The notes under the pieces: model-generated
What the model saw: only the letters and a program-made list of their open reading frames with translations
The model's database searches: none
What the model was told of the DNA's origin: nothing
NCBI GenBank assembly: GCA_964385825.1
Contig: CAYLPX010000004.1
Span: 4,986-68,985 of the forward strand
Source of the DNA: an uncultured Candidatus Saccharibacteria bacterium
GTDB taxonomy: Bacteria > Patescibacteriota > Minisyncoccia > Phycocordibacterales > JAKFXT01
DNA length: 64,000 bases
Direction of reading: 5' to 3'
Shown: in pieces, positions 1 to 64,000 of the stretch
How positions within the stretch are numbered: position 1 is the first letter of the stretch
Layout: each line of letters begins with the position of its first letter
Made by a program: the position numbers and the translations under genes

Positions 1-267
1 CTGGTGCATGATAGTTGAGTGCCACCCGCGCTTTTTAAAATAGCCCTCATACATGTCGTAGAGCATACGAGCGAAGTCCTCCGCATCGTCCCCTCCAGCA
101 CCTGCAAAAAGCGTCATAATGGCTTCTTTACCATCATAGCCAAGACTGGGATTTTTGAGCACTTGGAGTTCTTTAATGAGTTCTTGGGCGCGATTCTTAT
201 CAAGCCAAAAATCGGGGTCACTCATTTGCCCCTCGATTTCCGCTATACGTTCCTCTCGTTCATTCAT
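1..267 (-). CDS. peptide chain release factor (RF1/RF2 family), N-terminal part; the gene continues past the window start
   Basis: Minus-strand translation from the ATG at 265-267 gives MNEREERIAEIEGQMSDPDFW...TLFAGAGGDDAEDFARMLYDMYEGYFKKRGW. This matches the conserved AG(S/T)GG..A..FA..L.RMY block of class-I release factors. There is no stop inside the window, so the ORF track shows only the plus-strand shadow at 19..276. Confidence 0.6.
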   Translation of the reverse strand, partial: MNEREERIAEIEGQMSDPDFWLDKNRAQELIKELQVLKNPSLGYDGKEAIMTLFAGAGGDDAEDFARMLYDMYEGYFKKRGWHSTIMHQ

Positions 268-297
268 AAAGAATAGTATAGCAAAATGAAAATTCTT

Positions 298-373
298 TGG
301 AGCCAGCGACGAGGATCGAACTCATGACCTTTTCGTTACGAGTGAAATGCTCTACCAACTGAGCTACGCTGGC
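298..373 (-). tRNA. tRNA-Thr (anticodon CGU)
   Basis: Reverse complement is GCCAGCG TA GCTC AGTTGGT AGAGC A TTTCA CTCGTAA CGAAA AGGTC ATGAG TTCGATC CTCGT CGCTGGC T CCA. It forms a canonical cloverleaf with a 7-bp acceptor stem, a GTTCGATC T-loop and an encoded CCA. The anticodon loop is CU-CGU-AA. Confidence 0.8.
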
Positions 374-398
374 ACTCCGAATCATTTTTTATGATTCC

Positions 399-667
399 TG
401 GAGCCGAGACCGAGGATCGAACTCGGGACCTCATCCTTCGCTTACACCTCTTCTTTATCTATACAAGAGGGCTAGACTGTATCTTACACTTACACAAAAG
501 TGCCCCTTGTCAGTCGTTCGGGCCCTAATTTTTATTAGTGCCACGGTCTTAACCATTTTTATAGGCCGTTAACCGTTATTCAGGATTCATCAAAGCGTCA
601 CCGCTTTAATGGGCAGGAAGCTGTGCGCCCCACCATGGATGTGCTCTACCAACTGAGCTATCTCGGC
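399..667 (-). tRNA. tRNA-Thr (anticodon GGU) interrupted by a ~193-nt intervening sequence in the anticodon loop
   Basis: The 5' half is GCCGAGA TA GCTC AGTTGGT AGAGC A CATCC AUGGU (revcomp of 632-667). The 3' half is AA GGATG AGGTC CCGAG TTCGATC CTCGG TCTCGGC T CCA (revcomp of 399-438). The two halves give a perfect cloverleaf only if 439-631 is removed. The 5' exon ends in U and the insert ends in G. Confidence 0.7.
439..631 (-). ncRNA. candidate self-splicing (group-I-like) intron inside tRNA-Thr(GGU), inserted after anticodon position 36
   Basis: The intervening sequence contains no ORF. Its boundaries are inferred from the reconstruction of a 7-nt anticodon loop AUGGU|AA. There is a U before the 5' splice site and a G as the last intron nucleotide. 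At ~193 nt it is short for a group I intron, so the class is uncertain. Confidence 0.45.
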
Positions 668-1275
668 ATATTAAATACTTCTAAGAACTTTCTTTCTCCC
701 AACAGATTTACTAGATTATCACGCATTTTCCTATTATGGAAATAGACGATCAAAACGCCATACTGCGTCTTTTTCCTATAAGTCCCAATAGATCTTTGTG
801 GGGTTATAGTTGTTTTATAAAACTGACTCTTGCTAATTTTAAGCTTTTTTGTCCAAAAATCTAGAGCTGCGCCCTCTCCCATATCAGAAAATATTTGCAA
901 GCTAAAATGTAATTGCTTTCTCTTTACTGTAAAAATCTTCTCGAGAAAAAGGATGAATGAAAGTATAAGCTCTGGATCTGTATTACCAAGTCGTACTGAA
1001 GTTTTGTTTGCCTTAGTTCCCTCACCCCAATACAAACCCAAACCCAATCCAAACAATACTGCATCCTCAATTGTTTTTGGTTTCGTGAAATTAAACGGAT
1101 CTCCTTTAGGATTTTTCTTAAGATACACAGCATCACTGATAGAGCGTGTTTTAATAAAATATTTCTCCATCCAATAACTAACTTTGTGCACAGAGCAATT
1201 AAGCTTATTTGCTATTTCCTGTTGGGAAAATTTCTCATTTATATATAATTCAATCAACACTTTTTTATCTATCAT
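658..1275 (-). CDS. HTH + LAGLIDADG-like protein; possible free-standing homing endonuclease. The 3' end overlaps the tRNA 5' exon by 10 nt.
   Basis: It is a 205-aa ORF. The N-terminus (EKFSQQEIANKLNCSVHKVSYWMEKY) is a sigma-70 region-4-like HTH. The central LFGLGLGLYWGEGTK followed by a hydrophobic strand resembles a single LAGLIDADG motif. It lies immediately upstream of the intron-containing tRNA. Confidence 0.4.
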   Translation of the reverse strand: MIDKKVLIELYINEKFSQQEIANKLNCSVHKVSYWMEKYFIKTRSISDAVYLKKNPKGDPFNFTKPKTIEDAVLFGLGLGLYWGEGTKANKTSVRLGNTDPELILSFILFLEKIFTVKRKQLHFSLQIFSDMGEGAALDFWTKKLKISKSQFYKTTITPQRSIGTYRKKTQYGVLIVYFHNRKMRDNLVNLLGERKFLEVFNMPR

Positions 1276-1352
1276 GCTTTAATTATATCAGTATCTATGG
1301 TTGAGTAAACTATTTACAGTATATAACTAATCCACAAACTACATAAACAAAA

Positions 1353-1387
1353 CCCCGCTGTCGCGAAGCGACAGCGGGGTTTTGTTT
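1353..1387. terminator. bidirectional rho-independent terminator
   Basis: Perfect 11-12 bp GC-rich stem CCCCGCTGTCGC-GAAG-CGACAGCGGGG. It is flanked by an A-run upstream and TTTTGTTT downstream. Confidence 0.75.
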
Positions 1388-1392
1388 ATAAA

Positions 1393-1635
1393 TTACTGAA
1401 CTTCGCAGTTCTTGCAGTTACCACAATTGCAGTTACACCCACCCCTGTGCCCACCTCGGCACCAACCCATAGAACATCCTACGCAATGCCCTTTTTTAAA
1501 GAGTGCACTAACACCGAGTAAGATAATAATAGATGGCCAAATAATGTCCCAGCTCACAAACGCCGTGAATCCAAGAGCCTTAGCGAGAAAAATTACACCA
1601 ATAAGAATAATAAGAAGTCCTCCAAACATAAACAA
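1393..1635 (-). CDS. small membrane protein with a Cys/Gly-rich C-terminal tail
   Basis: 80 aa with two predicted TM helices followed by CVGCSMGWCRGGHRGGCNCNCGNCKNC. Confidence 0.5.
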   Translation of the reverse strand: MFMFGGLLIILIGVIFLAKALGFTAFVSWDIIWPSIIILLGVSALFKKGHCVGCSMGWCRGGHRGGCNCNCGNCKNCEVQ

Positions 1636-1676
1636 AGTGTTACCTAAATAATATACCTATTATACGATGAAGCTTC

Positions 1677-2222
1677 CTATTTCAAAGTTTCCTGTAAGTA
1701 GGTGAACATAGTACTTGCGTCCGAAACCTCGAAAGGATCTTCTTCACAATTATCAGAAAACTGGTCCTCCACAAACATCTTCTTGATAACCCCATCATCT
1801 ACAAACATAGAGTACCTCCATGAACGTTCACCGAATCCAAGATTCTCTTTCTTCACCAGCATACCCATCTTACGAGTAAACTCACCGTTACCATCTGGTA
1901 ACATAAAAACTTTTTTGATCCCCAAATCATCGGCCCACTTTTTCATCACAAAAGCATCGTTAACCGAAAGACAAATGACTTCGTCCACACCAAGCTTTTT
2001 CATATCATCATAGTGGGCTTCGTATCCTGGGGCATGAGTTGAGGAGCAGGTTGGTGTGAAAGCGCCAGGGAGCGCAAAAAGAACGATTTTCTTGCCCTTA
2101 AAAATATCATCGGTAGTTTTGTCTTGCCAGCGGTAGGGGTTTGGACCTCCAACTGACTCGTCCCTTACACGAGTCTTAAATATAACATCAGGAACTTTCT
2201 GATTTACGAGTGTATGTGCCAT
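1677..2222 (-). CDS. peroxiredoxin (Prx5-like thiol peroxidase)
   Basis: LFALPGAFTPTCS peroxidatic-Cys motif, plus a resolving-region fold of ~180 aa. Confidence 0.8.
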   Translation of the reverse strand: MAHTLVNQKVPDVIFKTRVRDESVGGPNPYRWQDKTTDDIFKGKKIVLFALPGAFTPTCSSTHAPGYEAHYDDMKKLGVDEVICLSVNDAFVMKKWADDLGIKKVFMLPDGNGEFTRKMGMLVKKENLGFGERSWRYSMFVDDGVIKKMFVEDQFSDNCEEDPFEVSDASTMFTYLQETLK

Positions 2223-2285
2223 AGTTTTTTTAATTAATTTTTGTACCTAGAGTAAAACACAGAGAAACTTAAAGGGCAACTTATT

Positions 2286-2747
2286 TTAATCTATCCCCTT
2301 ATAACGAGTGAACTTACCCGCATAAATACCACCTGTTAAAACAATAGTGTCATTATCTATCACCATAAAAGCTTCATTACTTGAACCGCCCGACTTGTCA
2401 CAGACCACATGTAGTGTAGTAGAACTCAGGCTCCATGAACAATTACTGAATTCCGGCCTAGAATGGAGCCAAGAGTTAAACGCATGTCCCCCCTTACCAC
2501 TTTCAAAACTAATCTCCACCACTGTAGTGGGTACACAATCAGGATTGTGACCAGCTTTACAAGCAGGATCGTCGTTAGGAATTGTCATTTGCCAATTCCC
2601 GAGTAAATCTTGATCGGTGAATACCTTTGCACTGTGCATACGTTGTCCCCCTACATACTGTAATAACACATGCCCTACACCGAGTAACAAGAAAAGCGCA
2701 CCAAGACCGAGTAGTAGTTTAGCTTTACTTTGAGGGGTCGTAAACAT
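2286..2747 (-). CDS. hypothetical secreted/membrane-anchored protein
   Basis: N-terminal hydrophobic anchor and several Cys. No recognisable motif. Confidence 0.4.
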   Translation of the reverse strand: MFTTPQSKAKLLLGLGALFLLLGVGHVLLQYVGGQRMHSAKVFTDQDLLGNWQMTIPNDDPACKAGHNPDCVPTTVVEISFESGKGGHAFNSWLHSRPEFSNCSWSLSSTTLHVVCDKSGGSSNEAFMVIDNDTIVLTGGIYAGKFTRYKGID

Positions 2748-2777
2748 AGTACTAAAAATTATTTTATCGCATCAATA

Positions 2778-3305
2778 CTAGAGAAAACTAATTGACTTCA
2801 AATCCTCTGTTCTTTGTTTTGCTGACCTCCCCATACACCCAGCAATAATCATAGGTTGAGCTGATCCCCCCTCCCAGTTACGACCTTCAGCAGCGCATTG
2901 CTTTTCTCTATAGTTAGACCACGCCTGTTGTGAATCAAGTAATACCTTGATGTAGGTAGTTTTGAAACGACGGTATTCAGCGGAGGGGTCGTACCCATCT
3001 TTATCATTTTTCTTTGCCACTTCTTTAGCTTTTTCTAGTGTCGCAAGCATTATTTCTTCTTCCTTTGCTGCGTGTCGCACCGCACACTCATTAAGTTCAC
3101 CCTGCGTTACACCACAGTCATCATCAACGGTTGAAGTTACCGCCTTCGTTCCAGACAGCCCAGAAAGTAACTCGTTCTCCTTAGTAAGCGCTTGTATCTC
3201 CTCGTATCGAACTCCAATATAAAAAGTGAGAGCAGGTATAGCACCCACAAAAAGAAGGATGGCTCCTAGCTTTGAATACCATGTTACTTCGTGCCATTTG
3301 ATCAT
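2778..3305 (-). CDS. membrane-anchored DUF1311 (LprI-like, lysozyme-inhibitor-type) domain protein
   Basis: ELNECAVRHAAKEEEIM...YIKVLLDSQQAWSNYREKQCAAEG fits the DUF1311 pattern. The start is placed at MIKWHEV (3305), because the longer ORF would run across the island att repeat. Confidence 0.5.
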   Translation of the reverse strand: MIKWHEVTWYSKLGAILLFVGAIPALTFYIGVRYEEIQALTKENELLSGLSGTKAVTSTVDDDCGVTQGELNECAVRHAAKEEEIMLATLEKAKEVAKKNDKDGYDPSAEYRRFKTTYIKVLLDSQQAWSNYREKQCAAEGRNWEGGSAQPMIIAGCMGRSAKQRTEDLKSISFL

Positions 3306-3337
3306 GCACAAATAATAACATGGTTCTTTGTTGATTT

Positions 3338-3358
3338 TGCGCGGCTGACCGGACTTGA
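3338..3358 (+). repeat. attL-like 21-bp direct repeat (copy of the tRNA-Asp 3' end) at the left end of island 1
   Basis: TGCGCGGCTGACCGGACTTGA is identical to 12685-12705, which overlaps the 3' end of tRNA-Asp. Confidence 0.8.
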
Positions 3359-3620
3359 GGGTCAAGTTTCTAAGCTCGTAGACTCGCTAAGAACTTCCTC
3401 CCCGGGCTCGCCGTCGCTTTGCGACATGGCTCCGCCTGTTCAAGTCCGGACGAAAATGAAGCAGTTCATTTTCTTCAGCCGCGCAAGCAAAAATCCCCTT
3501 TCGGGGATTTGCTTGCGCGGACTAGTGGATGATGTTAGAACTGGATTTGAGAGTAGAAATGACGCTACAATCTACATTCCAAACTTCAAATCACTAGAGT
3601 TATCATAATTAAACTCTATT

Positions 3621-4022
3621 TTAACTTTGAAAGTTAACCTCAAATGGATACATACCCATTCCACAAGTTCCTTGAAGTATGCCGAGTTTTTGATTTCCTA
3701 AATCTATATCAGTTGAGCCAGAGTTAGGGAGAGCTTTCGTGATATTCATACTTGGAATACGGATTGATGATGAGCAGTCAAAAGTTCCATTCGTATCAAA
3801 CCGTAAAACAGTTGGTATGTTTGCTTTTGCAACGCTTACTCTTGGCGTATAACCACCCTTTGCTTTGATTTCAATGATTTGTTTTCCATCTACAATACTT
3901 ACATTCTGCACATTTCCAGCTTCTTGTGTTGTATTTTGAGTTGTCGTGCCACCACCTTTAGTGAGCAGAATACCTCCTCCAATAAATACTCCTGCGATGA
4001 TAATAGCTATGGTTGTTTTCAT
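3621..4022 (-). CDS. secreted cupredoxin-like (putative copper-binding) protein
   Basis: Signal/TM MKTTIAIIIAGVF, then a beta-rich domain with the Cys/Met cluster GTCGMGMYPF. It is the last gene of the cop operon. Confidence 0.4.
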   Translation of the reverse strand: MKTTIAIIIAGVFIGGGILLTKGGGTTTQNTTQEAGNVQNVSIVDGKQIIEIKAKGGYTPRVSVAKANIPTVLRFDTNGTFDCSSSIRIPSMNITKALPNSGSTDIDLGNQKLGILQGTCGMGMYPFEVNFQS

Positions 4023-4035
4023 AAATGTAATTATA

Positions 4036-5055
4036 CTAAAAATTAAATACTGGCGGTATAGCTCCAATAACAACCAGTGCGTTAACAAGATTAAACAGTG
4101 CAAATAATATCACAATAAGTCCTGCGGATTTGAAAAATACGCCAGACTTTTTGCTATTTTGGATACTAAATGAACTAAAACTAATAAGGGCAAGTACTGG
4201 TAATGTGCCTAGAGCAAATGAGAGCATTGTAAGACCGCCTTTCAAAAAACTACCTGTAGTGAGAGTGTAGAGTTGCATTGACTGGGTAAACCCACAGGGC
4301 AAGAAGAATGTCCCAATGCCAACCAACAGGGGTGTTAGTGTGTGGTTCAAGTTTGAAATACTGTGAGCACGCTTTGAAATAAACTTTGGCATTGATGGTT
4401 GTAATTGTTTTGCCCAAGGAAATACATCAAGCAAGTTGATACCAAGTATAATCATTACAACTGCGATAATAAGACCGAGTATAAATGTTCCTGTTGTGCC
4501 AAGTGTAAACGCAGAGCCAATCGCACCTATAACACCCCCAAGAATGAAAAAGGCGACAATACGCCCTCCGTGAAACATAAGCTGTGGTTTTATTTTGTCT
4601 CCCTCTTTAGCAAATGTTGCAGACATAGAAAGAACTAATCCTCCTACAACCGCCATACAAGTAGAAAGTGAGGCAATGATACCTACAAAGAATGCCGTGC
4701 CATAAGTTACATTACCACCACCAACAAGATTGACGATGCCAAGTTTTTGTAGAAGCACAAACAAGAACGCAAAACCCACCGCAATGGGTATCGCAATTTT
4801 GAAATCAGACCACCTCTTTTGAATTAAATGCTTCTCAACTGATATTGTATATCCGTTATCTTTAACAAGCATAGTAAGTTCTTCTGCAATTTCTATGTCT
4901 GTTTTGTCTCCAAAATCACCAACAATTTCTACTGAATGATTTTTGAGTTTTGATATAACTTTACTTACATTCGGCAAGTCGCCAATTTTACTCTCTGTCA
5001 GAATGACGCAAGCGTTACAATGCATACCGTGAATGTGAAATGTATATGTTTTCAT
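4036..5055 (-). CDS. HMA-domain fused to a DsbD_2/CcdA-like polytopic membrane protein
   Basis: N-terminal GMHCNAC metal-binding motif, then ~8 TM segments carrying STCMAV and FLPCGF Cys motifs. Confidence 0.55.
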   Translation of the reverse strand: MKTYTFHIHGMHCNACVILTESKIGDLPNVSKVISKLKNHSVEIVGDFGDKTDIEIAEELTMLVKDNGYTISVEKHLIQKRWSDFKIAIPIAVGFAFLFVLLQKLGIVNLVGGGNVTYGTAFFVGIIASLSTCMAVVGGLVLSMSATFAKEGDKIKPQLMFHGGRIVAFFILGGVIGAIGSAFTLGTTGTFILGLIIAVVMIILGINLLDVFPWAKQLQPSMPKFISKRAHSISNLNHTLTPLLVGIGTFFLPCGFTQSMQLYTLTTGSFLKGGLTMLSFALGTLPVLALISFSSFSIQNSKKSGVFFKSAGLIVILFALFNLVNALVVIGAIPPVFNF

Positions 5056-5057
5056 AA

Positions 5058-7349
5058 TTACAGTTTCATATTTTTAATTCGCAATGAGTTTACAACGACC
5101 GTTACACTCTCAAACGCCATAATTGCTCCTGCTATGGCAGGACTTAATGTCCAGCCAAAGAAAGGAAAGAGTATGCCACCTGCTATCGGTATACCTACAG
5201 AGTTGTATCCGAAGGACCAGATAAGGTTCTGCCAGATTGTTTTATTCGTTCTCTGTGCAAGGTGTATAGCTTCGGCGACTTTTACAATATCGCCCTTTAA
5301 TATAACAATGTCGGAACTTTCAATGGCAATGTCCGAGCCATCACTCATAGATATAGCTACATCGGCTTGAGCAAGTGCGGGGGCATCATTTACACCATCA
5401 CCAACCATCGCTACTTTGAGACCTTTCTTCTGCAATTCTTTTACAATGTTCAACTTATCTTCTGGTTTTACATCAGAATACACTTCGTCTATACCTAGAC
5501 CCTTGGCGATTGCCTCACTTGTCGCTTTATGGTCGCCAGTTGCCATCACTACTTTTAATCCCAGCCCTTTTAGTTTAGTGATTTCATCTTTTGCCTCTGA
5601 TTTTATTGTGTCGTGTATTTTAATCAAAGAAAGAACTTCATTATCATCAGCGAGATAAAGTTCACGACCGCTTTCAAAACGAGTGTCATCGAAATCTTTT
5701 TTTACGGTTTCCTCAGATTGTTTGAGTACACTTGCAATATAGGCACGAGAGCCGAGATAGTATTTTTTGCTTTGATATATTGCAGTTACTCCCTTACCAG
5801 CAATTTCACTCAAATCATTAATAGGGAGTGGGGAGATATTATTTTCTTTGAGCCATAGTGCGACACTTTCGGATACTGGATGTTTGGAAGATTTCGTAAT
5901 TGCATAAATAAGTGATTGATTAAATGAAATATGCTCTGGTTCACAAATATGATTTTTATCCCTACAATACACACCCTCAATAGCGAGTTTATTGTGAGTA
6001 AGAGTGCCTGTTTTATCAAATACAATCGCAGTAACTTTTGCAAGCTTTTCCAAGCTCTCTGCATTTTTAATGAGTATTCCTCTCTCTGCTCCACGTCCTA
6101 CGCCTGTAATGATAGCTGTTGGAGTAGCGAGCCCTAGCGAACACGGACACGCAATAACAAGCACCGCCATTGTCGTAGAAATTGCATAAGCAAATGCTTT
6201 AGTAAGCCCTAAACTGGCAGGTCCAAATATCATCCAAGAGGCGAAAGTAAGTATTGCAATTCCAATTACTACATACACAAACACTCCCGATATTCTATCT
6301 GCTGTACGTTCAATCGGAGCTTTTGAGTTTTGTGCGTTTTCAACGATTGAAATTATATGAGCAAGTGCAGTATCTTTCGGGTCTTTAGTTACTTTGATAT
6401 GCAATATACCTTGAAAGTTTTGCGTGCCTGCAAAAACAGTATCATTTACTCCTTTATCTACGGGAATTGCTTCACCTGTGAGCGTTGCTTCATCAATTGA
6501 ACTTGAACCCTCTATGACTATGCCATCAAGTGGTATGCGTTCATTTGGTTTTACAATTACAACGTCCCCGATGTTCACCTTTTCAACAGGAACTTCAATT
6601 TCTTTACCATCACGAACAACCAGTGCTGTTTTACTAGCAAGTCCTGCAAGTTTTTGTAATGCTTCGTTGGTTTTTTTCTTTGCTTTTGCTTCAAGGTGTT
6701 GCCCGAATGCAATCAAACCTATAACAACAATCACGACATCGTAAAAGTTAGAAGTAGTATTTATGTAGGGTGCGAGCACTTTATCAAAAGCAGTGATAAT
6801 AAATGAATATATAAAAGCAACGATAGTTGAAATACCAACTAAGGTATCCATATTTGCTGTGCGAGTTTTCAAGAATATCCAAACAGCCCTTATATATTTT
6901 CTGCCGATACCAAACAGTATAAAAGTGGCAAAGATGGGCATTAAATGGTGAAAAACCTCATACACATTTTCAGACATAGCCCCAATAACATTATTATCAG
7001 CTAGAACCTGCCAGAGCATCATAATGAATGAAAAACCAACCATTGGTAGCACAAACTTCATCTCAAGACCCATATCTTTTTGTTCGTTTTCGGCCATCAT
7101 TTTCATATGGTCGTGCACATCACTTCCATCTATTTTTTTATCGGTATCTTCAAGGGTATAGCCAAATGGAGAAATAACACTACTTAGTGTTTTTGTATCA
7201 ATCTGGTTATTTTCAAAATTAATAACCGCTTTTTCTTGAGCTAATTTTACCGATACAGTGCTAACCCCTGCAACCTTCTTAAGTTTATCTTCTATAAGCA
7301 CGACACAACTCGCACAGTGCATACCTTTTACTTTGTATATATGTTCCAT
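5058..7349 (-). CDS. copA: copper-translocating P1B-type ATPase
   Basis: GMHCASC HMA motif, CPC in TM6, DKTGTLT phosphorylation site, GDGVNDAP hinge. 763 aa. Confidence 0.9.
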   Translation of the reverse strand: MEHIYKVKGMHCASCVVLIEDKLKKVAGVSTVSVKLAQEKAVINFENNQIDTKTLSSVISPFGYTLEDTDKKIDGSDVHDHMKMMAENEQKDMGLEMKFVLPMVGFSFIMMLWQVLADNNVIGAMSENVYEVFHHLMPIFATFILFGIGRKYIRAVWIFLKTRTANMDTLVGISTIVAFIYSFIITAFDKVLAPYINTTSNFYDVVIVVIGLIAFGQHLEAKAKKKTNEALQKLAGLASKTALVVRDGKEIEVPVEKVNIGDVVIVKPNERIPLDGIVIEGSSSIDEATLTGEAIPVDKGVNDTVFAGTQNFQGILHIKVTKDPKDTALAHIISIVENAQNSKAPIERTADRISGVFVYVVIGIAILTFASWMIFGPASLGLTKAFAYAISTTMAVLVIACPCSLGLATPTAIITGVGRGAERGILIKNAESLEKLAKVTAIVFDKTGTLTHNKLAIEGVYCRDKNHICEPEHISFNQSLIYAITKSSKHPVSESVALWLKENNISPLPINDLSEIAGKGVTAIYQSKKYYLGSRAYIASVLKQSEETVKKDFDDTRFESGRELYLADDNEVLSLIKIHDTIKSEAKDEITKLKGLGLKVVMATGDHKATSEAIAKGLGIDEVYSDVKPEDKLNIVKELQKKGLKVAMVGDGVNDAPALAQADVAISMSDGSDIAIESSDIVILKGDIVKVAEAIHLAQRTNKTIWQNLIWSFGYNSVGIPIAGGILFPFFGWTLSPAIAGAIMAFESVTVVVNSLRIKNMKL

Positions 7350-7353
7350 AGAA

Positions 7354-7629
7354 TTATTTTCGCTTAAGCTTATACACTTTTAATACTTCTTCTTTTGCTT
7401 TACCGACCTGCCCAGAAGACATCTGATGATGCACACAATGACTCAGATGGTTTTCAAGAAGAGCATCCTCAATACTTGAAAGACCTTGCTTTACTGCAGA
7501 GGTTTGAGTTATGACATCTATGCAATAGGTATCATTCTCAATTAATTTTTGTAACCCTCTTACTTGACCTTCAATCAGCTTAAGACGGCGAGTCATTTTT
7601 GCTTTATCTTTTTTGTCCATATATTTCAT
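7354..7629 (-). CDS. csoR: CsoR/RcnR-family copper-sensing repressor
   Basis: 91 aa with the Cys/His/Cys W-X-Y-Z signature (C...HCVHH). It lies directly upstream of copA. Confidence 0.8.
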   Translation of the reverse strand: MKYMDKKDKAKMTRRLKLIEGQVRGLQKLIENDTYCIDVITQTSAVKQGLSSIEDALLENHLSHCVHHQMSSGQVGKAKEEVLKVYKLKRK

Positions 7630-7641
7630 ACGGACAAGTTT

Positions 7642-7659
7642 ATACCCCTAGGGGGTATA
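7642..7659. promoter_or_regulatory. candidate CsoR operator (GC-tract palindrome)
   Basis: ATACCCC-TAG-GGGGTAT is a 7-bp inverted repeat of the TACCC..GGGTA type bound by CsoR repressors. It sits 15 nt upstream of the csoR start, in the divergent intergenic region. Confidence 0.6.
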
Positions 7660-7749
7660 TGTCAAAAATCACTTTAAGAATAACAGAAGCGATGATTTTT
7701 TTGTTATAAAAATGCTAAAATGACTAGGTTTTTATGAATTACTATTACT

Positions 7750-9030
7750 ATGAATAAATCTGTCTACAGTTACAAAGTACTTGAACTTATAGCCAAAGAA
7801 GTTGGTGGTTACTTCACTGGTTACGAAATTGTAAAAATCTTGGAAAAGATGGGGATACCCCGTGAAAAGATACAGTACCCAAATACAAAGTGGTGGACAA
7901 TAAATGAAGCTTTCAAATACATTAAGGAAACTGACACTGACCCCGAGAACACAATATCAAAGCTGATAATGGATTTTCTCCATCCACTAAACCATAATCT
8001 AAATGAGGAAAGTGCTGGAAAGCTGGCAGACAAACTTCAAAAATATCTGAAGTATGACAATTTTTATATAGAAGATACGGGTAGTGAATATCTGGTGCTT
8101 TCTGATGAAGAGATGGAGGAAATGCACGCTCACTCCCCAGAGGAAGAAGAGCGAAGTGATAAAGACAGAAAACTCTATGAAAAAAAGATAAAAGAAAGTG
8201 GAGATATTATAAAAGAACTTAGAGATAGCCATCAGATGTATATGGATATTGTTGAGATTTTTTGCCAAAACATCAAAAAACCAACAAAGGACCTAAACGA
8301 TGCGTATCTATTTCTCTCAAAAAACATTGAGGATGCGGTCAATAATTTGAGCTTTAAGCATTTCAAGTTACCTTTTTATAAACCCTTCAAAAATGATTTG
8401 TATTCAGCAGAGCTTGAATGGAATGGTACTGGCAATTTATCCGACTTACGACTGGGACCTCGCCTATCTTGGGATGTAGTGAGACCCTCTTTATATAGAA
8501 TGCATAGTGAAATAATAAAAATACAAAATCTTTCTGAAAGAGACACAGTATTGACTGACGAGGAAAAGAGACGGGAGGAAATAATAGAACTAATTTCTCA
8601 AAAAAGAGTGCAGAAAATACCCACAAATGAAATTGTTAAAAAAATGGAGATTTTGCACAAGTACGAAAAAACTACCCCAAGTTCGTTTTACGTTACAAAA
8701 AAAGACGATGACTTTTATTATAAAGGTCTTCACGTACTCGCTTCCAAGAAAAAAAATGACTACTACAAGGTCTTCTGCGCCCTATATGCAAAACTTCCCG
8801 AAGGTGGAGAAGTGCAATATAAGGAACTTATCGCCGAAATAAAAAGTCGTATGCCTGAACAGAAGAATAAAACTGTTGATGAGATGCGGAAGTTCATCCA
8901 AAGAAACCTCACGGATAGAAGTAATGGATTTATGAGATACGCCAAAATAGCTGAAACAGAAGATAACGGGAAGCCATTGATTTCTATATCTCGTGGCTCT
9001 GGCGTTGTCTTTAACAACAAGATGGGGTAA
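7750..9030 (+). CDS. hypothetical protein (426 aa) of unknown function; island 1 cargo
   Basis: Long ORF with an acidic low-complexity linker (SDEEMEEMHAHSPEEEERSDKDRK) between two domains. No recognisable motif. Confidence 0.5.
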   Translation: MNKSVYSYKVLELIAKEVGGYFTGYEIVKILEKMGIPREKIQYPNTKWWTINEAFKYIKETDTDPENTISKLIMDFLHPLNHNLNEESAGKLADKLQKYLKYDNFYIEDTGSEYLVLSDEEMEEMHAHSPEEEERSDKDRKLYEKKIKESGDIIKELRDSHQMYMDIVEIFCQNIKKPTKDLNDAYLFLSKNIEDAVNNLSFKHFKLPFYKPFKNDLYSAELEWNGTGNLSDLRLGPRLSWDVVRPSLYRMHSEIIKIQNLSERDTVLTDEEKRREEIIELISQKRVQKIPTNEIVKKMEILHKYEKTTPSSFYVTKKDDDFYYKGLHVLASKKKNDYYKVFCALYAKLPEGGEVQYKELIAEIKSRMPEQKNKTVDEMRKFIQRNLTDRSNGFMRYAKIAETEDNGKPLISISRGSGVVFNNKMG

Positions 9031-9205
9031 ATCCAACCTTTTCCTTAAAAATAAATAACTTGCCCTGAAAATAACGCCCAAAACAATGGGTGTTTTTTCA
9101 TTTTCAAGAAATCAAAAGAAATACGCAGAACACCCTAAAACAGCAAAAATCAAGATAGTGCATTAGTCGTTATGCACTGTCATTACAAACAATTACCCAA
9201 CCTAT

Positions 9206-9496
9206 ATGGCGAACAGGAAAGCAAAAAAGTCATCGGGGAATAACCAGTCATACCTTGATGACCCGTCTGTTGTTTTTACAACTTACGACCTCGGAGTATC
9301 AACCGCACTTTTATGTGCGGGTTTTGAGCTTTTGTCAGTAGATAGAAAGAACCAAAAGAAAGCGTTGTTCATCTTCAAAAAAGAAGAAGGGATTGAGGAG
9401 ACGGCAAACCGCTACTTCTCGGATAGATTAGATGTCAAAGCAAGGTCGTTCTTTGACCACCTCAAAGCACTCAAGAATAAACTCTATAGCGAATAA
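9206..9496 (+). CDS. DUF5659-like small protein
   Basis: TYDLGVSTALLCAGFELLSVDR...ALFIFKK resembles the DUF5659 family that is common on Patescibacteria mobile elements. Confidence 0.45.
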   Translation: MANRKAKKSSGNNQSYLDDPSVVFTTYDLGVSTALLCAGFELLSVDRKNQKKALFIFKKEEGIEETANRYFSDRLDVKARSFFDHLKALKNKLYSE

Positions 9497-9500
9497 CTCT

Positions 9501-9701
9501 ATGGTGTTGTCGGACGAAAACATTGTTAAGTTCCAAGCTCTCTACAAAGAGCATTTTGGAAAAGAAATCGGCAAAGAAGATGCCTACGAGCAAGGTATGA
9601 AACTTTTGCGATTAACTTCACTTTCCTATCGTCCAATGACGCTCACAGAACTTGAAGCAGTAAAAGCACGGCAAGCAGAACTTTTGCAAAAACAAAAATA
9701 A
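9501..9701 (+). CDS. small hypothetical protein with a homolog on island 2 (35185..35388)
   Basis: MVLSDENIVKFQALYKEHFGKEIGKEDAYEQGMKLLRL aligns with MLSPQAIEKYREIYKAEFGTDLTFDEASEQAQRFLNL. The start is set at the ATG at 9501, so as not to overlap the upstream gene. Confidence 0.5.
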   Translation: MVLSDENIVKFQALYKEHFGKEIGKEDAYEQGMKLLRLTSLSYRPMTLTELEAVKARQAELLQKQK

Positions 9702-9747
9702 ACTGCCGTGCAGGATTCCTTGAAATCCACCGCCAACAAAAATTACT

Positions 9748-10935
9748 ATGGATACAGTCATTATCAAAATATACGGACCGCATAAGTTCAAGATTTTGGA
9801 TAAATCACAATTTGTCCCTGAAATCGTAAGGCGAGAATATAACGACCTTTCGGCTACGGAAAAAGTATCACCAGTAAACCGAACTTACTTACGCCGTTTT
9901 GTACTTCATCCGAATTGGCACGAGCAATATCTGCCACGCGTTGAGATTTTTGAAGCATTAACCGAGGACCGAAAAAACATACGTTATATTCTCAAAGCTA
10001 CGTTTTCTGTCGCAAAATTGCTCTATTGGAATAGCTTGCAAGAGGTAGGCGAGAATGACAAACAAAAGGTAGTTTCTGCCTTAAAATCTGCGCTTGAGAT
10101 GGTTGGCATCATTGTAGACGTTGAAATAATTGAAAATGCCACAGTAGAAGCTGTGCACGCTTGCAAGAATATACCCTTGCCAAAAACAATGCAGATGCGA
10201 GAGATAATCAATGAACTTGCAAAAATAGATATAAATAAAGCATTTGATATAAGCGAGAAACAATGCAAAAAAGGTGCGCGAGTGCTTAATATCTACTCTG
10301 GAACTATAGATTGGTCTTTTTACGATAAGATTTCTGACTCATTGCGACCAAAAAACAAACGGAACGATAAGAGCCATATAGGCCACGAAAGAAGCGTAAT
10401 TGAGCGATACAACTTACAAGAGCGAGAGGTATTTCGGTATGAATATCGCATAAAGAAAACTCAAACAACTAAGCGAGAGATAAATACCCTGCTCGGTAGA
10501 GAATACTCAACACAAGTCGTTTTCAAAGACCTCTTCACTCCAAATCTTCTGAAAACACTTGTTCTTAATTCTTGGCACGCGCTCATAGAAAGACCTGAAA
10601 ACCAGATTTCACTTTTTAGCACTATTGATAAACTTGGACTTTTCCTACACATACTCTCCGAAGCAAAGAAGCGAGGTGAAAAAGCCCACAGTATGAATAA
10701 TGCTCTTATATCCTACGGACTGGCAACGGCAATACGGGACCACGGAGCAAAGGAAGTGCGAGGGGCGATATTTGATGTGTGGAGTAACAGTCATTCCGAA
10801 CGATTGACCAAAAAAATAGAGCTATCATCAGAATTAACAAAGAGGTTGCCATATTCAAACAACATAACTTTCATTGATACAGCTCTTGAAAGATACGAGC
10901 TTATCACCTTAACTTCACTGGAAAATGGCGTATAA
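9748..10935 (+). CDS. hypothetical protein, possibly a rolling-circle replication initiator (Rep_trans-like)
   Basis: 395 aa. FYDK and FRYEYRIKK elements are reminiscent of the Tyr-containing catalytic motifs of Rep_trans proteins. The assignment is weak. Confidence 0.3.
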   Translation: MDTVIIKIYGPHKFKILDKSQFVPEIVRREYNDLSATEKVSPVNRTYLRRFVLHPNWHEQYLPRVEIFEALTEDRKNIRYILKATFSVAKLLYWNSLQEVGENDKQKVVSALKSALEMVGIIVDVEIIENATVEAVHACKNIPLPKTMQMREIINELAKIDINKAFDISEKQCKKGARVLNIYSGTIDWSFYDKISDSLRPKNKRNDKSHIGHERSVIERYNLQEREVFRYEYRIKKTQTTKREINTLLGREYSTQVVFKDLFTPNLLKTLVLNSWHALIERPENQISLFSTIDKLGLFLHILSEAKKRGEKAHSMNNALISYGLATAIRDHGAKEVRGAIFDVWSNSHSERLTKKIELSSELTKRLPYSNNITFIDTALERYELITLTSLENGV

Positions 10936-11084
10936 TGTACTTGTTGACCCAGTTAGGCATAATAAACGCGAGGTATTTTTATTGGACGAAATAGTACCCG
11001 AAAGGGGCGGTCTGCCAACTATCCGTTCAATCCTCGCGATTGCCTATAGCTGGGTCAACCAGACCGTCCCTTTCGGGTTTTTAT

Positions 11085-12695
11085 ATGAATACAGATAAAA
11101 CAAAAATTAAATACTTTCTCTATGCTCGGAAATCGTCCGAGAGTGAGGACAGACAAGTCCAATCAATCGGCGACCAAACAGACCGCATTACAAAACTTGC
11201 GGAAGACGAAAAGTTGGATGTTTTTGAAATCCTCTCGGAAGCTAAGTCAGCGAAAAATCCAAACAATCGTCCTATTTTTGACAAAATGCTTGAGCGGATT
11301 GAAAAAGGAGAAGCGAACGGCATTTTATGTTGGGAAATCAATCGTCTTTCACGCAATCCAGTTGATAGCGGAAAAATACAGTGGCTATTACAACAAGGAA
11401 TTATAAAATCAATCAGAACTATAAATCGTGAGTACAAACCAGACGATAATGCTCTACTTTTGAGTGTTGAGAGTGGGTCAGCTAATCAATTTATTCTGGA
11501 CTTAAAGAAAGGGGTAAAGAGAGGTATTGATAGCAAACTTGAAAAAGGGATGGCTCCTATAATGGCACCTCTTGGATACCTCAATACAAAGATAGAAATA
11601 CGCGGTGAGAATTACATTACAAAAGACCCAGAACGTTTCGCTATCTTGCGCAGAATGTGGGATATGATGCTTACAGGAAACTTTACTCCACCAAAGATAC
11701 GCGACATTGCAAATAATGAGTGGGGCTTACGAACACGCAAGATGAGACGAAGAGGTTCAAAGCCAATTTCCCGAAGTACCATTTATCGCATTTTCACAGA
11801 CCCATTCTATATAGGACTTTTTCAATACGGCGGAAAAACATATCAAGGAAAACATGAAGCGATGGTTACACTTGAAGAATATGACCGAGTGCAAATACTT
11901 CTTGGCAGAGAAGGCAGACCACGACCAAAGGTACACGAGTTTCCTTATACTGGCGTTATACGATGTGGCGAGTGCGGAAGTATGATTACTGCGATTGAAA
12001 AAACAAAGATAATAAAAAAGACGGGGGAACTAAAAACGTTTACTTACTATTATTGCTCCCGCAAAAAAGAAGGTGTGCCGTGTACACAGAATGTATACGT
12101 GAATGGTGAATTGATGAGTGAGCAAATTGAACGAGAAGTTATGAAGATTTCTATTCTGCCCGATTTCAAAAACTGGGCTTTGGAAATCCTAAACCAAAGC
12201 AACGATAAAGAAGTTGACGAGAGAGCCAAAGTATACGAAACGCAACAAAAAGCTCTTGCGGAAACTCAACGTCAACTGGATACGCTAACTAAGATGCGTT
12301 ATCGCGAACTTATTGATGACAACTCATTTATAAAAGAACGAGACGAACTAAAGGCAACAATCACCACACTCAAAAAGAACTTGCTTGAAACCGAAAGCCG
12401 AGCCGACAAGTGGTTAGAACTTACGGAAAAGACCTTTGTATTTGCCCTCTACGCACATAGCTCATTCCTAAACGGCGACATCCAAACCAAAAAAGAGATA
12501 CTTATGGCACTTGGGCAGAACTACACGCTAAAAGACCAAAAACTCGTTATAGTGCCTAACGAATGGCTGAAACCAATCATTGAACAGTATCCAGCGATGG
12601 AAAAAGAATATAAACGGCAAGAACTGAAAAATAACAAGAAACCATATAGACAAAAAGACGCTTTCGCGTCTCTTCGTCCCTTACTGCGCGGCTGA
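11085..12695 (+). CDS. large serine recombinase (resolvase N-domain + recombinase domain + zinc ribbon)
   Basis: YARKSSESEDRQVQSIGDQ catalytic-Ser N-terminus, ILCWEINRLSRN, and a CGECGS...YYYCSRKK zinc ribbon. The stop TGA lies inside the att repeat and the ORF overlaps the tRNA-Asp 3' end by 9 nt. Confidence 0.85.
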   Translation: MNTDKTKIKYFLYARKSSESEDRQVQSIGDQTDRITKLAEDEKLDVFEILSEAKSAKNPNNRPIFDKMLERIEKGEANGILCWEINRLSRNPVDSGKIQWLLQQGIIKSIRTINREYKPDDNALLLSVESGSANQFILDLKKGVKRGIDSKLEKGMAPIMAPLGYLNTKIEIRGENYITKDPERFAILRRMWDMMLTGNFTPPKIRDIANNEWGLRTRKMRRRGSKPISRSTIYRIFTDPFYIGLFQYGGKTYQGKHEAMVTLEEYDRVQILLGREGRPRPKVHEFPYTGVIRCGECGSMITAIEKTKIIKKTGELKTFTYYYCSRKKEGVPCTQNVYVNGELMSEQIEREVMKISILPDFKNWALEILNQSNDKEVDERAKVYETQQKALAETQRQLDTLTKMRYRELIDDNSFIKERDELKATITTLKKNLLETESRADKWLELTEKTFVFALYAHSSFLNGDIQTKKEILMALGQNYTLKDQKLVIVPNEWLKPIIEQYPAMEKEYKRQELKNNKKPYRQKDAFASLRPLLRG

Positions 12696-12705
12696 CCGGA
12701 CTTGA
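12685..12705 (+). repeat. attR-like 21-bp direct repeat (the genuine 3' end of tRNA-Asp)
   Basis: Identical to 3338-3358. Confidence 0.8.
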
Positions 12706-12760
12706 ACCGGCAACCTCTCGCGTGACAGGCGAGTGCTCTAACCAGTTGAGCTACAACCGC
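12687..12760 (-). tRNA. tRNA-Asp (anticodon GUC)
   Basis: GCGGTTG TA GCTC AACTGGTT AGAGC A CTCGC CTGTCAC GCGAG AGGTT GCCGG TTCAAGT CCGGT CAGCCGC G. CCA is not encoded. Confidence 0.85.
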
Positions 12761-12797
12761 ATTTTTTTCCGAATGCCCTATGCTTTCGCATAGCTCG

Positions 12798-12871
12798 GGT
12801 GCCGATGGGTGGAATCGGACCACCGTTTAGGGCTTATGAGTCCCTCGTTCTAACCATTGAACTACACCGGC
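12798..12871 (-). tRNA. tRNA with CAU anticodon (elongator Met or Ile2) and an unusual T-loop
   Basis: GCCGGTG TA GTTC AATGGTT AGAAC G AGGGA CTCATAA GCCCT AAAC GGTGG TCCGATT CCACC CATCGGC A. G1-C72 pairs, so it is not an initiator. The T-loop has C at position 55 and there is one A-G mismatch in the anticodon stem. Confidence 0.6.
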
Positions 12872-12967
12872 AAAGTAAAACAAAACTAACACGAAAATGG
12901 GGATAATTCAATTGGGCGGCTCAGCGACAAGCACTCGCTCCGCTCGTCTTGTATACCGCTTCCGTCT

Positions 12968-13081
12968 TGCAAGTCCAGTCGTAAAAAGCCTTAGCTTTTT
13001 ACTCCTCTCCGCAACAAGTATGTAAAATGCCTTCATGTTATGAAGGCATTTTACATACTTGTTGCGGGGGCTGGACTTGCA
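12968..13081. repeat. nested palindromic structure: an 11-bp outer inverted repeat enclosing a 9-bp hairpin and a 28-bp perfect hairpin
   Basis: TGCAAGTCCAG (12968-12978) pairs with CTGGACTTGCA (13071-13081). Inside are GTAAAAAGC-CTTA-GCTTTTTAC (12982-13003) and the 59-nt perfect hairpin at 13009-13067, with 28-bp arms and a 3-nt loop (arms CCGCAACAAGTATGTAAAATGCCTTCAT/ATGAAGGCATTTTACATACTTGTTGCGG). Confidence 0.8.
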
Positions 13082-13140
13082 CCAACATCTCAAGGTTATG
13101 AGCCTTACGAATTACTATTACTCTACCCCGCTATATGTGA
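13069..13140 (-). other. degenerate tRNA-like element (CAU anticodon stem-loop and T-arm intact; D-arm and acceptor not canonical)
   Basis: Revcomp is GCGGGGTAGAGTAATAGTAATTCG TAAGG CTCATAA CCTTG AGAT GTTGG TGCAAGT CCAGC CCCCGCAAC. Its T-arm forms one arm of the outer inverted repeat above. Confidence 0.4.
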
Positions 13141-13193
13141 GGACTCCCTCTTGAGAAGCCCATAGTAACAGAAAAGTGCGTTTTGGCAACCCT

Positions 13194-13814
13194 CTATATA
13201 TACTGAAACTCCCGAAACACCTCTTCGTATAGATTTAAAATATGTCGCATTTCACGCTCGGAAAGTTCAAATGAAGATCCCTCATGGGCTATGGCGTTAC
13301 GTGTACGATGGGCCTCCCAGGCCTTATCAATAGTCTTAAAATCTCCTCGATCAACCCTTTTCAAACGCTCGCCGAGCGTATCACCAAGTTCAGAAAAACG
13401 CTCATACACTAACTCATCTAGAATAATATCTGCCTCAAGTATGGCCAGTCTCCATTCATGGGGATTTTGCGAAGCCACGTGCCCTTGTACCTGCTGCCAC
13501 TTATGGAACCCTGGCGCAAAATTACTTTCTCCATGTGCCTCCAAACGATGCCAGTAATTATGCTCAGCATCGTGCATAGCTATATTTTCAGCAGTACGAA
13601 TCTGATACAACCTAAATAAGCTGTAGAAAATAGCAATAAGAAGAAAAATGGAAGCGCAGGTAGAAACAAAAGCAAAAGTAAGGTACGCGTTTTTCCAAAC
13701 CGCTACTATTTCTTCTTTGTGTGCGAGAGCGTCACTTCCACCTGTAGTGAAAAGACCGTAAATCCACACAAAAATAGATTCAATATCGAGGGACGGAACA
13801 TTGGTAATTTCCAT
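13194..13814 (-). CDS. membrane-anchored protein with a C-terminal DUF4145/HEPN-like domain
   Basis: Two TM helices, then a C-terminal region with the R-x4-H motif (HRTRNAIAHEG) that is diagnostic of the HEPN/DUF4145 fold. Confidence 0.4.
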   Translation of the reverse strand: MEITNVPSLDIESIFVWIYGLFTTGGSDALAHKEEIVAVWKNAYLTFAFVSTCASIFLLIAIFYSLFRLYQIRTAENIAMHDAEHNYWHRLEAHGESNFAPGFHKWQQVQGHVASQNPHEWRLAILEADIILDELVYERFSELGDTLGERLKRVDRGDFKTIDKAWEAHRTRNAIAHEGSSFELSEREMRHILNLYEEVFREFQYI

Positions 13815-13833
13815 ACCCCTATTCTACCAAGAC

Positions 13834-15258
13834 TTAGGCCTCTCCGAGAAATTTTTTACCCATATCAAAAAGGGTAGTTTCAGTAAGTGGAGCTCCCATA
13901 AGTTGAACTCCGAGTGGAAGTTGCTTGCCAGCAATTGCAGCAAAGCCAGAGGGCACGGAAAGAGCGGGGATACCAGCGATGTTTGCAGGCGTCGTGAATA
14001 TATCAGCCAAGTACATAGTTACCGGATCGTCGATCTTCTCCCCTATTTTAAATGCTGGAGCTGGAGTTGTAGGAGTGAGGACCACATCAACCCCACTATC
14101 AAACACTTTTTTAAAATCTTGCTTAATAAGTTCTCGCACCTGAAGAGCTTTGTAGTAATATGCATCATAGTATCCTGCCGACAGCACGTAGGTACCAAGA
14201 AGAATGCGTCGTCGCACCTCCTGTCCGAAACCTTCGCCGCGTGACTTTTTGTAATCATCTAGCAGTGTCTCGCTTTCAACATGAAGTCCATAGCGTACTC
14301 CATCAAAACGTGCCAAGTTAGTAGAGCTCTCAGCTGGCATAATGATGTAATACACTGGCAACGAATAATCTATATTTGGCAATTCAATATCACGCACCTC
14401 ACAGCCAAGCGCTTTAAAGCGGTTAATCGCTTCTTTAAAATTAAGTAGCACCTCTTCACTCAATCCCTTTTCCAAAAAATGCCAAGGCACTCCGATAGTA
14501 TACGAACTTTTAACTTGTGCCTTTTCATACAGACTATCACTAAGTGAAGTGCTGTCTTGTGGATCTTCCCCCTTCAAAATATCAAAAAGTAGTTCTGCAT
14601 CCGCCACACTAGTAGTCATGGGACCAATCTGATCAAGCGAAGACCCCATCGCCATAAGACCAAAACGAGAAATAGCTCCATACGTTGGTTTAAGCCCCAC
14701 AAGTCCACAAAAACTAGCTGGCTGACGTACTGACCCACCCGTATCTGAACCAAGTGCAGCGAGGGCTCCGCCCATAGCAACAGCCGCGGCTGATCCGCCA
14801 GAGGATCCCCCTGAAACCCTTTCTCTATCATGTGGGTTCCGAGTCACACCGTAGGCAGAGTTCTCTGTTGAGCCACCCATGGCGAATTCGTCCATATTTG
14901 TCCGCCCGATAAAAATAGCTCCCTCAGCCTTTAGTTTCTTAATAGCAGTAGCGTCATACGTTGCAACATAATTTTCCAAAATCTTGGAGGAAGCCCCTGC
15001 ATGCTTCCCCTCAATTAAAATATTGTCTTTAATAGCAAGTGGTATACCCAAAAGGCGCCCCTTATTACCCTCTTTCCTCTTTTGATCAGCCTCTATAGCC
15101 TGCTCCCTTGCATCAGCAAAAACTTCTCGGTACGCATTAATATCCGGATTATCTTTAGCAAGTACCTCAAGGTACTGCTCCATGAGCGAAAGCGCAGTAA
15201 GGCTACCTCCTTCAAGTAAGGCTTTTGCTTCAGTAATTGTCTTAGGAATCGTGGCCAT
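13834..15258 (-). CDS. gatA: Asp-tRNA(Asn)/Glu-tRNA(Gln) amidotransferase subunit A
   Basis: Amidase signature GGSSGGSAAAVA and Ser-cisSer-Lys triad context. 474 aa. Confidence 0.9.
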   Translation of the reverse strand: MATIPKTITEAKALLEGGSLTALSLMEQYLEVLAKDNPDINAYREVFADAREQAIEADQKRKEGNKGRLLGIPLAIKDNILIEGKHAGASSKILENYVATYDATAIKKLKAEGAIFIGRTNMDEFAMGGSTENSAYGVTRNPHDRERVSGGSSGGSAAAVAMGGALAALGSDTGGSVRQPASFCGLVGLKPTYGAISRFGLMAMGSSLDQIGPMTTSVADAELLFDILKGEDPQDSTSLSDSLYEKAQVKSSYTIGVPWHFLEKGLSEEVLLNFKEAINRFKALGCEVRDIELPNIDYSLPVYYIIMPAESSTNLARFDGVRYGLHVESETLLDDYKKSRGEGFGQEVRRRILLGTYVLSAGYYDAYYYKALQVRELIKQDFKKVFDSGVDVVLTPTTPAPAFKIGEKIDDPVTMYLADIFTTPANIAGIPALSVPSGFAAIAGKQLPLGVQLMGAPLTETTLFDMGKKFLGEA

Positions 15259-15261
15259 GGT

Positions 15262-15546
15262 TTACAATATTTTTTTCACTACCACATAGGATTCCCTACG
15301 CCGTGGGGCCTGTCCCACAATAGCCTCTGTATAAAGTCCTGCTTCATGGGGGTCAGTATCGTCCCGTAATACATTTTTAGGGATAATAGTATCTGTTATG
15401 GTAACCTCCGCACTTGGGGCATTTTGTAACATAGAAATATAGGCCACGATAGACTCAATGTCCTTGCGTAGTTTTTCCTTTTCCCCCTCTTCTATGTGCA
15501 ACCTTGAAAGGAGTGCTATTTTATCTAGTTCTTTTGGATCAATCAT
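15262..15546 (-). CDS. gatC: amidotransferase subunit C
   Basis: 94-aa protein immediately upstream of gatA with GatC-like MIDPKELDKIALLSRLHIEEGE. Confidence 0.75.
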   Translation of the reverse strand: MIDPKELDKIALLSRLHIEEGEKEKLRKDIESIVAYISMLQNAPSAEVTITDTIIPKNVLRDDTDPHEAGLYTEAIVGQAPRRRESYVVVKKIL

Positions 15547-15596
15547 TGTGGGCTATCATAGCGTACTTCAAAATATCTCGCTAGCTAGACCTCTAC

Positions 15597-17627
<2,031 letters not shown>

Positions 17628-17660
17628 TTAGCGAATTCAGAGACTAAGTGCCAGAAAGGA

Positions 17661-18206
17661 CTATTGAAGGATAATCTGAATCGTACGCTCCACACGTCGC
17701 GGGTTAGTGGTATCACAGGTGTTATAGCCACGGGAGGTTACGGTGGTTACCACCACTCCCCCTGTGTACTGCTTTAAAACCTCAACAGAAGCACAGTATC
17801 TACCAGTAATAAGATTAAAAGCTGAATTCGTAATAGTACCTTTTGAAGCGATAGCAATCGGTCCGCCAAGACATTGTATAGTTGGCAGGCTTGCGCCGAC
17901 TATTTTCTGTCGATTACTATTCGCGTAATCAATAGCTGTTCCCCCCGATGGTATACCTGGCTCTCCAGTAGCGTCTCCCACATTAAAAGCGCTACCTGAC
18001 CCATCGTCTCCCCCAGGGTAATACTTACGCTCCCAATAAAGAGCACATTCAGCTCCCGTATCAGCTGAGTAAAAAGCAGCTTGAGAATCTTTACCAATGG
18101 AAGAAAGGGTTAGTTGTGTGTACGCAATTTTAAAAATAGTAGCTCCAATAACCAAAAAGAGGCTGGAGGTCAGAATTGCAATAAGTAATGTAAAGCCTTT
18201 TTTCAT
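17661..18206 (-). CDS. pilin-like (minor pilin/pseudopilin) protein
   Basis: N-terminal MKKGFTLLIAIL resembles a class-III prepilin signal peptide (G|FTL) followed by a hydrophobic helix. Confidence 0.5.
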   Translation of the reverse strand: MKKGFTLLIAILTSSLFLVIGATIFKIAYTQLTLSSIGKDSQAAFYSADTGAECALYWERKYYPGGDDGSGSAFNVGDATGEPGIPSGGTAIDYANSNRQKIVGASLPTIQCLGGPIAIASKGTITNSAFNLITGRYCASVEVLKQYTGGVVVTTVTSRGYNTCDTTNPRRVERTIQIILQ

Positions 18207-18207
18207 A

Positions 18208-18828
18208 TTAATTCCATTTGAATATTTTTTCGCGAGCTGAAACCGTATGACTATAGTTGCCCGTCTTCCAAGTCACGATGGAAGAAACTTCCGCTTCTTG
18301 ATCTGCCACCTGCTCAACTACGCTAATAGAGCGAACAAAAGTAGTCTGACCCCAATTAGCATTCCCAGCAGCTGTATCATAGCCATACTCTCTTATACCT
18401 CCTTCCCCTGTTGAATCGAAGATATTGAGCGCAGGGCAGGTACTACTGTCGAGTGGGTTAGTACAAGCAGTGGCAGGGTTAGAGAGAATATTTTTCTGAT
18501 TGATGTAACAAAACTTTTCTTGTTCATTGTTATATGATTTAGCAACACAGTTACTAAACCCTGTATTTAAACTACTACTAAGCCAAGTACTCCCATTTAA
18601 AATATTTGAATCACGGATTAAGCGGACCATTTCAACCCCCTCTTGAGCCAAATACTGAGCGGTTACTTGATCCTTAGCCACATTCGCTGTTGCGATACTA
18701 TCTGACACCATGGTAAGTGGCGCCACCACCGCAAGCAGCAGTACTGAAATGGCAACCAATGTTTCAACTAAGGTGAAGGCTTTCTTATGCTGCGTTGGTG
18801 TTTTGAGCTTATACATATTAGATATCAA
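18208..18828 (-). CDS. prepilin-type N-terminal cleavage/methylation domain protein (minor pilin)
   Basis: KAFTLVETLVAISVLLLAVV prepilin signature. Confidence 0.65.
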   Translation of the reverse strand: MISNMYKLKTPTQHKKAFTLVETLVAISVLLLAVVAPLTMVSDSIATANVAKDQVTAQYLAQEGVEMVRLIRDSNILNGSTWLSSSLNTGFSNCVAKSYNNEQEKFCYINQKNILSNPATACTNPLDSSTCPALNIFDSTGEGGIREYGYDTAAGNANWGQTTFVRSISVVEQVADQEAEVSSIVTWKTGNYSHTVSAREKIFKWN

Positions 18829-19462
18829 GGTTACGCTGTGTAGCTCGTGTTTGAATTGCGAAATTTACGCGACGAGGATCACCACTCGCTGCGGAAGTTA
18901 CAAAAGCATAACCAGAAAGATTTATACGAACACTGGCTTGAATCTTATCGCCATTACCTGATCCCTGGAGGTCAAAATTAAGAAATTGAATTTTAATTTC
19001 AGGGGCAGTAATAGGCGCAAACACGCAGTTACCACTTGCTGGATCCTGCCTACATCGAAGTACTGTATTGTTAGTAGCATCAAACGCGTACGCAATAACA
19101 GGATTAGGAAAGGCTGCATTAGTAACATCATCTGACTTAAAAGCGAGGAGATTTCCGCCGACTGGATTCGCACAATTGTTAGGATTTGTTCCGCCAGTAT
19201 AGATAGAACCCGCAACGTAAGTTGCTCCTACTTCACAATGATAACTAGTTCCCGTACGAATATTGCGCACCATACTTTCCATAGTAGAACTTAAGTTATT
19301 AATAGCTGATTGTTGTGCCTGCGACTTTTTGTTTAAATTCACAATAGAAAGTAGTGCCCCCGTTGCTATAAACATAACGACCGCAAAAAGGCCGACCGCC
19401 ACAATGAGCTCAGCTAACGTAAAACCTCTTTGTTGTAACTGTTTACTCCACATACCTAACAA
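18818..19462 (-). CDS. prepilin-type minor pilin
   Basis: RGFTLAELIVAVGLFAVV prepilin signature. Confidence 0.65.
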   Translation of the reverse strand: MLGMWSKQLQQRGFTLAELIVAVGLFAVVMFIATGALLSIVNLNKKSQAQQSAINNLSSTMESMVRNIRTGTSYHCEVGATYVAGSIYTGGTNPNNCANPVGGNLLAFKSDDVTNAAFPNPVIAYAFDATNNTVLRCRQDPASGNCVFAPITAPEIKIQFLNFDLQGSGNGDKIQASVRINLSGYAFVTSAASGDPRRVNFAIQTRATQRNLDI

Positions 19463-20109
19463 TTACCACCCGACTTAACGGAAGTCTGTCCAATACTATT
19501 AATTATCACGCACCGGGACTCTGAAGCGCTTGAATCAGCTTTTAATACAATTTTAATACTTGAAATGCCGGCTATGTTCGTAGTGTTTTTAAACACCAGC
19601 GGTTCTGGGTTCGGGCGCCTAAAAATAATAGTAGCCTTATCGTACGTACCCACCGTGTTGCACTGATATGCTCCCCCATTAATAGAGAAGCAGATATCTG
19701 AGATACGTATATCGCGTACAAAAGTAGAAGTGGTCATAATTTCAGAAACATCATAGTTAGAGTCACTGTTTACATCAGCAAAGAGCGTAAAGCTTTTAGA
19801 ATTTGCCTTATCAAAATACATGCCATACCCGATCTGGTATGCAGTCCTACCACTGACTGTTGCTCCCTCAGTACCAAAGGCACCTATAGTTACTTTGCGT
19901 GAAGCCACACCGAACACCTGTGCCTGGCGGATAGTAAGCGCCACCTCATAAGCAGAGTTAGTAAGAAGAATGCTGGAATTAAACTTAGAGTTCTGATAGA
20001 GCACCACTGACGTAATAATCATAAAAATAGAGACCGTCACCATAAGCTCAACTAAGGTAAAAGCCTTTTTGTCTTTGTATGTGCGAAACATGGTTAGTGG
20101 TAGGTGCAT
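19456..20109 (-). CDS. prepilin-type minor pilin
   Basis: KAFTLVELMVTVSIFMII prepilin signature. Confidence 0.65.
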   Translation of the reverse strand: MHLPLTMFRTYKDKKAFTLVELMVTVSIFMIITSVVLYQNSKFNSSILLTNSAYEVALTIRQAQVFGVASRKVTIGAFGTEGATVSGRTAYQIGYGMYFDKANSKSFTLFADVNSDSNYDVSEIMTTSTFVRDIRISDICFSINGGAYQCNTVGTYDKATIIFRRPNPEPLVFKNTTNIAGISSIKIVLKADSSASESRCVIINSIGQTSVKSGGNC

Positions 20110-20118
20110 ATATACTAA

Positions 20119-20955
20119 CTAAAACCCAAGCGCATGAAGCGAGAAAATATCTAGCGGGTAGAAAAATACTAGTATCGTTGCACCAATAAGGAATGGCGCA
20201 AAGGGTACCTCACTTTTCATTGTAAGGTGTAAGCCCTGTAAGAACAAGAAAGATATCCTCCTTTTCTCACTTAGTTTAGCTAGGCCAAGAAAAGCAAGTG
20301 TCACAATCGCACCAACCCAAAAAGCTATAGCAAAAGCCGAGAGGCCTCCTGCAATTCCCAATAAGAATCCCATGCCAATGGCAAGTTTCCCATCCCCAAG
20401 TCCGATCAGCCGGCCGTTTGAAAAAAACCAGAGCAAGAAGAAGGGTAGGAAAAAGAGTGGACCAGCTATAAGCTGATCGTATTGCACAATAAAATCATAT
20501 CCACCACGATAAAAATAAACATTCCAAAGTGCTAACAATAAAGTTAGGCCATTAAAGGTCCAGACAAGTCCATCGGGTATTATTTTGTGCCGAATATCGT
20601 ACACAGTAATAACAATAAGAATCGGAAATATAATGAAATATAGTGGGGCAGTAAAAAGTGAAAAGCTGTGATAGGCCTCCCAAGCAAGCACATAAAAAAG
20701 AATCCCTGTTACAAGTTCAACCAAGGGGTACTGCCAAGAAATTTTGGCATGACAATTACTACATTTGCCTTGTAAAACTAAGAAGCTAAAGAGGGGAAAA
20801 AGCTCCCAAAAATGTAATATTTTGCCACAGGTAAAACATTGGGAGCGACCAGAAAAGAAAGACAGTCCAGTCCCGTAACGGAGTATGACCACATTAAGAA
20901 AGCTCCCCACACAAAGCCCGAGTGCAAAAAAGAATATATAGTAGATCGAAAGCAT
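20119..20955 (-). CDS. pilD: type IV prepilin peptidase (A24 family)
   Basis: N-terminal CxxC...CxxC zinc knuckle (CFTCGK...CSNCHAK), polytopic membrane protein, conserved Asp-containing motifs. 278 aa. Confidence 0.85.
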   Translation of the reverse strand: MLSIYYIFFFALGLCVGSFLNVVILRYGTGLSFFSGRSQCFTCGKILHFWELFPLFSFLVLQGKCSNCHAKISWQYPLVELVTGILFYVLAWEAYHSFSLFTAPLYFIIFPILIVITVYDIRHKIIPDGLVWTFNGLTLLLALWNVYFYRGGYDFIVQYDQLIAGPLFFLPFFLLWFFSNGRLIGLGDGKLAIGMGFLLGIAGGLSAFAIAFWVGAIVTLAFLGLAKLSEKRRISFLFLQGLHLTMKSEVPFAPFLIGATILVFFYPLDIFSLHALGF

Positions 20956-21010
20956 TGCCCTAAGTATAACCTTTAACCAACTACAAAAGAATATCTGTAA
21001 AAAAACAAAA

Positions 21011-21042
21011 ACCGAAGGGAATCCTTCGGTTTTTGTTTTTTT
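21011..21042. terminator. bidirectional rho-independent terminator between pilD and the pilin array
   Basis: ACCGAAGG-GAAT-CCTTCGGT stem followed by TTTTTGTTTTTTT and preceded by AAAAACAAAA. Confidence 0.75.
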
Positions 21043-21053
21043 AGACTTGAAGT

Positions 21054-21509
21054 TTAATCACAGACAGGCCCAGTTGGTCTATGATCAAGTGCAACCCCCT
21101 TACTTGACTCATCAACACACCAGAACTGTGCAGGATCCGTTTTAAGCGGCACTGCGATAGCATATGCTGAGTCAGTAATCTTACATGTCGCATCCCCCCC
21201 ACCACTCTTAGCCACCGCATCACCAATAGCACTACTTATATTTACCTGTTCTAGAATTGTATTGGCAGTTGTAAGTCCATTACAGGTATCAGTATCAACA
21301 TCAGTCCCTGATTTATTATAGGTGTTACCCATCTCATCGTACTTAAGAGTAGCAGAAGCCCGAATCCCTTCTAAGTTTGATTTAATATTAGCGTCAGCTC
21401 CCTTGTCACGCGCAGAATTAAGTGCAGAAAGTATAACCTGAGAAAGAATGCCAATAATAGCTATAACCACTAACAGCTCAATAAGTGTAAAACCTCTTCT
21501 CGAAGACAT
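21054..21509 (-). CDS. type IV major pilin paralog 1
   Basis: RRGFTLIELLVVIAIIGILS canonical prepilin leader plus N-terminal helix. 151 aa. Confidence 0.8.
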   Translation of the reverse strand: MSSRRGFTLIELLVVIAIIGILSQVILSALNSARDKGADANIKSNLEGIRASATLKYDEMGNTYNKSGTDVDTDTCNGLTTANTILEQVNISSAIGDAVAKSGGGDATCKITDSAYAIAVPLKTDPAQFWCVDESSKGVALDHRPTGPVCD

Positions 21510-21528
21510 ACTTCTAGATAATTAATTA

Positions 21529-21987
21529 TTAAGGGCAAAAAGTCTGGTTAGCAGGTATATAAGTAGTACCATTATTTCTAGAAACACCTGTACTGTCCAC
21601 ACACCATACATTTGTAGTATTGGACTTAAGTGGAGCCTCAGCTGCCCAAGCCCCCCCAGCATCATGACAAGTAGCAGTGCTTGCTCCACCCCCCACACCT
21701 ATAGCAATATTCATGCCAGCTCCAGTAACATTAGCCGCCGCCCGAAGCATGTTATTAATAGATTTAACGCCCCCAACCACTACTGCTGTACAAACAGTAC
21801 TGTAACTATTGCCATTAACATTATAGAAAAGCTCAGCTTGAGAACGAAGCGAAGCCATCTGACTTTTTACCGCCCCATCACCCCCCTTACCACGAGCATT
21901 ATTTAAGGCGCCCAAAACAATTGTGGACAATAACGTTATAATTGCCATAACCACCATCAACTCAATAAGCGTAAAGCCTCTATTCAT
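21529..21987 (-). CDS. type IV major pilin paralog 2
   Basis: NRGFTLIELMVVMAIITLLS. Confidence 0.8.
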   Translation of the reverse strand: MNRGFTLIELMVVMAIITLLSTIVLGALNNARGKGGDGAVKSQMASLRSQAELFYNVNGNSYSTVCTAVVVGGVKSINNMLRAAANVTGAGMNIAIGVGGGASTATCHDAGGAWAAEAPLKSNTTNVWCVDSTGVSRNNGTTYIPANQTFCP

Positions 21988-22032
21988 ATATTAAAAGTAT
22001 ACTACGTAGTACTAAAAAGGACTGTGGATAAA

Positions 22033-22509
22033 TTATGGACACTTATACTGATTAGTCCCCCCTGTTCCGTCTATGTTAACTGCACCGCTAGATTGAGAGA
22101 CACCTGAATTATCTACACACCACATAATGCTTGGATTGGACTTAAGAGGGGCTTCGGCTACCCAACTACCTACAGTGGCATGACAAGTCACTGTATTAGC
22201 CGCTCCAGCTGTTGCTGCGTTGGTAACAATGGATGAAGCTGTTATGTTAGCTGCTCCGACCAGCATAGTATAAATCCCCTTCGTGCCATTAGGGGCAGCT
22301 GCACCCAAATTACATACATTGGCGTAGCTGTTTCCGTTCGCATCATTATACAACTCGGCCTGTGACCTAAGGGTGGCCATTTGTCCCTTAATAGCAGAGT
22401 CAGCACTTTTGTTCCGAGCACTATTTAAAGATCCTAAAACTATTGTTGAGAGCAAAGTAATAATCGCAATAACCACAATAAGTTCTATGAGAGTAAAACC
22501 TTTCCGCAT
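22033..22509 (-). CDS. type IV major pilin paralog 3
   Basis: MRKGFTLIELIVVIAIITLLS. The start is moved to the internal Met that gives a normal prepilin leader. Confidence 0.75.
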   Translation of the reverse strand: MRKGFTLIELIVVIAIITLLSTIVLGSLNSARNKSADSAIKGQMATLRSQAELYNDANGNSYANVCNLGAAAPNGTKGIYTMLVGAANITASSIVTNAATAGAANTVTCHATVGSWVAEAPLKSNPSIMWCVDNSGVSQSSGAVNIDGTGGTNQYKCP

Positions 22510-22580
22510 AGAAAAATTATAACAGCTTATTAACCAGTAAAACAAGTTTTTAATGCACAGTGCTTTACTAAAAACAAAAA

Positions 22581-22605
22581 CTCCAAGCACATGCTTGGAG
22601 TTTTT
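22581..22605. terminator. rho-independent terminator between pilin paralogs
   Basis: CTCCAAGC-ACAT-GCTTGGAG stem followed by TTTTTGTT, with an A-run on the other side. Confidence 0.7.
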
Positions 22606-22625
22606 GTTACTAAACTAAGAAAAAT

Positions 22626-23129
22626 TTAGTTACAAGCAGCACCAGTGATAACACCAGTTACACCTGCCTGGTCTTGAGTAGCCATAGTCTCAGCCTTTGA
22701 AGCTCCAGTACTATCAGCACACCATGCCTGAAGAGCTGTCTTTGTAGGTACAGCCACAGCCCAAGCACCACCATTAACTGTTGCTGCACAAGAGTTGTAT
22801 GCAACACCCGAAGTAGTAATAGCAGCTTGGATCAAGCTATAAAACTTGGTATCAGCAAAAATAGTGTTTGCAGCTGCAGAACATACACCAGAAGCCTTAG
22901 CAACAGCAGCAGCACAAGTACCACCAGTTGCTACGTAACATTGTGGTGTGTCGTAAAGAATCTCGGCTTGAGCACGAAGACCAGCAAGCTGACTCTTAAT
23001 AGCAGCATCAGCACCCTTGTTACGAGCGGTGTTAAGACTAGCCAAAACTACTGAAGAGAGGATACCGATGATGGCAATAACCACCAAGAGTTCAATAAGG
23101 GTAAAACCTTTATTTGTTGTTTTTATCAT
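22626..23129 (-). CDS. type IV major pilin paralog 4
   Basis: NKGFTLIELLVVIAIIGILS. 167 aa. Confidence 0.8.
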   Translation of the reverse strand: MIKTTNKGFTLIELLVVIAIIGILSSVVLASLNTARNKGADAAIKSQLAGLRAQAEILYDTPQCYVATGGTCAAAVAKASGVCSAAANTIFADTKFYSLIQAAITTSGVAYNSCAATVNGGAWAVAVPTKTALQAWCADSTGASKAETMATQDQAGVTGVITGAACN

Positions 23130-23365
23130 AATTTACTAATACTAATAATTCTTTTGTGTCCAAAGGTTCATTGTTTCATTTCTAACAACTTTCGTGGGAA
23201 ATAAAGTGATTAGAAAATCAAAACGAAACTTTGTACTGACCCCGCTCCCCCAGTAACTAAGCTGCTAGTTGTTGCGGGGTGCATAGTCGTTTAAGACCTA
23301 TCCCGTATTATATACCACTCTAAGCTCCACAAGAAATAGGTTGTGGATATCCCAAAGTAAGAGAA

Positions 23366-24580
23366 TTACTGAATATTGTTGGTAATGTTGTAAATAGGGA
23401 TAAGTACAGACGCAAGAAGCGTTCCAACACCCAAACCAAGCATCACAATCATGACCGGCTCGATAAGGTCTACGAGCGTATCCACCGCATTCGCTACTTC
23501 ACGATCGTAGAACTTGGCCAATGTTTTCAAAATAGAATCGAGCTCTCCTGACTCCTCACCCACACGCATCATCTGTATCACTACCCCTGGGATTTCTGGT
23601 ATACGAGGAAAAGCATCCGAAAGCGTGGAGCCAGCGCGTACCTTATCTACTGCCACATGAATAATGTCGCCATATATTTTGTTATCCACCACCTCCCCCG
23701 TGATTTCAAGCGCTCGCACAATAGGAATACCGCTACTTAACATAGTACTAAGGTTGTCCGTAATACGTGCAAGATAGAGCTTCTTGTACAGATCTCCCAC
23801 ATACGGAATACCGAGCTTGAAGGCCGAGAGAGCAATTCCGCCACTTGTGGACTTGGCATACCGGAAAAGTACAAAGCCCATAAACACAAGGAGGGCAGCA
23901 AAAATGAGGCCGTAGTTTATGAGAAAATTACTGATTCCGATAACTATTTTCGTGTAGGTTGGAATCTCCTGACCTGATTCAGTCAAAATACCGCTAATTT
24001 TCGGAATAACTAACGTAAGCATGAGCACCATCACCGCAACGAAAGTGAAAATAACGAAGGCTGGGTAAATGAGGGCATTCTTAGCCTTAGAGGTTAGTTC
24101 GTAGTTACGATCAAGGTAATCAGCAAGGTAAGAGAATACGTCGTTAAGCTTTCCAGACTCCTCACCAGAGCGCACCATGTTCACATAAAAGGGGCTAAAA
24201 GCATCGGGATGCTTACTTAGCGCCTTAGAAATAGAACTACCCGCCTGCAAATCATCAGTAACCGTGGCAAGTCTCTTAGCAAGAGTCTTGTTAGGAGTTT
24301 CTGAGGCTAGCATACGAAATGTACGAAGTGCTGAAACCTGCGCCTCAAAAAGGGTGGCGATCTGCCGAGAGAGAATCACTATATCCTTGTTAGAAATCCC
24401 CTCAAAAAGAGAGAACTCCCCGCCACTGCTTAGGAAACCCTTTTTATCAGCTTCATTCACAGAAGAAACTACCAACCCTCGGCGCTGCAGTGAGGAAATA
24501 GCAACATCAACATTAAGCGCGTCTATTGAACCAACAGACTCGGTACCATTTCCATCAATTGCTTTATAGTTAAACAGCAT
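23366..24580 (-). CDS. pilC: type IV pilus platform protein (GspF/PilC family)
   Basis: Two T2SSF repeats, 404 aa, 3-4 TM. Confidence 0.85.
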   Translation of the reverse strand: MLFNYKAIDGNGTESVGSIDALNVDVAISSLQRRGLVVSSVNEADKKGFLSSGGEFSLFEGISNKDIVILSRQIATLFEAQVSALRTFRMLASETPNKTLAKRLATVTDDLQAGSSISKALSKHPDAFSPFYVNMVRSGEESGKLNDVFSYLADYLDRNYELTSKAKNALIYPAFVIFTFVAVMVLMLTLVIPKISGILTESGQEIPTYTKIVIGISNFLINYGLIFAALLVFMGFVLFRYAKSTSGGIALSAFKLGIPYVGDLYKKLYLARITDNLSTMLSSGIPIVRALEITGEVVDNKIYGDIIHVAVDKVRAGSTLSDAFPRIPEIPGVVIQMMRVGEESGELDSILKTLAKFYDREVANAVDTLVDLIEPVMIVMLGLGVGTLLASVLIPIYNITNNIQ

Positions 24581-24585
24581 AAGAA

Positions 24586-25704
24586 TTAAAGTAGACGATC
24601 CAAAATACGGGGGTTAGCACTATGCAGGTACGCACTCTCGGCCGTGATTTCTCCCCGACGCACAAGGTCAGCCAAGGCACGGTTAAGGTCAATCATACCC
24701 TGATCCATTCCTGTCTCAATCACCGTGTTAATCTCATGCGTGCGACGCTCGCGGATAAGGTTACCAACAGCGCTATTGTTGATAAGAAGCTCATAAGCCG
24801 GTACAAGACCTCCTGAAATGCGAGGAATAAGACGTTGGGAGAAAATACCCGTCATGGAGCTAGAAAGTTGAATGCGGATCTGATCCTGCTGCTCCGCAGG
24901 GAATGAGTCAATAATACGATCAATGGTCTGTGCTGCGTTGTTGGTGTGAAGCGTTGAGAATACTAAGTGTCCAGTCTCTGCAGCGGTTACCGCAGTTCCC
25001 ATAGTCTCAGCCCCGCGCATTTCACCAATAAGACCTACGTCCACATCCTGACGGAACATAGAATGGAGCGCAGTACCGAAATCAGCCGTATCCACACGCA
25101 CTTCACGCTGATCAATAATGCATTTCTTTTGCTCATAGATATACTCAATCGGATCTTCAATCGTAATGATATGCTCAGCCCGCTCGTTGTTAATCATTTC
25201 AATCAAAGCGGCGAGTGTTGTGGTCTTACCCTGTCCTACCGGTCCCACTACAAGGAAGAAGCCTTGAGGTTTGCGGGCAAAAGTTTCGAGGATGGGAGGA
25301 AGTGCAAGTTCTTGAAGTGTGCGAATACGCTTTGGAATGAGACGCATTGCAATACTGATGGTGCCCTGCTGGAAGTAAGCGTTACCACGAAAACGAGCCA
25401 CCTCACCATGCTGATAGGCGTAATCACATTCCTTCGTTTCTAGGAATTTTTCACGCACTTCCTTACTTACCATCGCGCTAAAAAGCCCAAGCGTGTGTTC
25501 TTTGGTCAAAACCGGCATTTTTACGAGTGGAACAAGGAATCCGGCTACACGAATAGTCGGGTTTCTACCTTCGGAGAGATGGAGATCAGAAGCGTTCTCT
25601 TGAACCACAATGGTCACAAGCTCATCGAGCTCTTTGCCATAATCAAGTGCTCCGCCACTTTTAACTGCTCGACCGATTACGCTATCAACATCTAGTTCTG
25701 CCAT
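24586..25704 (-). CDS. pilT: twitching-motility/retraction ATPase (PilT family)
   Basis: Walker A GPVGQGKTTT, Asp box, His box. 372 aa with no N-terminal GSPII_E_N extension. Confidence 0.85.
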   Translation of the reverse strand: MAELDVDSVIGRAVKSGGALDYGKELDELVTIVVQENASDLHLSEGRNPTIRVAGFLVPLVKMPVLTKEHTLGLFSAMVSKEVREKFLETKECDYAYQHGEVARFRGNAYFQQGTISIAMRLIPKRIRTLQELALPPILETFARKPQGFFLVVGPVGQGKTTTLAALIEMINNERAEHIITIEDPIEYIYEQKKCIIDQREVRVDTADFGTALHSMFRQDVDVGLIGEMRGAETMGTAVTAAETGHLVFSTLHTNNAAQTIDRIIDSFPAEQQDQIRIQLSSSMTGIFSQRLIPRISGGLVPAYELLINNSAVGNLIRERRTHEINTVIETGMDQGMIDLNRALADLVRRGEITAESAYLHSANPRILDRLL

Positions 25705-25712
25705 AATAAATA

Positions 25713-26102
25713 TTAGTTACCTTGCTTCTTTTTTAAAATATCGAGCACCTGGTCCAGTACTTCCGACGGAATGGTGTTAGCCTTCACGATATATCCATCT
25801 ACCCCTATCTTCTTAGCCTCATCAATATCACTCTTCTGGCCTTGATTAGAGAGCACCACGAGCGCCGCATTCGGTGCCAACTTCTCACGATGGATGGCTT
25901 CCAGAAGCTCAAGTCCGCTCATGCCCGGCATAATCATGTCAAAAAGGACAAGGTCGGGCGAAAATCCAGCTTTTAACTTCTCAAGGGCATCTTCGCCAGA
26001 GAAAGCTGGAGTTATTTCAAAATTAGCCGCCTTGAACTTGACGGTGTACATATCAAGGAGGAATTTATCATCATCAACTAATAAAACTTTTTTTGTATCC
26101 AT
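25713..26102 (-). CDS. single-domain response regulator (CheY-like receiver) embedded in the pilus operon
   Basis: LLVDDD acidic pocket, phospho-acceptor D in LVLFDMIMP, conserved K in GYIVKA. 129 aa. Confidence 0.8.
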   Translation of the reverse strand: MDTKKVLLVDDDKFLLDMYTVKFKAANFEITPAFSGEDALEKLKAGFSPDLVLFDMIMPGMSGLELLEAIHREKLAPNAALVVLSNQGQKSDIDEAKKIGVDGYIVKANTIPSEVLDQVLDILKKKQGN

Positions 26103-26127
26103 ATGAAGTATCTCTAGTATAACCTAC

Positions 26128-27864
26128 CTATGCGAGCGTGTTTACTTCTTCAAAGGGTATAAGTCCCGCAGCACATTTCATAATAGCGTCTTCTTGAAGA
26201 CTAATCATACCTTTCTTACGAACGAGTGCCCGAATTTCAAGTTCGGTCGCATGTTTAAGTACCGCCTCTTCTATTTCCTTGTCCATTTCATACATTTCGT
26301 ATACCGCCATACGACCACGCGTACCATTTGGACACTCTGGGCTCGGCTCTATCTCATAGAGCTTATCTGTTGGCATAATCTTCTCGCGCAAATTCTCTGG
26401 CAAATCATTAAAACGACTCTCCACGAAACTTTTAATGGAGCCTTCTATAGGGACCTCCTTTCCACTATGAGGGCAAAGTGTACGTACCAAGCGCTGTGCA
26501 ATAGTGAGCGTTAGGGTTGGCGCAATAAGGTACGGGTCTACTCCCATATCAATGAGACGTGGGATTACTCCCACTGCGTTATTAGTGTGGATGGTTGAGA
26601 ATACCAGGTGACCAGTTAGCGCCGCCTGTACGGCAAGCTGTGCTGTTTCCTTATCTCGGATTTCCCCCACCATTATCACGTCTGGATCCTGACGAAGTGT
26701 GGTTCGGAGTCCTGTTGCAAACGTATAGTTAATTTCAGGACGAATCTGTGACTGGCTTATGCCTTCAATGTTAAACTCCACCGGATCCTCAAGCGAAAGT
26801 ACGTTTTTTGTTTCTTTATCAAGCTCGTTAAGCATAGCGTACAGCGTTGTTGATTTACCGCTACCAGTAGGACCCGAAATAAGCACGATGCCGTACGGGC
26901 GCTTCAAAGCACGACGAACCATCGCCAAATGTTCGGGTGAAAGTCCTGAAGACTCGAGCTTACGCACACCTCGCTCTTTATCCAAGATACGCATCACCAC
27001 CTTCTCGCCGTAGTAAGTTGGAAATGTAGACACACGGAAATCAACGCCACGCCCATCAATTTTTGCTGAGAAACGGCCATCCTGTGGCTTGCGATGCTCA
27101 TCCAGTTTCATATTGGAAAGGATTTTAATACGCGCCACTACAGAACGATGAACGTTAGCTGGTAACACCAAACTAGTATGGAGCTCTCCATCAATACGGA
27201 AACGAACGCGCGTTTTTTCGGCCAACGCTTCTATATGGATATCTGATGCTTGTCCCTCAATCGCGTAGCGCAAGATAGTGGCTACGATTTTTGTAACCGG
27301 TGCATCTTCTATAATTTTCGCTTCCCCTGACTTCTTGGACCCCGTGAGATCCTGTGTCTGCTCCTTACCTAGATCAGCCTCTTCATTCCCAGCGTCTCCC
27401 GAAATTTCAGAAAGAGCCTTGGTTACTTCTCCCGAAAGCCCTTTGTACGTATCAAGTACTCCCTTAAAATCTTCTTCCGAAATAAGAAACAGTTTGAATG
27501 GCAGGTTTATCTTGGAGGAAATGAAATACAGGGCATCACGGGCCTCAATATTGTCTGGCTCCACAATTCCCACCTCAAGGGCGCCATCGGCAAGTCCAAT
27601 CGGCACAAACCCGTAATGCGCAGCTGACTCCTCTGGGATATAGCGCAAAATTTCAAACGGAATGTTCGTACTTTCTATGCTACGAGTAGGAATACGCAAA
27701 TACTCCCCCTTAGCAGCCAAAATATCAGTTTCTGCAACACCACGCTTACGCAGTGTTTCTTCTACAGAAACACCTGCTTCACGAGCCTCGGTTTCAATTG
27801 AAGAAACATCATTAGCACTAATGATGTTTTTGCCGGCCAATATAGAAAGTAAGGGTTGTGCCAT
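26128..27864 (-). CDS. pilB: type IV pilus assembly ATPase (GspE/PilB family)
   Basis: N-terminal GSPII_E_N domain, Walker A GPTGSGKSTT, CxxC...CPxG tetracysteine. 578 aa. Confidence 0.9.
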   Translation of the reverse strand: MAQPLLSILAGKNIISANDVSSIETEAREAGVSVEETLRKRGVAETDILAAKGEYLRIPTRSIESTNIPFEILRYIPEESAAHYGFVPIGLADGALEVGIVEPDNIEARDALYFISSKINLPFKLFLISEEDFKGVLDTYKGLSGEVTKALSEISGDAGNEEADLGKEQTQDLTGSKKSGEAKIIEDAPVTKIVATILRYAIEGQASDIHIEALAEKTRVRFRIDGELHTSLVLPANVHRSVVARIKILSNMKLDEHRKPQDGRFSAKIDGRGVDFRVSTFPTYYGEKVVMRILDKERGVRKLESSGLSPEHLAMVRRALKRPYGIVLISGPTGSGKSTTLYAMLNELDKETKNVLSLEDPVEFNIEGISQSQIRPEINYTFATGLRTTLRQDPDVIMVGEIRDKETAQLAVQAALTGHLVFSTIHTNNAVGVIPRLIDMGVDPYLIAPTLTLTIAQRLVRTLCPHSGKEVPIEGSIKSFVESRFNDLPENLREKIMPTDKLYEIEPSPECPNGTRGRMAVYEMYEMDKEIEEAVLKHATELEIRALVRKKGMISLQEDAIMKCAAGLIPFEEVNTLA

Positions 27865-27891
27865 AATGAACGTAACTCACCCCCCGAAAGC

Positions 27892-28269
27892 TTAATTGCT
27901 ACGAAAGGCTTTGATAACTATATTGTTGTTCCCAGTCGGCTGCGCAGGACCGATTAGGGGGGCGAAAGGATTATCCCTTCCTGCTTCCTCTGGAGTAAGC
28001 TGTACTCCAAAATTTTGTAACGAATTGAATGCGGGGTCAGTGAAAAACGAGTTGTCTAACCGAATGCTTTTTATAGCGAGTAATACAGGAAGTATATCAT
28101 CTCCTACCCCAGCCCCAGTACTCCCCATCAACTCACCCGAAGGGCTTGCCACAGTTACTACCTCACTCCCGCTTGGCGATCCGAAAAAGTAGCGGTAGCT
28201 GAAAAAAATACCGATAAGCAGCACTACGAAGATAATGATATTTTTTAATTCTGATTTAATAAAGTCCAT
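27892..28269 (-). CDS. hypothetical membrane-anchored protein (possible PilP-like pilus component)
   Basis: Single N-terminal TM helix. Its position is between pilO and pilB. Confidence 0.3.
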   Translation of the reverse strand: MDFIKSELKNIIIFVVLLIGIFFSYRYFFGSPSGSEVVTVASPSGELMGSTGAGVGDDILPVLLAIKSIRLDNSFFTDPAFNSLQNFGVQLTPEEAGRDNPFAPLIGPAQPTGNNNIVIKAFRSN

Positions 28270-28273
28270 ATAA

Positions 28274-28870
28274 TTAACGTAACCAATAGGTCTTAAGGGT
28301 CACACTGAAATCATAAAAATCAGTTTTATCAAGCGGTTTCATAGATACAATAGTAACATCTAGAAGACGCAAAGAACTTTCTAACTTCTTGATGAATTCC
28401 TTAAAGACATTGTACTGAGCCGTTACATTAAAACTGAGAGTAACACTACCTACAGTTTGGTCTCCTCCAATTGCAATTTCGCGGGAATCACCACTTCCTG
28501 ATGCTGTACTTCCTCCACCCTTACTGTCCCCACCGGTAAAACGTAGGTTCTTGAGTACCAACCCAAGTGGCTGAGCGATATTGTTAATATCAATAATAAG
28601 GCGGATGTTATCAATAGAGTCTGGAAGGAGTTTAGCGAGGTTTGCTAGCTGTGTAGCATCAATACTGTTCTTACTTGCTACTAGTTTATTCTTTGCATCA
28701 TTTAGTTGCTGCGACTTGTTGATAGCTTCATCATACTTAGCGATTTCCGCTTGGATGGCTTTAATACCAGGTTTTGCCGGATCTTCGCTAGTGTACAGTG
28801 GGTTAACTACAGTAAGGAAAAGCCCTACTGAGATAACTACCAACACGATTTGAAAAATAATATTGTTCAT
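28274..28870 (-). CDS. pilO: PilO-like pilus assembly protein
   Basis: N-terminal TM, coiled-coil, periplasmic domain. Size and position match PilO. Confidence 0.55.
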   Translation of the reverse strand: MNNIIFQIVLVVISVGLFLTVVNPLYTSEDPAKPGIKAIQAEIAKYDEAINKSQQLNDAKNKLVASKNSIDATQLANLAKLLPDSIDNIRLIIDINNIAQPLGLVLKNLRFTGGDSKGGGSTASGSGDSREIAIGGDQTVGSVTLSFNVTAQYNVFKEFIKKLESSLRLLDVTIVSMKPLDKTDFYDFSVTLKTYWLR

Positions 28871-28875
28871 AAAAT

Positions 28876-29604
28876 TTAGCGCGTAGTATTAGTTGGAGCG
28901 GGAATGGTAGGTGTTCCATCAGTAGTTGAACTGGCAGTTGTATTCTCTGGTGTAGCCTGTTTAATCGCAGCCCGCAGGTCATTAACGGCTCGGTAGCGCA
29001 AAACCCCTGGATCAATAAGCGCTGAAACGCTAAAAGTAATATTCCCCGCTTCGTTTAGGTTAATGTTAGAAAAAATTGGCTCCTTGATTCCCTTTGTTTT
29101 AGAGAGTAGATCTGACTGAAGCGCAACGCTGTTATAACTCTTAGCAATACCGTTCATTTTAAACTGTATACCCCCCGCTTCCCCTGCTGCACCAGAAGCA
29201 TCCCCTGCGTCACTATTGGCAGCTGAAGTTATATCAAAACTAGAATAACTAATAGTCTTAAGCGTAGCTTGCTGCAAAATATCAAACACGCCAGAAATTG
29301 CGATATGTTTATCAAGTAATCCCTTTGCGGTTTCTATACGAGTATCAAGACGCTTTAATTCCTTAATAGTATCAATATCAAATCCCTTACGCGCCTTTTC
29401 AAGAGTTTCCTTTTTACCAACGAGTACTCCGGTGAGGTAATTTTGATAAAAATACGAACCAGCTGAAAGCGCAATCGCCCCCAAAAAAAGAATAACCGTA
29501 ATAACCGTAACGACACTAACGCCACGGTGCTCATACGAGGAAGTTCCTTCTGAAGGAACAAGGGGTCGCTTTGGAATAAAAGATGTTTGAGCGTTTCCGT
29601 CCAT
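28876..29604 (-). CDS. pilN: PilN-like fimbrial assembly protein
   Basis: Bitopic protein with a TM helix at ~40 and a coiled-coil, immediately after pilM. Confidence 0.55.
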   Translation of the reverse strand: MDGNAQTSFIPKRPLVPSEGTSSYEHRGVSVVTVITVILFLGAIALSAGSYFYQNYLTGVLVGKKETLEKARKGFDIDTIKELKRLDTRIETAKGLLDKHIAISGVFDILQQATLKTISYSSFDITSAANSDAGDASGAAGEAGGIQFKMNGIAKSYNSVALQSDLLSKTKGIKEPIFSNINLNEAGNITFSVSALIDPGVLRYRAVNDLRAAIKQATPENTTASSTTDGTPTIPAPTNTTR

Positions 29605-29682
29605 TACTTATTAGTATAGCAACAAAATGCGAACTCTCTATAAAAAAAGGAGTGAATAACTCTATGCCAGAAATCAGAAGGG

Positions 29683-30843
29683 CTAATTGTTTGTGGAAAG
29701 TTTGCGCAAGGCTATTCCAACCGCCACGGCAAACTCCGGACCAACGATTTTTAGTGTCTGTGCCAAAAAAGCTGGAGCAACTGTCTTACTAAACGGATCT
29801 GCTGCTACCACACTAGCTTGGAAATGTACCTTGGCAGCTTCTGCGAATCCACGCATAACTGCCCCGCCACCACAGAGTACTACTTTAGAAATAGTTCGAT
29901 TGTACTTTTTCTCATAGCTAAGAAGCATTTGATTTGCTTCAGTGAAGACATAGTCAAGTGTGAAAGAAATACTATCACTCACCTGTCTATGAGCTGGGTC
30001 AGTTGAGAGACCGATGGTTCGCTTAGCCTCTTCAGCCTTTTCTACCGCCATACCGAGTGACTCAGCGATCGAGAGTGTGATGTCCTGCGAACCACGGTTA
30101 ATGATGTGTGAGTCTTTAATAATGCCATGCTCCACTAGGTAGAGTTTTGTGGAACCTGCCCCCATGTCTAAAATCATAACTGGTTCTATACCCTGATCGA
30201 GGGATGAACGAGTAGTACTGAAAAGCTCTATTTCATATACTGGGTCAACCAAATCTAGTTCTTGAACAATAGTACGATTTTTCTCAAGAGCATCATTAAG
30301 GATAGCAACAAGGAGCACGTTAACCTTTTTAACGGACTTGTCATTTTTGTCGTCTTTTGGCTTTTCACTTTCGGGACGCTCGCCAGGACTATGAAGCCCC
30401 GCATCTTCTTTCGGAATAATCCACCAATCAAGAGTTACTTCTGAGATAGCAACGGGAATATACCGACGAGCCTCAATCGGTATCATTTCAGCCATACGTT
30501 TTTCACCTAAGTCTGGCATTTCAACAAGTGAAGTGAGACTGGAGGAAAGTGGTATCGCAATGCCAACATCACGCGCTGTAATATTGGCCTCACGGAGTAA
30601 GTCACCGAGGGCTTCTTTGATCTTATCAGGTGGTAAGTTAGTGGCTCGTCCCAATTCAAGTCCAGCATAGGGGCCGAGCGCTATTTCTCCATAACTCTCG
30701 AGCACTGCTCGGTTAGCCTTTTTGCGGAGCTGCACAACCTTAATAGCTGAAGCCCCAATATCAATGCCAACCACACTACCCCCTCCTCCGCTATTTTTAA
30801 AAAGCCCACTTACTAGTTTTTTGAATGAAAAGTCTATAGCCAT
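29683..30843 (-). CDS. pilM: type IV pilus assembly protein PilM (actin-like ATPase fold)
   Basis: VGIDIGASAIKVVQL phosphate-1 motif and MILDMGAGSTKL phosphate-2. 386 aa. Confidence 0.85.
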   Translation of the reverse strand: MAIDFSFKKLVSGLFKNSGGGGSVVGIDIGASAIKVVQLRKKANRAVLESYGEIALGPYAGLELGRATNLPPDKIKEALGDLLREANITARDVGIAIPLSSSLTSLVEMPDLGEKRMAEMIPIEARRYIPVAISEVTLDWWIIPKEDAGLHSPGERPESEKPKDDKNDKSVKKVNVLLVAILNDALEKNRTIVQELDLVDPVYEIELFSTTRSSLDQGIEPVMILDMGAGSTKLYLVEHGIIKDSHIINRGSQDITLSIAESLGMAVEKAEEAKRTIGLSTDPAHRQVSDSISFTLDYVFTEANQMLLSYEKKYNRTISKVVLCGGGAVMRGFAEAAKVHFQASVVAADPFSKTVAPAFLAQTLKIVGPEFAVAVGIALRKLSTNN

Positions 30844-30891
30844 GCGACAAAATTACTGCGAAAATATGACTACAGTATAGCATAAGGCCCT

Positions 30892-31560
30892 ATGAAGGAT
30901 TTATTAAGCAAAGTGGTACTCGTGGGTAAAAGTACTTCGGAAGTACTGATCAATTTTGTTTTTCCACGAAGAGAAAGTGCTGCCCTTTTCGTGGCACTAA
31001 CTGAAACTGATATTGCTAAGCGGGCAAAACACTCTGAAAGCTCGTTTGCCCTCTTTGACTATCACGACCCACTTATTCACAGTCTCATCTGGCATGCCAA
31101 ATACAAGGGAGATGCTTTGGCTATCGAGCTGATTGGAGGGCTCATGCGAAACAACCTCTATGAAGAGATCTCCGAGCGACTAGCTTTCAACGGAGGTGGT
31201 AAGGCCCTACTTATTCCGATTCCAGAAAGCAAGAAACGTCATCTTGAAAAGGGATTCAATCAAGTGGCGCTCATTGGGGAGGTTATAGCGGCAAAAGAGG
31301 GTAAAGAAATTTTTGAGCTTAACACCACCCTTTTAAAGCGGCAAAAGGAGGTGGTGCGTCAAACCGATCTTAAAAAGCGCACAGAGCGCCTCAAAAATAT
31401 GAAGGATGTGTTCACCGTAACTGACCCTGCCGTACTAAAAGACCGTGTAGTTGTTTTGATAGATGATGTGACCACAACCGGTGCCACACTTAACGAAGCT
31501 AGAAAAGTGCTAGAAAAATGTAAGCCAGCCCACATAGAAGTACTGGCCTTCGCGCATTAG
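30892..31560 (+). CDS. comFC: ComF-family phosphoribosyltransferase-like competence protein
   Basis: C-terminal PRTase motif VVLIDDVTTTGATLNEA. 222 aa. Confidence 0.6.
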   Translation: MKDLLSKVVLVGKSTSEVLINFVFPRRESAALFVALTETDIAKRAKHSESSFALFDYHDPLIHSLIWHAKYKGDALAIELIGGLMRNNLYEEISERLAFNGGGKALLIPIPESKKRHLEKGFNQVALIGEVIAAKEGKEIFELNTTLLKRQKEVVRQTDLKKRTERLKNMKDVFTVTDPAVLKDRVVVLIDDVTTTGATLNEARKVLEKCKPAHIEVLAFAH

Positions 31561-31563
31561 AAC

Positions 31564-32388
31564 TTATTTTGCGTAAGCTTCCTTTTCAGCTTGTATTATC
31601 TTTATTTGCTCTGCCGCACTCACTCGCACTCCTGCCGAAGCGTCAGTGGCCATAACTGTTTTAGCTAATGCTTGGGCATCACTATTACCAGTTGCTAAAG
31701 CCCCATCTACGGTAACCACAACAAAATTAGAGTGAGTTATGGGGATAATGACATTAGCCCCGAAACGCTGTGAACCATAGAACAGCGGGAGGCCTCCCAT
31801 AGTAGTGTGTGAAATATCAGCTGGCCTTGGCCCTTCAGGAACCCCATCGCTTGGATAAGGATACTCAAGCATCCATATCTTTTGTTTTGTATCAAAATAA
31901 TAATGCATAACATTACAAACAGGGCAGGCTCCTACTCCACTACTATCAACGATAGAAAATTCTGGTGAAACTACTTCCTCTATGAAAATTCGCTTTGATC
32001 CATCGGTTACCACCAACTTCTTTTTAATCTTCCCGCCCGGTATCCCCATAGCCTCTGCATACTTATTATCCAAATCTCCTATCTCTGTCATGTTTGTGGG
32101 CTTCACTTCTTTGACCTGCCAAGTACTAGGGTAAGCGAAAGAAAAACCAAAGTCAGTGTCAGTATAAATATTCATACCAGCAACTGATGAGGTGCTTATA
32201 TTAGCCTCAGGAACTAGAACATCTGTGGGTGTATTAATGGTCTCTGTTTTTATAGTTTGGACAGTCAACTGCTCATTACTTGTTTTTAAAGATCGCGCAT
32301 ACAAAGTGGCAATTGCTCCCAGTACAAGTAGGACCAGAACCGTGGTTAACAAAATCTTACTCACAAACATTCCTTTTTGGTAATTCAT
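31564..32388 (-). CDS. hypothetical secreted protein
   Basis: N-terminal TM/signal anchor. No motif. Confidence 0.4.
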   Translation of the reverse strand: MNYQKGMFVSKILLTTVLVLLVLGAIATLYARSLKTSNEQLTVQTIKTETINTPTDVLVPEANISTSSVAGMNIYTDTDFGFSFAYPSTWQVKEVKPTNMTEIGDLDNKYAEAMGIPGGKIKKKLVVTDGSKRIFIEEVVSPEFSIVDSSGVGACPVCNVMHYYFDTKQKIWMLEYPYPSDGVPEGPRPADISHTTMGGLPLFYGSQRFGANVIIPITHSNFVVVTVDGALATGNSDAQALAKTVMATDASAGVRVSAAEQIKIIQAEKEAYAK

Positions 32389-32545
32389 AGATACAAAGTA
32401 AGTAACTTATAGTAACAATACAACACCTATTTGTTTTATAAAAGGAAACCAACCCCTCTTTGAAAGAGCCAATTTTTGGTGTAAAGTGGCCAAGTAAATT
32501 ACGTTTGGAGACATGGTTATATACGCCACGTCTCCGATGAAATAC

Positions 32546-32633
32546 GGAGACGTGGCTGAGTGGTCGAAAGCACCTCACTGCTAACGAGGCGTCCCTTTAA
32601 AGGACCGTGGGTTCGAATCCCACCGTCTCCGCA
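32546..32633 (+). tRNA. tRNA-Ser (anticodon GCU), long variable arm
   Basis: GGAGACG TG GCTGAGTGGTCGAAAGC A CCTCA CTGCTAA CGAGG CGTCCCTTTAAAGGACC GTGGG TTCGAAT CCCAC CGTCTCC G. Type-II variable arm. CCA not encoded. Confidence 0.85.
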
Positions 32634-34341
32634 AACTTGGAATATCTACCGCAAAAGGTAGATATTCTGCTTTATTAGAGCCATCATTTTTAGGTTCGAA
32701 CGCTTTTGTCGTGTTCGGGTATCTCACTGCTATCGCTGCGTAGAGATCGAGCGGATTCCTCAAGGAAATACTCAACTTTTTATCTTTTAGGATTATGTTC
32801 GATCGCGATAGTGATGCGAAGATGTCTCGCTTCTGTTCAGGAGCACCTTCTTCAAACCACAATCGTGCTGCTGTGGCGAAACTGAATGAGTTCTCGGCCC
32901 AGTCCACCCACTCGTCGATCTTGCGTCCGGTATTTTGCCGTGAAGCCTCAATCGCATGCTTTTCATCCATAAGCACTTTTCGTTGTGGCGTGTATTCCTC
33001 AAGAGATAGCAAAGACTGATCTGCGTTTTCCGGTGATGTGTAGAGTCGTGTGAGATTTTGGAGTTGCTGCACGATATCCTTGTAGCGCTTTTCCTGCACG
33101 TCGATTGTTACGTTTTGGTTTTTGATTTGCTGATCGTTATCTTTTGCAAGTTCTTCCAATGCCCATTTCGTAAATGCGCTAGAGAGTTCTATTTTTGAGA
33201 GAGCGGAATCGAGAAGAAATTCAAGATCTTCGGCTCGGACCGATGTTTGCGTACACTTTGGATTTTTACGCTTTGTACAGTGATAATAAACATAATGTAG
33301 CGTGGTTGGATTCACCATATCCGCGATCTTTCTTTTACACTTGGGGCAGGCGTCTTTATTTGGAGAGGCGAACTTATGTTTGCATGAATCACAGATGATC
33401 TGATGTTTTTCTTCTGCTGTAACCATTGAGCCGCATTCGCCGCACTCCGTTCTGCCTGTGAATGGAAAGAAGTGACCGTTGCGAGGGTGTGCTTTTCCTT
33501 TGCGACCCAGTTTCTGCTGTATAAGTTCAAATTGATCCATCGTGATCATCGGCTCATGCGCTCCTTTCACCAATTCCTTCTCACCGGTGTCATGATTCCG
33601 TGCCTCAAAGTATCCAGTGTAAAAGGGTTCGGTAAGTAAGCGATAGATGCCCGCCATGGATACTATTTTGCCGCCTTGCCGTTTTGTTTGCCGCGTTCGC
33701 AAGCCCCACTTCTTCGCTTGAAGATAGAGTTGTCGCACCGAATAGTGCCCGGCAAGATATTCCTCGAAGATCCGCTTCACTAGATCAAATCGCTCGGGAT
33801 CTGGAACGATTGTTTTCTCTCCCTTGAGAGTGTGGATATTGTTGAGATAGCCGATCGGTGCAACTCCATTTCTCCACCCTTGCAGCGTTTTTGCACGGAG
33901 TCCTCTCTTCACGTTCGTGCTCAAATCGCGGATGTACTGATTTGCCATGCCGAACTCGAGCGAGGCAAGAAGCACGTTGTCCTCCGGATAGTAATCGCGT
34001 TCGACTGTTTTGATGTGTTGGATGATACCTTTTTGAAGCATCCAACTTATGCGTCCGGCATCAACCGGATTGCGGGCGAGACGATCCATCTTCCAACAGA
34101 TAATGCCTCGCGCTTCACCTTTCTCGATCCGATCGAGTACGTCATTGAAGACCTTTCGTCCCGGGGCCTTCGCTGACATTGACTCAAAAAGAGGTTCACC
34201 GACTATCTTCAGATTGAGTCGCTTTGCTAGTTTTTTGAGTTCATCAATCTGCGAAGACAAACTCAAAACCTGCCGATCCTCGTCCTCCGTGGACTTTCGG
34301 CAGTAGATGAAGTATTTCAGATTTGGATTTGCTGTTTTCAT
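32581..34341 (-). CDS. large serine recombinase (homolog of the island 1 recombinase); ORF overlaps ~50 nt of tRNA-Ser
   Basis: YCRKSTEDEDRQVLSLSSQ, IICWKMDRLARNPVDAGRISWMLQKGI, a CGECGS zinc ribbon, and a second Cys cluster CDSCKHKF...CPKCKRK. 586 aa. Confidence 0.85.
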   Translation of the reverse strand: MKTANPNLKYFIYCRKSTEDEDRQVLSLSSQIDELKKLAKRLNLKIVGEPLFESMSAKAPGRKVFNDVLDRIEKGEARGIICWKMDRLARNPVDAGRISWMLQKGIIQHIKTVERDYYPEDNVLLASLEFGMANQYIRDLSTNVKRGLRAKTLQGWRNGVAPIGYLNNIHTLKGEKTIVPDPERFDLVKRIFEEYLAGHYSVRQLYLQAKKWGLRTRQTKRQGGKIVSMAGIYRLLTEPFYTGYFEARNHDTGEKELVKGAHEPMITMDQFELIQQKLGRKGKAHPRNGHFFPFTGRTECGECGSMVTAEEKHQIICDSCKHKFASPNKDACPKCKRKIADMVNPTTLHYVYYHCTKRKNPKCTQTSVRAEDLEFLLDSALSKIELSSAFTKWALEELAKDNDQQIKNQNVTIDVQEKRYKDIVQQLQNLTRLYTSPENADQSLLSLEEYTPQRKVLMDEKHAIEASRQNTGRKIDEWVDWAENSFSFATAARLWFEEGAPEQKRDIFASLSRSNIILKDKKLSISLRNPLDLYAAIAVRYPNTTKAFEPKNDGSNKAEYLPFAVDIPSLRRRWDSNPRSFKGTPR

Positions 34342-34667
34342 ACTTTTGTTTCGTTATCGTTATCAGGTAAATAGTCCGGAGAAGTCCAGAAATCTCCAGA
34401 TCGCATATCTTTTCGGATCTTGCGAATCATTGTCGACATTTCTGCAACGCTCTGCGTTTTCGACACATTATGCCCACTTTTCATTTTCCGATTTGGGAAC
34501 AAAATTGCCATTTTTTGTTCATATTCAAGGTTATTTTGCTCTCGCTCCTTCTTCAAGAGTAAAACCGCCTTATCTCCCAATCGGGAGATGGTCATTCCTC
34601 TTTCCGACATCTCCTTTAGGATCGCGTGCGACTCCCTGCTTATGCGTATTTGGACGGTATCTCTCAT
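34338..34667 (-). CDS. ribbon-helix-helix (CopG/Arc-like) DNA-binding protein; translationally coupled to the recombinase
   Basis: N-terminal TVQIRISRESHAILKEMSERGMT beta-strand plus two helices. A 4-nt overlap with the recombinase start. Confidence 0.5.
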   Translation of the reverse strand: MRDTVQIRISRESHAILKEMSERGMTISRLGDKAVLLLKKEREQNNLEYEQKMAILFPNRKMKSGHNVSKTQSVAEMSTMIRKIRKDMRSGDFWTSPDYLPDNDNETKV

Positions 34668-35200
34668 GTTTTTTGGCTTTTATTGATAGAAAACTTATTT
34701 GCTAAATCCTTGCTAGCGGCGCTTATATCGAAGTTTTGGGCGCGCCGCATTGTTTGTAAAACAAAATCTCTGGAAGTATTCTCATTGGTACTCTCTGTAA
34801 TAGAATGCTCGCCTGTGCAAGCCAGTTTGTTAGATTCGACAGAATGATTTGCTCGACCCGTTTCAAGGCATGCTAGAAGCCGGATGATTATGATTTTGAA
34901 GTGGCGTTTTTGTGGGATCCCTCGTTTCTCAACCACGAGCACACCCAACTCTTTCCATCGTCTTATTGCTCGATCTTGTTCGCTTCGGGTAAGGGAGGTT
35001 TCTTCCTGTATTTCGGCGATTGTTTTGTAAATCCAGTCCGGTTTACGTCCTTTGCCCCACCAGTAGAGAAGTTGCGACAGAAAGAGTCCTGCTCCTGCAC
35101 TTTTCGCAATCCGCGCTAATGCAGGATTGAAAGCAATCGGTCTTTCCGAGATATGTTCGATCAAAGCGGAGTTATAGTTTTTGCTTACTTTTTTGGACAT
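34664..35200 (-). CDS. winged-helix DNA-binding protein (DnaD/replisome-organizer-like); possible element replication or regulatory factor
   Basis: KTIAEIQEETSLTRSEQDRAIRRWKELGVLVVEKRG wHTH. 178 aa. Confidence 0.35.
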   Translation of the reverse strand: MSKKVSKNYNSALIEHISERPIAFNPALARIAKSAGAGLFLSQLLYWWGKGRKPDWIYKTIAEIQEETSLTRSEQDRAIRRWKELGVLVVEKRGIPQKRHFKIIIIRLLACLETGRANHSVESNKLACTGEHSITESTNENTSRDFVLQTMRRAQNFDISAASKDLANKFSINKSQKT

Positions 35201-35388
35201 GGTTTCTTTTGCTCTTTGAGCATCTCGAGATATCGGGGGAGCATACGCTTCGGCATCGGCTGCATCACGATCCGAGCCAAGTTCAAAAACCGCTGCGCCT
35301 GTTCCGACGCTTCATCGAAGGTGAGATCCGTGCCGAACTCGGCCTTGTAGATCTCGCGGTATTTTTCGATGGCTTGAGGTGAGAGCAT
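35185..35388 (-). CDS. small hypothetical protein, homolog of island 1 gene 9501..9701
   Basis: See 9501..9701. The start is placed at the internal Met (MLSPQAIEKY). Confidence 0.45.
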   Translation of the reverse strand: MLSPQAIEKYREIYKAEFGTDLTFDEASEQAQRFLNLARIVMQPMPKRMLPRYLEMLKEQKKPCPKK

Positions 35389-35525
35389 GTAAAACGAAAT
35401 CTGCACACTCACGGGGGTGAAATGTGCAGATTCCGTCCCCCGTGAACTGATTGATTCCGTACACTGATTGTCTGAAAAGTCTGGGGTGCTTGGTATCGCT
35501 AGTTTGTAGAAACACAAAATAAAAA

Positions 35526-35545
35526 AGCCCGCATTTGCGGGAGAG
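35526..35545. terminator. rho-independent terminator
   Basis: GCCCGCA-TT-TGCGGGA stem with an A-run on the plus strand (a T-run for minus-strand transcripts from 35592..36152). Confidence 0.6.
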
Positions 35546-35591
35546 AATTGATCGCGAAAAAAGTTATCCCCTAGCAGGAACTAGCGATGAA

Positions 35592-36152
35592 CTATCCGAC
35601 TGTAGGATTTCTCAAAATGACACCTTTTCCTTCGAGAATCTCAATCAGTTTTTCACCTGTCGGAACGGTCTTTGGTAGATCTGAATATCGATAGATATCG
35701 CGAATCATGTTTTGTATCCTTTTTATTCCTTGATCAGGCATATCCTTTGCCTTTACACCATGTGCTTGTAGGTGTCGTTCTATTTTTGTGTAAGGCGCAT
35801 ACCCAAGTCCCACATCTTGAGAACGGAAAATTGCGTGGAATGTTTTTGCGTAAATTGCGTCATTATTTTGGAAAGTAACGGGATTGCCGTTGTATTCGAA
35901 TATGCCATCGTTTCTCTGTATGAGTAATTGATGTGATTTTTTTCGAATCAAACCTATTTTCTTTTCTTCATCTTGCCTGATTTTATCCATTCGAACATTG
36001 AACCGCATTGCTGTTCCGGCTGGATCTGTTAGGTCGAACCAAGGTGATTTATTTTTCTTATTCCCCCGTGATTTCATGGGTATATTATGCGCGTTTTTTC
36101 TGTGATTTGAAACTTCCAATGGCGTCGCGATTGCGGTATTATTGAAAGACAA
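35592..36152 (-). CDS. hypothetical protein (186 aa)
   Basis: No motif recognised. Confidence 0.4.
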   Translation of the reverse strand: MSFNNTAIATPLEVSNHRKNAHNIPMKSRGNKKNKSPWFDLTDPAGTAMRFNVRMDKIRQDEEKKIGLIRKKSHQLLIQRNDGIFEYNGNPVTFQNNDAIYAKTFHAIFRSQDVGLGYAPYTKIERHLQAHGVKAKDMPDQGIKRIQNMIRDIYRYSDLPKTVPTGEKLIEILEGKGVILRNPTVG

Positions 36153-36360
36153 CTGAATAGCCCGTGAGGGCAGGACCTAACCCATCAAGAACAACTTGGC
36201 GGCACGGTCTAGTTAGTCGATCAAGCATAAAAAACCCGTCATGGGGTTGCTTGATCGCCGTATGGGGAAACCTGTACGAGAGGGTTCGCCCTCTACCCGT
36301 GGCGGGCTTTTTGTGTCTCGCTACAGGTTTTATCAGGTTGATCAGCGATCAAGCCAACCT

Positions 36361-36780
36361 ATGAAAACAAAACATGATGTCATTTTGCCCGGACGCGGGA
36401 TTTACTGGATTATCGGCTCCATTGTCGGAGTCTGCGCCCTACTCGCGTTTACGGGCCTAGTTTTGGTGAACACGCCCGATTCTCGAGATGGATATGTTCA
36501 GCCATCAGAGTCGAAGACGACCATAACGCCTGATCGTCAGCAGGAAGCGGTTAGAGCGATGGCAGATTTTATGGTGAAAGATAATAACGTGATCGGCCTT
36601 CGAATGTGGGCACGATCGCTTGGAATATCAAGCCCGGAGTTTTCAAGTACAGCAACCCTCCGTGAGGAGATTAGGCGTGCTTCAAGCGACTTTATGATTT
36701 ATCGCGACAAGAACGAGATGCTGCGTCTTGTTGAATTGTTAGGTAGTGATGCTGCTACTCTCAACGAAGTTGTTCGCTAG
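36361..36780 (+). CDS. hypothetical membrane-anchored protein
   Basis: One TM helix after MKTKHDVILPGRGIYWIIGSIVGVCALLAF. Confidence 0.4.
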   Translation: MKTKHDVILPGRGIYWIIGSIVGVCALLAFTGLVLVNTPDSRDGYVQPSESKTTITPDRQQEAVRAMADFMVKDNNVIGLRMWARSLGISSPEFSSTATLREEIRRASSDFMIYRDKNEMLRLVELLGSDAATLNEVVR

Positions 36781-39257
36781 CCAATCTTTGTGCGGATGCG
36801 GCGCTCCTCGTCTCCTTGCGGTACGAGTTCGAACTCAAAGTTCTCATTCAATTTCACGGTGGTTGTTTTTACTTTCACCTGCTCGATACTGCCTTTCATT
36901 GCTGTCATGCGATTGAGCACAGCGTCTTTGTACTCCGTATCTTCGTTACCCGCGAGTTGTTCTCCTTTGCTTTCGATAACGTACACAAACTCGAGTTCGT
37001 CTTTTTCATTTTTTCTTGCAATTACGAAGTCTGGGCGGATCTTGTTTCTTTGCCATCCTTGAATTGAGTACCAACCTTTTTGTGTTTTATTTCGTGCCCA
37101 CCAGATCACATTCGGACTCTGTTCGATGATCTTTGCGACGGTATGTTCGAGTGTGTTCATCGAGGCAATCTCGACGTCTTCATAGAGATTGAAAGAGAAT
37201 GCTGCTTGCACAGTGTTTGCAACAATATCTTTTTGCGGCATTTCGAAGCCGATTACATCATCATCAGACACAACAAGTATGAGAGTGTTACTTTTGACAA
37301 GATCTTCGAAGATCCCTTGTTCTTGTTTTCGTTTATGCTCGAGGAGGTGGCGCTCAAGTTCGCGAGCAACATATCCTGCATTTTGATCAAGGAGTTCTGG
37401 AGAGAACTTTTTGCCGAGAGTATCAGCAGCGATAGCGGCAATCGAGTGTGAGATAAAAGCATTGTCGATTGTTTCTGAAATACGGCGCGTTAGATAGAGT
37501 GTGTCGAACTTGAGTGATGCGAGAGATTCTGTCTGTCGTGCCACGCCCTTACCTTCAAGATCGATCACAATCTCAAGAGGATTTTCGCGTCGTTCTCCGA
37601 TCGTCGGCATGAGATCCTCGAGCCACTTGTTCAAGAGTTTACTAACGTCCCATGAGATCTTCGGCTTGATGTCGATATCGTATGAGAACTTACGATACTT
37701 GCGGGGGCCGTCTTTGATGAGCCATACGGGAAGGAAGAGTGACTCCGGGTATTTCTTACGGATATCTTTTTTGATTGAAACCACCTTCACAGGATTTACG
37801 ACGTTTCCTTGATGGTCGCGTATTTCGATACCCATCGATACATCGCCGAGTCCTTCGTCCTCAAATCCTTTTTTCACATTCTCGACGACTTCCTGCGTGT
37901 GTCCGGTGGCAAAGAAGACATAACTCTCGTCGAGATCTGCGACGCCGGTTTTCTTTGCGTAAGGTTGGCGGAGTACACGGCCAACGAGTTGTGTCATCGA
38001 TGAGTTTGTTCGAGCGTTCGGGATCACTCCGAGAATGTATGCGAATGAACAATCCCAACCTTCTTTGAGTGCTTCTTTCGTAATGATGTAGCGGATCTCG
38101 CTTTCGCGTGAGAGAAGTTTTTGCTGCTTTATTTCATCGATCGAACTCGATTTGACAGCGATCTCATGTTTTGGAACACCGAGATCGATCAAAAGTTCAC
38201 GGACATCTTCACTGTGAACGAGTCCTTGTCCGCGTTGATCTTTGCCCGTGCGCTCGACTTGAATGAGTGCGATCGGACGGATATAGGTGCCGTTATTTTG
38301 CTCAAGTTTCTTTGCCTTCTTTTGGAGATCATCGCGCTTTGTTTTGATTGCACCGATCATAGTGCGCCAATCCCCGGAGTGGATCGGGGGGATGAGGTGC
38401 ATATCAAGTTTGATCATATCCTCGGCCTTCAAGTCCTTTCCGGTAACGGTCGAAAGGATGTTCATACCACGTTTTGGGGTAGCAGAGAGGCCCATGATTG
38501 CCGTTGCGTTGAGGCCGTCGAGAGTAGACCGGGCAATATCCGTCCACATCGTGTGGAACTCGTCCACAATGATAAAAGGGTTGAGTGTGCGTATTACGTT
38601 GCCCAGAGAGGTTTTTACGAGGGTACGATCGAAAAGAGAGTCCTCGGTGCGGTCGAGATTCGGGACAAGTTTCAAAAGTTCGGCATGGAGGTCGTACCTG
38701 TTCTCCGGTGGAAAGAAATCCATATAGCCGCCACTATCTTCGAAGATCTTGTTTGTATCGCGTGTAGCCGACTGGATCATGAGCATGAGGACGACAAGGT
38801 TTTCTTGTACATCTTGCTGCCGGAGTGATTGACCCTTTTCGATGATAAGTGTGCGATTGCCGCTCGCTTGATCGAGGAGTTGTCGGTATGGATGACTTTT
38901 ATTTTGGAGATTCTCGATCGTTTGTCGGTAAATCTGATCGCGGTGTGTAATCCAAACCACAAGCCCGGTGCGTTTCTTTGCGAGAAGGTTTTGATATGAG
39001 CGGATTGCTTCGATAGCGACGAGCGTCTTTCCACCGCCGGTTGGCATTTTGATACACACGCGCGGATAGAGTCCATTAGCACCAGTTTTTGGACGATCTT
39101 GAAACTGTTCGTATTTCCCAACAAAGGCGACGTTGATCGGACTACCGAGCACTGATTGTAGATCCGGACTCGCGGCAAACTTTTGACGCGCAGAATCAAT
39201 GTCGCTGAAGAACGATTCGATATCACGCACTACACGTTGTTGATAGTTCTTGAGCAT
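36777..39257 (-). CDS. res: Type III restriction enzyme Res subunit (SF2 helicase-nuclease)
   Basis: Motif I MPTGGGKT and motif II VDEFH. 826 aa. Immediately downstream of the mod gene. Confidence 0.8.
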   Translation of the reverse strand: MLKNYQQRVVRDIESFFSDIDSARQKFAASPDLQSVLGSPINVAFVGKYEQFQDRPKTGANGLYPRVCIKMPTGGGKTLVAIEAIRSYQNLLAKKRTGLVVWITHRDQIYRQTIENLQNKSHPYRQLLDQASGNRTLIIEKGQSLRQQDVQENLVVLMLMIQSATRDTNKIFEDSGGYMDFFPPENRYDLHAELLKLVPNLDRTEDSLFDRTLVKTSLGNVIRTLNPFIIVDEFHTMWTDIARSTLDGLNATAIMGLSATPKRGMNILSTVTGKDLKAEDMIKLDMHLIPPIHSGDWRTMIGAIKTKRDDLQKKAKKLEQNNGTYIRPIALIQVERTGKDQRGQGLVHSEDVRELLIDLGVPKHEIAVKSSSIDEIKQQKLLSRESEIRYIITKEALKEGWDCSFAYILGVIPNARTNSSMTQLVGRVLRQPYAKKTGVADLDESYVFFATGHTQEVVENVKKGFEDEGLGDVSMGIEIRDHQGNVVNPVKVVSIKKDIRKKYPESLFLPVWLIKDGPRKYRKFSYDIDIKPKISWDVSKLLNKWLEDLMPTIGERRENPLEIVIDLEGKGVARQTESLASLKFDTLYLTRRISETIDNAFISHSIAAIAADTLGKKFSPELLDQNAGYVARELERHLLEHKRKQEQGIFEDLVKSNTLILVVSDDDVIGFEMPQKDIVANTVQAAFSFNLYEDVEIASMNTLEHTVAKIIEQSPNVIWWARNKTQKGWYSIQGWQRNKIRPDFVIARKNEKDELEFVYVIESKGEQLAGNEDTEYKDAVLNRMTAMKGSIEQVKVKTTTVKLNENFEFELVPQGDEERRIRTKIG

Positions 39258-39260
39258 GGT

Positions 39261-40871
39261 TTATGCAGTTCTCTCAAAGAGGTTATAGGGAATGCTCACG
39301 AACTTGATGTTGTATTGCTCGAGCGCTTCATCGTCCAAGAAACATGCCGGGGCATAGACGATCTTTTTCCCGGAATCTTTCTTATGCACTTTCTGTGCCC
39401 AGTCGAGAGTGATCGCTAGTTTTTTCAACTTCTCCGTGTCCTTTTCGTAAATGAGATAGATCGATTCACGATCTGCTGCACCAACGAACGAATCATCTTC
39501 CTTGATCTTTGATTCTGCCGGATGATTTTTGCCGGTTGCTAGGTAGTAGACGTACTTTGCAAACTCTTTGTATGTTGGGAGTTTGCCGGAGAGTATTGTT
39601 TCTGCATCGATTGCGGGGCCAAGTTTTGAGTAAGTGAATCCTGCTTTGTAAGAGTATTTCTTTGCGGCACGGCGAATCCGTTCTGCTGTTATTTCTTGAG
39701 CGTACTCCTCCATTTCAACAAGGATGAACTTCCTATCTCCTTGATCGGCTTTGTTGAGGTCGAGTACAGCGTGTGCTGTTGTTCCTGATCCTGCGAACGA
39801 GTCGAGGATGATTGAATCCTTGTCAGAAACAATCTCAATGAGGTGTCTTACGAGTTCTACCGGCTTCGGGTTGTCGAATATCTCTTGCTCGCCAAACAAA
39901 TCGGCGAGTTCGTCACCTGCTGATTTTGTTGTTCCGGCATCTTCCAAAACTAAAAGGAGTGGCTGTGCCGATTCTGTATCTTTGTCTTCAAAATCATAGA
40001 TCTTTCTTTTCACGACTCCTTCGTCGATAACAAGACGGCCTTTCGCTTCAAGATCTCGAGCGAGATCTTCACCGATCTGCCATCGCTTACCTTCACGAGG
40101 TTTTTGCCCCAAAATCTCAAATCGCATTGATTCTCTCCGGTATGAACCTGCGTTCTTTTTCTCAATGATTGCGAGGCGGTATTTACCCTCTGCATCGCTC
40201 AATGGATAACTGCGAGTTGTTGCGTACCTTACACGCGGCTTGATTCTGCCTTCCGGAGTTTTTGAGTAGCAAAGTGTGTAGTCAGTCAGACTGCTTACTT
40301 GTGCTCCCTCTACGTTTGTTGATGTTGACTTCTTTTTCCACTGAAAATCACCAATAAAGTTTTCTTCTTTGAAAATCTCATCCATCAATGAACGGGCATG
40401 GTGGACTTCGTTCGCATCAATGCTCACAAAAATCAAACCGTCAGATGCAAGCAATTCTCGCAAGAGTTTGAGTCGAGGTGTCATCATGCACAACCATTTA
40501 TCATGTCGTGAAAGATCGTCTTTTCCGACTGCCTTACCGATCCACTCTTGTATAGTTGGGCTGCTTACATTATCGCTGTATACCCACTCCTCGTTTCCAG
40601 TGTTGTAGGGAGGATCGATGTAGATACACTTTATTTTTCCTTGATACTTCGGCAGCAAACTCTTGAGTGCGAGGAGGTTGTCGCCTTCAATGATGAGGTT
40701 CTCGTCGGCATTATCGCCTTTGAGCGAGAGTTTGGCGTCCTTTTCTAGTGTATGATATGGCACCGAAAGGTGGTGGTTCCAGACTGCCGATTTTCCTTTG
40801 AAGTTTAGTGATGCCATATTGTTATTTGTTTTTTGCTTTGTTGATAAATTGTTCAAACTCACTACGCTCAA
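39261..40871 (-). CDS. mod: Type III R-M Mod subunit, N6-adenine (or N4-cytosine) DNA methyltransferase
   Basis: IYIDPPYNTG catalytic motif IV, FAGSGTT AdoMet motif I. 536 aa. Confidence 0.85.
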   Translation of the reverse strand: MSVVSLNNLSTKQKTNNNMASLNFKGKSAVWNHHLSVPYHTLEKDAKLSLKGDNADENLIIEGDNLLALKSLLPKYQGKIKCIYIDPPYNTGNEEWVYSDNVSSPTIQEWIGKAVGKDDLSRHDKWLCMMTPRLKLLRELLASDGLIFVSIDANEVHHARSLMDEIFKEENFIGDFQWKKKSTSTNVEGAQVSSLTDYTLCYSKTPEGRIKPRVRYATTRSYPLSDAEGKYRLAIIEKKNAGSYRRESMRFEILGQKPREGKRWQIGEDLARDLEAKGRLVIDEGVVKRKIYDFEDKDTESAQPLLLVLEDAGTTKSAGDELADLFGEQEIFDNPKPVELVRHLIEIVSDKDSIILDSFAGSGTTAHAVLDLNKADQGDRKFILVEMEEYAQEITAERIRRAAKKYSYKAGFTYSKLGPAIDAETILSGKLPTYKEFAKYVYYLATGKNHPAESKIKEDDSFVGAADRESIYLIYEKDTEKLKKLAITLDWAQKVHKKDSGKKIVYAPACFLDDEALEQYNIKFVSIPYNLFERTA

Positions 40872-41007
40872 TCCGGAACTCTTTGCCGATCTTGAACGCC
40901 TTGAGCCGTTTCGCCTTGATGTATCGGTAGATCGTCATGATGTTCACCGATAACATCTCCGCTAACTCTTTAGCGGTGTAATAGGGTTTGTCATTTTGCA
41001 TGGCCAT
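40822..41007 (-). CDS. excisionase-family / MerR-like HTH DNA-binding protein
   Basis: YYTAKELAEMLSVNIMTIYRYIKAKRLKAFKIGKEFRI. 61 aa. Confidence 0.65.
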   Translation of the reverse strand: MAMQNDKPYYTAKELAEMLSVNIMTIYRYIKAKRLKAFKIGKEFRIERSEFEQFINKAKNK

Positions 41008-41458
41008 TTTGATGTTTCTTGATATCTGCGGGCTTGTACCAAATCACTTTGCCGTTGTCATCGACTGAAAAAATGTGCAGGCATACTGCTACTGCAAACG
41101 CATACGGGATACGACGTATCGCGATATCAGCACTTTTTTTCGGAAGTGCGATACCGAAATAGTAACGTGCCTTCAAACTTTTCATTCGGGTAACTATCTG
41201 CCCGAGGGAATAGACGAAGGCAACCTCAAAACCCGATCGATAACTTGATGCACCTTTTGCTTCTATGAAAAAAGTCCGGCTGTATTGCGAGTTCGTTACC
41301 TTGATGTCGACCCCCGGCATTCGGAGGTCGTCATAGGTAAGGTTCTTGCTCCAACCGAGGTTCGCAAGATGCCGGATCACGGCCCGCTTCACAAACTCCT
41401 CGGATATGATTTTTGCCTTCACAGCCATGCTTTTATGATACTTTACTTTTGTTGACAT
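40991..41458 (-). CDS. PD-(D/E)xK nuclease-fold-like hypothetical protein
   Basis: PGVD...FFIEAKG (D...E-x-K) arrangement. 155 aa. First gene of the overlapping operon with xis, mod and res. Confidence 0.35.
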   Translation of the reverse strand: MSTKVKYHKSMAVKAKIISEEFVKRAVIRHLANLGWSKNLTYDDLRMPGVDIKVTNSQYSRTFFIEAKGASSYRSGFEVAFVYSLGQIVTRMKSLKARYYFGIALPKKSADIAIRRIPYAFAVAVCLHIFSVDDNGKVIWYKPADIKKHQNGHAK

Positions 41459-41496
41459 TACAATCCACAGAGGAGTACAATCAGGATGAAGAAACT

Positions 41497-43359
41497 ATGA
41501 AATACGTCGCTTTCAGTATCAAGAACTACAAAGGCATCGAGAAACTCGAACTCGATCTTTCAGGCAGCCAAAAGATCTTCACTCTAGTCGGACTAAACGA
41601 GAGTGGTAAAACTACCATTCTCGAAGCGTTGGATTTCTTTCAGGGGGATTTTGCAGATGGAGAGGAGCACACGATCATCCCCAAAAGTAAAAAGGGCAAC
41701 TTCAACGATTCTGTGTCAGTAACGGCCACCATTGAGGTTGATGCGGAGGACGAGAAGTCGATCAGGGAGGCAGCAAAGAAAGCAAACTTCAAGATAAAGG
41801 AAGGATACTTCCCGAAGACCATAAAAATCGAAAAGCGTTACGTTTTTGCTAGATCCAGTTTTGATACCACGAAACCCACTTCCTACTGGACGCTTGGAAT
41901 TGTGGGTGTAGATAAAGGAAAGAAGAAGGAGAAAAACGTGGACGGAGAAGCACTGAAGGCCATCATAAAACACATCCGTGAAAATTTACTCCCACCAATC
42001 ATCTACTATCCGAACTTTCTAACAAAGTTTCCACGGAGGATCTATCTTCAAGCGCAACCGAATGAAGATGACGAGCAGAGTTTTTATCGTGAGGTATTGC
42101 AAGATATTCTCGATTCACTCGAACAGGGCCTGAACATCGAGGAGCATATCGTCGCTCGTATCCATAGCACCGCGGAGCAAGATAAGGCATCGCTTGATGT
42201 CGTACTAAACAAGGTGGCCGCGAAGATCACCACGACTGTTTTCAAAGAGTGGGAGGAGTTGTTCGCATCACGGGGTAAAAAGATCGTAATTGAGAAAGGA
42301 AAAGAGAGGATCACTGAAACGGACTACCCCTATATCGATATCAAACTGGAGGAAGGATCTGATGTTTATTTTATTGCGGAGCGAAGTTTGGGATTCACTT
42401 GGTTCTTCTCTTTCCTGCTTTTCACAGAGTTCAGAAAGAACCGAGTGAAAGATCGCGGTGAGATTCTCTTCCTTATCGATGAACCGGCGTCGAACCTCCA
42501 CTCGACGGCGCAGTCAAAGTTACTTGGCACGTTTGATCGTATCGTTTCAAAAAGTAAATTGCTCTACACCACTCATAGCCACCACCTCATCAACTCCGCA
42601 CTACTCGAAGGTGCATACATTGTGAAAAATAAAGCCGTCGACTACGAAGAAACATCACTTGATTTTGATGCGCAGAAAACCGATATCACAGCGACTCCGT
42701 ACAAACAATTTGCGGCCGAGCATCCAGATCAACACACTTATTTTCAGCCGATTCTCGATACCCTTGAGTACCAGCCGAGCAACCTCGAACTAGTGCCAGA
42801 GATAGTAGTCGTGGAAGGAAAAAATGATTTTTACACTTTCAAATACATTCACGATTTCATATTGAGTGAGGAGAGCCGTAGTAAACTCAATCTACATTTT
42901 TATCCCGGAAACGGGGCCGGACAGAACGATCGCGTGATACGCCTATACACCGCATGGGGCAGAAAGTTTGCAGTGCTTATTGACGGAGACAAGGCCGGAC
43001 GAACTGCAAAAGCAAAATACATAGAGGAGATAGGAGTGTTCATGGAGAAGCGATGCCTACCACTGAACGACATCGATACTAAATGGAAGGATCAAAGCAC
43101 AGAAGACTTGTTCACTGATGCGGAGCGATTGAGAATCATAAAAACTGTATTCCCGAAGGAAACGAAATACACGAAAGGCCATTTCAATGAAGCCATTCAG
43201 AGTTTGATCGGGAGCCGGACCGTGGTATCGATAAATGAGGGTACGATCAAGAAGTTTGAAAAGGTATTCGCAAAAGCGCGAGAGGCACTTGATGTGGTCG
43301 ATCATGTGGCTCAAACAGTGGAGAAATCAGGGAACGCTTCCCAAGCGCCCACTGTATGA
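41497..43359 (+). CDS. OLD-family ATP-dependent endonuclease (ABC-type ATPase fused to Toprim), class-1-like
   Basis: Walker A GLNESGKTT, ABC signature/Walker B region ILFLIDEPASNLH, C-terminal Toprim (IVVVEGKNDF...LIDGDKAG). Transcribed divergently from the R-M operon. Confidence 0.7.
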   Translation: MKYVAFSIKNYKGIEKLELDLSGSQKIFTLVGLNESGKTTILEALDFFQGDFADGEEHTIIPKSKKGNFNDSVSVTATIEVDAEDEKSIREAAKKANFKIKEGYFPKTIKIEKRYVFARSSFDTTKPTSYWTLGIVGVDKGKKKEKNVDGEALKAIIKHIRENLLPPIIYYPNFLTKFPRRIYLQAQPNEDDEQSFYREVLQDILDSLEQGLNIEEHIVARIHSTAEQDKASLDVVLNKVAAKITTTVFKEWEELFASRGKKIVIEKGKERITETDYPYIDIKLEEGSDVYFIAERSLGFTWFFSFLLFTEFRKNRVKDRGEILFLIDEPASNLHSTAQSKLLGTFDRIVSKSKLLYTTHSHHLINSALLEGAYIVKNKAVDYEETSLDFDAQKTDITATPYKQFAAEHPDQHTYFQPILDTLEYQPSNLELVPEIVVVEGKNDFYTFKYIHDFILSEESRSKLNLHFYPGNGAGQNDRVIRLYTAWGRKFAVLIDGDKAGRTAKAKYIEEIGVFMEKRCLPLNDIDTKWKDQSTEDLFTDAERLRIIKTVFPKETKYTKGHFNEAIQSLIGSRTVVSINEGTIKKFEKVFAKAREALDVVDHVAQTVEKSGNASQAPTV

Positions 43360-43417
43360 AAGTAAGTTCTAACAGCATCTAACTCTCGCCGCAAAGTCTT
43401 GAGTGAAGCAAAAGCTT

Positions 43418-43466
43418 TGCGGAGACGAGGGATATGCATAAGCATATTCCGTGTGGGATTCGAAAG
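43418..43466 (-). pseudogene. fragment of tRNA-Ser 3' half (T-loop, T-stem and acceptor) with a 23-25 nt hairpin insertion, inverted relative to the intact tRNA-Ser
   Basis: Minus strand is TTCGAATCCCAC[ACGGAATATGCTTATGCATATCCCT]CGTCTCCGCAAAG. Two exact 12-nt matches to tRNA-Ser (TTCGAATCCCAC and CGTCTCCGCAAA) are in the correct order. The insertion contains the inverted repeat ATATGC-TTAT-GCATAT. Confidence 0.6.
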
Positions 43467-43562
43467 ACGGAGCTCGCAAAGGCGAGCGAGTCGGGGTCGC
43501 GGAAAATTTCACCGGAAATTTATCTGTGACCGACCCCCCCATCGTCCCCACCCGCCACACAA

Positions 43563-43593
43563 CCCCTCTTTTTTTATATACTGTAGCCATGAA
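43563..43593 (+). repeat. 31-bp perfect direct repeat, copy 1 (contains the start codon of 43589..43981)
   Basis: CCCCTCTTTTTTTATATACTGTAGCCATGAA is identical to 43995-44025. Confidence 0.9.
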
Positions 43594-43981
43594 ACTTACA
43601 CTTAATAAAAAGACACCGGTAAAAATTGCAACTTTTAAAAGAATTAAAACACTTTCTAAGCCAACAAAATCTTACATGCTGGGGACTATTTCTCTGTCAC
43701 CCGCAAAGATTATAGAAAACTTTGGCAAACCAACCTCATTGTTACCAGATACTTTCGGTGAGTTTATTTTTCTTTCCTCTGACAAAAAAACTATTTTCAC
43801 GATTTATGATTATAAAAGCAAAGAAGTGAACAAGCCCTCATCAAACCCCTGGACTAAAACACGGTCTCAAGAATTCTATTTTGGAGGAAAGAAAACATCA
43901 AAAACTGCAGTCAATATAGAAGCTTTTGTAAGTTTTTTAGCCTCACTTAGTATAAAAGCAACTGTCAAAACTAATTTTTAA
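43589..43981 (+). CDS. hypothetical protein (130 aa), flanked by the 31-bp direct repeats
   Basis: Lys-rich. No motif recognised. Confidence 0.4.
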   Translation: MKLTLNKKTPVKIATFKRIKTLSKPTKSYMLGTISLSPAKIIENFGKPTSLLPDTFGEFIFLSSDKKTIFTIYDYKSKEVNKPSSNPWTKTRSQEFYFGGKKTSKTAVNIEAFVSFLASLSIKATVKTNF

Positions 43982-43994
43982 CTAGGCGACAGTT

Positions 43995-44025
43995 CCCCTC
44001 TTTTTTTATATACTGTAGCCATGAA
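43995..44025 (+). repeat. 31-bp perfect direct repeat, copy 2 (contains the start codon of 44021..44266)
   Basis: Identical to 43563-43593. Confidence 0.9.
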
Positions 44026-44266
44026 GCCCGCTCTCTCGTTTAGCTTTGGCCTTGTACTTACCCTCCTTTTTGCAGGGGCTTTTTACTTCTATTTCAAAAC
44101 CCCCTCTCCTATTATTCCCGAGCAAATCACCGAAACATTGTTAAACCAAGTAGCGCCCACCACAACCTCAACCACAGTCTCTACTCCTTCAAAGGAAGAT
44201 TCCACTTCTACCGCCACCTCAACAGCAACTAGCACCAAAGCAACTACTACTAAAAAAACTAACTAA
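44021..44266 (+). CDS. small membrane protein with a Thr/Ser-rich tail
   Basis: TM helix, then TTSTTVSTPSKEDSTSTATSTATSTKATTTKK. Confidence 0.4.
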   Translation: MKPALSFSFGLVLTLLFAGAFYFYFKTPSPIIPEQITETLLNQVAPTTTSTTVSTPSKEDSTSTATSTATSTKATTTKKTN

Positions 44267-44271
44267 CCACT

Positions 44272-44802
44272 ATGGTAGACAATCCACGAATTTTTATTGT
44301 GATGATAATTGCGATTATCCTTGGTCTAAGCGGTCTACTGTTTGCTGGACGAACATACTTTAGTTTAGTTACAGAAAACAACTCATTTTCACTCTCACTT
44401 AAAGACGGGTTACCTAAAACCAAAAGTACAACCCCGATCTATAGTGGAACCAACCAGACAAACAATGGTGAAACGAGTTCTGTAAGTAAGCCTCCTACAA
44501 ACAATACCGTTACTCCAACAACCAAAGCTGACCTACTCATTACCTATACTGACAAAGGATTTACTCCTCAGCGCTCAACTATAAAAGCAGGGCAGATTGT
44601 TCGTTTTCTCAATCTTAATTCTAGTAAATCACTCTGGGTTGCCGCCGCCTCAGGTCCTTCTGGATTCCCGCTCACTGAATTTAATGAGGGACGCTCTATT
44701 GGTAACTATGGTACGTATGATTACACCTTTAGTAAACGCGGAACTTACGTCTATTACAATGTTAATTTTAAAAATGATGTTGGACTCATTGCAGTAGAAT
44801 AA
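44272..44802 (+). CDS. hypothetical secreted protein (beta-rich, cupredoxin-like C-terminal domain)
   Basis: N-terminal TM helix and a Thr/Asn-rich linker. No metal ligands recognised. Confidence 0.35.
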   Translation: MVDNPRIFIVMIIAIILGLSGLLFAGRTYFSLVTENNSFSLSLKDGLPKTKSTTPIYSGTNQTNNGETSSVSKPPTNNTVTPTTKADLLITYTDKGFTPQRSTIKAGQIVRFLNLNSSKSLWVAAASGPSGFPLTEFNEGRSIGNYGTYDYTFSKRGTYVYYNVNFKNDVGLIAVE

Positions 44803-44811
44803 CTCTATACC

Positions 44812-46971
44812 ATGGAAGGAGCGACTCCATTAAGTAAAGTCCTGCGACTTTCTGAAGATCAAAAGAAGGCTCTTACTAGGCTCAATCTAAATACCGTAGA
44901 AGACCTGCTCTATCATTTCCCCGCTCGCTATAGTCAGTATGTGGAAAGTAGCAATATCGCCGAGGCACCGCTTGGAGAAAAAGGCAGCTGGTATGGCGTG
45001 ATACGTGACCTCAAACTAGGGAGTACTTTCAAACGGCATCTGCGCAAGGCTGAAGGGTCACTTGAAACCGTGAACGGTAAGGTCCGGCTCATCTGGTTCA
45101 ACCAGCCCTACTTAGCCAAAATGTTTAAAGAAGGCGACACCGTCCGTGTGTCCGGTAAACTCCAAGAGTACAATGGTGCGCGGAGTATTAGTAATCCTGA
45201 AATAGAAACCGTTCCTGAATTACCCCCTGAAGAAAAAGGTTCACTTTTTGGAAAGAAAAGTAATGAGTACTTTGCTTTCCCTATCTACCCTGAAAGTCGC
45301 GGTATTACTTCCCGTTTTTTCTATCACCATATCCAAAAGATTTTAAAAAGTGGTGTAGTAGACACCCTTCACGATCCTATACCAACTGATATTTTAGAAA
45401 CCTACAATCTTCCAACTCTTAAAACCGCACTCATCTGGGTCCACAGTCCCAAAAAAGAAAAGGATGCTGAAGTGGCGCGCAAGCGGTTTGCTTTTGAGCA
45501 AGTTTTCTACATTCAACTCCAAAAACAAAAAGATAGGCAACTGTATGAACAGAGTAGTGGGTTCAAACTAGATGCCCCCAAGGCAGTTATAGACACCTTC
45601 CTCACCCGCTTCCCCTTCTCTCCTACCAATGCACAAAAGAATGCTATCGCGAATATTTTAACTGATATGAAAAGTGGTAACCCCATGTCGCGTTTACTTG
45701 AGGGAGATGTGGGGTCGGGCAAGACAGCAGTAGCTGCCACGACGGCGTACGCCGTCGTGGCAGGGGTCCCAGAAAAAGATAGCCGCCTTTCACGCCTCCA
45801 AGTAGCTTACATGGCACCAACTGAACTTCTGGCCACACAACATTTTGAATCCTTCATTGAATACTTCAAACATTTGCCTATCAACATTGGGCTACTTACA
45901 GGAAGTGGCTGCCGCAAATTCCCCTCCAAAGTAGATCCGAGTGGCCATACCGCTGTTTCGCGTGCACAGTTACTAAAGTGGGTCAAAGAAGGTGATATTT
46001 CTATCCTTATCGGTACACACGCACTCATTCAAAAAAGTGTGCATTTCAAAAACCTCGCCTACATCATCATAGATGAACAACATCGCTTCGGGGTGAAACA
46101 ACGAAAAGAATTAACTCGCAAAGACGATCGTCTCCCCCATTTATTATCCATGACGGCCACCCCTATTCCGAGAACCCTCGCGCTTACCATTTTCGGCGAC
46201 CTAGATATTACCCTGCTCGATGAAATGCCGGCCGGTAGAAAGAAGATTGATACCCGCATTGTGCCGCCGACAAAACGTAAAGAAATGTATGACCATATTA
46301 AACGTGAATTGAAAGAAGGACGGCAAGCATACATCATTTGCCCACGCATAGATGAACCGGATCCCGAAAAAGAATTGGCCATTCAAGCCAAATCAGTGAA
46401 GGCTGAAGCTATCCGCCTCAAAAGAGATATTTTCCCTGAAGCTCGCATTGAAATACTGCATAGCAAAATGAAACCGAAGGAGAAAGACGAGATCATGATC
46501 GCGTTTAAAGCGCACAAAATAGATATTCTCGTTGCTACCTCAGTGGTTGAAGTGGGGGTGAACGTGCCGAATGCGACGAATATTGTTATTGAAGGCGCAG
46601 AGCGTTTCGGCTTAGCCCAACTCCACCAACTGCGCGGTCGTGTTATCCGTAGCAACCACCAAGCCTACTGCTTCTTACTTAGTGAAAGTGCTGGGGATAA
46701 GACTATGGAACGCCTCAAGGCCCTTGTAGAGGCTGAAAATGGCTTTAAACTAGCCGAACTAGACTTAACTATGCGCGGCACAGGAGGCCTTCTTGATAGC
46801 AAGCAATGGGGTATGTCTGATATCGCCATGGAAGCCATTAAAAATATCAAAATGGTAGAAGCCGCCCGCACTGAAGCCTCCCGTATCATAAAGACTGACC
46901 CAGACCTTACAAACTACCCCGCTCTTAAGGCTACCCTTACTCAGAAACTCACGCATTTGCACTTTGAGTAA
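44812..46971 (+). CDS. recG: ATP-dependent DNA helicase RecG
   Basis: Wedge-domain N-terminus, Walker A GDVGSGKT, DEQHRFG motif II, TATPIPRT, and helicase C-terminal motifs. 719 aa. Confidence 0.85.
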   Translation: MEGATPLSKVLRLSEDQKKALTRLNLNTVEDLLYHFPARYSQYVESSNIAEAPLGEKGSWYGVIRDLKLGSTFKRHLRKAEGSLETVNGKVRLIWFNQPYLAKMFKEGDTVRVSGKLQEYNGARSISNPEIETVPELPPEEKGSLFGKKSNEYFAFPIYPESRGITSRFFYHHIQKILKSGVVDTLHDPIPTDILETYNLPTLKTALIWVHSPKKEKDAEVARKRFAFEQVFYIQLQKQKDRQLYEQSSGFKLDAPKAVIDTFLTRFPFSPTNAQKNAIANILTDMKSGNPMSRLLEGDVGSGKTAVAATTAYAVVAGVPEKDSRLSRLQVAYMAPTELLATQHFESFIEYFKHLPINIGLLTGSGCRKFPSKVDPSGHTAVSRAQLLKWVKEGDISILIGTHALIQKSVHFKNLAYIIIDEQHRFGVKQRKELTRKDDRLPHLLSMTATPIPRTLALTIFGDLDITLLDEMPAGRKKIDTRIVPPTKRKEMYDHIKRELKEGRQAYIICPRIDEPDPEKELAIQAKSVKAEAIRLKRDIFPEARIEILHSKMKPKEKDEIMIAFKAHKIDILVATSVVEVGVNVPNATNIVIEGAERFGLAQLHQLRGRVIRSNHQAYCFLLSESAGDKTMERLKALVEAENGFKLAELDLTMRGTGGLLDSKQWGMSDIAMEAIKNIKMVEAARTEASRIIKTDPDLTNYPALKATLTQKLTHLHFE

Positions 46972-46994
46972 CAGCCGTTTAGTATAGGACCATT

Positions 46995-47067
46995 GCGGGT
47001 ATAGCTCAGTTGGTAGAGCAGGCGTCTTATACACGCCCGGTCCTTGGTTCGAGTCCAAGTACCCGCA
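46995..47067 (+). tRNA. tRNA with UAU anticodon (predicted tRNA-Ile, rare isoacceptor)
   Basis: GCGGGTA TA GCTC AGTTGGT AGAGC A GGCGT CTTATAC ACGCC CGGTC CTTGG TTCGAGT CCAAG TACCCGC A. The anticodon loop is CU-UAU-AC. CCA not encoded. Confidence 0.65.
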
Positions 47068-47214
47068 CAAAGGATTTATCATCCATATACATAGACACCG
47101 AAGTCTCTAGTCAAATCCAGTACATACGATGCATAATTCTGTATTACTACTAATTAAATAGACCTCAATCAAACCTCGAGTAATAAAGTAGAGTTATTTT
47201 TAAATTTAAAAAAT

Positions 47215-48714
47215 ATGAAAAAAAGTCTTTTTTTTGAAGAAAATTTAGCAAAAGGAGGGGTTAAAAAATTTATTGAAACAGAAAAAAACGGTTCTTATAC
47301 CTACCTTGAAACAGAAATTTACACCAATCAAATTGCAAATTTTCTAAAAAACGAGGGTTTAAAAAAAGGTGATCGAATTTGTATCATAGCAACAAAATCT
47401 CCAGCAACAATCTTTTACTATCTAGCAATACTAAAAATAGGGGGGGTGTACACTCCTATTAGTCCAGATAGTAATATAGGAGAAATAGATTACATACTTG
47501 AAGATACTGAAGCAAGTGCTCTCATCTTTCCCTCTTCAGCAAAATCTTTTATTTTAAATAATTCCCGAAATACAAATACTGTAAAATATTTAGAACAAAT
47601 TAACCCCGGTTTAAAATTAGCTTTTTCATTTAGTCCCTTCTTTAAAAATAAAACTCCTACCCCCTCGGATACAGCACTTATTCTCTACACTTCAGGTACC
47701 ACAGGCAAACCTAAGGGGGTAATCCTTGATTATGCGCAAATAACCAGATTAGAATCATTAATAACAGTCTGGAAAGTTAGAGAGACTGATAAGATATTTT
47801 TAGCGCTTCAACTCAGCCATATTCATGGGATAATGCTAATCAATATTAGTCTTCATGCTAGATGTGGTCTTTTTCTTTATCCCAACCCTTTTTCCCAAGA
47901 TACGATAAAAATATTACAAAAAGTTTCGATCGTTTCCTTAAGCCCAACGCATTACAAAATTTTAAATGAATTATTTAAACAAACACCGATTAGAAATCCT
48001 ATCCCCCGGCTTTTTATTAATGGATCAAATAGCCTCCCCAACAAAACAGCTGAGGATTTCAAGATATTTACCAAAAAAAATATTGTTAATAGATATGGCT
48101 CGACAGAGCTAGGAATTCATACAACAAACATTCCTGATAAAGAAGTACTAGGAAGTTGTGGTAAACCATTATCGGATCTTTTAATGCGCATCGTGGACGA
48201 TAATGGAAAAATACTTCCTCCAGGAGTAATCGGAAACATTGAAGTAAAAAGTCCTCATATGTTTTCAGGATACTGGAGAAACAAAGAAAAAACCTCACAG
48301 TCAATAACACCTGATGGTTTTTTTAAAACTGGAGACATTGGCAAATTTGATAAAAATAAAAATTTATTTATTACAAGCCGAGCTATAGAAGTGATTACCG
48401 GGGAATTCGGCTTTAAAATTTACCCTAAAGAAATTGAATCCTATATTGAAGAGATAGAAGGACTTGAAGAAATCGCAGTAATTGGGATTCCTTCAAAAGA
48501 CAATTACGAAAAAATCTCTCTTTTTGTTTCAATCAAAAAAGGTTTTGAAAAAGTACTTCCTCCAGAAGTAATTAAAAATCTTATTGCGAAAAAGGTCTCT
48601 CGTAAAAAAATCCCTTCATGTGTACACATCCTAGATTCACTACCAAAAAATAAAGCTGGTAAAATTACAAAGGAAGAATTGAAAAAAATCCACTTAACTT
48701 TTCCGCTTCATTAA
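47215..48714 (+). CDS. AMP-dependent synthetase/ligase (acyl-/aryl-CoA ligase or adenylating enzyme)
   Basis: LYTSGTTGKPKGV AMP-binding motif, plus TGD motif FKTGDIG. 499 aa. Very AT-rich codon usage. Confidence 0.75.
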   Translation: MKKSLFFEENLAKGGVKKFIETEKNGSYTYLETEIYTNQIANFLKNEGLKKGDRICIIATKSPATIFYYLAILKIGGVYTPISPDSNIGEIDYILEDTEASALIFPSSAKSFILNNSRNTNTVKYLEQINPGLKLAFSFSPFFKNKTPTPSDTALILYTSGTTGKPKGVILDYAQITRLESLITVWKVRETDKIFLALQLSHIHGIMLINISLHARCGLFLYPNPFSQDTIKILQKVSIVSLSPTHYKILNELFKQTPIRNPIPRLFINGSNSLPNKTAEDFKIFTKKNIVNRYGSTELGIHTTNIPDKEVLGSCGKPLSDLLMRIVDDNGKILPPGVIGNIEVKSPHMFSGYWRNKEKTSQSITPDGFFKTGDIGKFDKNKNLFITSRAIEVITGEFGFKIYPKEIESYIEEIEGLEEIAVIGIPSKDNYEKISLFVSIKKGFEKVLPPEVIKNLIAKKVSRKKIPSCVHILDSLPKNKAGKITKEELKKIHLTFPLH

Positions 48715-48765
48715 ATAACTTAAAATTAAATTTCAAAATTTCTTGCAAATTTTTCAATAAAAAAA

Positions 48766-48787
48766 GAGGGGGATTGCTCCCCCTCAC
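48766..48787. terminator. rho-independent terminator for the GC-rich minus-strand gene
   Basis: GAGGGGG-ATTGC-TCCCCCTC stem with a run of 7 A on the plus strand (a T-run on the minus strand), immediately downstream of the 48801..49403 stop. Confidence 0.7.
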
Positions 48788-48800
48788 TTGTCGCGCCCGG

Positions 48801-49403
48801 CTATTCACCAGCCGAAGCGCTTTTCATCGGCGGCCAGACGTTGGTCTCGACGACTTCGTAGGTCTGGACCGGCCCGAACCGCGACACGCACTTGCCGGGC
48901 CGCTTCAGTTCCGGCACATACCAGCAGGTAACCGGGCCGCGGTCGTAGCCGTTGTCGAAGTTCACGACGACCTTCATGGCCGAGAACTTGCCGATGGACA
49001 GCACGACTTCCTCGACGCCCACAACCTCGGTTGCAACCTTGAGCTTCCCGGAAGCAGACCCGCGGTAGAACATCACCTCGTCGTTCTTCCACTTGTTCCC
49101 CGCAACGAGGGGGAACCGGAAGTACGGAATGTACGGGGAATACTGGGTGAAACTTTGCCCAGCCGCCCCCTTCATTTCCGCAGTGTTGGAAACGGGGTTC
49201 CATTCATTCGTGAGCACGTGACGATACCCGCCGTAGAGGATGTCGATCTTGGAGTCGTTGACCCCAGTCACCACGACCTCCTTGAAGGAATCGCCGACCT
49301 TGATTTTCCAGGCGTCACCCACCTGCACTTCAGGCCGGTTGAAATCTGCGGCCATTGCCACCCCCCCGACAAGGAGGAGCGCCAAAACAAAGCTCTTGAA
49401 CAT
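48801..49403 (-). CDS. secreted protein of unknown function encoded by a strongly GC-rich (~60%+) insert in an AT-rich region
   Basis: Signal peptide MFKSFVLALLLVGGVAMAADF. GC3-rich codons (GCC, GGC, CCG). The flanks return abruptly to AT-rich sequence. Confidence 0.6.
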   Translation of the reverse strand: MFKSFVLALLLVGGVAMAADFNRPEVQVGDAWKIKVGDSFKEVVVTGVNDSKIDILYGGYRHVLTNEWNPVSNTAEMKGAAGQSFTQYSPYIPYFRFPLVAGNKWKNDEVMFYRGSASGKLKVATEVVGVEEVVLSIGKFSAMKVVVNFDNGYDRGPVTCWYVPELKRPGKCVSRFGPVQTYEVVETNVWPPMKSASAGE

Positions 49404-49536
49404 GTCAATCTCCCTCCCCACTTAAGGGGTTAATACTACATTGAACTCCAACTTAAAGTATACATATATTTATAAAAAAAGCAAGTCCATGTGAATAAAG
49501 ATTGCGAAGCTTTACACCCTAAGATATCATGGATGC

Positions 49537-50436
49537 ATGTTAGTAAAATTCATAGCACACGCTGGAATAGCAATAGAAGAAGACGGATTTTTACTCCTCA
49601 TTGACCCCTGGTTTTTTGATAGTACCCCAGAAAATCCAATAATAGAAAGCATAGGTGGGGGATTTAAAACAATTGATTTTCAAATCCCAAAAACAACTGA
49701 AGATATTACCCTTTACAAACCTGATGCCATCCTTGTATCCCATTTCCATCCCCACCATTCCCCTGTACGTGATATTACGGAACTATTTACAAATACGTTG
49801 GATAGTAACAAGGAAATCCTAATCGGGTACCCTACGCCCAACGATGAAATGGAGCGTATGCTCATGAAAAATATTCCCTCTTCGGTGAAGAAAAAGGCTG
49901 TACGCCCCAATGATGAGATCCTCATCGGACCGTTTAAAATTACTGCCAAAAAACACACTGTCCCCTTTCATACTAGTTGGTACATCACCTCAAAAACTGG
50001 TTCCGTGTTGCATATCGCTGATGGGAGAATAAATAAAGATATTATGGACCGACGAATAGATGATACGTGGATAGAATTACAAGGCTTAAAACCATCGATT
50101 CTCTTTATAAGTAGCGGAGGTCATAGTCAACTTCAAAAAAATAAGGAGGGGGAACGAGTGGTAGTAGAAGCTGGTATTTTTACCGCAGTTGAAGCAGCGA
50201 AAGTAACAAGATTAATTAACCCTACCGCTGTAGCCCTAATAGGAATGTACAATCACAGTATTTGGAAAAATAGAGTTGAATACATACGACAGTCCTCTCA
50301 GGTTGAGGAGGAGTTTTTGTGGGCACTAACTTATCTTGACCCAAACATTAAGAAGCTTTTTATCAACCCGGGTTTTAGTATTGGATTATCAGAAAAGGAT
50401 CTAGAAGGAAAATGCAATTATTTCTCAAAAAACTAA
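49537..50436 (+). CDS. MBL-fold-like metallo-hydrolase (tentative)
   Basis: ILVSHFHPHHS resembles the HxHxDH metal-binding motif. 299 aa. Confidence 0.35.
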   Translation: MLVKFIAHAGIAIEEDGFLLLIDPWFFDSTPENPIIESIGGGFKTIDFQIPKTTEDITLYKPDAILVSHFHPHHSPVRDITELFTNTLDSNKEILIGYPTPNDEMERMLMKNIPSSVKKKAVRPNDEILIGPFKITAKKHTVPFHTSWYITSKTGSVLHIADGRINKDIMDRRIDDTWIELQGLKPSILFISSGGHSQLQKNKEGERVVVEAGIFTAVEAAKVTRLINPTAVALIGMYNHSIWKNRVEYIRQSSQVEEEFLWALTYLDPNIKKLFINPGFSIGLSEKDLEGKCNYFSKN

Positions 50437-50963
50437 AACTTAAGCTAATTTTATTTTTCTTAAAAGTACACCAAACCGACAAAATTGCACATAGAAAGAG
50501 CAGTTTTTTAGAGCATTTACTAGGTACTTATAACCTACTGGTAAGCTGGGAACTGGAGGAAAGTATTTGTCTTGCTGGTCTATTTCATAGTATTTATGGT
50601 ACAAAATTTTTCACTCACGCAACAGTAAGACAAGAGTTCCGTTTTTTGATTAAAATCTTGATCGGTGGAAAAGCTGAAAAACTTGCCTACCTTTTTTCTG
50701 TTTCAGAAAGACCTAGTGGATTTTTAAAAGGACTCGAAACTGGCTTTTTAGAAAATAGAATAACCCATAAACTTGAACAATTTCCACCTGAAATTATCCA
50801 TAATTTAGTTGCTATTGAGTGTGCGAACCTAATCGACCAAGGAGGTGGAGTTGAATTCCTAAAACAGATTATTCAAAAATTTTCAGCATTAAATAGCGGC
50901 TTCCTTAATGATAAAATTTTTAACACAATTAATGCTTTTTTAAACCAAAAACTAACTAATTGA
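50412..50963 (+). CDS. hypothetical protein (183 aa)
   Basis: His-rich helical protein. No firm assignment. Confidence 0.35.
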   Translation: MQLFLKKLKLKLILFFLKVHQTDKIAHRKSSFLEHLLGTYNLLVSWELEESICLAGLFHSIYGTKFFTHATVRQEFRFLIKILIGGKAEKLAYLFSVSERPSGFLKGLETGFLENRITHKLEQFPPEIIHNLVAIECANLIDQGGGVEFLKQIIQKFSALNSGFLNDKIFNTINAFLNQKLTN

Positions 50964-52532
50964 GTATCGATCCTTAGATAATATACCGTTCTTATCAAAA
51001 AATTTCTTTAATGCATCAACTAACTTCCAGTACTGAAGATTGCCCTCATTTCTTAGTCCAACATTCCTGATATCCCCCCTATTTAAGTAAAAATTCTTGA
51101 CTTCCCCCTCTTTTACTAGTGCCTCATAACACTCAAAGGCTTTCTTAGCTTCAGCATCATTCTTCTTATTAAAAGCGAAAAAGATCGTTGCTTTAAAATA
51201 GGTACTACGATAGCCTGTAAACTGAAAATTAAACGGAAATCCGTACTGTAAACAAATTTTCTCCATACTTTGTATCGCCTCAAAAGCTATTTCTGTATTT
51301 GCCGAAAAGGTACATGAGAAAAAAAGAAAACCGAGATTTTCATCTATATCAGGATTTAGATTTGACCGAAGAAAATTATTCCAAGAATCTGAAGAGTAAT
51401 CGTCTCTCACCCTAGATGAAAACACTACTTTGTTAGTCTCTCGTATGGGGAACCCCATGGCAAGCCTAAGTGACCCTAATAAAAAAATATATTTTTCTTT
51501 CAAAATAAATGGGAGCGGAAATCTAGCAGAACTCAGAATATTCAAATTTTTTTCTGAAAAGAAAAATAATGGTAACTCACTAATACTTTTAAATTTACTT
51601 TTTAGAACCTTCTCTGCCGCCCCCACTAGGACTGAATTAGCTGAAATAACTCCGACCACAAGCCATTTCCCCTTAGCGTCAGCAGTATAGAGGTTCGAAA
51701 AATAGTCCTTTTTAGCTTTTACTCGTTGCCTTCTACTCACTAATCTATCATCCGAGAAGATTTTTAAATAAACCAAAATATGAGGTAACTCCTCTAGGGA
51801 TTCCCTAATTTTAAAAATAACTTTCTTCAAATCTTTTCGTGAATCAAATTCGAAAGAAAATATTCTGCTTTTTTCAGTTTTTTTACTAAGCAATAATGTA
51901 GCATTTAAAACTATCCCAAAGTTACTCTGCATAAAGAGTCCGTCGAAATAGGGACCCAGTTTCCACTTAGAAGGAAGATTTGGTGAGTTACTTTCAAAAA
52001 TTTCTCCATTACCCAAAACAACGCGAAGGGAACAAACCGACTCAAAATGCTCCATATCAACGGATGATCCCATCCCATACTCAAGAAAATTACCTATAAT
52101 GCTACACGTCCCATGTGCCCCCGTTGTTGGAGTACTAAAGTTAAGATCCCTTTTTGCTAAAAAATCTGCGAGTAAATTTTGCGTCACCCCTGGCCCAACT
52201 GAAATCAGTCCCGTATCTTCATCAAGGATTTTAATGTCGAGCAACTGTGATAAATCCAAAATCACAGAATTTTGGCTTGTTGGCACGGCACTGCCATACC
52301 CCCAATTTTTTCCTGTACTAATAGTATAAAGAGAAATATGGTAACGATTCGCGATAGCTACAATAGATACAACCTGCTCTTCGCTCTTTGGTCTTAATGC
52401 TAAAAGAATTTCTTTTTTGATCCCCAAAGTTGAATTGCCATATTTATTTTGAGCAGTTACAGAGTCCAAAACACCCTCATTACCCAAAAGAAGCTTAAAC
52501 TCTGAAAGAGCCTGGTTGAAGCCCTCTTTCAT
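50952..52532 (-). CDS. FAD-binding PCMH-type oxidoreductase (FAD_binding_4 family)
   Basis: N-terminal FAD-binding domain pattern (...PKSEEQVVSIVAIANRYHISLYTISTGKNWGYGSA...). 526 aa. Confidence 0.55.
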   Translation of the reverse strand: MKEGFNQALSEFKLLLGNEGVLDSVTAQNKYGNSTLGIKKEILLALRPKSEEQVVSIVAIANRYHISLYTISTGKNWGYGSAVPTSQNSVILDLSQLLDIKILDEDTGLISVGPGVTQNLLADFLAKRDLNFSTPTTGAHGTCSIIGNFLEYGMGSSVDMEHFESVCSLRVVLGNGEIFESNSPNLPSKWKLGPYFDGLFMQSNFGIVLNATLLLSKKTEKSRIFSFEFDSRKDLKKVIFKIRESLEELPHILVYLKIFSDDRLVSRRQRVKAKKDYFSNLYTADAKGKWLVVGVISANSVLVGAAEKVLKSKFKSISELPLFFFSEKNLNILSSARFPLPFILKEKYIFLLGSLRLAMGFPIRETNKVVFSSRVRDDYSSDSWNNFLRSNLNPDIDENLGFLFFSCTFSANTEIAFEAIQSMEKICLQYGFPFNFQFTGYRSTYFKATIFFAFNKKNDAEAKKAFECYEALVKEGEVKNFYLNRGDIRNVGLRNEGNLQYWKLVDALKKFFDKNGILSKDRYSIS

Positions 52533-52541
52533 ACAAATAAC

Positions 52542-53624
52542 CTAAAAATTTTGTCCAATGGTCTGAAGATATTTCTTGAAATCAGGTGAAACTTTAGCCA
52601 AAATAAATACTTGCTGCTTTACAGGATAAGTATCAGGTTGCTTAAGTAAAGATTGGTAATAATTTTTAAGTGTATCGGAACTAATAGCCTCCTCAGTACT
52701 ATAGGGCTTTAGTATTTGAACAATATCATTTACCCTATCCTCTCCAAAATTTTTCTTAACGAAAGTAGCGTAGTAAAACCTAATTCGATACAAATTTTTA
52801 ACACCATACACACTTACAGCATATTTTTCCCCCTCTGATAAGGCCAATTTATAAGCATCCTCCTGCTCGGCGAGAGTATAGTTCTTTAATATCTTGGCTA
52901 CATTCCCGATACCAATGGCCCTATACATATACATCTCAATCATTCGAGAATTTTCATATATTTTATCCTTAAGCAATCCATTACCATCAACTATAGTTTT
53001 GTTGAGCTCATTTGCAAAGGCAATTTTATCAATACTTTTAGGAAGAGAATCACTTATGAAAAGATGGCTTTGAGTATAAACAATTGAAAACTTAGCGAGA
53101 GCATTCGGATAGAGCTCATCAGAATATTTCCAAAGTCCGATAGCAAATACTCGGGAATTAAAAGGCTCGCCTAATTTCGGAAAGTATGTTGAGTATGGTG
53201 CTTCATTAAAATTCTCGCGAATAAATTCTTCACTACTAAAAGCCAGTAAATCTGCCAAATCATCTAGCACAATAGCTCTAGCAAGAGGTGGATTTTTAAG
53301 ATCACCTATAAGGTCCTTATAAATTTTAACTGCTTCAGCTCTATCGGAACCTTCATTGCGAGCAAAAAGCTGGTAAGCAATCATGGCCTTAGCCCGAATG
53401 TTATCCATTAGGCTCAGTTTATCTACGAGCTTTTCATAGGTAGCAATCGTCTTTGAACGATCACCTGAATTATAAGCATCGAGCGCCTCTTTTCTAGCTT
53501 GTGTAATTTCAGCCTTTTTTGAATCTGTACCAGATTTGAAAAAAGTCAATTTATCTCTAAACATAAAAGTCCCCAGTATTAAAATCAATACAAAAATTAA
53601 ACCGAAAGTTTTTCTTAAATTCAT
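52542..53624 (-). CDS. hypothetical membrane-anchored helical-repeat protein
   Basis: N-terminal TM. TPR-like helical content. Confidence 0.35.
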   Translation of the reverse strand: MNLRKTFGLIFVLILILGTFMFRDKLTFFKSGTDSKKAEITQARKEALDAYNSGDRSKTIATYEKLVDKLSLMDNIRAKAMIAYQLFARNEGSDRAEAVKIYKDLIGDLKNPPLARAIVLDDLADLLAFSSEEFIRENFNEAPYSTYFPKLGEPFNSRVFAIGLWKYSDELYPNALAKFSIVYTQSHLFISDSLPKSIDKIAFANELNKTIVDGNGLLKDKIYENSRMIEMYMYRAIGIGNVAKILKNYTLAEQEDAYKLALSEGEKYAVSVYGVKNLYRIRFYYATFVKKNFGEDRVNDIVQILKPYSTEEAISSDTLKNYYQSLLKQPDTYPVKQQVFILAKVSPDFKKYLQTIGQNF

Positions 53625-53664
53625 AAATCAATTAAAATACTAAGGAACTAATTATCGCAAAATA

Positions 53665-53913
53665 CTAGCAGTCACTCCCACCTGGGTCTGGGTCTGGACA
53701 AGATGACCCACACGGGTCAGGGAATGGTGATGGGCCGCCAGGTACATCTGCAAATGCAGTTGGAACGGTCAGCGCATCTCTAATACTGAGACCCTTTTTT
53801 TGACTCTTAAGATTATCTGACTGGTTTTCCTCACCCTTTTGAAAGAAATTGATAAAAACCATAGCTAAGGTTAGGCCAAAAATATAGGTGAATTTAAATA
53901 TTTTTTTAAACAT
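53665..53913 (-). CDS. candidate RiPP precursor peptide (Cys/Ser/Gly/Pro/Asp-rich C-terminal core)
   Basis: 82 aa with a hydrophobic N-terminus and a C-terminal ...PGGPSPFPDPCGSSCPDPDPGGSDC. It lies directly downstream of ycaO on the same strand. Confidence 0.5.
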   Translation of the reverse strand: MFKKIFKFTYIFGLTLAMVFINFFQKGEENQSDNLKSQKKGLSIRDALTVPTAFADVPGGPSPFPDPCGSSCPDPDPGGSDC

Positions 53914-54013
53914 ATTCTTTACTTATTGAACTCATTTTACACCTCGACTCTTGTAAAAACAAGACCACTAATGTTGATAACAAAAAAACGGGTGACTTAA
54001 ATACTGTGCTAAT

Positions 54014-55585
54014 TTATGGGAATGGGTGTGGTAGCTTATTTATTAAATTTTCACACCCTGATGCGTCCTGACCCAACTCTTCCCACAGTCGTGGATGAGT
54101 TAACGGAGCATGTACTTCCTTTAAATACAGAGGGATGAGCGTAGGGATTATAACCCTAACAACATGATACCCCAACGCATCCAAAATTTTATTTTTTACT
54201 TCATATACATATATATCACTCTCACGATTCTGAGATCTCAGAATATATAAAACATGCTCTAACTCGCTCTTTGAATCCCCAAAAGACCTTTCTTCACCTA
54301 CTAGATCGACCTCTTTTCCTGAGATAAAAAAATTAATGTTTGAAGAAAAAGTTCCAGGCTCAGCCCAAAGTCTTTGTCTATTTAAATGATCAACTGAAAT
54401 GTCAAAAAATGGTTTGTAGTCCTGGGGTAGTTGAAACTTATTTTTGAAACCAACAGTTCGGTACCATTTTCTAACAGAAAGTGCTTCTACAACTGCCTTA
54501 TGAATCGCCTCCTGCTTATTCCAGCCACATCCTCCACCCATTGCAACTGCGACTCCATTAAGCGAAGTATCTAAAATTACAACAATAAAAGAGGGTACTT
54601 GCAGGTTAGTTGTCACATCCATAATCTCTACTTGAAGGCCGTAGCGTTTGCAATTTTCCAAAATCCTTTTCAAATTTTGGGCCGTTAGTGATTTGTGACT
54701 TATCCTAGGTGGAGTCTTAGTTTGCATCCAATACCAAAGAAATGAATCCCGCTGTATAACCTCATAAGCACCACTTAAAACTGCTTCCTCATAAGTAAAA
54801 TGCCCACTTGCTCCGTTTGTATTTGACTCTCGTATGAGCGGCTCCATACCCTCTCTTTTATAAGTCCAGAAAACTAATTGAGCAGGAATTAAAATCTTCT
54901 TCTTTGTCGCCAGAGAGTATCCTTCCACCCAACCAAAAGGACTATGTTCGTCGGAGACAAAATGTTTAAATTCTTTTTTCTGTATGTCAGAAAAGTTGTT
55001 AAGTATTTTGGGATTTAAAACATTTTTACCCTGCAGATTTAATTCCTTAAATGATCCATGTATTAATTTATTTCTTTTATATACTAGTAAAAAATACCTC
55101 TCCAAAAACTCACCTAATGCCTTTGATACTGAAATATCTGGATCATCAAAATGAGAGGAACATAAAACAGGTAAGTCCTTAGCGTACCCATCAGTAACTA
55201 CCTTTAATTGGAAAAGATTAAAGCCATAAAGTCTTGGCTCATCATTTAAATTTTCTCGACAAAAAAAGTGTGGGTCGCTAATTAACTGATTACTATGGAG
55301 ATAATTTAATACGGGCTGCCAATAGTAAAGGTTAGGGTAATGCGGATTATACGCAAATGAATACATGTTTCCTAATCTAAAAAAACTTAAGAAATACTCT
55401 TTAAATATCTTTACCATTTTTTCAGAAAAAGTAAGTGGTTGTTTAAACCTTCCTCGTCGTCCATTAAGTGACTCATTGAGTAGATGATCCGCCCTAAAAA
55501 AACCAATTTCATTGGTTAAAAAAAACATTTGACCATTTCTATCTTCTTTTTTTAATTCTGAACTCATATCTTTACCCAACAACAA
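54014..55585 (-). CDS. ycaO: YcaO-domain protein (ATP-dependent cyclodehydratase/amide-activating enzyme) with a ~160-aa N-terminal extension
   Basis: SKALGEFLERYF (ATP-binding E-x-x-E-R) and ESNTNGASGHFTYEEAVLSGAYEVIQRDSF, matching the conserved YcaO core. Confidence 0.75.
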   Translation of the reverse strand: MLLGKDMSSELKKEDRNGQMFFLTNEIGFFRADHLLNESLNGRRGRFKQPLTFSEKMVKIFKEYFLSFFRLGNMYSFAYNPHYPNLYYWQPVLNYLHSNQLISDPHFFCRENLNDEPRLYGFNLFQLKVVTDGYAKDLPVLCSSHFDDPDISVSKALGEFLERYFLLVYKRNKLIHGSFKELNLQGKNVLNPKILNNFSDIQKKEFKHFVSDEHSPFGWVEGYSLATKKKILIPAQLVFWTYKREGMEPLIRESNTNGASGHFTYEEAVLSGAYEVIQRDSFLWYWMQTKTPPRISHKSLTAQNLKRILENCKRYGLQVEIMDVTTNLQVPSFIVVILDTSLNGVAVAMGGGCGWNKQEAIHKAVVEALSVRKWYRTVGFKNKFQLPQDYKPFFDISVDHLNRQRLWAEPGTFSSNINFFISGKEVDLVGEERSFGDSKSELEHVLYILRSQNRESDIYVYEVKNKILDALGYHVVRVIIPTLIPLYLKEVHAPLTHPRLWEELGQDASGCENLINKLPHPFP

Positions 55586-56309
55586 GTGTATAGACTAAAG
55601 ACTCGCCAACACCGTCTATATCAAGTATTTCATCTTCTACCATGACATCCTCAGTTGCTGCCAGAGCGCAGCAGTTGAGCCCCAGTGCCTTTGAATTTAA
55701 ATAAAAACCCTGGCCGACATGCCCCGCCTCAATCAACACCATACGGTAGCCTCGTTCGCCATATTTTAATTGATTTCGTTCAAAAGTTGCTGTGATAAAA
55801 AAAATTAAGGAACCTCTTTCAATCCAAGAAACTCCTAAATATTTTGAAATTTCCGCCTTCTCAAAATCCCGCTCCCATAGAACTGTTGCTCTATGATTTT
55901 CTACATCATAATGATAAAGTCCTGGTGCTATATCGGTATCAATAGTCTCCGTTACTAAAAAATAGACTTCTAGAGGATAACGTGCCCCCCCAGAAGGGTA
56001 TGCTCGGTGATTCATCCCATTTACAAATGAAGTAATACCTGCACTATACTCCAAAAGGATGGAAAGTTGGTTTAATGTTATTTTTTTGCCATTAATTATC
56101 CTACTTGTAACCCTCTCTCTTATTGCATCAAACATATTAAAGGCGGGGTTTATTTTTAACAAATTTACCTGTCTAAACCTTGGATACTTTTTATAATAGA
56201 CAGTTCTCCATTCTTCAGGCCAATCCCGAAAATCTACGCTAATAGGGGGGTGTCCCCTACCCTTATCTTTTGAAATCTTGTGGAAAAAAGTAGAAAAAAG
56301 TTGATTCAT
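55572..56309 (-). CDS. SagB/ThcOx-type FMN-dependent dehydrogenase (nitroreductase superfamily)
   Basis: RAYPSGGARYPLEVY signature. 14-nt overlap with ycaO. Confidence 0.7.
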   Translation of the reverse strand: MNQLFSTFFHKISKDKGRGHPPISVDFRDWPEEWRTVYYKKYPRFRQVNLLKINPAFNMFDAIRERVTSRIINGKKITLNQLSILLEYSAGITSFVNGMNHRAYPSGGARYPLEVYFLVTETIDTDIAPGLYHYDVENHRATVLWERDFEKAEISKYLGVSWIERGSLIFFITATFERNQLKYGERGYRMVLIEAGHVGQGFYLNSKALGLNCCALAATEDVMVEDEILDIDGVGESLVYTLVVG

Positions 56310-56338
56310 TTTTAGTACAACATCTAATCAAAGGTTGG

Positions 56339-57124
56339 TTACCAAGTTGGATTAACATGAAACCACTGGACTATAGTTACTCTTGGTTTTTTATTACCCT
56401 GGAAAGCATGGAATGACTTAGGGCTAATGTGGAAACCAAAAAGTCTATTCTGTTTTGGATCTACAACTTCACATGGCTCAGAATTTTTTGAAAGGTATAT
56501 ACCTGTCCCTCCTCCATCCCCTTCCTGCCAATCATCACCAAAAAGATACATAATAATGGCAATAACCCTCCGAGCACCAAAACTTGCGCCCATCTGATTA
56601 TTTTCTTCTTTTGTGCGAGTGACTATAGGAACTACAGAATTTGGGAGGCTGTCGCCCTTAAAAAAATACTTTACGGCATAATCATGATGCACAAATCCGG
56701 TTCTGTCTCCCGATGGGTGATAGTGTATTGCCAAATCAGTAGCAAAACCAGTTGATTGATTAAAAATCTTTGAAATAAATTGATTCCAAGTAACTGAAAA
56801 GAAGAAATTCAAAACTTGATGTTCATCAGCCCTCGGGACATACAGATAACCATCATATGCAAATTCTCCAGTAAGACTAAAGGGGTGTAGTCGTGAAAGA
56901 TCTGCCTGTTCACCAAAACCACGGTCAATAACAGATTTCACATATGCCTCTATATCGCTATAAAAACTGGGGGTAAAAAAATTATCAACTACTATATGGG
57001 GAAACGGTTCTTGGTTAGGGACTACTATTTGTGGAGTAACATACTCCTCAAGGCGGATACTCTCTTTAAGTTCTGTGCTTTTTTTCTCAAGATTATTTTT
57101 GATTTTATCTAGAAAGGTAATCAT
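56339..57124 (-). CDS. putative 2OG-Fe(II) oxygenase-like tailoring enzyme (paralog A)
   Basis: PFPHIVVDNFF N-terminal motif and His/Asp clusters (HYHPSGD...HHD). Paralog of 58407..59276. Confidence 0.45.
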   Translation of the reverse strand: MITFLDKIKNNLEKKSTELKESIRLEEYVTPQIVVPNQEPFPHIVVDNFFTPSFYSDIEAYVKSVIDRGFGEQADLSRLHPFSLTGEFAYDGYLYVPRADEHQVLNFFFSVTWNQFISKIFNQSTGFATDLAIHYHPSGDRTGFVHHDYAVKYFFKGDSLPNSVVPIVTRTKEENNQMGASFGARRVIAIIMYLFGDDWQEGDGGGTGIYLSKNSEPCEVVDPKQNRLFGFHISPKSFHAFQGNKKPRVTIVQWFHVNPTW

Positions 57125-57168
57125 GTTGCTATAGTACCAAGACCAATACCATTCGCAAGTTTTGAAAC

Positions 57169-57873
57169 TCAGTAGCTTTTCTCTATTGAAAAATTAGAGT
57201 CACTTTCATCAACCATACTCCAAAAAGTGTCAACGGTTTTTTGTGCTGTTTTTTCATCCCTAATAGAACCAGGGGCCAGCACCTTGGTGGGAATTTTATA
57301 CGTATCAAAAAAGAAGTCGTGTGCATATGCGGCTAGGATATGAAGTGCAGCCTTAGCGGCACTATAACTAGCCAACTCTTTTCGTGCTGTTTTTCCAGTA
57401 CCAGCGCCACTACCAATAAATATAATCTTTTTATTATTTTTGGCATTCTCCTCACTATTATTGAAGAAAATTGGAGCGCACTGTTTTGAGAATTCGATGG
57501 GTACATATACATCAAGCAGCATTTCATACAAAAAAGATTCTTTCTTTAGATCTTGAATAGAGGCAAAACCGTTGTAATATGCTCCCAGCACCAAAACATC
57601 CACCCGACCTAAAACCTTACCCAAATAACTTACAGTTTTCCCAAGATCTTTACCTATATCGAAAAAAATATTAACTACACCCTCCCCGAGCAAGGGGGTG
57701 CGCCTTGAAATATTTACCAAAAGTACATCATTGGGTTTATGCTTTAAAAAAAGCCTGCCTAAAGCTCCACCAGCCCCGGTCATAAGAACAACCTTCCTGT
57801 ATCCATCAATATCAATTGATTTCAGGGGATTCTTTGTTGAAAAAGATGGCCATTTCATGCTTTTACTATACAC
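57169..57873 (-). CDS. short-chain dehydrogenase/reductase (SDR)
   Basis: TGAGGALG Rossmann motif. YSAAKAAL catalytic YxxxK. Confidence 0.7.
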   Translation of the reverse strand: MYSKSMKWPSFSTKNPLKSIDIDGYRKVVLMTGAGGALGRLFLKHKPNDVLLVNISRRTPLLGEGVVNIFFDIGKDLGKTVSYLGKVLGRVDVLVLGAYYNGFASIQDLKKESFLYEMLLDVYVPIEFSKQCAPIFFNNSEENAKNNKKIIFIGSGAGTGKTARKELASYSAAKAALHILAAYAHDFFFDTYKIPTKVLAPGSIRDEKTAQKTVDTFWSMVDESDSNFSIEKSY

Positions 57874-57920
57874 CTTTCACCCTCTCGCAAGTAATAAAAA
57901 TGATGTTATACTAATTTCAT

Positions 57921-58403
57921 ATGGAAAATACTATTGTACAAAACACCCCAAAAAAGTGGTTAATTATAGGCAAAAAAATAGCTCCTTTTTTCTTTACAGC
58001 GCTTATCACAGCTTTGGTAATTTATCTTACCCCGCTTAAACACATAGCGCTCATAGAACCAACTATCAGAGACATTGATGCGCAAAAAATCTACACCGAA
58101 ATGACGGCTAATCCCGACAAATATATTTTTATTGACGTCCGACCTGTTGCAGCTTATACCAAACTCCACGCACAAGGTGCCATGAATATTGAGCTATACA
58201 AAATGTATTATGAAAGAAAGAATCTTCCTAAGCATGGCAAAAAGATAGTACTTATCTGTAGTGGAGGCGTTGCTTCTGGCGTAGCGTTTAGTTATCTAGA
58301 ACACTATGGTTTTTTTAATATTTACCGAGTTGAGGGAGGAATAGAAAATTGGGTTAAAGCAGGACTACCTGTTGTAAGTGCTGCACAAAATCAGAGTTCA
58401 TAG
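57921..58403 (+). CDS. membrane-anchored rhodanese-domain sulfurtransferase
   Basis: FIDVRP...IVLICSGGVASG, with the active-site Cys in a CSGG loop. 160 aa. Confidence 0.65.
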   Translation: MENTIVQNTPKKWLIIGKKIAPFFFTALITALVIYLTPLKHIALIEPTIRDIDAQKIYTEMTANPDKYIFIDVRPVAAYTKLHAQGAMNIELYKMYYERKNLPKHGKKIVLICSGGVASGVAFSYLEHYGFFNIYRVEGGIENWVKAGLPVVSAAQNQSS

Positions 58404-58406
58404 CCC

Positions 58407-59276
58407 CTACCGATCGTTAAAAGTATATCCAATATTTTTTGAAGGGTCTCCGTAGAACCACTGTGTTACAGTTGAGCGTGGGGTGTTGTTTTCTTCAACA
58501 GCATGATACCCCCCTAAAGATACTTCGAAAGCAAGGATTCTATTTCGTAGCGGCTCTATCTTCTTAATAGGAGTTGATTTTTGCATTTTATCATAAAGTT
58601 CTTCTCCATTCCCTCGCGCCACCTCTTTGGTAGGACTAGAAATTATTTTTTTTATATCGCCAATTGGTGCCTTGTATAACAAAGTTCTTCCAGCATCTTC
58701 TTCTTTCCAATCATCATTAAAAATGTACATTACCAGAGCGATAATTCTAACCCCTCCCACTAATGAAATATCTTGGTTGTTAGTCTCAAGCAACTTTTTC
58801 TTTTTATAAATAACACCATTTGATAGACGGCTGCTCTCTAAAAAAGAGTCGTGAATAAAATCTGTATGAGCATGACTAGTTTTATCTCCCACCTTATGAT
58901 GATGAAGTGCAAATAAGGTCAGTAAATTTGTTTGTTTTTTAAAAATTTCGGCAAAATAATTATTCCACCCAACCGAATAAAAAAGGTCTAAAATTGAATT
59001 TTCACTAGGAGCCGGTGAATAGCCTTCTACGGTAAACTTCCCCTTGAAGCCTTCTAGGTTTGTAAATGAACCATTCTCATATTTCTGTTTATGGAATTTC
59101 TCTAATTGTGCTAGAAAATCCTCCTTAAAAAAATTGTCCACGACTATGTGCGGAAATGGCTCGTTAATTACCTCAATTGGCTGCTTGTTGATATATTCAA
59201 ATATATCGAAATCCTCAGCAAGAAGAGCTGCTTTCCTTTGCAACTTATATTTGAGTTCTGAAAAATCAGGAAACAT
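58407..59276 (-). CDS. putative 2OG-Fe(II) oxygenase-like tailoring enzyme (paralog B)
   Basis: EPFPHIVVDNFF, HHHKVGD...HTD. Aligns with 56339..57124. Confidence 0.45.
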   Translation of the reverse strand: MFPDFSELKYKLQRKAALLAEDFDIFEYINKQPIEVINEPFPHIVVDNFFKEDFLAQLEKFHKQKYENGSFTNLEGFKGKFTVEGYSPAPSENSILDLFYSVGWNNYFAEIFKKQTNLLTLFALHHHKVGDKTSHAHTDFIHDSFLESSRLSNGVIYKKKKLLETNNQDISLVGGVRIIALVMYIFNDDWKEEDAGRTLLYKAPIGDIKKIISSPTKEVARGNGEELYDKMQKSTPIKKIEPLRNRILAFEVSLGGYHAVEENNTPRSTVTQWFYGDPSKNIGYTFNDR

Positions 59277-59319
59277 GTCTCCAGTATATCAAACTCCAAC
59301 CGCCTTTAACTAAGACGGG

Positions 59320-60012
59320 TTAGACAACTATTTCTCCATCAGAAAGGCGGACAATACGATCGGCGAGGTGTCCGTATTCTTCTTCGTGGGTCACCATAAT
59401 AATGGTCTGGCCGTTTTTATTTAAATCAAGAAGAAGATCAAGTACAAGTTTGCCAGAATAAGTATCCAAGTTAGCTGTTGGCTCATCAGCAAAAATTATT
59501 TCGGGGGCATGTGCTACAGCGCGGGCTACCGCTGCACGCTGCTGCTCACCTCCTGAAAGGCCCGAGGGTAAATTATTCTGACGTGACTCAAGTCCAATAC
59601 GGGAAAGTGCTTGGAGGGCCTTCATACGCGCTACAGGAGTCTTATAACCCTGCATGAGTAGTGGAACCATGATGTTTTCAATGGCAGTCAATTCTGGGAT
59701 AAGCGCATAGTCCTGAAACACGTATCCAAGCTTATTGAGACGGAATGTTGTTTTCTCCTCTTCGGTAAGTGCACTTACTTCATGTTCTTCTATTTTAATA
59801 ACCCCTGAAGTAGGTTTATCGAGCAAACTCATCTGGTAGAGAAAGGTACTTTTTCCAGCCCCCGAGCGTCCCATGATGGCCACAAACTCTCCGCGATAGC
59901 AGGTGAAATTAAGTCCGCGTAGTACTCGTGTCTCTACCCCGCCCTTATCAGTATAGGTTTTAGTGAGCCCTGAAACTTCAATTATTTTTTTTGTTGTTGG
60001 AGTTGGAATCAT
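59320..60012 (-). CDS. ABC transporter ATP-binding protein (MacB/LolD-type)
   Basis: Walker [10 protein letters not shown], signature [14 protein letters not shown], Walker B IIFADEP. Confidence 0.9.
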
Positions 60013-60018
60013 ATATGT

Positions 60019-61281
60019 TTATCGGCCCAAAATGGCATTAAGGGTGTTACGGCGAACAATGAGTTTAGCGGGAATATATCCAGCGATAACCGTAGTCACC
60101 ACAAGAATTGCCACCCTGATCAAAGTCTCATCAAGTGGGGCGACCAAAATACCATCACTAAATGGGAAGTTGATAGGGTGCGCATCAAGTGCTGGTTTTA
60201 TAAGCCCATACACCACCACAAGTCCAAGCCCCGATCCTACCACTGCGTAAAAAATAGACTGAAGCACATAAGATATTTCAATAGCAGCTTCACTAATACC
60301 AATACCCTTGAGGATTCCAATATACCGTCTTCGAGTAATGGCGTTAATGAAAATCACAATAAAGAGCGTAACAGCTGCCACCACAAGACCAATACTGGAA
60401 ATCGCATTACCAAGGAGGGCGAATGTATTCTTAATATCTATCAGAAACTTCGGCTGAGCCTCTATCCACGTCTTAATATCTGCCCCTTTTGCAAAATCAT
60501 TATTAATAAGTACACCCTTTACATAATCAGCCTTATTAATATCGTTGAGGAATACCGCGATCTCAGACCCATCGAAATTATGTGCATTGGAAAGTGCACG
60601 AAGTTCGTGGTCGGTCATGAAGATTTTGAAAGCAATATCATCAACCTTAGCCTTCAGAATACCTTTCACGGTATATTCTTTAGTCACATTCCCAACTGTG
60701 AGCCTAACCTTACTTCCAATACTCACTTTTTTTAGCAGTGTAAAAACTTGATCAGGTACCACGCTATACTGCTCCAAAAAGTTATATCCAATAATAATTT
60801 GATCGCTATCCTTAGGATCTAAGTACTCCCCTTCAATGATGTGTGATGAGAGATTAGTTGCCTCATCTTCCGCCACAGGATCAATACCTGCTATATTTGC
60901 CCCGAGTCTATTAGGCGCCTCATCAAAATGTCGCTCACGATAGTTAGCTTCAACAGTTCCGCCTGAAATTAAGCGAACTGAATAATGCTTAACTTCGGGC
61001 AAACTCTGTAGTACCGCTGAGATCTCACTTGTATGTTCTATAGTTTCTTTGTTCTTAAGATTCTTCACATACACATGCCCTGAGTACTGTTCACGGTAGG
61101 CTGATACTGATCCTTCGATTAGCCCCACAAGCACCCCCGAAACCACTACCAAGTTAAGGAAGGTCAATGTCATTACGAAAATAATAAGTAATGTAGTCCA
61201 AAGACTCGCACGACGTATCTGTCGAAGCGCTAAGAAAAATCCTACCTTAAATATTACCCCTCTATTTTTTAGTGTCTGCAT
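60019..61281 (-). CDS. ABC transporter permease (FtsX/MacB-like, 4 TM with a large periplasmic loop)
   Basis: 420 aa. N-terminal TM, ~220-aa periplasmic domain, 3 C-terminal TMs. Confidence 0.8.
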   Translation of the reverse strand: MQTLKNRGVIFKVGFFLALRQIRRASLWTTLLIIFVMTLTFLNLVVVSGVLVGLIEGSVSAYREQYSGHVYVKNLKNKETIEHTSEISAVLQSLPEVKHYSVRLISGGTVEANYRERHFDEAPNRLGANIAGIDPVAEDEATNLSSHIIEGEYLDPKDSDQIIIGYNFLEQYSVVPDQVFTLLKKVSIGSKVRLTVGNVTKEYTVKGILKAKVDDIAFKIFMTDHELRALSNAHNFDGSEIAVFLNDINKADYVKGVLINNDFAKGADIKTWIEAQPKFLIDIKNTFALLGNAISSIGLVVAAVTLFIVIFINAITRRRYIGILKGIGISEAAIEISYVLQSIFYAVVGSGLGLVVVYGLIKPALDAHPINFPFSDGILVAPLDETLIRVAILVVTTVIAGYIPAKLIVRRNTLNAILGR

Positions 61282-62812
61282 TTTGTATCACAACTACTTG
61301 CCCTGCAACAAGCCCACTTAGTACCTCAACCTCCCCCTTATCACCATGCGCACCAATAGTAATTAAGACTTCCTTAGTTTGATCGCCCTCTTTCACATCC
61401 ACATATTTCTTACCATCGCGGCTCGTAAGCGCATTCGCTGGTACGGTGAGTACGCCTTCCTTAATAGCAGTTGTGATATACACATTAGCGGTGAGACCAC
61501 TCTTAATACGTGCGTCATCACTCTGTATAGCTAAAGTCACTTTATAAGTCGGCACATTATCAACCAATGTTTCAGCTGGATCCACAAGCGCTACCTCAGC
61601 AGGGAAAAGTGTCTCTGTTCCGAGTGCATCAAAAGAAATACTAGCCTTGTCCCCCTTCTTAATACCAGTACTATCAAGCTCCGGAACCTGCACTTCAATC
61701 TTGTAACTATTTTTTGAATTCACCGTAATAAGTGCTGTATTGGCATACGCAATCTCGCCACTCTTCGCATCCATCTTGGTCACTACTCCATTAAGTGGAG
61801 AGATAATCTGGTTAGTCCGAACTGTAGCTTCTGCATCTCGAACACGAGCTTCTTGTGCTGCGATCTCTTCTGGGTCAGATCCTGCTTTTATAAGCGCGAG
61901 GGCTGATTCACTCTTTTTAACCGCCACCTTAGCGCTCGCAATAGCATTTATCTTATCTGAGAGTGTGGCTAGAACTGTAGCAACACTATTGTTAGCTGTA
62001 CTTGCATTTGTTCTGTAGGTATCAAAGTTACTGTCCCCAAGCATACAATTCTCGTTGAGTAGCGCGGTGATATTCTTAAGCAAATCGCGAAATACAAGCA
62101 TCTGTAAACGTGCGTCACTCAACGCTGTCTCTCTATCTTGATCAGTAGTTGCGCTTGCTGCTGCACTAACTGAAGCACGGAGTGCAACTAGCGCATCTTC
62201 GCTTTTAGCGCGAAGCGTAAGTATGGTGTTAGTAAGATCATTATCACAGGTAGTAAAGTTAAGCTTGTAGCCACTTTTCATAGTCCCGTTGAACATACCT
62301 GAAAGCTTAACTCGCACCGCATCTTCTGATTTTGCAAGTGCATCATTAACCACATCAAACGATGTATTATACTCTGCAGTCAAAGCCTGCCTGGCTACAT
62401 CAACATCTGCTTGTTTTACACTGACTTCCTCGGGACGACTACCGCGCTTCAACTGATCTAGCTTAGATTGCTCTTCTTTAAGTTTTGCGAGCGCGGAAGA
62501 GAGGTCGAGGCTAGCGAGCGCAGTACCAACATATACCTGATCCCCCACGCTCACATACGCCCCCTGTATACGGCCAGTTTTTTCGAACGCAAGAGAAACT
62601 TCATCATAAGGCTTAACCCGACCAGTCACTGCTACCTGCTCACGAAGCTCTTGTGGAGCAACGGTAAAGTACTGATTGGTATCCCCCGTACTACTCTTAA
62701 ACCCAAAATAAAAAATGCCCAAAGCCACTACCACAATAAGTAATGTCTTCTTTTTATGCTCACGAACAAAAGCCAAAACCCCCGAACCGTATTCTTTAAT
62801 TTTTGTAAACAT
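61262..62812 (-). CDS. HlyD-family periplasmic adaptor (membrane fusion protein)
   Basis: N-terminal TM, long coiled-coil, C-terminal beta-barrel. 516 aa. Overlaps the permease gene. Confidence 0.75.
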   Translation of the reverse strand: MFTKIKEYGSGVLAFVREHKKKTLLIVVVALGIFYFGFKSSTGDTNQYFTVAPQELREQVAVTGRVKPYDEVSLAFEKTGRIQGAYVSVGDQVYVGTALASLDLSSALAKLKEEQSKLDQLKRGSRPEEVSVKQADVDVARQALTAEYNTSFDVVNDALAKSEDAVRVKLSGMFNGTMKSGYKLNFTTCDNDLTNTILTLRAKSEDALVALRASVSAAASATTDQDRETALSDARLQMLVFRDLLKNITALLNENCMLGDSNFDTYRTNASTANNSVATVLATLSDKINAIASAKVAVKKSESALALIKAGSDPEEIAAQEARVRDAEATVRTNQIISPLNGVVTKMDAKSGEIAYANTALITVNSKNSYKIEVQVPELDSTGIKKGDKASISFDALGTETLFPAEVALVDPAETLVDNVPTYKVTLAIQSDDARIKSGLTANVYITTAIKEGVLTVPANALTSRDGKKYVDVKEGDQTKEVLITIGAHGDKGEVEVLSGLVAGQVVVIQNADTKK

Positions 62813-62871
62813 AATGCTAGAAAAAAGTATTAGATACTATCTATCCTACTAAAAAATAATAAAATCCGCTA

Positions 62872-63423
62872 TCACTCGACTTTACCGCTCCCTATCCCAT
62901 ACCTTGTTAAGTACACTCCCTGTGCTACCACAAAGAAAACTAAGAGGCCCAGTATTCCAAAAACTTTGAAGTTAACCCACACTGCTGTCTCAAAGTGGTA
63001 CGCCACCACAATATTGAGTATCGAAACTATCAAAAAGAATCCAGCCCAAGCATAGTTCAATTTTCGCCACAGTATGTCAGGCAGTGCCAACTGCTCAGCC
63101 CCGGCTCCGGAGAGCATTTTAATAAAGTTCTTGTTATAAAACTTCTGCCCAACAAAAAGGATACTAGCAAAAAGTAAGTAGAGCACGGTGGGCTTCCACT
63201 TTATAAACCATTCATTATGAAGGAATAGCGTTGCAGCTCCTAAAACAACAATAATTCCCCCGTTTATATAAAGCGTAACTGGTACAGTGCGCTTCTGTAC
63301 TACGAAAAAACTTATCTGCAGTACTGAGAGCACCATAGCAACCCCCGTTGCAACGTAAATACCCCAAAACTTAAAAGCAATAAAAAAGGCAAATAGTGGT
63401 AAGAAATCAAAAAGTATTCCCAT
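62872..63423 (-). CDS. ispZ: intracellular septation protein A (YciB/IspZ family)
   Basis: 183 aa, 5 TM, LFDFLPLFAFFIAFK N-terminus. Confidence 0.65.
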   Translation of the reverse strand: MGILFDFLPLFAFFIAFKFWGIYVATGVAMVLSVLQISFFVVQKRTVPVTLYINGGIIVVLGAATLFLHNEWFIKWKPTVLYLLFASILFVGQKFYNKNFIKMLSGAGAEQLALPDILWRKLNYAWAGFFLIVSILNIVVAYHFETAVWVNFKVFGILGLLVFFVVAQGVYLTRYGIGSGKVE

Positions 63424-63436
63424 ACATGCACAATAA

Positions 63437-64000
63437 CTATGCCTGATGCTCTATATCAAGCTTCTTTTTTGGAGTAATGCCATTAGTGATAAGAATTTTC
63501 TCAAAGTCATCACGTTCTATAGTTTCAACATCCATGAGGACCTTAGCAATATGATCAAGGGCCTTACGATGTGTGGTGAGTATTTCTTCACCCTTTTTGT
63601 AGGCCTCATCGATAATACGTGATACTTCTGCATCGATTTCACTTGATACTTTCTCTGAATACGAACGCTCTTCAGCTCCCCGCCCAAGCAGAATCTGCCC
63701 ACCATCACTTTCCATAGCAACTGGTCCCATTTTCTCTGACATACCAAAACGAGTTACCATGCTCCGTGCGAGCGAGGTTAACACCTGCAAATCATTAGAA
63801 GGACCAGTAGTTAAATCACCAAAAACCATTTTCTCAGCAATATATCCACCGAGTGATACCGCAATGTCGTCCAAGAATTCACGTTTTGACTGCATCTTCC
63901 TATCCTCAAGTGGAAGGTGGAGCGTGTATCCAGCAGCACGACCACGAGAGATGATAGAAATCTTATGTACCGGATCAGCATACGGCAACACTGAAGCAAT
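63437..64000 (-). CDS. ftsH: ATP-dependent zinc metalloprotease FtsH, C-terminal (M41 peptidase) part; the gene continues past the window end
   Basis: ISIISRGRAAGYT...VTRFGMSEKMGP...EIDAEVSRIIDEAYK is characteristic of the FtsH protease domain. Confidence 0.8.
   Translation of the reverse strand: MASVLPYADPVHKISIISRGRAAGYTLHLPLEDRKMQSKREFLDDIAVSLGGYIAEKMVFGDLTTGPSNDLQVLTSLARSMVTRFGMSEKMGPVAMESDGGQILLGRGAEERSYSEKVSSEIDAEVSRIIDEAYKKGEEILTTHRKALDHIAKVLMDVETIERDDFEKILITNGITPKKKLDIEHQA

Follow-up and report, generated by a model that had tools for sequence, protein, structure and literature searches.

Here we analysed a 64,000-nucleotide stretch of DNA (the window) from an uncultured Candidatus Saccharibacteria bacterium, in which the interval 3338–12705 had been proposed to be a single integrative element with copper-resistance cargo. 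The minus strand encodes a cupredoxin-like protein of 133 aa (3621–4022), a 339-aa membrane protein with HMA and DsbD_2 domains (4036–5055), a CopA-type P1B ATPase of 763 aa (5058–7349), and a CsoR-family repressor of 91 aa (7354–7629; PF02583, E 5.9e-24). The ATPase carries an N-terminal CASC motif, TGE, CPC at position 401, DKTGT at position 445, and GDGVND. Upstream of csoR is a perfect 8-3-8 palindrome, TATACCCC-TAG-GGGGTATA (7641–7659), a candidate CsoR operator. Both this palindrome and the Pfam assignments bear out the copper cargo of the original prediction. Known CsoR-CopA operons share the CsoR-family repressor, the P1B ATPase with CPC and DKTGT, the HMA domain, and the GC-rich palindrome that precedes csoR; in contrast to those operons, the genes here are the cargo of a mobile element. 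The cargo would form a CsoR-repressed operon for copper export and handling and probably confers copper resistance.

The plus strand encodes a 426-aa protein of no assigned function (7750–9030), with weakly similar counterparts in 9 related elements. It is followed by a DUF5659 protein (9206–9496), an identity confirmed by Pfam, and a 66-aa protein (9501–9701). Both are core genes of the family, found in 49–53 and 59–60 of 80 related loci, respectively, depending on the method. The next gene encodes a 395-aa protein (9748–10935) located where most relatives have a Toprim primase-NTPase. It had been described as Rep_trans-like, which holds for its predicted fold but not for its sequence: PF02486 (Rep_trans) and the rest of Pfam, PHROGs, NCBIfam, PDB sequences, and PLSDB plasmids gave no match, and only the fold search was informative, matching Rep_trans rolling-circle initiators. 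Tyr 231 and Tyr 233, within FRYEYR, are invariant. Compared with the Rep_trans initiators RepC/RepD of pT181/pC221, the protein lacks a sequence-level match and has an extra helical C-terminal domain. Based on the modeled fold, it is probably a rolling-circle initiator, and the excised element would probably replicate by this route. A 57-aa protein (10925–11098, plus strand) overlaps the start of the recombinase gene; by position only, it and the 66-aa and DUF5659 proteins are candidate directionality factors, the 57-aa protein also a candidate accessory factor. An inovirus or prophage identity was rejected, as no ORF had a structural or packaging match in Pfam or PHROGs, including morphogenesis ATPase, capsid, and terminase.

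The large serine recombinase gene (11085–12695, plus strand) encodes 536 aa in its integrated, tail-less form. It contains Resolvase (PF00239, E 3.8e-17), Recombinase (PF07508, E 4.6e-09), and Zn_ribbon_recom (PF13408, E 4.3e-08) domains, so that the integrated copy keeps all three, and it matches the phrog_95 integrase in PHROGs (E 5.4e-63). The catalytic serine motif is YARKSSESEDRQ, with R15, S17, and Q24 invariant in 30 relatives. The same domain set is found in phiC31, Bxb1, A118, TP901-1, SCCmec Ccr, and XisF. XisF and CcrB/C were weak NCBIfam matches to this recombinase, and INPHARED phage recombinases are only ~23% identical to it.

As predicted, the interval is flanked by two exact copies of a 21-mer, TGCGCGGCTGACCGGACTTGA (3338–3358 and 12685–12705). 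No others occur in the window with up to 3 mismatches, and none were expected in shuffled sequences, so the repeat is genuine. ARAGORN and Rfam place a minus-strand tRNA-Asp(GTC) at 12686/7–12760; the right 21-mer therefore spans the 3′ end of this target gene, tRNA-Asp(GUC) (12687–12760), up to the T-loop. The recombinase also terminates within this copy, with its stop codon at 12693–12695, as had been stated. The original prediction missed two further copies of parts of this sequence: TGCGCGG, a partial 7-nt copy, at 3514–3520, and an inverted split copy consisting of TTCAAGTCCGG (3439–3449) and TCAGCCGCGCA (3475–3485).

Comparison with the 80 related loci places the element boundaries at the 7-nt sequence. 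The plus-strand core TGCGCGG, identical to the final 7 nt of the tRNA-Asp end, forms attL at 3514–3520 and attR at 12685–12691, giving an element of 9,171 bp. Homology between the window and related elements starts at 3508 (L032 and L028) or 3513 (L036) and not at 3338, which moves the left boundary 175 bp inward from the 21-mer that had been taken as the element end. Across related elements a conserved left-end motif, GTGGAYGAYGTTAGAAC, is found 8–11.5 kb upstream on a constant strand, and in 16 elements it is preceded by 6–8 nt matching the cognate tRNA end. The att cores in 16 elements are 6–8 bp, with imperfectly inverted, GTnCAC-like arms (symmetry judged by eye); short att identity and imperfectly inverted arms are likewise typical of large serine integrases. 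Long direct repeats were found in only 5 of the 80 loci by exact and mismatch searches.

The recombinase reading frame continues at 3521–3608, which the original prediction did not notice. This plus-strand segment consists of the P′ arm (ACTAGTGGATGATGTTAGAAC, 3521–3541) and the recombinase gene's detached 3′ end, encoding LVDDVRTGFESRNDATIYIPNFKSLELS and then a stop; it is still open and near the family consensus. When the right and left ends are joined at the core, the recombinase ORF extends in frame in 15 of the 15 elements for which both ends were identified. This adds a conserved tail of 22–30 aa (VxDVRT..IYIP), in which variation is greatest at third codon positions (entropy 0.95, versus 0.44 at position 1 and 0.25 at position 2) and IYIP is encoded by many synonymous codons. 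Three natural junctions likewise have the tail conserved and in frame. This in-frame conserved tail across the joined core indicates that attP lies within the recombinase gene, and integration therefore splits off the tail. Natural joined forms with full-length recombinase are found in protein P0016 and in contigs L109, L111, and L112, which carry no tRNA; a terminal-overlap test of L109 did not demonstrate circularity. Joined junctions also occur within chromosomes as tandem arrays (L073). In the free form, the P arm would be the 3′ coding end of the recombinase gene (..CTTCGTCCCTTAC), and the P′ arm would encode the last 28 residues. Integration would leave the 536-aa protein ending in ..LRPLLRG, and the excised circle would restore a 564-aa recombinase ending in ..GLVDDVRTGFESRNDATIYIPNFKSLELS.

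Between the left 21-mer and attL is an insert of ~175 bp (3338–3513), here called the X module, which falls outside the recombinase-mobilised unit. It opens with the left 21-mer, a copy of the 3′ end of tRNA-Asp (3338–3358), followed by an interior containing GCTCGCCGTCGCT (3406–3418), the inverted T-loop/T-stem copy (3439–3449), a hairpin (3450–3474), the inverted acceptor copy (3475–3485), and a second hairpin, AAAAATCCCC-TTTC-GGGGATTT, at about 3489–3510. The same architecture is present to the left of attL in L028, L032, L037, L092, L040, and L103, and X modules also adjoin tRNA genes without a recombinase, namely tRNA-Met and tRNA-Leu genes, including the tRNA-Met in the window. They occur at 7 of 16 occupied sites, compared to ~8 of ~100 other tRNAs. 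An Rfam search of the module at a permissive threshold returned no match, and a five-sequence alifold of X modules gave no convincing call. ARAGORN in tRNA, intron, and tmRNA modes returned only two low-threshold intron-mode calls, tRNA-Gly and tRNA-Lys, which we treated as spurious. A tRNA pseudogene, tmRNA, MITE, attB symmetry partner, or decayed recombinase element were each considered, and none fits all features. One possibility is that X modules represent a new class, either mini-elements that copy tRNA ends or RNAs that mimic tRNAs, and act as favoured landing sites.

We consider it very probable that the interval is a composite of the 9,171-bp serine-recombinase element and a pre-existing 175-bp X module that carries the 21-bp repeat. 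The element, core to core at 3514–12691, would have been inserted by its recombinase into the last 7 bp of tRNA-Asp(GUC), leaving the tRNA sequence complete, with the X module (3338–3513) already downstream of the tRNA when the element arrived. The attP junction would then read GTCTCTTCGTCCCTTAC-TGCGCGG-ACTAGTGGATGATGTTAGAAC (short form CCCTTAC-TGCGCGG-ACTAGTGGATG), and the empty attB CGGGGATTTGCT-TGCGCGG-CTGACCGGACTTGAACCGG (also given as GATTTGCT-TGCGCGG-CTGACCGG). The original prediction was of one 9.4-kb element with the 21-bp repeats as attL and attR of the serine recombinase, for which the circle would include 3359–3513 and its junction would read CCCTTAC-TGCGCGGCTGACCGGACTTGA-GGGTCAAG (also given as CCCTTAC-TGCGCGGCTGACCGGACTTGA-GGGTCAAGTTTC), with the empty site TTGATTT-TGCGCGGCTGACCGGACTTGA-ACCGGC (also given as GTTGATTT-TGCGCGGCTGACCGGACTTGA-ACCGGCAACC). 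The island at tRNA-Asp, with its repeat and cargo, stands, but we regard the 21-mers as highly improbable crossover sites. The 21-bp match is exact and much longer than chance would give, and tRNA-derived repeats of 14–24 bp also flank L028, L032, L037, and L092; against this, no such long repeat is present in at least 9 related elements whose left end was identified, and homology between elements starts only at the core. In L032, a second left-end copy and ~900 bp separate the long repeat from the element, and the module that bears the repeat is also found at tRNAs lacking a recombinase. Further, the conserved tail is restored solely by the 7-bp-core junction, which disfavours the 21-bp repeats as attL/attR. 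The direct repeat would instead belong to the X module.

The 21-bp identity reaches from the 3′ end of the tRNA as far as the T-loop, as is classical for islands with tyrosine integrases (Islander, outlined in PMC4383910). The X module and the element could also move together, with an unlinked recombinase such as a tyrosine integrase acting in trans in the T-loop through this identity. The enrichment of X modules at occupied sites would fit this, but the interval encodes no tyrosine recombinase, X modules are found alone, and the junction made by the element's own recombinase leaves the module out, making co-mobility very unlikely. Another reading is that tail loss at integration inactivates the recombinase, leaving a dead, fixed island whose copper genes are in effect chromosomal. 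Integration does remove a conserved 28-aa tail, the element is integrated in every contig of the strain, and SSV-type integrases with attP in the ORF are disrupted by integration, as described in PMC7253208. However, the recombinase retains its three Pfam domains after integration, the detached tail has stayed open, ~80 species-level genomes carry the integrated recombinase ORF intact, and natural joined forms occur. At the amino acid level, the copper module also has 92% identity to that of an element with a recombinase of only 69% identity, and a tRNA-His element carries the module as well. Near-identical cargo beside different recombinases points to ongoing exchange, and we find a dead island unlikely. 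The 9,171-bp element is probably mobile at present.

The original prediction had suggested looking for a circular excised form and an empty attB. Neither was found among 27 contigs retrieved by look-ups with three proteins, namely the recombinase, LprI of the left flank, and a 206-aa protein of the right flank; in all 27 the element is integrated or the contig is broken at the repeats, and every contig of the same strain has the integrated form. The contig ends of L005, L010, and L011 differ from the window and resemble chimeras or variants in cargo. A degenerate 44-nt pattern covering all four junction types was unmatched in a metagenome collection, as were the known attL and attR, indicating that the collection does not include these samples.

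The right end of the element contains an intrinsic-terminator-like hairpin, AGACGC-GAAA-GCGTCT followed by a T run (12648–12679, minus strand), on the tRNA strand and inside the recombinase coding sequence. A terminator scan also predicts it on the minus strand. RNAalifold gave no consensus for the region because the register shifts, and pairing was therefore counted for a structure that we specified. For this named structure, 72.8% of cells pair versus 55.5% in shuffles, and the covariation score is 0.484 versus 0.201 when shuffled (reached by 0 of 500 shuffles) and at most 0.18 with the partners slid. Integration would supply tRNA-Asp with a new hairpin, antisense to the recombinase 3′ end, that likely works as a terminator. 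One DNA segment would then have three roles, as protein, att arm, and terminator.

SSV1 of the archaea has a tRNA gene as its target as well. SSV-type integrases of archaeal viruses and plasmids likewise carry the recombination site in the ORF and are split on integration, as described in PMC7253208. Those are archaeal tyrosine recombinases divided into two inactive halves, whereas the bacterial serine enzyme here loses only a tail of 22–30 aa. The recombinase of the window works like the SSV type in gene splitting alone and is not a member of the SSV family, making it a bacterial serine-type counterpart of the archaeal arrangement. With Islander/TIGER islands the element shares the site at a tRNA 3′ end, the intact tRNA, the recombinase gene on the tRNA side, and a displaced fragment repeat. 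Unlike in those islands, the enzyme is a serine recombinase with a 7-bp repeat of its own, and the long repeat comes from the X module; the intact tRNA with a displaced 3′ fragment is formally present through the 21-mer, but that fragment belongs to X, and no ORF of the interval has a Phage_integrase domain in Pfam. Tycheposons of Prochlorococcus are similarly small cargo elements beside tRNAs, with a site-specific recombinase and primases or helicases, and 27 of 937 carry a large serine recombinase (bioRxiv 10.1101/2020.12.28.424599). By their description they differ in host phylum and core genes, which here are DUF5659, the 66-aa protein, and a Toprim primase or Rep_trans-fold protein. What sets this family apart from known large-serine elements is the family-wide targeting of tRNA 3′ ends, the attP within the ORF, and the antisense terminator-like hairpin.

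To insert large DNA into genomes, large serine recombinases are the main tools, and their natural targets were believed to avoid tRNA genes almost wholly. Mageeney et al. 2020 (PMC7192596) state that tRNA targets had not been reported for S-Ints. Of the 80 genome loci at which this recombinase has relatives, 66 have the recombinase ORF converging into a tRNA gene, at Asp, His, Gln, Asn, Trp, Ser, Met, Glu, and Lys tRNAs. Several remaining loci have tRNA-Asp or tRNA-Asn 3′ ends that stop short within the anticodon region, which we attribute to group I introns (PMC13011429). The family is widespread in Patescibacteria, consistently at tRNA 3′ ends, and our literature search found no description of it. 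This tRNA-targeting clade covers hundreds of species-level genomes, thousands of proteins, and at least 9 tRNA species. Recombinases that are 83–85% identical occupy different tRNAs; by recognising features common to tRNA 3′ ends, the family may therefore need few changes to move from one tRNA to another. Together with short cores that co-vary with the target, these close relatives at different tRNAs form a natural series on specificity change.

The gene splitting also offers a testable idea that ties directionality to the state of the element. In the full-length episomal recombinase, the conserved tail may be needed for, or bias towards, integration, and the tail-less recombinase of the integrated copy may be silent or tuned to excision. 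A joint reading, which we put forward only tentatively, is that the split recombinase acts as a state sensor, that the family has a common recognition of tRNA 3′ ends, and that X modules are a new class of mini-element or RNA used as landing sites. The elements also illustrate how the Patescibacteria, whose genomes are tiny, pass cargo between them, for example copper resistance and restriction-modification systems.

The original prediction was a 9.4-kb island at 3338-12705, bounded by 21-bp tRNA-Asp-derived direct repeats. The repeat itself holds up and is beyond chance: TGCGCGGCTGACCGGACTTGA occurs at 3338-3358 and 12685-12705, with no third site at three or fewer mismatches in the window and no occurrence in shuffles. 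The right copy is, as proposed, the 3' end of tRNA-Asp(GTC), called at 12686/7-12760 on the minus strand, and the serine recombinase ORF (11085-12695; Pfam Resolvase, Recombinase and Zn_ribbon_recom) stops within it. The element is also real, but its att sites are 7-bp cores with outer ends at 3514 and 12691 rather than the 21-bp repeats. For comparison, we scanned one genome per species, confirmed 394 loci encoding relatives of the recombinase and retrieved 80 of them (loci and contigs carry L numbers). Only five (the window, L028, L032, L037 and L092) have long tRNA-derived repeats within 10 kb upstream. In alignments with relatives, nucleotide homology does not start at the left 21-mer but at 3508 (L032, L028) or 3513 (L036), 175 bp inside it.

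Related elements share a motif, GTGGAYGAYGTTAGAAC (window 3525-3541), which lies upstream of the recombinase on a constant strand. The 6-8 nt directly before it match the start of the cognate tRNA 3' end exactly. These short cores are TGCGCGG for Asp, TGGGGTG for His, TTGGCAGG for Trp, TGGTAC for Lys, and TGGCTC or TGGCTG for Gln and Asn, giving elements of 7.9-11.5 kb core to core. The decisive test was to fuse the right and left ends of each of 15 elements at the short core. In 15/15, the recombinase ORF runs on in frame for 22-30 codons past the joined core, encoding a conserved tail, (L/V)V(D/N/E)xVRTxF(E/Q)xxN(D/E)xxIYIP. The window recombinase is 536 aa when integrated, ending ..LRPLLRG, and 564 aa when joined, ending ..LRPLLRGLVDDVRTGFESRNDATIYIPNFKSLELS, with the tail encoded at 3521-3608. 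Third codon positions of the tail are the most variable (entropy 0.95, against 0.44 at first and 0.25 at second positions) and IYIP is written with many synonymous codons, which argues for selection on the tail protein and not on a DNA site alone. Joined forms also occur naturally. L109 came from a pattern scan built to match only junctions of the recombinase 3' end, core and left-end sequence, and L111 and L112 encode long-form proteins (P0022, P0109) that were among the homologues already listed; none of the three contigs contains a tRNA. Together, the in-frame conserved tail and the natural joined contigs place attP within the recombinase gene and the element at 3514-12691. A shared 7-bp core is ordinary for the large serine recombinase class. 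The puzzle of long direct repeats serving as serine-recombinase att sites was misplaced. No empty site or circle of the window element was found among 27 contigs retrieved with the recombinase or flanking proteins, all integrated or broken at the repeats.

Every family member carries a hairpin after an A run, 10-25 nt before the tRNA end, embedded antisense in the recombinase coding sequence. The window copy is AAAAA-GACGC-TTTC-GCGTC.. (12652-12671); on the tRNA strand the hairpin precedes a T run, and a terminator scan reports a minus-strand hit there (12679-12648). Across 67 sequences, 72.8% of cells pair, whereas shuffles reach 55.5%. For covariation the score is 0.484 versus 0.201 in shuffles (0/500 reach 0.484) and at most 0.18 with partners slid, and double changes occur in 7/7 pairs. 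We infer that the element would supply a replacement for the displaced terminator of the tRNA, which would partly account for the conserved ..EAFASLRP.. peptide.

The left 21-mer copy belongs to a separate tRNA-flanking segment (3338-3513), here called the X module. It consists, in order, of the 21-nt tRNA-end copy, an interior with GCTCGCCGTCGCT, an inverted T-loop/T-stem copy (3439-3449), a hairpin, an inverted acceptor-strand copy (3475-3485) and a further hairpin abutting the attL core. L028, L032, L037, L092, L040 and L103 share this layout to the left of attL. X modules also occur without a recombinase, downstream of tRNA-Met (the window, L029, and twice in L037) and tRNA-Leu (L058, L067, L095, L100). 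The second window module (~12912-13060, downstream of tRNA-Met at 13061-13132) combines inverted copies of the T-arm (12967-12978) and of the acceptor with two hairpins, one at 12982-13001 and a perfect one of 45 nt at 13016-13060; it explains a 59-nt self-inverted blastn match. The L029 repeat is 41 nt, reaching 22 nt past the tRNA, and the L040 inverted copy corresponds to the tRNA now in place, not to the displaced fragment. By our count, X modules are enriched at recombinase-element sites (7/16 versus ~8/100 other tRNAs). They are not conserved at orthologous tRNA-Met genes and have no Rfam, tRNA or tmRNA identity. The module looks like a tiny T-loop-region insertion bringing a new 3' end and terminator.

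The cargo is as described, with Pfam backing most of the gene list: cupredoxin (3621-4022), HMA+DsbD_2 (4036-5055), P1B ATPase (5058-7349; motifs CASC, TGE, CPC, DKTGT, GDGVND), CsoR (7354-7629) and DUF5659 (9206-9496). A perfect 8-3-8 palindrome, TATACCCC-TAG-GGGGTATA, lies directly upstream of csoR at 7641-7659. The copper module of L032 is 92% identical (amino acid) to that of the window despite only 69% recombinase identity, and the module is also present in L104 (a tRNA-His element) and L073, indicating that it moves between elements. Family core genes include DUF5659 (49-53 of 80 loci) and a 66-aa protein (59-60; ranges by method), along with small proteins directly upstream of the recombinase, one of 57 aa. 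The middle slot is filled in 34 loci by a Toprim primase of ~725 aa that includes a P-loop region, and in 8, window included, by a 395-aa protein instead. Relatives' cargo is variable, with type III restriction-modification genes and HTH_17 proteins among it. G+C of the interval is 0.33-0.42, somewhat below the right flank (0.43-0.48). That flank (13834-22695) carries GatC/GatA, an NAD-dependent ligase, a long run of N_methyl (type IV pilin-like) genes and a prepilin peptidase, content typical of a small Patescibacteria genome. Elsewhere in the window are a LOOT RNA (RF03000; 36174-36294, plus strand; 69.7 bits, gathering score 46.4) and a tRNA-Ile with anticodon TAT (46995-47068), a way of reading AUA that is uncommon in bacteria.

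L073 (10001-16073 of a 759-kb contig) has a full-length recombinase with tail (..WGHIVEVVRT..) and the copper module directly after; this attP-type junction inside a chromosome suggests tandem elements. Two left-end sites precede one recombinase in L032 (1139/2063), L035 (97/919), L043 (518/3110) and L063 (452/1233). These look like element remnants accreted at one tRNA, and plain attP x attB integration does not account for the formation of such arrays. L108 (632-671) and L110 (961-1000) have a 40-nt relic of the recombinase 3' end, comprising the hairpin and P arm, fused to a core and left-end motif 1.8 kb from tRNA-Asn and lacking the recombinase gene; it appears to be a decayed element retaining its terminator. 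Same-strain metagenome contigs (L002-L011, L016-L020) repeatedly end or diverge at ~7846, ~9255-9380, 12714-12739 and 3369-3472. The last two coincide with the repeated 21-mer, and those at 7846 and 9255-9380 may be population cargo variants or chimeric assemblies.

Recombinase relatives number in the thousands, with identity still ~60% at rank 120; named relatives are few, mostly Patescibacteria. The recombinase ORF is convergent into a tRNA gene in 66/80 loci (overlap 9-179 nt), the targets being His (26), Asp, Asn, Gln, Trp, Ser, Met, Glu and Lys. No tRNA was called at the other 14 loci; at least six of these can be read as tRNA-Asp/Asn 3' ends broken off in the anticodon region, and several more reach a contig end. 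ARAGORN missed tRNA-Asp/Asn genes beside the recombinase in L028 (11601-12036), L029 (11600-12770), L050, L068, L089 and L099, all diverging in the anticodon region. These breaks are consistent with group I introns, recently reported in Patescibacteria for exactly tRNA-Asp and tRNA-Asn (PMC13011429). In 54/73 cases a recombinase and its nearest relative share a tRNA type, versus 21% by chance. Recombinases 83-85% identical nevertheless occupy different tRNAs (L049/L099, L054/L084, L079/L099; Gln versus Asn, Asp versus His), which points to easy retargeting. Mageeney et al. found serine integrases using tRNAs in only 14/297 islands, stated as previously unreported (PMC7192596), and our literature searches found no account of this recombinase family. 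The window element belongs to a widespread and undescribed Patescibacteria family of integrative elements that are small and probably replicative, and whose serine recombinase targets tRNA 3' ends via a short core inside its own gene.

Follow-up and report, generated by a model that had tools for sequence, protein, structure and literature searches.

In the window analysed here, a stretch of 64,000 nucleotides from an uncultured Candidatus Saccharibacteria bacterium, two genes encoding large serine recombinases (LSR1 and LSR2) each run into a tRNA gene on the opposite strand. Tyrosine integrases are the enzymes classically associated with tRNA genes as targets, and the locus raises the question of whether a family of serine recombinases has placed genomic islands at tRNA 3' ends and, if so, at which point the DNA was exchanged.

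Two related recombinases ending inside tRNA genes

Both recombinases are full length and contain, according to Pfam, the Resolvase (PF00239, E=3.5e-17 and 2.7e-18 in the two proteins), Recombinase (PF07508) and Zn_ribbon_recom (PF13408) domains in this order, the latter two each above the Pfam cut-offs. Residues Y10, R15, K16 and S17 as well as the zinc-ribbon cysteines C294, C297, C324 and C333 are invariant across 22 relatives. LSR1 and LSR2 align end to end with 36% identity (350 bits, E=1e-118), whereas their best matches among solved or curated LSRs (SPbeta SprA, TP901-1, XisF, CcrB) reach E~1e-4 to 1e-21, so that the two are far closer to one another than to arbitrary LSRs; against curated LSR families both score far under the family cut-offs. 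The homology of the two enzymes and the presence of a zinc ribbon in each, both proposed in the first-pass annotation, are thus confirmed, and the pairwise alignment that it called for places them well apart from random LSRs. More than 4088 relatives are found at E<=1e-20, with names mostly from Patescibacteria.

The LSR1 ORF ends with a TGA (12693-12695) that lies 9 nt into tRNA-Asp, on the 3' side of its acceptor stem. The LSR2 ORF passes through the acceptor, T and variable arms of tRNA-Ser and stops at a TAG (32581-32583) that corresponds to C35-T36-A37 of the anticodon loop. The initial description of both ORFs as running into the acceptor or T-arm is correct for LSR1 and falls short for LSR2. 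The last 14 codons of LSR2 would accordingly be antisense to a host tRNA; such terminal codons were most likely gained from the host by integration rather than element-derived, the element's own C-terminal codons sitting at the far island ends. The window also contains an apparently split tRNA at 399-668, for which Rfam found no intron family.

Recurrence at tRNA genes across the family

Analysis of 80 related loci from other genomes, 76 of them with complete LSR ORFs, reveals that at least 55 of the 76 ORFs end in a convergent tRNA gene, involving 16 tRNA kinds. At least seven more abut tRNA ends missed by ARAGORN, which brings the number to about 62 of 76 by eye. Distant LSRs, taken as a control, end in this way in 4 cases out of 56. 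tRNA-adjacent relatives are also present among IMG/VR proviruses. The reading frame relative to tRNA nt 73 is the same in 50 of the 55 loci and in both window genes, and the acceptor stems of the surveyed tRNAs all pair 7/7. Upstream of the tRNA end there is a covarying hairpin with an A-run, which forms a terminator when read on the tRNA strand; the ORF end encodes this hairpin antisense in 40 of 57 loci versus 14 of 285 control windows.

The depth at which the stop codon lies in the tRNA varies widely (9 to 180 nt), as if the tail were unselected, and one could suppose that the ORFs simply run to the first stop in neighbouring tRNA DNA, the adjacency having no function. This supposition is already contradicted by the survey: the excess of adjacency over the distant LSRs, the fixed frame and the conservation of terminator and core all oppose it, the control counts rule out chance overlap, and we attach almost no weight to it. 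In keeping with the earlier proposal, the same counts point to a single family of integrative elements aimed at tRNA genes, with cargo that is modular (see below), and the survey of other tRNAs suggested at that time has indeed recovered the recombinase there.

Layout and cargo of the two islands

The features of both islands are collected in Table 1. Island 1 is, on its sequence features, an integrated genomic island for copper resistance extending over about 3514..12691 (9.2 kb), and GC drops to 35-39% across ~4-11 kb, within it. This island, with the integrase gene inside it, is cleanly delimited by an intact tRNA gene on one side and a displaced fragment of it on the other: the outer repeat is a copy of the tRNA-Asp 3' end, from the T-loop to nt 73 plus 2 nt, and is the same as 12685-12705. 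A 23-mer search with up to 3 mismatches had yielded no displaced tRNA fragments, this repeat being found later by blastn-short. In the adjoining ~155-nt unit the tRNA-Asp 3' end recurs in inverted orientation, interrupted between nt 65 and 66 by a hairpin of 25 nt (3438-3449 / 3450-3474 / 3475-3485), and a terminator-like hairpin follows at 3487-3512; the same layout is found in one relative (L203).

Island 2 probably spans 10.8 kb, about 32629..43395, with genes for type III restriction-modification (R-M), for an OLD-like nuclease and for a Rep-O-like protein. On its far side only a decayed tRNA fragment and a 7-nt core are found. In its outer unit, a 25-nt hairpin interrupts an inverted tRNA-Ser 3' copy (43416-43427 / 43428-43452 / 43453-43464); the unit also includes a stretch conserved between the two islands (CTTTGCGA..GCTCCG) and the decayed tRNA-like fragment with a CCA end (43541-43557). 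No copies of the far-end module were recovered in other loci by HMM or sequence pattern.

Table 1. Positions of the features of the two islands within the window; roles in recombination are putative.
Feature	Position	Strand	Remark
Outer 21-nt direct repeat, TGCGCGGCTGACCGGACTTGA	3338..3358	.	blastn-short E=1.3e-6
~155-nt unit, island 1	3359..3513	+	fold -89.7 kcal/mol, z=-6.2
Putative P' arm and detached C-terminal extension of LSR1, LRGLVDDVRTGFESRNDATIYIPNFKSLELS*	3513..3608	+	
Far-side core TGCGCGG, island 1	3514..3520	.	putative attL crossover region
Cupredoxin-like gene	3621-4103	-	island 1 cargo
DsbD_2-HMA gene	4036-5055	-	island 1 cargo
CopA P-type ATPase gene	5058-7349	-	island 1 cargo
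CsoR-type repressor gene	7354-7629	-	island 1 cargo
426-aa protein	7750..9030	+	island 1
DUF5659 protein	9206..9496	+	directly upstream of 66-aa gene
66-aa three-helix protein	9501..9701	+	island 1
395-aa and 57-aa proteins	9748..11098	+	upstream of LSR1
LSR1	11085..12695 (alternative ORF start 11040)	+	536 aa as integrated
Intrinsic-terminator-like hairpin and U-run for tRNA-Asp	12648..12679	-	antisense in last LSR1 codons
LSR-side core TGCGCGG, island 1	12685..12691	.	putative attR crossover region; 2-nt trailer + tRNA nt 73-69
tRNA-Asp(GTC)	12686..12760	-	target gene of island 1
tRNA-Ser(GCT)	32546..32632	+	target gene of island 2
LSR2	32581..34341	-	586 aa as integrated
LSR-side core CCGCAAA, island 2	32629..32635	.	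tRNA nt 71-73 + trailer
Terminator-like hairpin for tRNA-Ser	32638..32669	+	within LSR2 ORF, opposite strand
109-aa protein and replication-initiation O-like protein (34664-35200)	34338..35200	-	phrog_9773, E=1e-25
67-aa homologue of 66-aa protein	35185..35388	-	island 2
LOOT RNA (RF03000)	36174..36294	+	69.7 bits; within island 2
Type III restriction Res	36777-39257	-	island 2 cargo
Type III Mod	39261-40871	-	island 2 cargo
HTH_17 gene	40822-41007	-	island 2 cargo
155-aa protein			part of island 2 cargo block 36777..43359
OLD-like AAA_15/TOPRIM nuclease	41413-43359	+	island 2 cargo
Putative P' arm and detached C-terminal extension of LSR2, TLRRELDAVRTYFHTVGAWEAFPDFSTV*	43311..43397	-	homologous in L199
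Far-side core CCGCAAA, island 2	43389..43395	.	
Outer unit of island 2	43396..43557	.	

The contrast between metal resistance and defence that had been noted at first is borne out by the cargo, with CsoR/CopA/DsbD-HMA/cupredoxin genes in island 1 (block 3621..7629, minus strand) versus type III R-M and the OLD-like nuclease in island 2; a close relative (L199) carries two C5 methylases and HNH. The C-terminal part of the 426-aa protein is weakly similar to an island 2 protein at 35592-36152 (E=3e-4). The putative LSR2 tail and the 3' end of the OLD-like gene have 49 nt in common. That the sequence after this gene is merely its flank was considered and rejected, since L199, which has no OLD-like gene, keeps the in-frame LSR tail.

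A small protein accompanying the integrase

The 66-aa and 67-aa proteins of the two islands are homologous, as was claimed from the outset (32% identity over 65 aa, E=7e-8). They had been regarded as shared cargo; the gene is rather a core companion of the integrase, being present in 45 of the 80 loci, on the same strand as the integrase in 43 and at a median of 1.6 kb upstream. The DUF5659 gene occurs in 19 relative loci and is again directly upstream of the 66-aa gene in the examples listed. The 66-aa sequence has no match in Pfam, NCBIfam or PHROG, and its predicted structure, a confident three-helix model (pLDDT 89.7), no significant match in the PDB. The protein is a candidate directionality factor or regulator of the LSR.

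Probable crossover and the end of the integrase gene

Seven elements, both window islands among them, repeat at their far end a 6-10-nt core made of the tRNA trailer and nt 73-71, and in all seven an in-frame conserved tail, (D/E)xVRT..., follows this far-side core. In island 1 the tail is in frame with the LSR-side core and has homologues in P0022, P0025, L054 and L203. The same tail forms the natural C-terminus of 39 out of 120 database relatives, and LSR ORFs joined in silico (564 and 596 aa) match real joined-tail proteins, e.g. P0022 and P0025 (contigs L205, L206). Far-side cores, in-frame tails and joined tails together indicate that attP is most likely located inside the integrase ORF. 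Moreover, LSR2-like elements with 79-87% nucleotide identity occupy three tRNA-Ser genes that differ in their acceptor stems, and their common sequence ends at TTTGCGG; between L073 and L085 (93% identical) divergence starts 4 nt into the tRNA. We therefore prefer, with a probability of roughly 0.7, the reading that the LSRs placed the islands, with the tRNA 3' end as target, crossover at the core and attP within the integrase ORF.

According to this reading, the chromosomal attB of a large, mainly Patescibacteria-associated LSR clade would be the 3' end of a tRNA gene, and we infer that the exact crossover takes place in the 6-10-bp core of tRNA trailer (or CCA) and nt 73-71. The tRNA body would remain host-derived, the element swapping the trailer and bringing a new intrinsic terminator. 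attP would lie ~25-30 codons before the end of the ORF. Its presumed P arm would be the conserved C-terminal coding stretch (K.K.EAFAS.R..), antisense of the terminator, and its presumed P' arm would code for the (D/E)xVRT... tail and hold a T-loop-like TT(A/C)GAAC, which is shifted outwards from the core by 4-5 bp relative to the real T-loop in attB. Integration would move the tail to the far island end and let the ORF continue, always in one frame, into antisense tRNA sequence, which would take the place of the last ~25-30 integrase codons. The likeness of P' to tRNA consists mostly of the TT(A/C)GAAC motif, the conservation of which could have protein reasons; palindromy between P and P' was not significant in a simple alignment test, and a scan of viral sequences for the P' motif gave 0 matches. 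A far-side core with tail is present within 10 kb in only 3 of 55 survey loci, and the preferred model gives no account of the ~155-175-nt units between T-loop repeats and far-side cores.

On the other hand, the longer direct repeats of island 1 (21 nt, exact), L199 (18 nt) and L053 (17 nt, 1 mismatch) stop after the fourth T-loop base, which fits a crossover in the T-loop, at about nt 57-58, and islands that extend from the outer tRNA-fragment repeats (island 1 would then span 3359..12705). The element would then supply tRNA nt 58-73, trailer and terminator, and the inner core with its (D/E)xVRT ORF would be a relic or accessory site. In L199 the far copy indeed has a host-type CCA and the LSR-side copy an element-type CAA trailer. 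Such a crossover requires each element to bring an acceptor 3' strand matching its host, yet the closely similar LSR2-like elements sit in three acceptor stems that are all paired 7/7. It also leaves the in-frame conserved tails and the joined-tail proteins without explanation, and a repeat of this kind occurs within 10 kb in only 1 of 55 survey loci. We consider it unlikely.

Neither an empty attB nor an excised attP junction of either island was found in contigs with identical flanking proteins; apart from some chimeric contigs (L005, L010), exact-protein look-ups of the flanking genes returned occupied sites only. Scanning a metagenome for the 21-nt repeat likewise gave no empty site or excised junction, only tRNA-Asp genes of other organisms. 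These results, the decayed outer tRNA fragment of island 2 and the lack of conserved C-terminal tails in both integrated ORFs would suit fossil islands, whose LSRs are remnants or domesticated recombinases fixed beside tRNAs. However, both ORFs remain intact over their full length and retain the conserved residues of the catalytic domain and zinc ribbon, the cores and in-frame tails are undamaged, and close relatives reside in different tRNA genes with different cargo; that many metagenome contigs break at the junctions is suggestive only. Immobility thus appears quite improbable, and the preferred LSR-placed islands may be active at present.

Within the preferred reading, the exchange of tails could tentatively be viewed as a built-in state sensor, an idea we hold to be more doubtful than probable. 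The full-length enzyme, with its (D/E)xVRT...IYIP tail, would exist only on the excised element and drive integration. After integration the enzyme, now truncated or tRNA-tailed, would be encoded by a gene that is transcribed towards the tRNA gene and has no terminator of its own, and it would be silenced or switched to excision. If so, directionality would be encoded in gene architecture, and the clade would have as its target the T-arm and 3' end of tRNAs, which are universally conserved, with natural landing sites in almost any genome.

Relation to known integrases and significance

The LSRs of phages and ICEs (phiC31, Bxb1, A118/LI, TP901-1, SPbeta SprA, CcrA/B, XisF) share with LSR1 and LSR2 the resolvase catalytic domain, recombinase domain and zinc ribbon, the position of the integrase gene at the very edge of the island and, on the preferred reading, a short core common to the sites. 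The 4-5 bp offset of the P' motif relative to the presumed attB would be a further likeness: attP half-sites of the A118 integrase are reportedly ~5 bp wider than its attB half-sites, a result ascribed to Rutherford and colleagues in 2013. Sequence similarity to these enzymes is nevertheless only remote, the target here is a tRNA 3' end instead of a protein-coding gene or intergenic site, and attP apparently lies within an integrase ORF whose end doubles as tRNA terminator. Tyrosine-integrase islands in tRNA or tmRNA genes (Islander-type, P4-like) resemble the present ones in that the integrase adjoins an intact tRNA that stays functional, in carrying cargo and, for island 1, in the tRNA 3' fragment repeated at the far end. 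They differ in the recombinase class and in restoring a long segment, whereas the crossover proposed here would fall in a 6-10-bp core at the extreme 3' terminus. SSV1-type (fusellovirus) integrases have attP within the int gene and target tRNA genes, integration partitioning the ORF. A similar partition is suggested here by the far-end tails and the 39 of 120 joined tails, but the SSV1-type enzymes are archaeal tyrosine recombinases with a deep ORF split, whereas the bacterial serine recombinase would lose only its last ~25-30 codons and gain tRNA-antisense codons.

Modular cargo islands beside tRNA genes are also known as Prochlorococcus tycheposons and cryptic tRNA-adjacent elements, and large serine recombinases are encoded in a small share of these (27 of 937); the passages on serine recombinases in that preprint describe neither ORF-tRNA overlap, attP within the ORF nor terminator embedding (bioRxiv 10.1101/2020.12.28.424599). 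The Islander authors stated that serine integrases are not known to use tRNA genes (PMC4383910), and a large survey of LSRs and att sites does not mention tRNA at all (PMC10083194). Our searches of the literature yielded no account of LSRs that target tRNA genes in Patescibacteria.

The arrangement is compact, a single DNA stretch serving as integrase C-terminus, tRNA terminator and, putatively, attachment-site arm, and it suggests a route by which the integration state alters the enzyme itself. The clade would also provide candidate integrases of practical interest for genome engineering, with targets that rank among the best-conserved sequences known. Moreover, a clade of thousands of LSRs acting at tRNA 3' ends would fill a gap in our understanding of how Patescibacteria, with their small genomes, gain defence and resistance genes.

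Two homologous recombinases ending inside tRNA genes

The ORFs of the two large serine recombinases (LSRs) of the window, LSR1 of island 1 and LSR2 of island 2, are present as described in the first-pass annotation (see the table of features), and both contain Resolvase, Recombinase and Zn_ribbon_recom domains scoring above the Pfam cut-offs. Their proposed homology is borne out by a full-length alignment with 36% identity (350 bits, E=1e-118). The two are closer to each other than to random LSRs, since the similarity to characterised enzymes is only remote: the top matches among solved structures are SPbeta SprA and TP901-1 integrase (E~1e-4) and a conjugative-transposon recombinase (E=4e-6), and the top NCBIfam matches, XisF and CcrB, reach ~74–89 bits against cut-offs of 375–900. 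The stop codon of LSR1 lies 9 nt into the acceptor stem of tRNA-Asp, that of LSR2 coincides with C35-T36-A37 in the anticodon loop of tRNA-Ser. Both ORFs thus end inside tRNA genes as had been stated, the assignment to the acceptor/T-arm being right for LSR1 and wrong for LSR2.

Recombinase genes, target tRNA genes and element ends in the window, with predicted att junctions
Feature	Position	Strand	Remarks
LSR1	11085..12695	+	536 aa
LSR2	32581..34341	-	586 aa
tRNA-Asp(GTC)	12686..12760	-	ARAGORN and Rfam; convergent with LSR1
tRNA-Ser(GCT)	32546..32632	+	ARAGORN and Rfam; convergent with LSR2
Terminator-like hairpin, tRNA-Asp locus	12679->12648	-	consensus scan
Terminator-like hairpin, tRNA-Ser locus	32638-32669	+	consensus scan
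Far-side core TGCGCGG	3514-3520		island 1
Far-side core CCGCAAA	43389-43395		island 2
Outer unit, island 1	3338-3513		between outer tRNA fragment and far-side core
Outer unit, island 2	43396-43557		
Predicted attP1 junction			core-to-core, island 1: CCCTTACTGCGCGGACTAGTGGATGATG
Predicted attB1 junction			core-to-core, island 1: GGGGATTTGCTTGCGCGGCTGACCGGACTTGAACC
Predicted attP2 junction			core-to-core, island 2: ATTCCAAGTTTGCGGCGAGAGTTAGATGCTG
Predicted attB2 junction			core-to-core, island 2: GGATTCGAATCCCACCGTCTCCGCAAAGTCTTGAGTG

Most relatives have TGG (Trp) as the codon just ahead of the tRNA end, which corresponds to an encoded CCA on the opposite strand. The window elements give CAG or CAA at this position (12686 and 32632), so that both target tRNA genes are without encoded CCA; CCA is kept in the outer fragment of island 2 (43555–43557) and in that of the related locus L199. 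Elsewhere in the window, the minus strand at 399–668 holds what looks like a tRNA gene split by a ~200-nt insertion into a 3' half (399–438) resembling the neighbouring tRNA-Thr and a 5' acceptor/D-arm-like end (~640–668); neither ARAGORN nor Rfam calls it, and the insertion has no match among the intron families of Rfam. A tRNA-Ile with anticodon TAT (46995–47068, +) lies immediately 3' of recG. The GC content is 33–37% at 47000–48000 and 50000–59000 vs. ~42–47% elsewhere, and this low-GC stretch could be another acquired region starting right after tRNA-Ile.

tRNA association across the clade

A profile built on LSR1 and LSR2 recovers more than 4088 relatives at E<=1e-20; those with named sources come mainly from Paceibacterota, Parcubacteria and similar groups. 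Eighty related loci, on contigs taken at one genome per species and with flanks of up to 10 kb, were scanned for tRNA genes. The suggestion of a tRNA-targeting family is upheld by this survey, in which 55 of the 76 complete LSR ORFs enter a convergent tRNA gene. The tRNAs concerned are of 16 kinds, with Asn (16) and His (12) leading, then Asp, Gln, Trp, Ser, Pro, Tyr, Lys, Ala, Ile and Arg. At least seven further ORFs adjoin tRNA ends missed by ARAGORN at contig ends or in interrupted genes, one example being the interrupted tRNA-Asp of L203, a locus with an LSR1-like island; as ARAGORN misses tRNA genes interrupted at the anticodon, the survey gives a minimum number of integrases abutting tRNA genes. 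Of 56 control LSRs with less than 28% identity, 4 overlap a tRNA. Counted from the discriminator base, ORFs enter the tRNA in one and the same reading frame in 50 of the 55 loci, a frame shared by both window genes, and the same integrase-tRNA arrangement is found in IMG/VR proviral contigs.

The tRNA-Asp genes of L203 (11601–11700), L192, L193 and L197 are seemingly interrupted exactly at the anticodon, by insertions that have ...GGCGTGGACTATATCTT... in common. Tandem arrays occur at tRNA-Asn in L098, with three far-side copies of core and tail (57, 1420, 4264), and in L073 and L075, where a second, distantly related LSR element lies between the first LSR and the tRNA.

A tRNA terminator within the integrase ORF

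The anchored alignment reveals a covarying palindrome, preceded by an A-run, 12–45 nt before the tRNA end (for instance GAGGC-TTTT-GCCTC and GACGC-TTTC-GCGTC). On the tRNA strand it reads as a hairpin followed by a U-run, beginning ~11–13 nt past the tRNA. Since this structure is present in 40 of 57 loci vs. 14 of 285 control windows within the same ORFs, the conserved peptide K.K.EAFAS.R.. is explained, at least partly, by a tRNA terminator read in antisense.

Position of the crossover

Two kinds of evidence indicate different places for the crossover. Long direct repeats, exact over 21 nt in island 1 (3338–3358 = 12685–12705), of 18 nt in L199 and of 17 nt with one mismatch in L053, all end in the T-loop. 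A crossover within the T-loop would account for them; it seems unlikely, as it would explain neither the host-specific acceptor stems nor the in-frame tails and joined database proteins described below. The second kind of evidence concerns the core, a repeat of 6–10 nt made of the tRNA trailer and nt 73–71. Within the 90%-identity cluster of LSR2, the C-termini differ directly after ...PSLR. The LSR2-like elements of the window, L199 and L201 (79–87% nucleotide identity) reside at tRNA-Ser(GCT) or tRNA-Ser(TGA) genes whose acceptor stems are of three different sequences, and their common sequence stops at TTTGCGG. L073 and L085, which are 93% identical to each other, cease to match 4 nt inside tRNA-Asn. 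In both islands a second core copy lies ~155–175 nt inward of the outer repeats and is followed, in the integrase frame, by an ORF encoding LVDDVRTGFESRNDATIYIPNFKSLELS and a stop codon (island 1) or RELDAVRTYFHTVGAWEAFPDFSTV and a stop codon (island 2). Core and in-frame tail also occur in L199, L203, L054, L087 and L098. Family members whose gene adjoins no tRNA naturally terminate in the tail motif (D/E)xVRT. Of the best 120 database relatives, 39 carry this motif and 52 have tRNA-antisense tails. LSR1 joined in silico to its tail (564 aa) is matched by the database proteins P0022 (...LRPILRGLVDDVRTEV...) and P0025 (...LVNEVRTAFERQNDATIYIPSFNL), whose contigs, L206 and L205, carry the joined sequence of core and flanking P and P' arms.

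Because the far ends carry core copies and in-frame tails, we favour, with a probability of about 0.7, a model in which attP lies within the integrase ORF and the crossover takes place at the very 3' terminus of the tRNA. Integration would move the last 24–28 codons to the far end and give the ORF an antisense-tRNA end in their place; how long this new tail is (1 to ~60 codons) would be set only by the position of the first stop. The tRNA body would remain the host's and receive a new trailer and terminator from the element; in all 55 loci the acceptor stem is fully paired (7/7), as expected if the host's tRNA body is kept.

The P' arm of all seven elements contains a T-loop-like TT(A/C)GAAC, 4–5 nt farther from the core than the true tRNA T-loop. 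In A118-type integrases the attP half-sites have a ~5-bp wider spacing than those of attB, which the shift of the P' motif appears to resemble; conservation of TT(A/C)GAAC could have protein reasons instead, and palindromy between P and P' was without significance in a simple test. The far-end tail ORF of LSR2 (-) shares 49 nt (window 43311–43359) with the 3' end of an OLD-like gene (+), and this tail is conserved in L199, a locus without the OLD-like gene. At the far end of L053 (2650–2737) there is a direct copy of tRNA-His, from anticodon to 3' end, its T-loop interrupted by a 46-nt hairpin-forming insertion.

The outer units beyond the far-side cores are not covered by the preferred model. 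In each, the 3' end of the target tRNA recurs in inverted orientation, split at nt 65/66 by a 25-nt hairpin, and a terminator-like hairpin follows; a short conserved stretch is common to both. The same layout, matched to its own T-arm, is found in L203, and a partial version in L199. Earlier insertions at the same tRNA may have left these units behind (tandem arrays are present in L073, L075 and L098), or the units may form a functional module, e.g. a 3' structure joining the integrase mRNA only in one state.

Just outside island 2, a 40-nt direct repeat (43554–43593 and 43986–44025, 90% identical) containing a T-run, TATATACT and ATG brackets a 432-bp segment with one small gene; either duplication of a promoter/leader or insertion of a small cassette may account for it.

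Island content

Island 1 carries CsoR, CopA, DsbD_2-HMA and cupredoxin as cargo, together with unknown proteins, DUF5659 and a 66-aa protein. Island 2 contains a Rep-O-like protein, a 67-aa homologue of the latter, a LOOT RNA, type III Res/Mod, an HTH_17 protein and an OLD-like nuclease. The reported homology of the small proteins is confirmed (32% identity, E=7e-8). The family is encoded in 45 of the 80 loci, in 43 of these on the LSR strand, at a median of 1.6 kb upstream, and DUF5659, present in 19 loci, lies immediately upstream of it in the examples listed. Both genes are a core module rather than cargo, as the small gene had been called. The 66-aa protein, for which a confident three-helix model shows no significant structural match, is conceivably a directionality factor or regulator.

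The LOOT RNA (RF03000, 36174–36294, +; 69.7 bits vs. a gathering score of 46.4) lies between a 186-aa gene and the restriction genes and extends over the first part of a 179-aa ORF that is probably spurious; no counterpart was found in island 1 at E<=1. The island of L203 encodes an FtsK/SpoIIIE-type translocase and a sigma-70 region-4 protein (2226–3599), a hint that transfer in double-stranded form may occur in some members, by analogy with actinomycete integrative elements. Outside the islands, an array of six genes for pilin-like proteins (19399–23112, -), their N-terminal (N_methyl) segment conserved, adjoins prepilin peptidase and type IV pilus assembly genes.

Mobility and relation to known systems

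The sequence of the window corresponds to NODE_40 of ENA ERZ4216102. Every contig with identical flanking proteins is occupied, and a metagenome scan yielded neither an empty site nor a circular junction; present-day mobility is therefore suggested at most. It is suggested by the intact ORFs, cores and tails, by relatives occupying different tRNA genes with different cargo, and by the joined forms in public assemblies.

LSR-driven islands and tRNA-targeting islands are each well known; their combination is not established. According to the authors of Islander (Hudson et al., PMC4383910), serine integrases had not been known to target tRNA genes. Durrant et al. 2022 (PMC10083194) do not mention tRNA. 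According to passages of the tycheposon preprint (bioRxiv 10.1101/2020.12.28.424599), a minority of elements next to tRNAs bear an LSR; these passages give no detail on ORF-tRNA overlap, attP within the ORF or the terminator. A literature search for tRNA-targeting LSRs in Patescibacteria returned no description. The two islands represent a clade of serine integrases that has specialised in the 3' termini of tRNAs; attP would lie inside the integrase ORF, whose coding sequence also contains a tRNA terminator.

Follow-up and report, generated by a model that had tools for sequence, protein, structure and literature searches.

A tRNA(CAU) gene whose 3' tail probably carries a decayed copy of a composite element common in Parcubacteria

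Results

A tRNA(CAU) gene followed by nested inverted repeats

We analyzed positions 12872-13193 and their surroundings in a 64-kb window, the window being the whole stretch of DNA studied, to which all coordinates refer. In the direction of the minus strand, the following features are found.

13162..13189, minus strand: promoter-like site (TTGCCA, 16 nt, TG-TACTAT) just upstream of tRNA(CAU)#2; consensus match only
13062..13132, minus strand: tRNA(CAU)#2 (ARAGORN, Rfam RF00005, conservation in relatives)
13071..13081, minus strand: T-loop and T-stem 3' strand of this tRNA, UGCAAGUCCAG, one arm of an 11-bp inverted repeat (repeat search, Rfam alignment)
13009..13067, no strand assigned: perfect palindrome (repeat search, shuffles, versions in relatives)
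12981..13002, minus strand: small hairpin, GUAAAAAGC-uaag-GCUUUUUAC, between the inverted acceptor copy and the inverted T-arm copy
12968..12978, minus strand: inverted copy of the T-loop and T-stem, CUGGACUUGCA, directly followed by AGACGGA as in the intact modules described below (repeat search)
12912..12967, minus strand: putative decayed three-way-junction core, AGACGGAAGCG ... GCGAGUGCUUGUCGC ... UGAGCCGCCCAA, followed by what appears to be a decayed direct copy of the tRNA(CAU)#2 3' end (alignment to an intact core in a relative)
12873..12911, minus strand: conserved block, possible promoter (TTGAAT, 17 nt, TAGTTT) of the next tRNA (conservation, inspection by eye)
12797..12872, minus strand: tRNA-Met(CAU), elongator type (ARAGORN, Rfam)
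12686..12760, minus strand: tRNA-Asp(GUC), separated by an inserted island from its own tail module (ARAGORN, Rfam, module comparison)

ARAGORN calls a tRNA-Met with anticodon CAT at 13061-13132, and Rfam family RF00005 matches 13062-13132 on the minus strand with 49.5 bits (E 1.5e-9), the gathering score being 29. The original prediction had described this tRNA as degenerate, with a non-canonical D-arm and acceptor. The irregularities are real: the D-loop lacks GG, A1 stands opposite A72 (marked as non-canonical in the cmscan alignment), and the T-loop, UGCAAGU, is unusual as well. Degeneracy is not borne out. The gene passes both Rfam and ARAGORN, has a promoter-like site in front of it, is identical in the related loci L127, L006 and L108 and, except for C72, in L004, and has stayed conserved while its flanks diverge among these relatives. 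It is thus a genuine tRNA. A 1-72 mismatch and an A11:U24 pair are marks of initiator tRNAs, and tRNA(CAU)#2 has both; its anticodon stem contains two G-C pairs (G30-C40 and G31-C39), where an initiator has three consecutive ones. From these sequence marks, tRNA(CAU)#2 is probably the initiator. The promoter-like site at 13162-13189 matches the consensus, such sites being no more numerous than in shuffled sequence.

The region had been predicted to be highly structured, and this holds. Our repeat search located a palindrome of 59 nt with fully complementary 28-nt arms (13009-13036 and 13040-13067) around a 3-nt GTT loop (13037-13039), and the enclosing perfect 11-bp inverted repeat (12968-12978 and 13071-13081), both at the positions given in the original prediction. 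A 9-bp hairpin also exists as proposed, one base further to the left than 12982-13003, with arms at 12981-12989 and 12994-13002. The dinucleotide composition of 12872-13193 does not account for these repeats: among 2000 shuffles, none contained a 28-bp hairpin, 0.75% contained a perfect 11-bp inverted repeat within 120 nt, and 0.8% a 9-bp hairpin, so a chance origin can be rejected. As RNA, 12873-13140 folds with -113.7 kcal/mol (z = -10.4), and the nested structure alone with -75.6 kcal/mol. A second copy of the palindrome arm with up to three mismatches is absent from the 64-kb window, where no match was expected.

The repeats are built from the end of the tRNA gene. The outer 7 nt of the right palindrome arm (13061-13067) are the 3' acceptor strand of tRNA(CAU)#2, with an inverted copy at 13009-13015, and the T-arm of this tRNA supplies the right arm of the 11-bp repeat, as had been proposed. 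In the nested inverted repeats, the 3' end of the tRNA therefore pairs with an inverted copy of itself: the outer palindrome takes up the acceptor strand, the 11-bp repeat takes up the T-loop and T-stem, and a terminator-like hairpin forms the apex. This inner part, AAAAUGCCUUCAU-aac-AUGAAGGCAUUUU, has the look of a terminator. A simple terminator scan did not call the palindrome, because only four U (UUUU) follow the inner stem; in L006, a canonical U6 tract follows the equivalent stem. Beyond the inner U-tract, the palindrome is still perfectly paired in its outer part, which fits a DNA-level process or a role in read-through RNA better than a plain terminator.

The same site in relatives and a putative core remnant

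An independent JGI assembly (L127) is base-for-base identical to the ENA assembly over the whole structure. In L006 and L108, a perfect palindrome with 28-nt arms is found at the same place with a different sequence. The palindrome is thus perfect in three lineages, and sequence changes always affect both arms. In L108, the hairpin and the inverted T-arm are followed by an intact core, which scores 68.9 bits (E 2e-26) with our covariance model R1. Positions 12912-12967 of the window align to this core, and the inverted T-arm copy abuts AGACGGA; the counterpart of 12968-12978 in intact modules is the 5' strand of core helix P1. On this alignment and junction, we interpret 12912-12967 as a probable core remnant. 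We do not count it as a family member, because R1 gives no significant match in 12873-13000 while the L108 site scores 68.9 bits. A hairpin at the position of 12981-13002 is also present at the same place in L108, in the tRNA-Asp module described below and in many other modules. The adjoining block at 12873-12911 is identical in L127 and differs at one position in L006; a promoter scan made no call there, and its reading as a promoter comes from inspection.

Rfam 15 (4227 models) was searched at the gathering threshold over the whole window, at E up to 10 over 12600-13300 and 43300-43650, and at E up to 1 over 250-1000 and eight related loci. Together, these scans returned tRNAs, LOOT and meaningless hairpin matches only. 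Within 12600-13300 only tRNAs reach the threshold, and the sub-threshold miRNA-type matches simply reflect the hairpin. Neither canonical nor variant cores in the scanned loci match any Rfam 15 family.

Two further modules in the window are separated from their tRNAs by islands

Two more tails of the same kind, and two large serine recombinase genes, lie elsewhere in the window.

3338..3525, minus strand: displaced tRNA-Asp tail module with palindrome, small hairpin, inverted T-arm, variant core and direct copy
11040..12695, plus strand: large serine recombinase of island 1 (Pfam Resolvase, Recombinase, Zn_ribbon_recom); its stop codon overlaps the tRNA-Asp 3' end
32581..34341, minus strand: large serine recombinase of island 2, overlapping the tRNA-Ser 3' end
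43385..43560, plus strand: displaced tRNA-Ser(GCU) tail module with a canonical core at 43451-43544; the tRNA is at 32546-32632

The tRNA-Asp module consists of a palindrome (CCGCGCAAGCAAAUCCCC-gaaa-GGGGAUUUUUGCUUGCGCGG), an inverted T-arm (UCCGGACUUGAA), a variant core at 3345-3451 (31.1 bits, E 7e-11 with R1) and a direct copy (UCAAGUCCGGUCAGCCGCGCA). In the tRNA-Ser module, GCGGAGACG and GUGGGAUUCGAA are exact complements of the tRNA-Ser(GCU) 3' end; its core scores 76.1 bits with R1, this copy having belonged to the R1 training set. Each island sits exactly between a tRNA and its tail module, and the junctions are marked by 7-bp repeats within the acceptor strand (CCGCGCA and CCGCAAA). Both islands use the 3' ends of these other tRNAs, and neither abuts the palindrome of tRNA(CAU)#2.

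A family of modules behind tRNA genes and topA

The core pattern occurs in at least 120 stretches from species-representative genomes, almost all of them Patescibacteria. A phage origin was considered and rejected, as 2.9 million viral contigs contained no match. The common plan comprises a gene 3' end, a hairpin, an inverted copy, a conserved core of ~60-100 nt forming a three-way junction, and a direct copy of the gene 3' end. Literature searches by topic and by motif sequence returned no description of this module, which is apparently an undescribed small structured element of Parcubacteria.

Covariation supports the three-way junction: 90% of cells are paired compared with 73% in shuffles, and double changes in core helices number 490 as opposed to 144, a count reached by none of 500 shuffles. 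Pairing falls to 33-44% when the partners are slid, and the variant core subfamily has compensatory changes in otherwise invariant helices. In helix P3, 58 G-U stand against 7 A-C mismatches, placing the structure on the sense strand. The flanking helix P1 has no strand bias (52 G-U and 50 A-C) and may have arisen as a side effect of duplication without being selected as an RNA helix. Mismatches in the helix between tRNA and inverted copy comprise 25 G-U and 15 A-C, with no clear strand bias.

Half of the cores (63 of 126) lie downstream of a tRNA at a distance of at most 200 nt, with a single exception in the orientation of that tRNA, and the tRNAs concerned span most amino acid specificities. 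In 31 of 51 cases, compared with 5 of 1020 shuffles, the spacer contains an exact inverted copy of 9 nt or more from the 3' end of the tRNA, and 41 of 55 spacers contain a T-run of 4 or more. In cases checked in detail, the right flank begins exactly after GUGAC as a direct copy from T-loop C56 onward. This copy is at least 10 nt long in 25 of 51 cases and reaches 47 nt; direct repeats of the target 3' end, counted from the core boundary, measure 19-52 nt. In 45 of 58 modules, a valid tRNA results when the tRNA body is joined to the right-hand copy. The upstream tRNA is always intact, and no hidden tRNA was found that becomes complete only once an intervening piece is taken out. Among the tRNAs of the fetched loci that have no canonical core pattern downstream, 32% have their own 3' end inverted downstream and 1% upstream.

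Several module copies occur per 8-kb stretch. The plan is the same for copies behind topA, where the coding end is duplicated and evolves with pN/pS = 0.15, indicative of purifying selection. The inverted copy is short here, comprising only ~10 nt from a site roughly 100 nt upstream. Simple fold-back copying of the inverted segment would fit the tRNA copies, which form a continuous palindrome, but not the topA copies, and we rejected it. The topA copies are at the same place in several species, resembling vertical inheritance. Clustering the ORFs within 3 kb of 125 cores revealed no mobile-element enzyme as a protein partner; the top neighbor families are TopA, RelA/SpoT, ParB, IF-2, RbfA, MiaA and the like. 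Between close relatives, we found filled and empty sites (tRNA-Asp in L006 vs. L108; tRNA-Met in L006 and L108 vs. the window) and different core subtypes at one site (the window vs. L006). Modules have thus been gained, lost and had their core replaced.

Discussion

We propose, with a probability of roughly 0.7, that this region forms the 3' tail of a functional tRNA(CAU) gene of the initiator type and carries a decayed copy of a composite element common in Parcubacteria. On the minus strand, a promoter-like site would be followed by the tRNA, the hairpin, the small inserted hairpin, the core remnant and the remnant of the direct copy. The apex of the hairpin looks like a two-way intrinsic terminator, and the stem would extend outward because the sequence after the apex is an inverted copy of the tRNA 3' end, with the acceptor strand inverted first and then, past the small hairpin, the T-stem and T-loop. 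The palindrome may end the short transcription unit of tRNA(CAU)#2 and insulate it from the next tRNA, which apparently has its own promoter, and from antisense transcription. A transcript that stops at the inner U-tract would leave the tRNA free to fold, and one that reads through would have the 3' third of the tRNA locked in a long hairpin. The core at this site is presumably dead.

For the family as a whole, we infer with lower confidence that the core, transcribed in the same sense as the upstream gene, acts as a structured RNA. A stretch of 10-23 nt to its left would be complementary to the sequence on its right, and as the latter is a second copy of the upstream gene 3' end, the left stretch could pair with either copy. 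This would make it possible to skip or take out the piece between the copies, either in the RNA or through exact deletion of the DNA, with no harm to the gene. Doubtful, but worth stating, is the bolder version in which the core is the working center of a new bacterial intervening sequence in tRNA T-loops and in gene 3' ends such as topA: it would carry a spare copy of the downstream end of the gene, use the 10-23 nt as a guide that pairs after either boundary, and be removed from RNA by self-cleavage and ligation or by host enzymes, the window palindrome being a fossil.

Several other explanations have to be weighed against our reading of a tRNA tail with a decayed composite element. A tentative possibility is that the module is a non-autonomous miniature DNA element, moved in trans, which inserts at a gene 3' end, brings a replacement end and disappears through exact deletion between the direct repeats. 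Here, palindrome and inverted repeat would be single-stranded or cruciform recombinase sites, comparable to integron attC or the folded CTX phage attP. The direct repeats of 19-52 nt that begin exactly at the core boundary are in line with this, as are the filled and empty tRNA-Asp and tRNA-Met sites, the differing core subtypes at one site, the several copies per 8-kb stretch and the lack of strand bias in P1 mismatches. In quasipalindrome mutagenesis, template-switch correction yields perfect palindromes changed in both arms, which is what the relatives contain. However, the neighbors are housekeeping genes with no recombinase, transposase or nuclease enriched among them, viral contigs contain no copies, and the topA copies look vertically inherited. 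The core hardly varies across many candidate phyla, its covariation is RNA-like, and it has a strong G-U bias on one strand. In addition, the inverted segment of each copy matches its own target, and simple cut-and-paste therefore cannot explain new targets. Among the candidates of the original prediction was a MITE-like insertion into a former tRNA. The involvement of a small mobile or repeat-type element is indeed correct, it does adjoin a tRNA with an unusual D-loop, T-loop and 1-72 position, and a structured RNA motif, likewise among the earlier suggestions, belongs to it. The module family is multi-copy and has inverted flanks and direct repeats, which in a MITE-like family would be terminal inverted repeats and a target-site duplication, but both are target-derived and, at 19-52 nt, unusually long. 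The palindrome itself is no MITE, as it occurs only once in the window and both of its arms have changed in sequence between relatives; the structure sits behind the tRNA and not in it, being made from an inverted copy of the tRNA 3' end; and the tRNA is complete, conserved, well above the Rfam threshold, equipped with a promoter-like site and marked as an initiator by its 1-72 mismatch and A11:U24. We consider an insertion into a dead tRNA scarcely credible. The palindrome might conceivably serve as a recombination or replication site or as a protein-binding cruciform, which were further candidates of the original prediction.

An ordinary two-way intrinsic terminator, whose stem reaches into the tRNA by happenstance next to repeats of no shared meaning, would account for the inner A-tract, stem and U-tract, for the U6 in L006 and for other long perfect terminator-like hairpins in the window. 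It is unlikely given that the 11-bp repeat and the small hairpin each arise in less than 1% of shuffles, that the three-part, tRNA-matched plan recurs at tRNA-Asp, at tRNA-Ser and in dozens of species, and that tRNAs without a canonical core have their inverted 3' end downstream far more often than upstream (32% vs. 1%). We also regard it as highly unlikely that the palindrome is an att site, or the scar of one, of a neighboring large serine recombinase. The att sites of these enzymes have partial dyad symmetry, two islands do lie exactly between tRNA and tail module, and their junctions contain 7-bp repeats. Yet no island is found at tRNA(CAU)#2, the module exists in a relative without islands (L006), the junctions are at palindrome edges and not at centers, and the palindrome varies in sequence among relatives with its structure kept. 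Serine recombinases cut at a central dinucleotide, and the center of the palindrome is an odd 3-nt loop. Finally, the worry that the palindrome is a foldback chimera of the assembly could draw on a Logan unitig (L002) that ends at about 13076, near the structure. Identical ENA and JGI assemblies, equivalent palindromes in L006 and L108 and the lack of mirroring beyond the 28-nt arms refute it, and its probability is close to nil.

We compared the module to known systems. Two-way rho-independent terminators behind tRNAs share the hairpin flanked by A- and U-tracts directly after the tRNA, and T-runs are found in 41 of 55 spacers; here, in contrast, the 28-bp stem includes the tRNA acceptor strand and is followed by only four U, a second helix pairs the T-arm, and beyond the hairpin lie a conserved core and another copy of the tRNA end. 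Transcription units can also have small structured intergenic repeats at their 3' ends, among them REP/BIME in enterobacteria, Correia in Neisseria, ERIC, and pneumococcal BOX and RUP. They resemble the module in that they are short, do not code for protein, form hairpins, occur in many copies, follow genes in the same orientation and may be present in one relative but absent from another. What sets the module apart is a ~30-nt core that is nearly invariant across many candidate phyla and has covarying stems, flanks that are inverted and direct copies of the 3' end of the individual target, and the absence of RAYT-type or other transposases from the neighborhoods seen. Integrative and cis-mobilizable elements that target tRNAs also have a direct repeat from T-loop to 3' end on both sides, leave the upstream tRNA intact and can be lost precisely, as seen here in a relative. 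The module differs from them in its size of 100-250 nt, its lack of an integrase, its additional inverted target copy and its use of the topA coding 3' end; the true islands of the window, with their serine recombinases, are separate insertions. In integron attC and CTX phage attP, two inverted segments pair below a variable or structured tip in a strand-specific manner. This is an analogy only: attC has conserved paired boxes and a variable tip, whereas here the tip (the core) is conserved, the paired segments are target-derived, and there is no integron integrase context.

Bacterial tRNA introns are group I introns in the anticodon loop, and archaeal ones occupy non-canonical positions including the T-loop. 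The right-hand copy starting at T-loop position 56 and the valid joined tRNAs in 45 of 58 modules recall such introns; as the upstream tRNA is complete without any removal and there is no group I or bulge-helix-bulge signature, this too is an analogy only. Theta ribozymes, which are minimal HDV-like ribozymes, are reported to adjoin phage tRNAs with a proposed role in tRNA 3' end processing, and they resemble the module as small structured RNAs immediately downstream of tRNA genes (PMC10879173). Our core differs in lying 30-85 nt behind the tRNA, after a hairpin, and in being chromosomal rather than viral. HDV-like or other ribozyme families gave no match at E up to 10 in the scanned window stretches and up to 1 in eight related loci.

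Parcubacteria and their relatives make up a very large, mostly uncultured share of bacterial diversity and have tiny genomes. A non-coding element that is nearly invariant in more than 100 species with streamlined genomes is unlikely to be junk, and the present one is linked to tRNA genes and essential genes at their ends. There is no ready precedent for copies that are each built from an inverted and a direct copy of their own target, for cores that differ at the same site between close relatives, or for a duplicated topA end with protein-level selection acting on both copies. Removal from RNA, if it occurs, would make the element a new class of bacterial intervening sequence and possibly a new ribozyme, whereas movement as DNA would amount to a new and harmless way of targeting gene 3' ends. 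With the covariance model, annotators could label hundreds of unexplained intergenic structures, and the model points out tRNA tails at which serine-recombinase islands land.

The ORF next to the structure (13194-13814) has no match in Pfam or the PDB and contains an R-x4-H motif (RNAIAH); from its sequence, the label 'HEPN-like' is a guess. Other long perfect terminator-like hairpins are located at 1343-1389, 20998-21043 and 22573-22608 of the window.

The nested repeats form the tail of a functional tRNA

We analyzed the repeats at 12872-13193 and found the structured region to be real and non-random. The perfect palindrome described in the original prediction is present, with 28-nt arms (13009-13036 and 13040-13067) and a GTT loop, as are the 9-bp hairpin (12981-12989 and 12994-13002) and a perfect 11-bp inverted repeat (12968-12978 and 13071-13081). 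Among 2000 dinucleotide shuffles of 12872-13193, none produced the 28-bp hairpin; an 11-bp repeat within 120 nt arose in 0.75% and a 9-bp hairpin in 0.8%. The predicted RNA fold of 12873-13140 reaches -113.7 kcal/mol (z = -10.4), and that of the nested structure by itself -75.6 kcal/mol. Chance would give no second copy of the palindrome arm in the 64-kb window, and none occurs. The sequence of the window is that of ENA assembly ERZ4216102, with which an independent JGI assembly (L127) agrees across the entire structure without a difference. The palindrome is thus not an assembly artefact, as had been feared. A Logan unitig from another sample (L002, SRR23702459) ends at ~13076, inside the tRNA T-loop and 9 nt before the palindrome. 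Since the palindrome alone would not break the unitig there, a strain variant may diverge near this position.

The minus strand is the reading direction of a 206-aa ORF, a promoter-like site, three tRNAs and the spacer.

Features around the structured spacer
13194-13814, minus strand: 206-aa ORF, first in reading order
13189..13162, minus strand: promoter-like site, after the ORF
13132..13062, minus strand: tRNA(CAU) number 2, called by ARAGORN and Rfam
between tRNA(CAU) number 2 and tRNA-Met, minus strand: structured spacer
12872..12797, minus strand: tRNA-Met (tRNA call)
12760..12686, minus strand: tRNA-Asp (tRNA call)
11040-12695, convergent with the tRNAs: large serine recombinase gene, its 3' end inside tRNA-Asp

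The flanking genes are ligA, gatC, gatA and the 206-aa ORF, which encodes a membrane protein whose homologues all come from Patescibacteria/Parcubacteria and are widespread in the latter. The N-terminus of the protein includes a hydrophobic segment, an R-x4-H motif (RNAIAH) lies close to the C-terminus, and neither Pfam nor PDB gives a match.

The tRNA-like element next to the palindrome had been read as degenerate with odd arms. The arms are indeed odd, as the D-loop lacks GG and the T-loop is UGCAAGU, but ARAGORN and Rfam both call a tRNA (49.5 bits, threshold 29). The tRNA sequence is unchanged in four relatives, apart from C72 in L004; in these relatives the protein neighbour is 71-100% identical to that of the window and the intergenic DNA has diverged. 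An A1-A72 mismatch and A11:U24, which mark bacterial initiator tRNAs, are both present; of the three G-C pairs expected in the anticodon stem of an initiator, only two are. The other CAU tRNA (12872..12797) has the elongator pattern G1-C72 and U11:A24. Judged by these sequence marks, tRNA(CAU) number 2 is probably the initiator. A tRNA-Ile with anticodon UAU at 46995-47068 (plus strand) may spare the need for a lysidine-modified CAU tRNA-Ile, and its presence fits the two CAU tRNAs being initiator and elongator.

On the minus strand, tRNA(CAU) number 2 ends ...UGCAAGUCCAG-CCC-CCGCAAC and is followed by an inner hairpin resembling a terminator, then by GUUGCGG (complementary to its acceptor strand), the small hairpin and CUGGACUUGCA (complementary to its T-loop and T-stem). 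The outer bases of the palindrome and the 11-bp repeat therefore jointly reproduce the last 21 tRNA nt in inverted form, broken by the small hairpin. Directly after the inverted T-arm, AGACGGA starts a conserved element. The structured region is part of the tail of a functional tRNA(CAU). It is a copy, its core dead, of a module widespread in Parcubacteria: gene 3' end, hairpin, inverted copy, three-way-junction core and direct copy of the gene 3' end. The palindrome would serve as stop and insulator of the transcription unit of this tRNA, its perfect symmetry perhaps being maintained by hairpin selection or by palindrome-correcting template switching. Three further long perfect hairpins (1343-1389, 20998-21043 and 22573-22608; 17-22-nt arms, A-tract/stem/T-tract) look like ordinary two-way terminators.

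Modules at the same site in relatives

We compared the site with relatives carrying the same tRNA region. In L006 (protein neighbour 84% identical) the tRNA is followed by another perfect 28-nt-arm palindrome, and in L108 by a third version; several positions differ among the three, each time in both arms. L108 retains the small hairpin and inverted T-arm; next come an intact element, AGACGGAGGCUGACGAGCCGAGUCGGGGUCGCGCAAAAACUUAGGAAAGUUUUAUGCGUGAC, and the tRNA 3' end repeated in direct orientation, though diverged. Window positions 12967..12912 align to this element. Our covariance model of the core (R1) scores the L108 element at 68.9 bits (E 2e-26) and gives no score for the window remnant. 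The element is lost in L006, and L004 (71% identity) has none of the structure. At tRNA-Met, L006 and L108 carry a core between two copies of a 52-nt hairpin, and the window a single hairpin without core. In L004 (4014-5164), a GIY-YIG gene and a LAGLIDADG homing-endonuclease-like gene lie either side of the elongator tRNA-Met, in the module's place. The tRNA-Asp of L108 has its own terminator directly 3'; that of L006 has a ~190-nt module, on either side of which the last ~20 nt of the tRNA are present, with a hairpin part nearly identical to that of the window and a different core subtype.

In the window, the tRNA-Asp 3' end is repeated at 3338-3352, preceded by a palindrome with acceptor strand, small hairpin, inverted T-arm and a variant core (31.1 bits with R1, E 7e-11). 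A 9.2-kb island separates tRNA-Asp from this module; its junctions share CCGCGCA. Likewise, tRNA-Ser(GCU) (32546-32632) and its module (43385-43560), which holds exact complements of the tRNA's acceptor strand and T-arm, flank a ~10.8-kb island whose junctions share CCGCAAA. Each of the two islands is a nested insertion at the tRNA acceptor strand, with 7-bp junction repeats.

Islands and their cargo
3525-12685: island 1, with large serine recombinase, copper-type P-type ATPase with HMA domain, DsbD-like membrane protein and cupredoxin-like protein
32633-43390: island 2, a defence island, with type III restriction enzyme and methylase
32581-34341: large serine recombinase of island 2, overlapping tRNA-Ser by ~50 nt
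36174-36294, plus strand: LOOT RNA (Rfam RF03000, 69.7 bits), inside island 2
41413-43359: OLD-family ATPase/nuclease, island 2

Separately, a tRNA-Thr(GGU) at 400-655 (minus strand; 5' part GCCGAGAUAGCUCAGUUGGUAGAGCACAUCCAUGGU, 3' part ...AAGGAUGAGGUCCCGAGUUCGAUCCUCGGUCUCGGCUCCA) is split after the anticodon by a ~190-nt insertion and uninterrupted in L108. ARAGORN makes no call there, and a search for a group I intron gave no Rfam match at E up to 1; UAAGAUACAGUC in the insert resembles the conserved group I core.

Spread and structure of the core

We searched species-representative genomes for AGACGGAGC-N(0-30)-GCGAGTCGGGGTCG and obtained at least 120 matching stretches. Among the matches listed, nearly all are Patescibacteria (Paceibacterota; Yonath-, Taylor-, Lloyd-, Wolfe-, Adler-, Nomura- and Zambryskii-bacteria), and 2.9 million viral contigs contain none. 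Neither canonical nor variant cores match an Rfam family, none of the papers searched has the motif sequence in its text, and ORFs within 3 kb of 125 cores show no enrichment of mobile-element enzymes.

The three-way junction is supported by an alignment of 104 core copies. In it, the two core flanks pair as P1, P2 reads GAC-GGA-GC...GC-GA-GUC and has a variable tip, and a GGG linker leads to P3, GUCG...UGAC with a variable stem. In these helices 90% of cells are paired (73% in shuffles), and 490 double changes compare with 144 in shuffles, with 0/500 shuffles reaching the observed value; sliding the partners lowers pairing to 33-44%. A variant subfamily has compensatory changes even in the 'invariant' helices (GCC/GGC and GCUG/UAGC). 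Mismatches in P3 comprise 58 G-U versus 7 A-C, which indicates selection of the structure on the sense strand of the gene; those in P1 show no strand bias (52 G-U, 50 A-C).

Modules behind tRNAs and topA

Half of the cores (63/126) lie within 200 nt downstream of a tRNA, typically at 30-85 nt, all but one on its strand, and most amino-acid specificities are covered. The spacer usually contains a terminator-like hairpin (T-run of at least 4 in 41/55). It also carries the tRNA 3' end in inverted form, with exact matches of 9 nt or more in 31/51 (5/1020 in a shuffle control) and a maximum of 23 nt. On the right flank the tRNA is repeated in direct orientation, from C56 in the T-loop up to its 3' end and past it. 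This repeat spans 10 nt or more in 25/51 (maximum 47-52 nt), and in nine modules inspected closely it begins exactly after GUGAC. Joining the tRNA body to this copy in silico gives a valid tRNA in 45/58 modules; with every upstream tRNA already complete, none needs such joining. The module may act through alternative pairing of a guide-like segment with the two target copies.

Several species have the core in the interval from topA to relA/spoT. Here, the right flank repeats the last 22-31 topA codons, starting right after GUGAC, and the 10-12 nt on the left side of the core complement the first ~10 nt of the repeat. Of the five copy pairs compared, four agree fully over their first 13-52 nt, and the fifth has one mismatch. 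The right-hand copy looks selected as coding sequence, given a low pN/pS ratio between the two coding copies (0.09/0.63, 0.15), frames free of frameshift or early stop in 5/7 right-hand copies, and species-specific residues common to both copies. An in-frame UGA from GUGAC precedes it, so it is not a separate ORF. Possibly the intervening piece is removed from the RNA, or frequent precise DNA deletion makes the right copy the expressed one; it is also possible that the signal arises from a left copy of foreign origin.

Of the tRNAs in the fetched loci without the canonical core pattern downstream, 32% carry their own end in inverted form on the downstream side and 1% on the upstream side, and by inspection other core variants and types occupy the same position. 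Behind tRNA-Val, Tyr, Ser, Cys and Lys (related loci L075, L046, L120, L089, L124 and L050), other structured inserts, absent from Rfam, fill the slot flanked by the inverted and the direct copy of the tRNA. One of these types ends ...ACUGNNCCUGUAAGGNNCGAUUC, and another reads CGGCGGAGU...GGUGCCCAGAC...GAGUCGAGGGAGAU. L050 also contains a sub-threshold hammerhead type III match at 6797-6849 (plus strand; 40.5 bits, gathering score 48.5).
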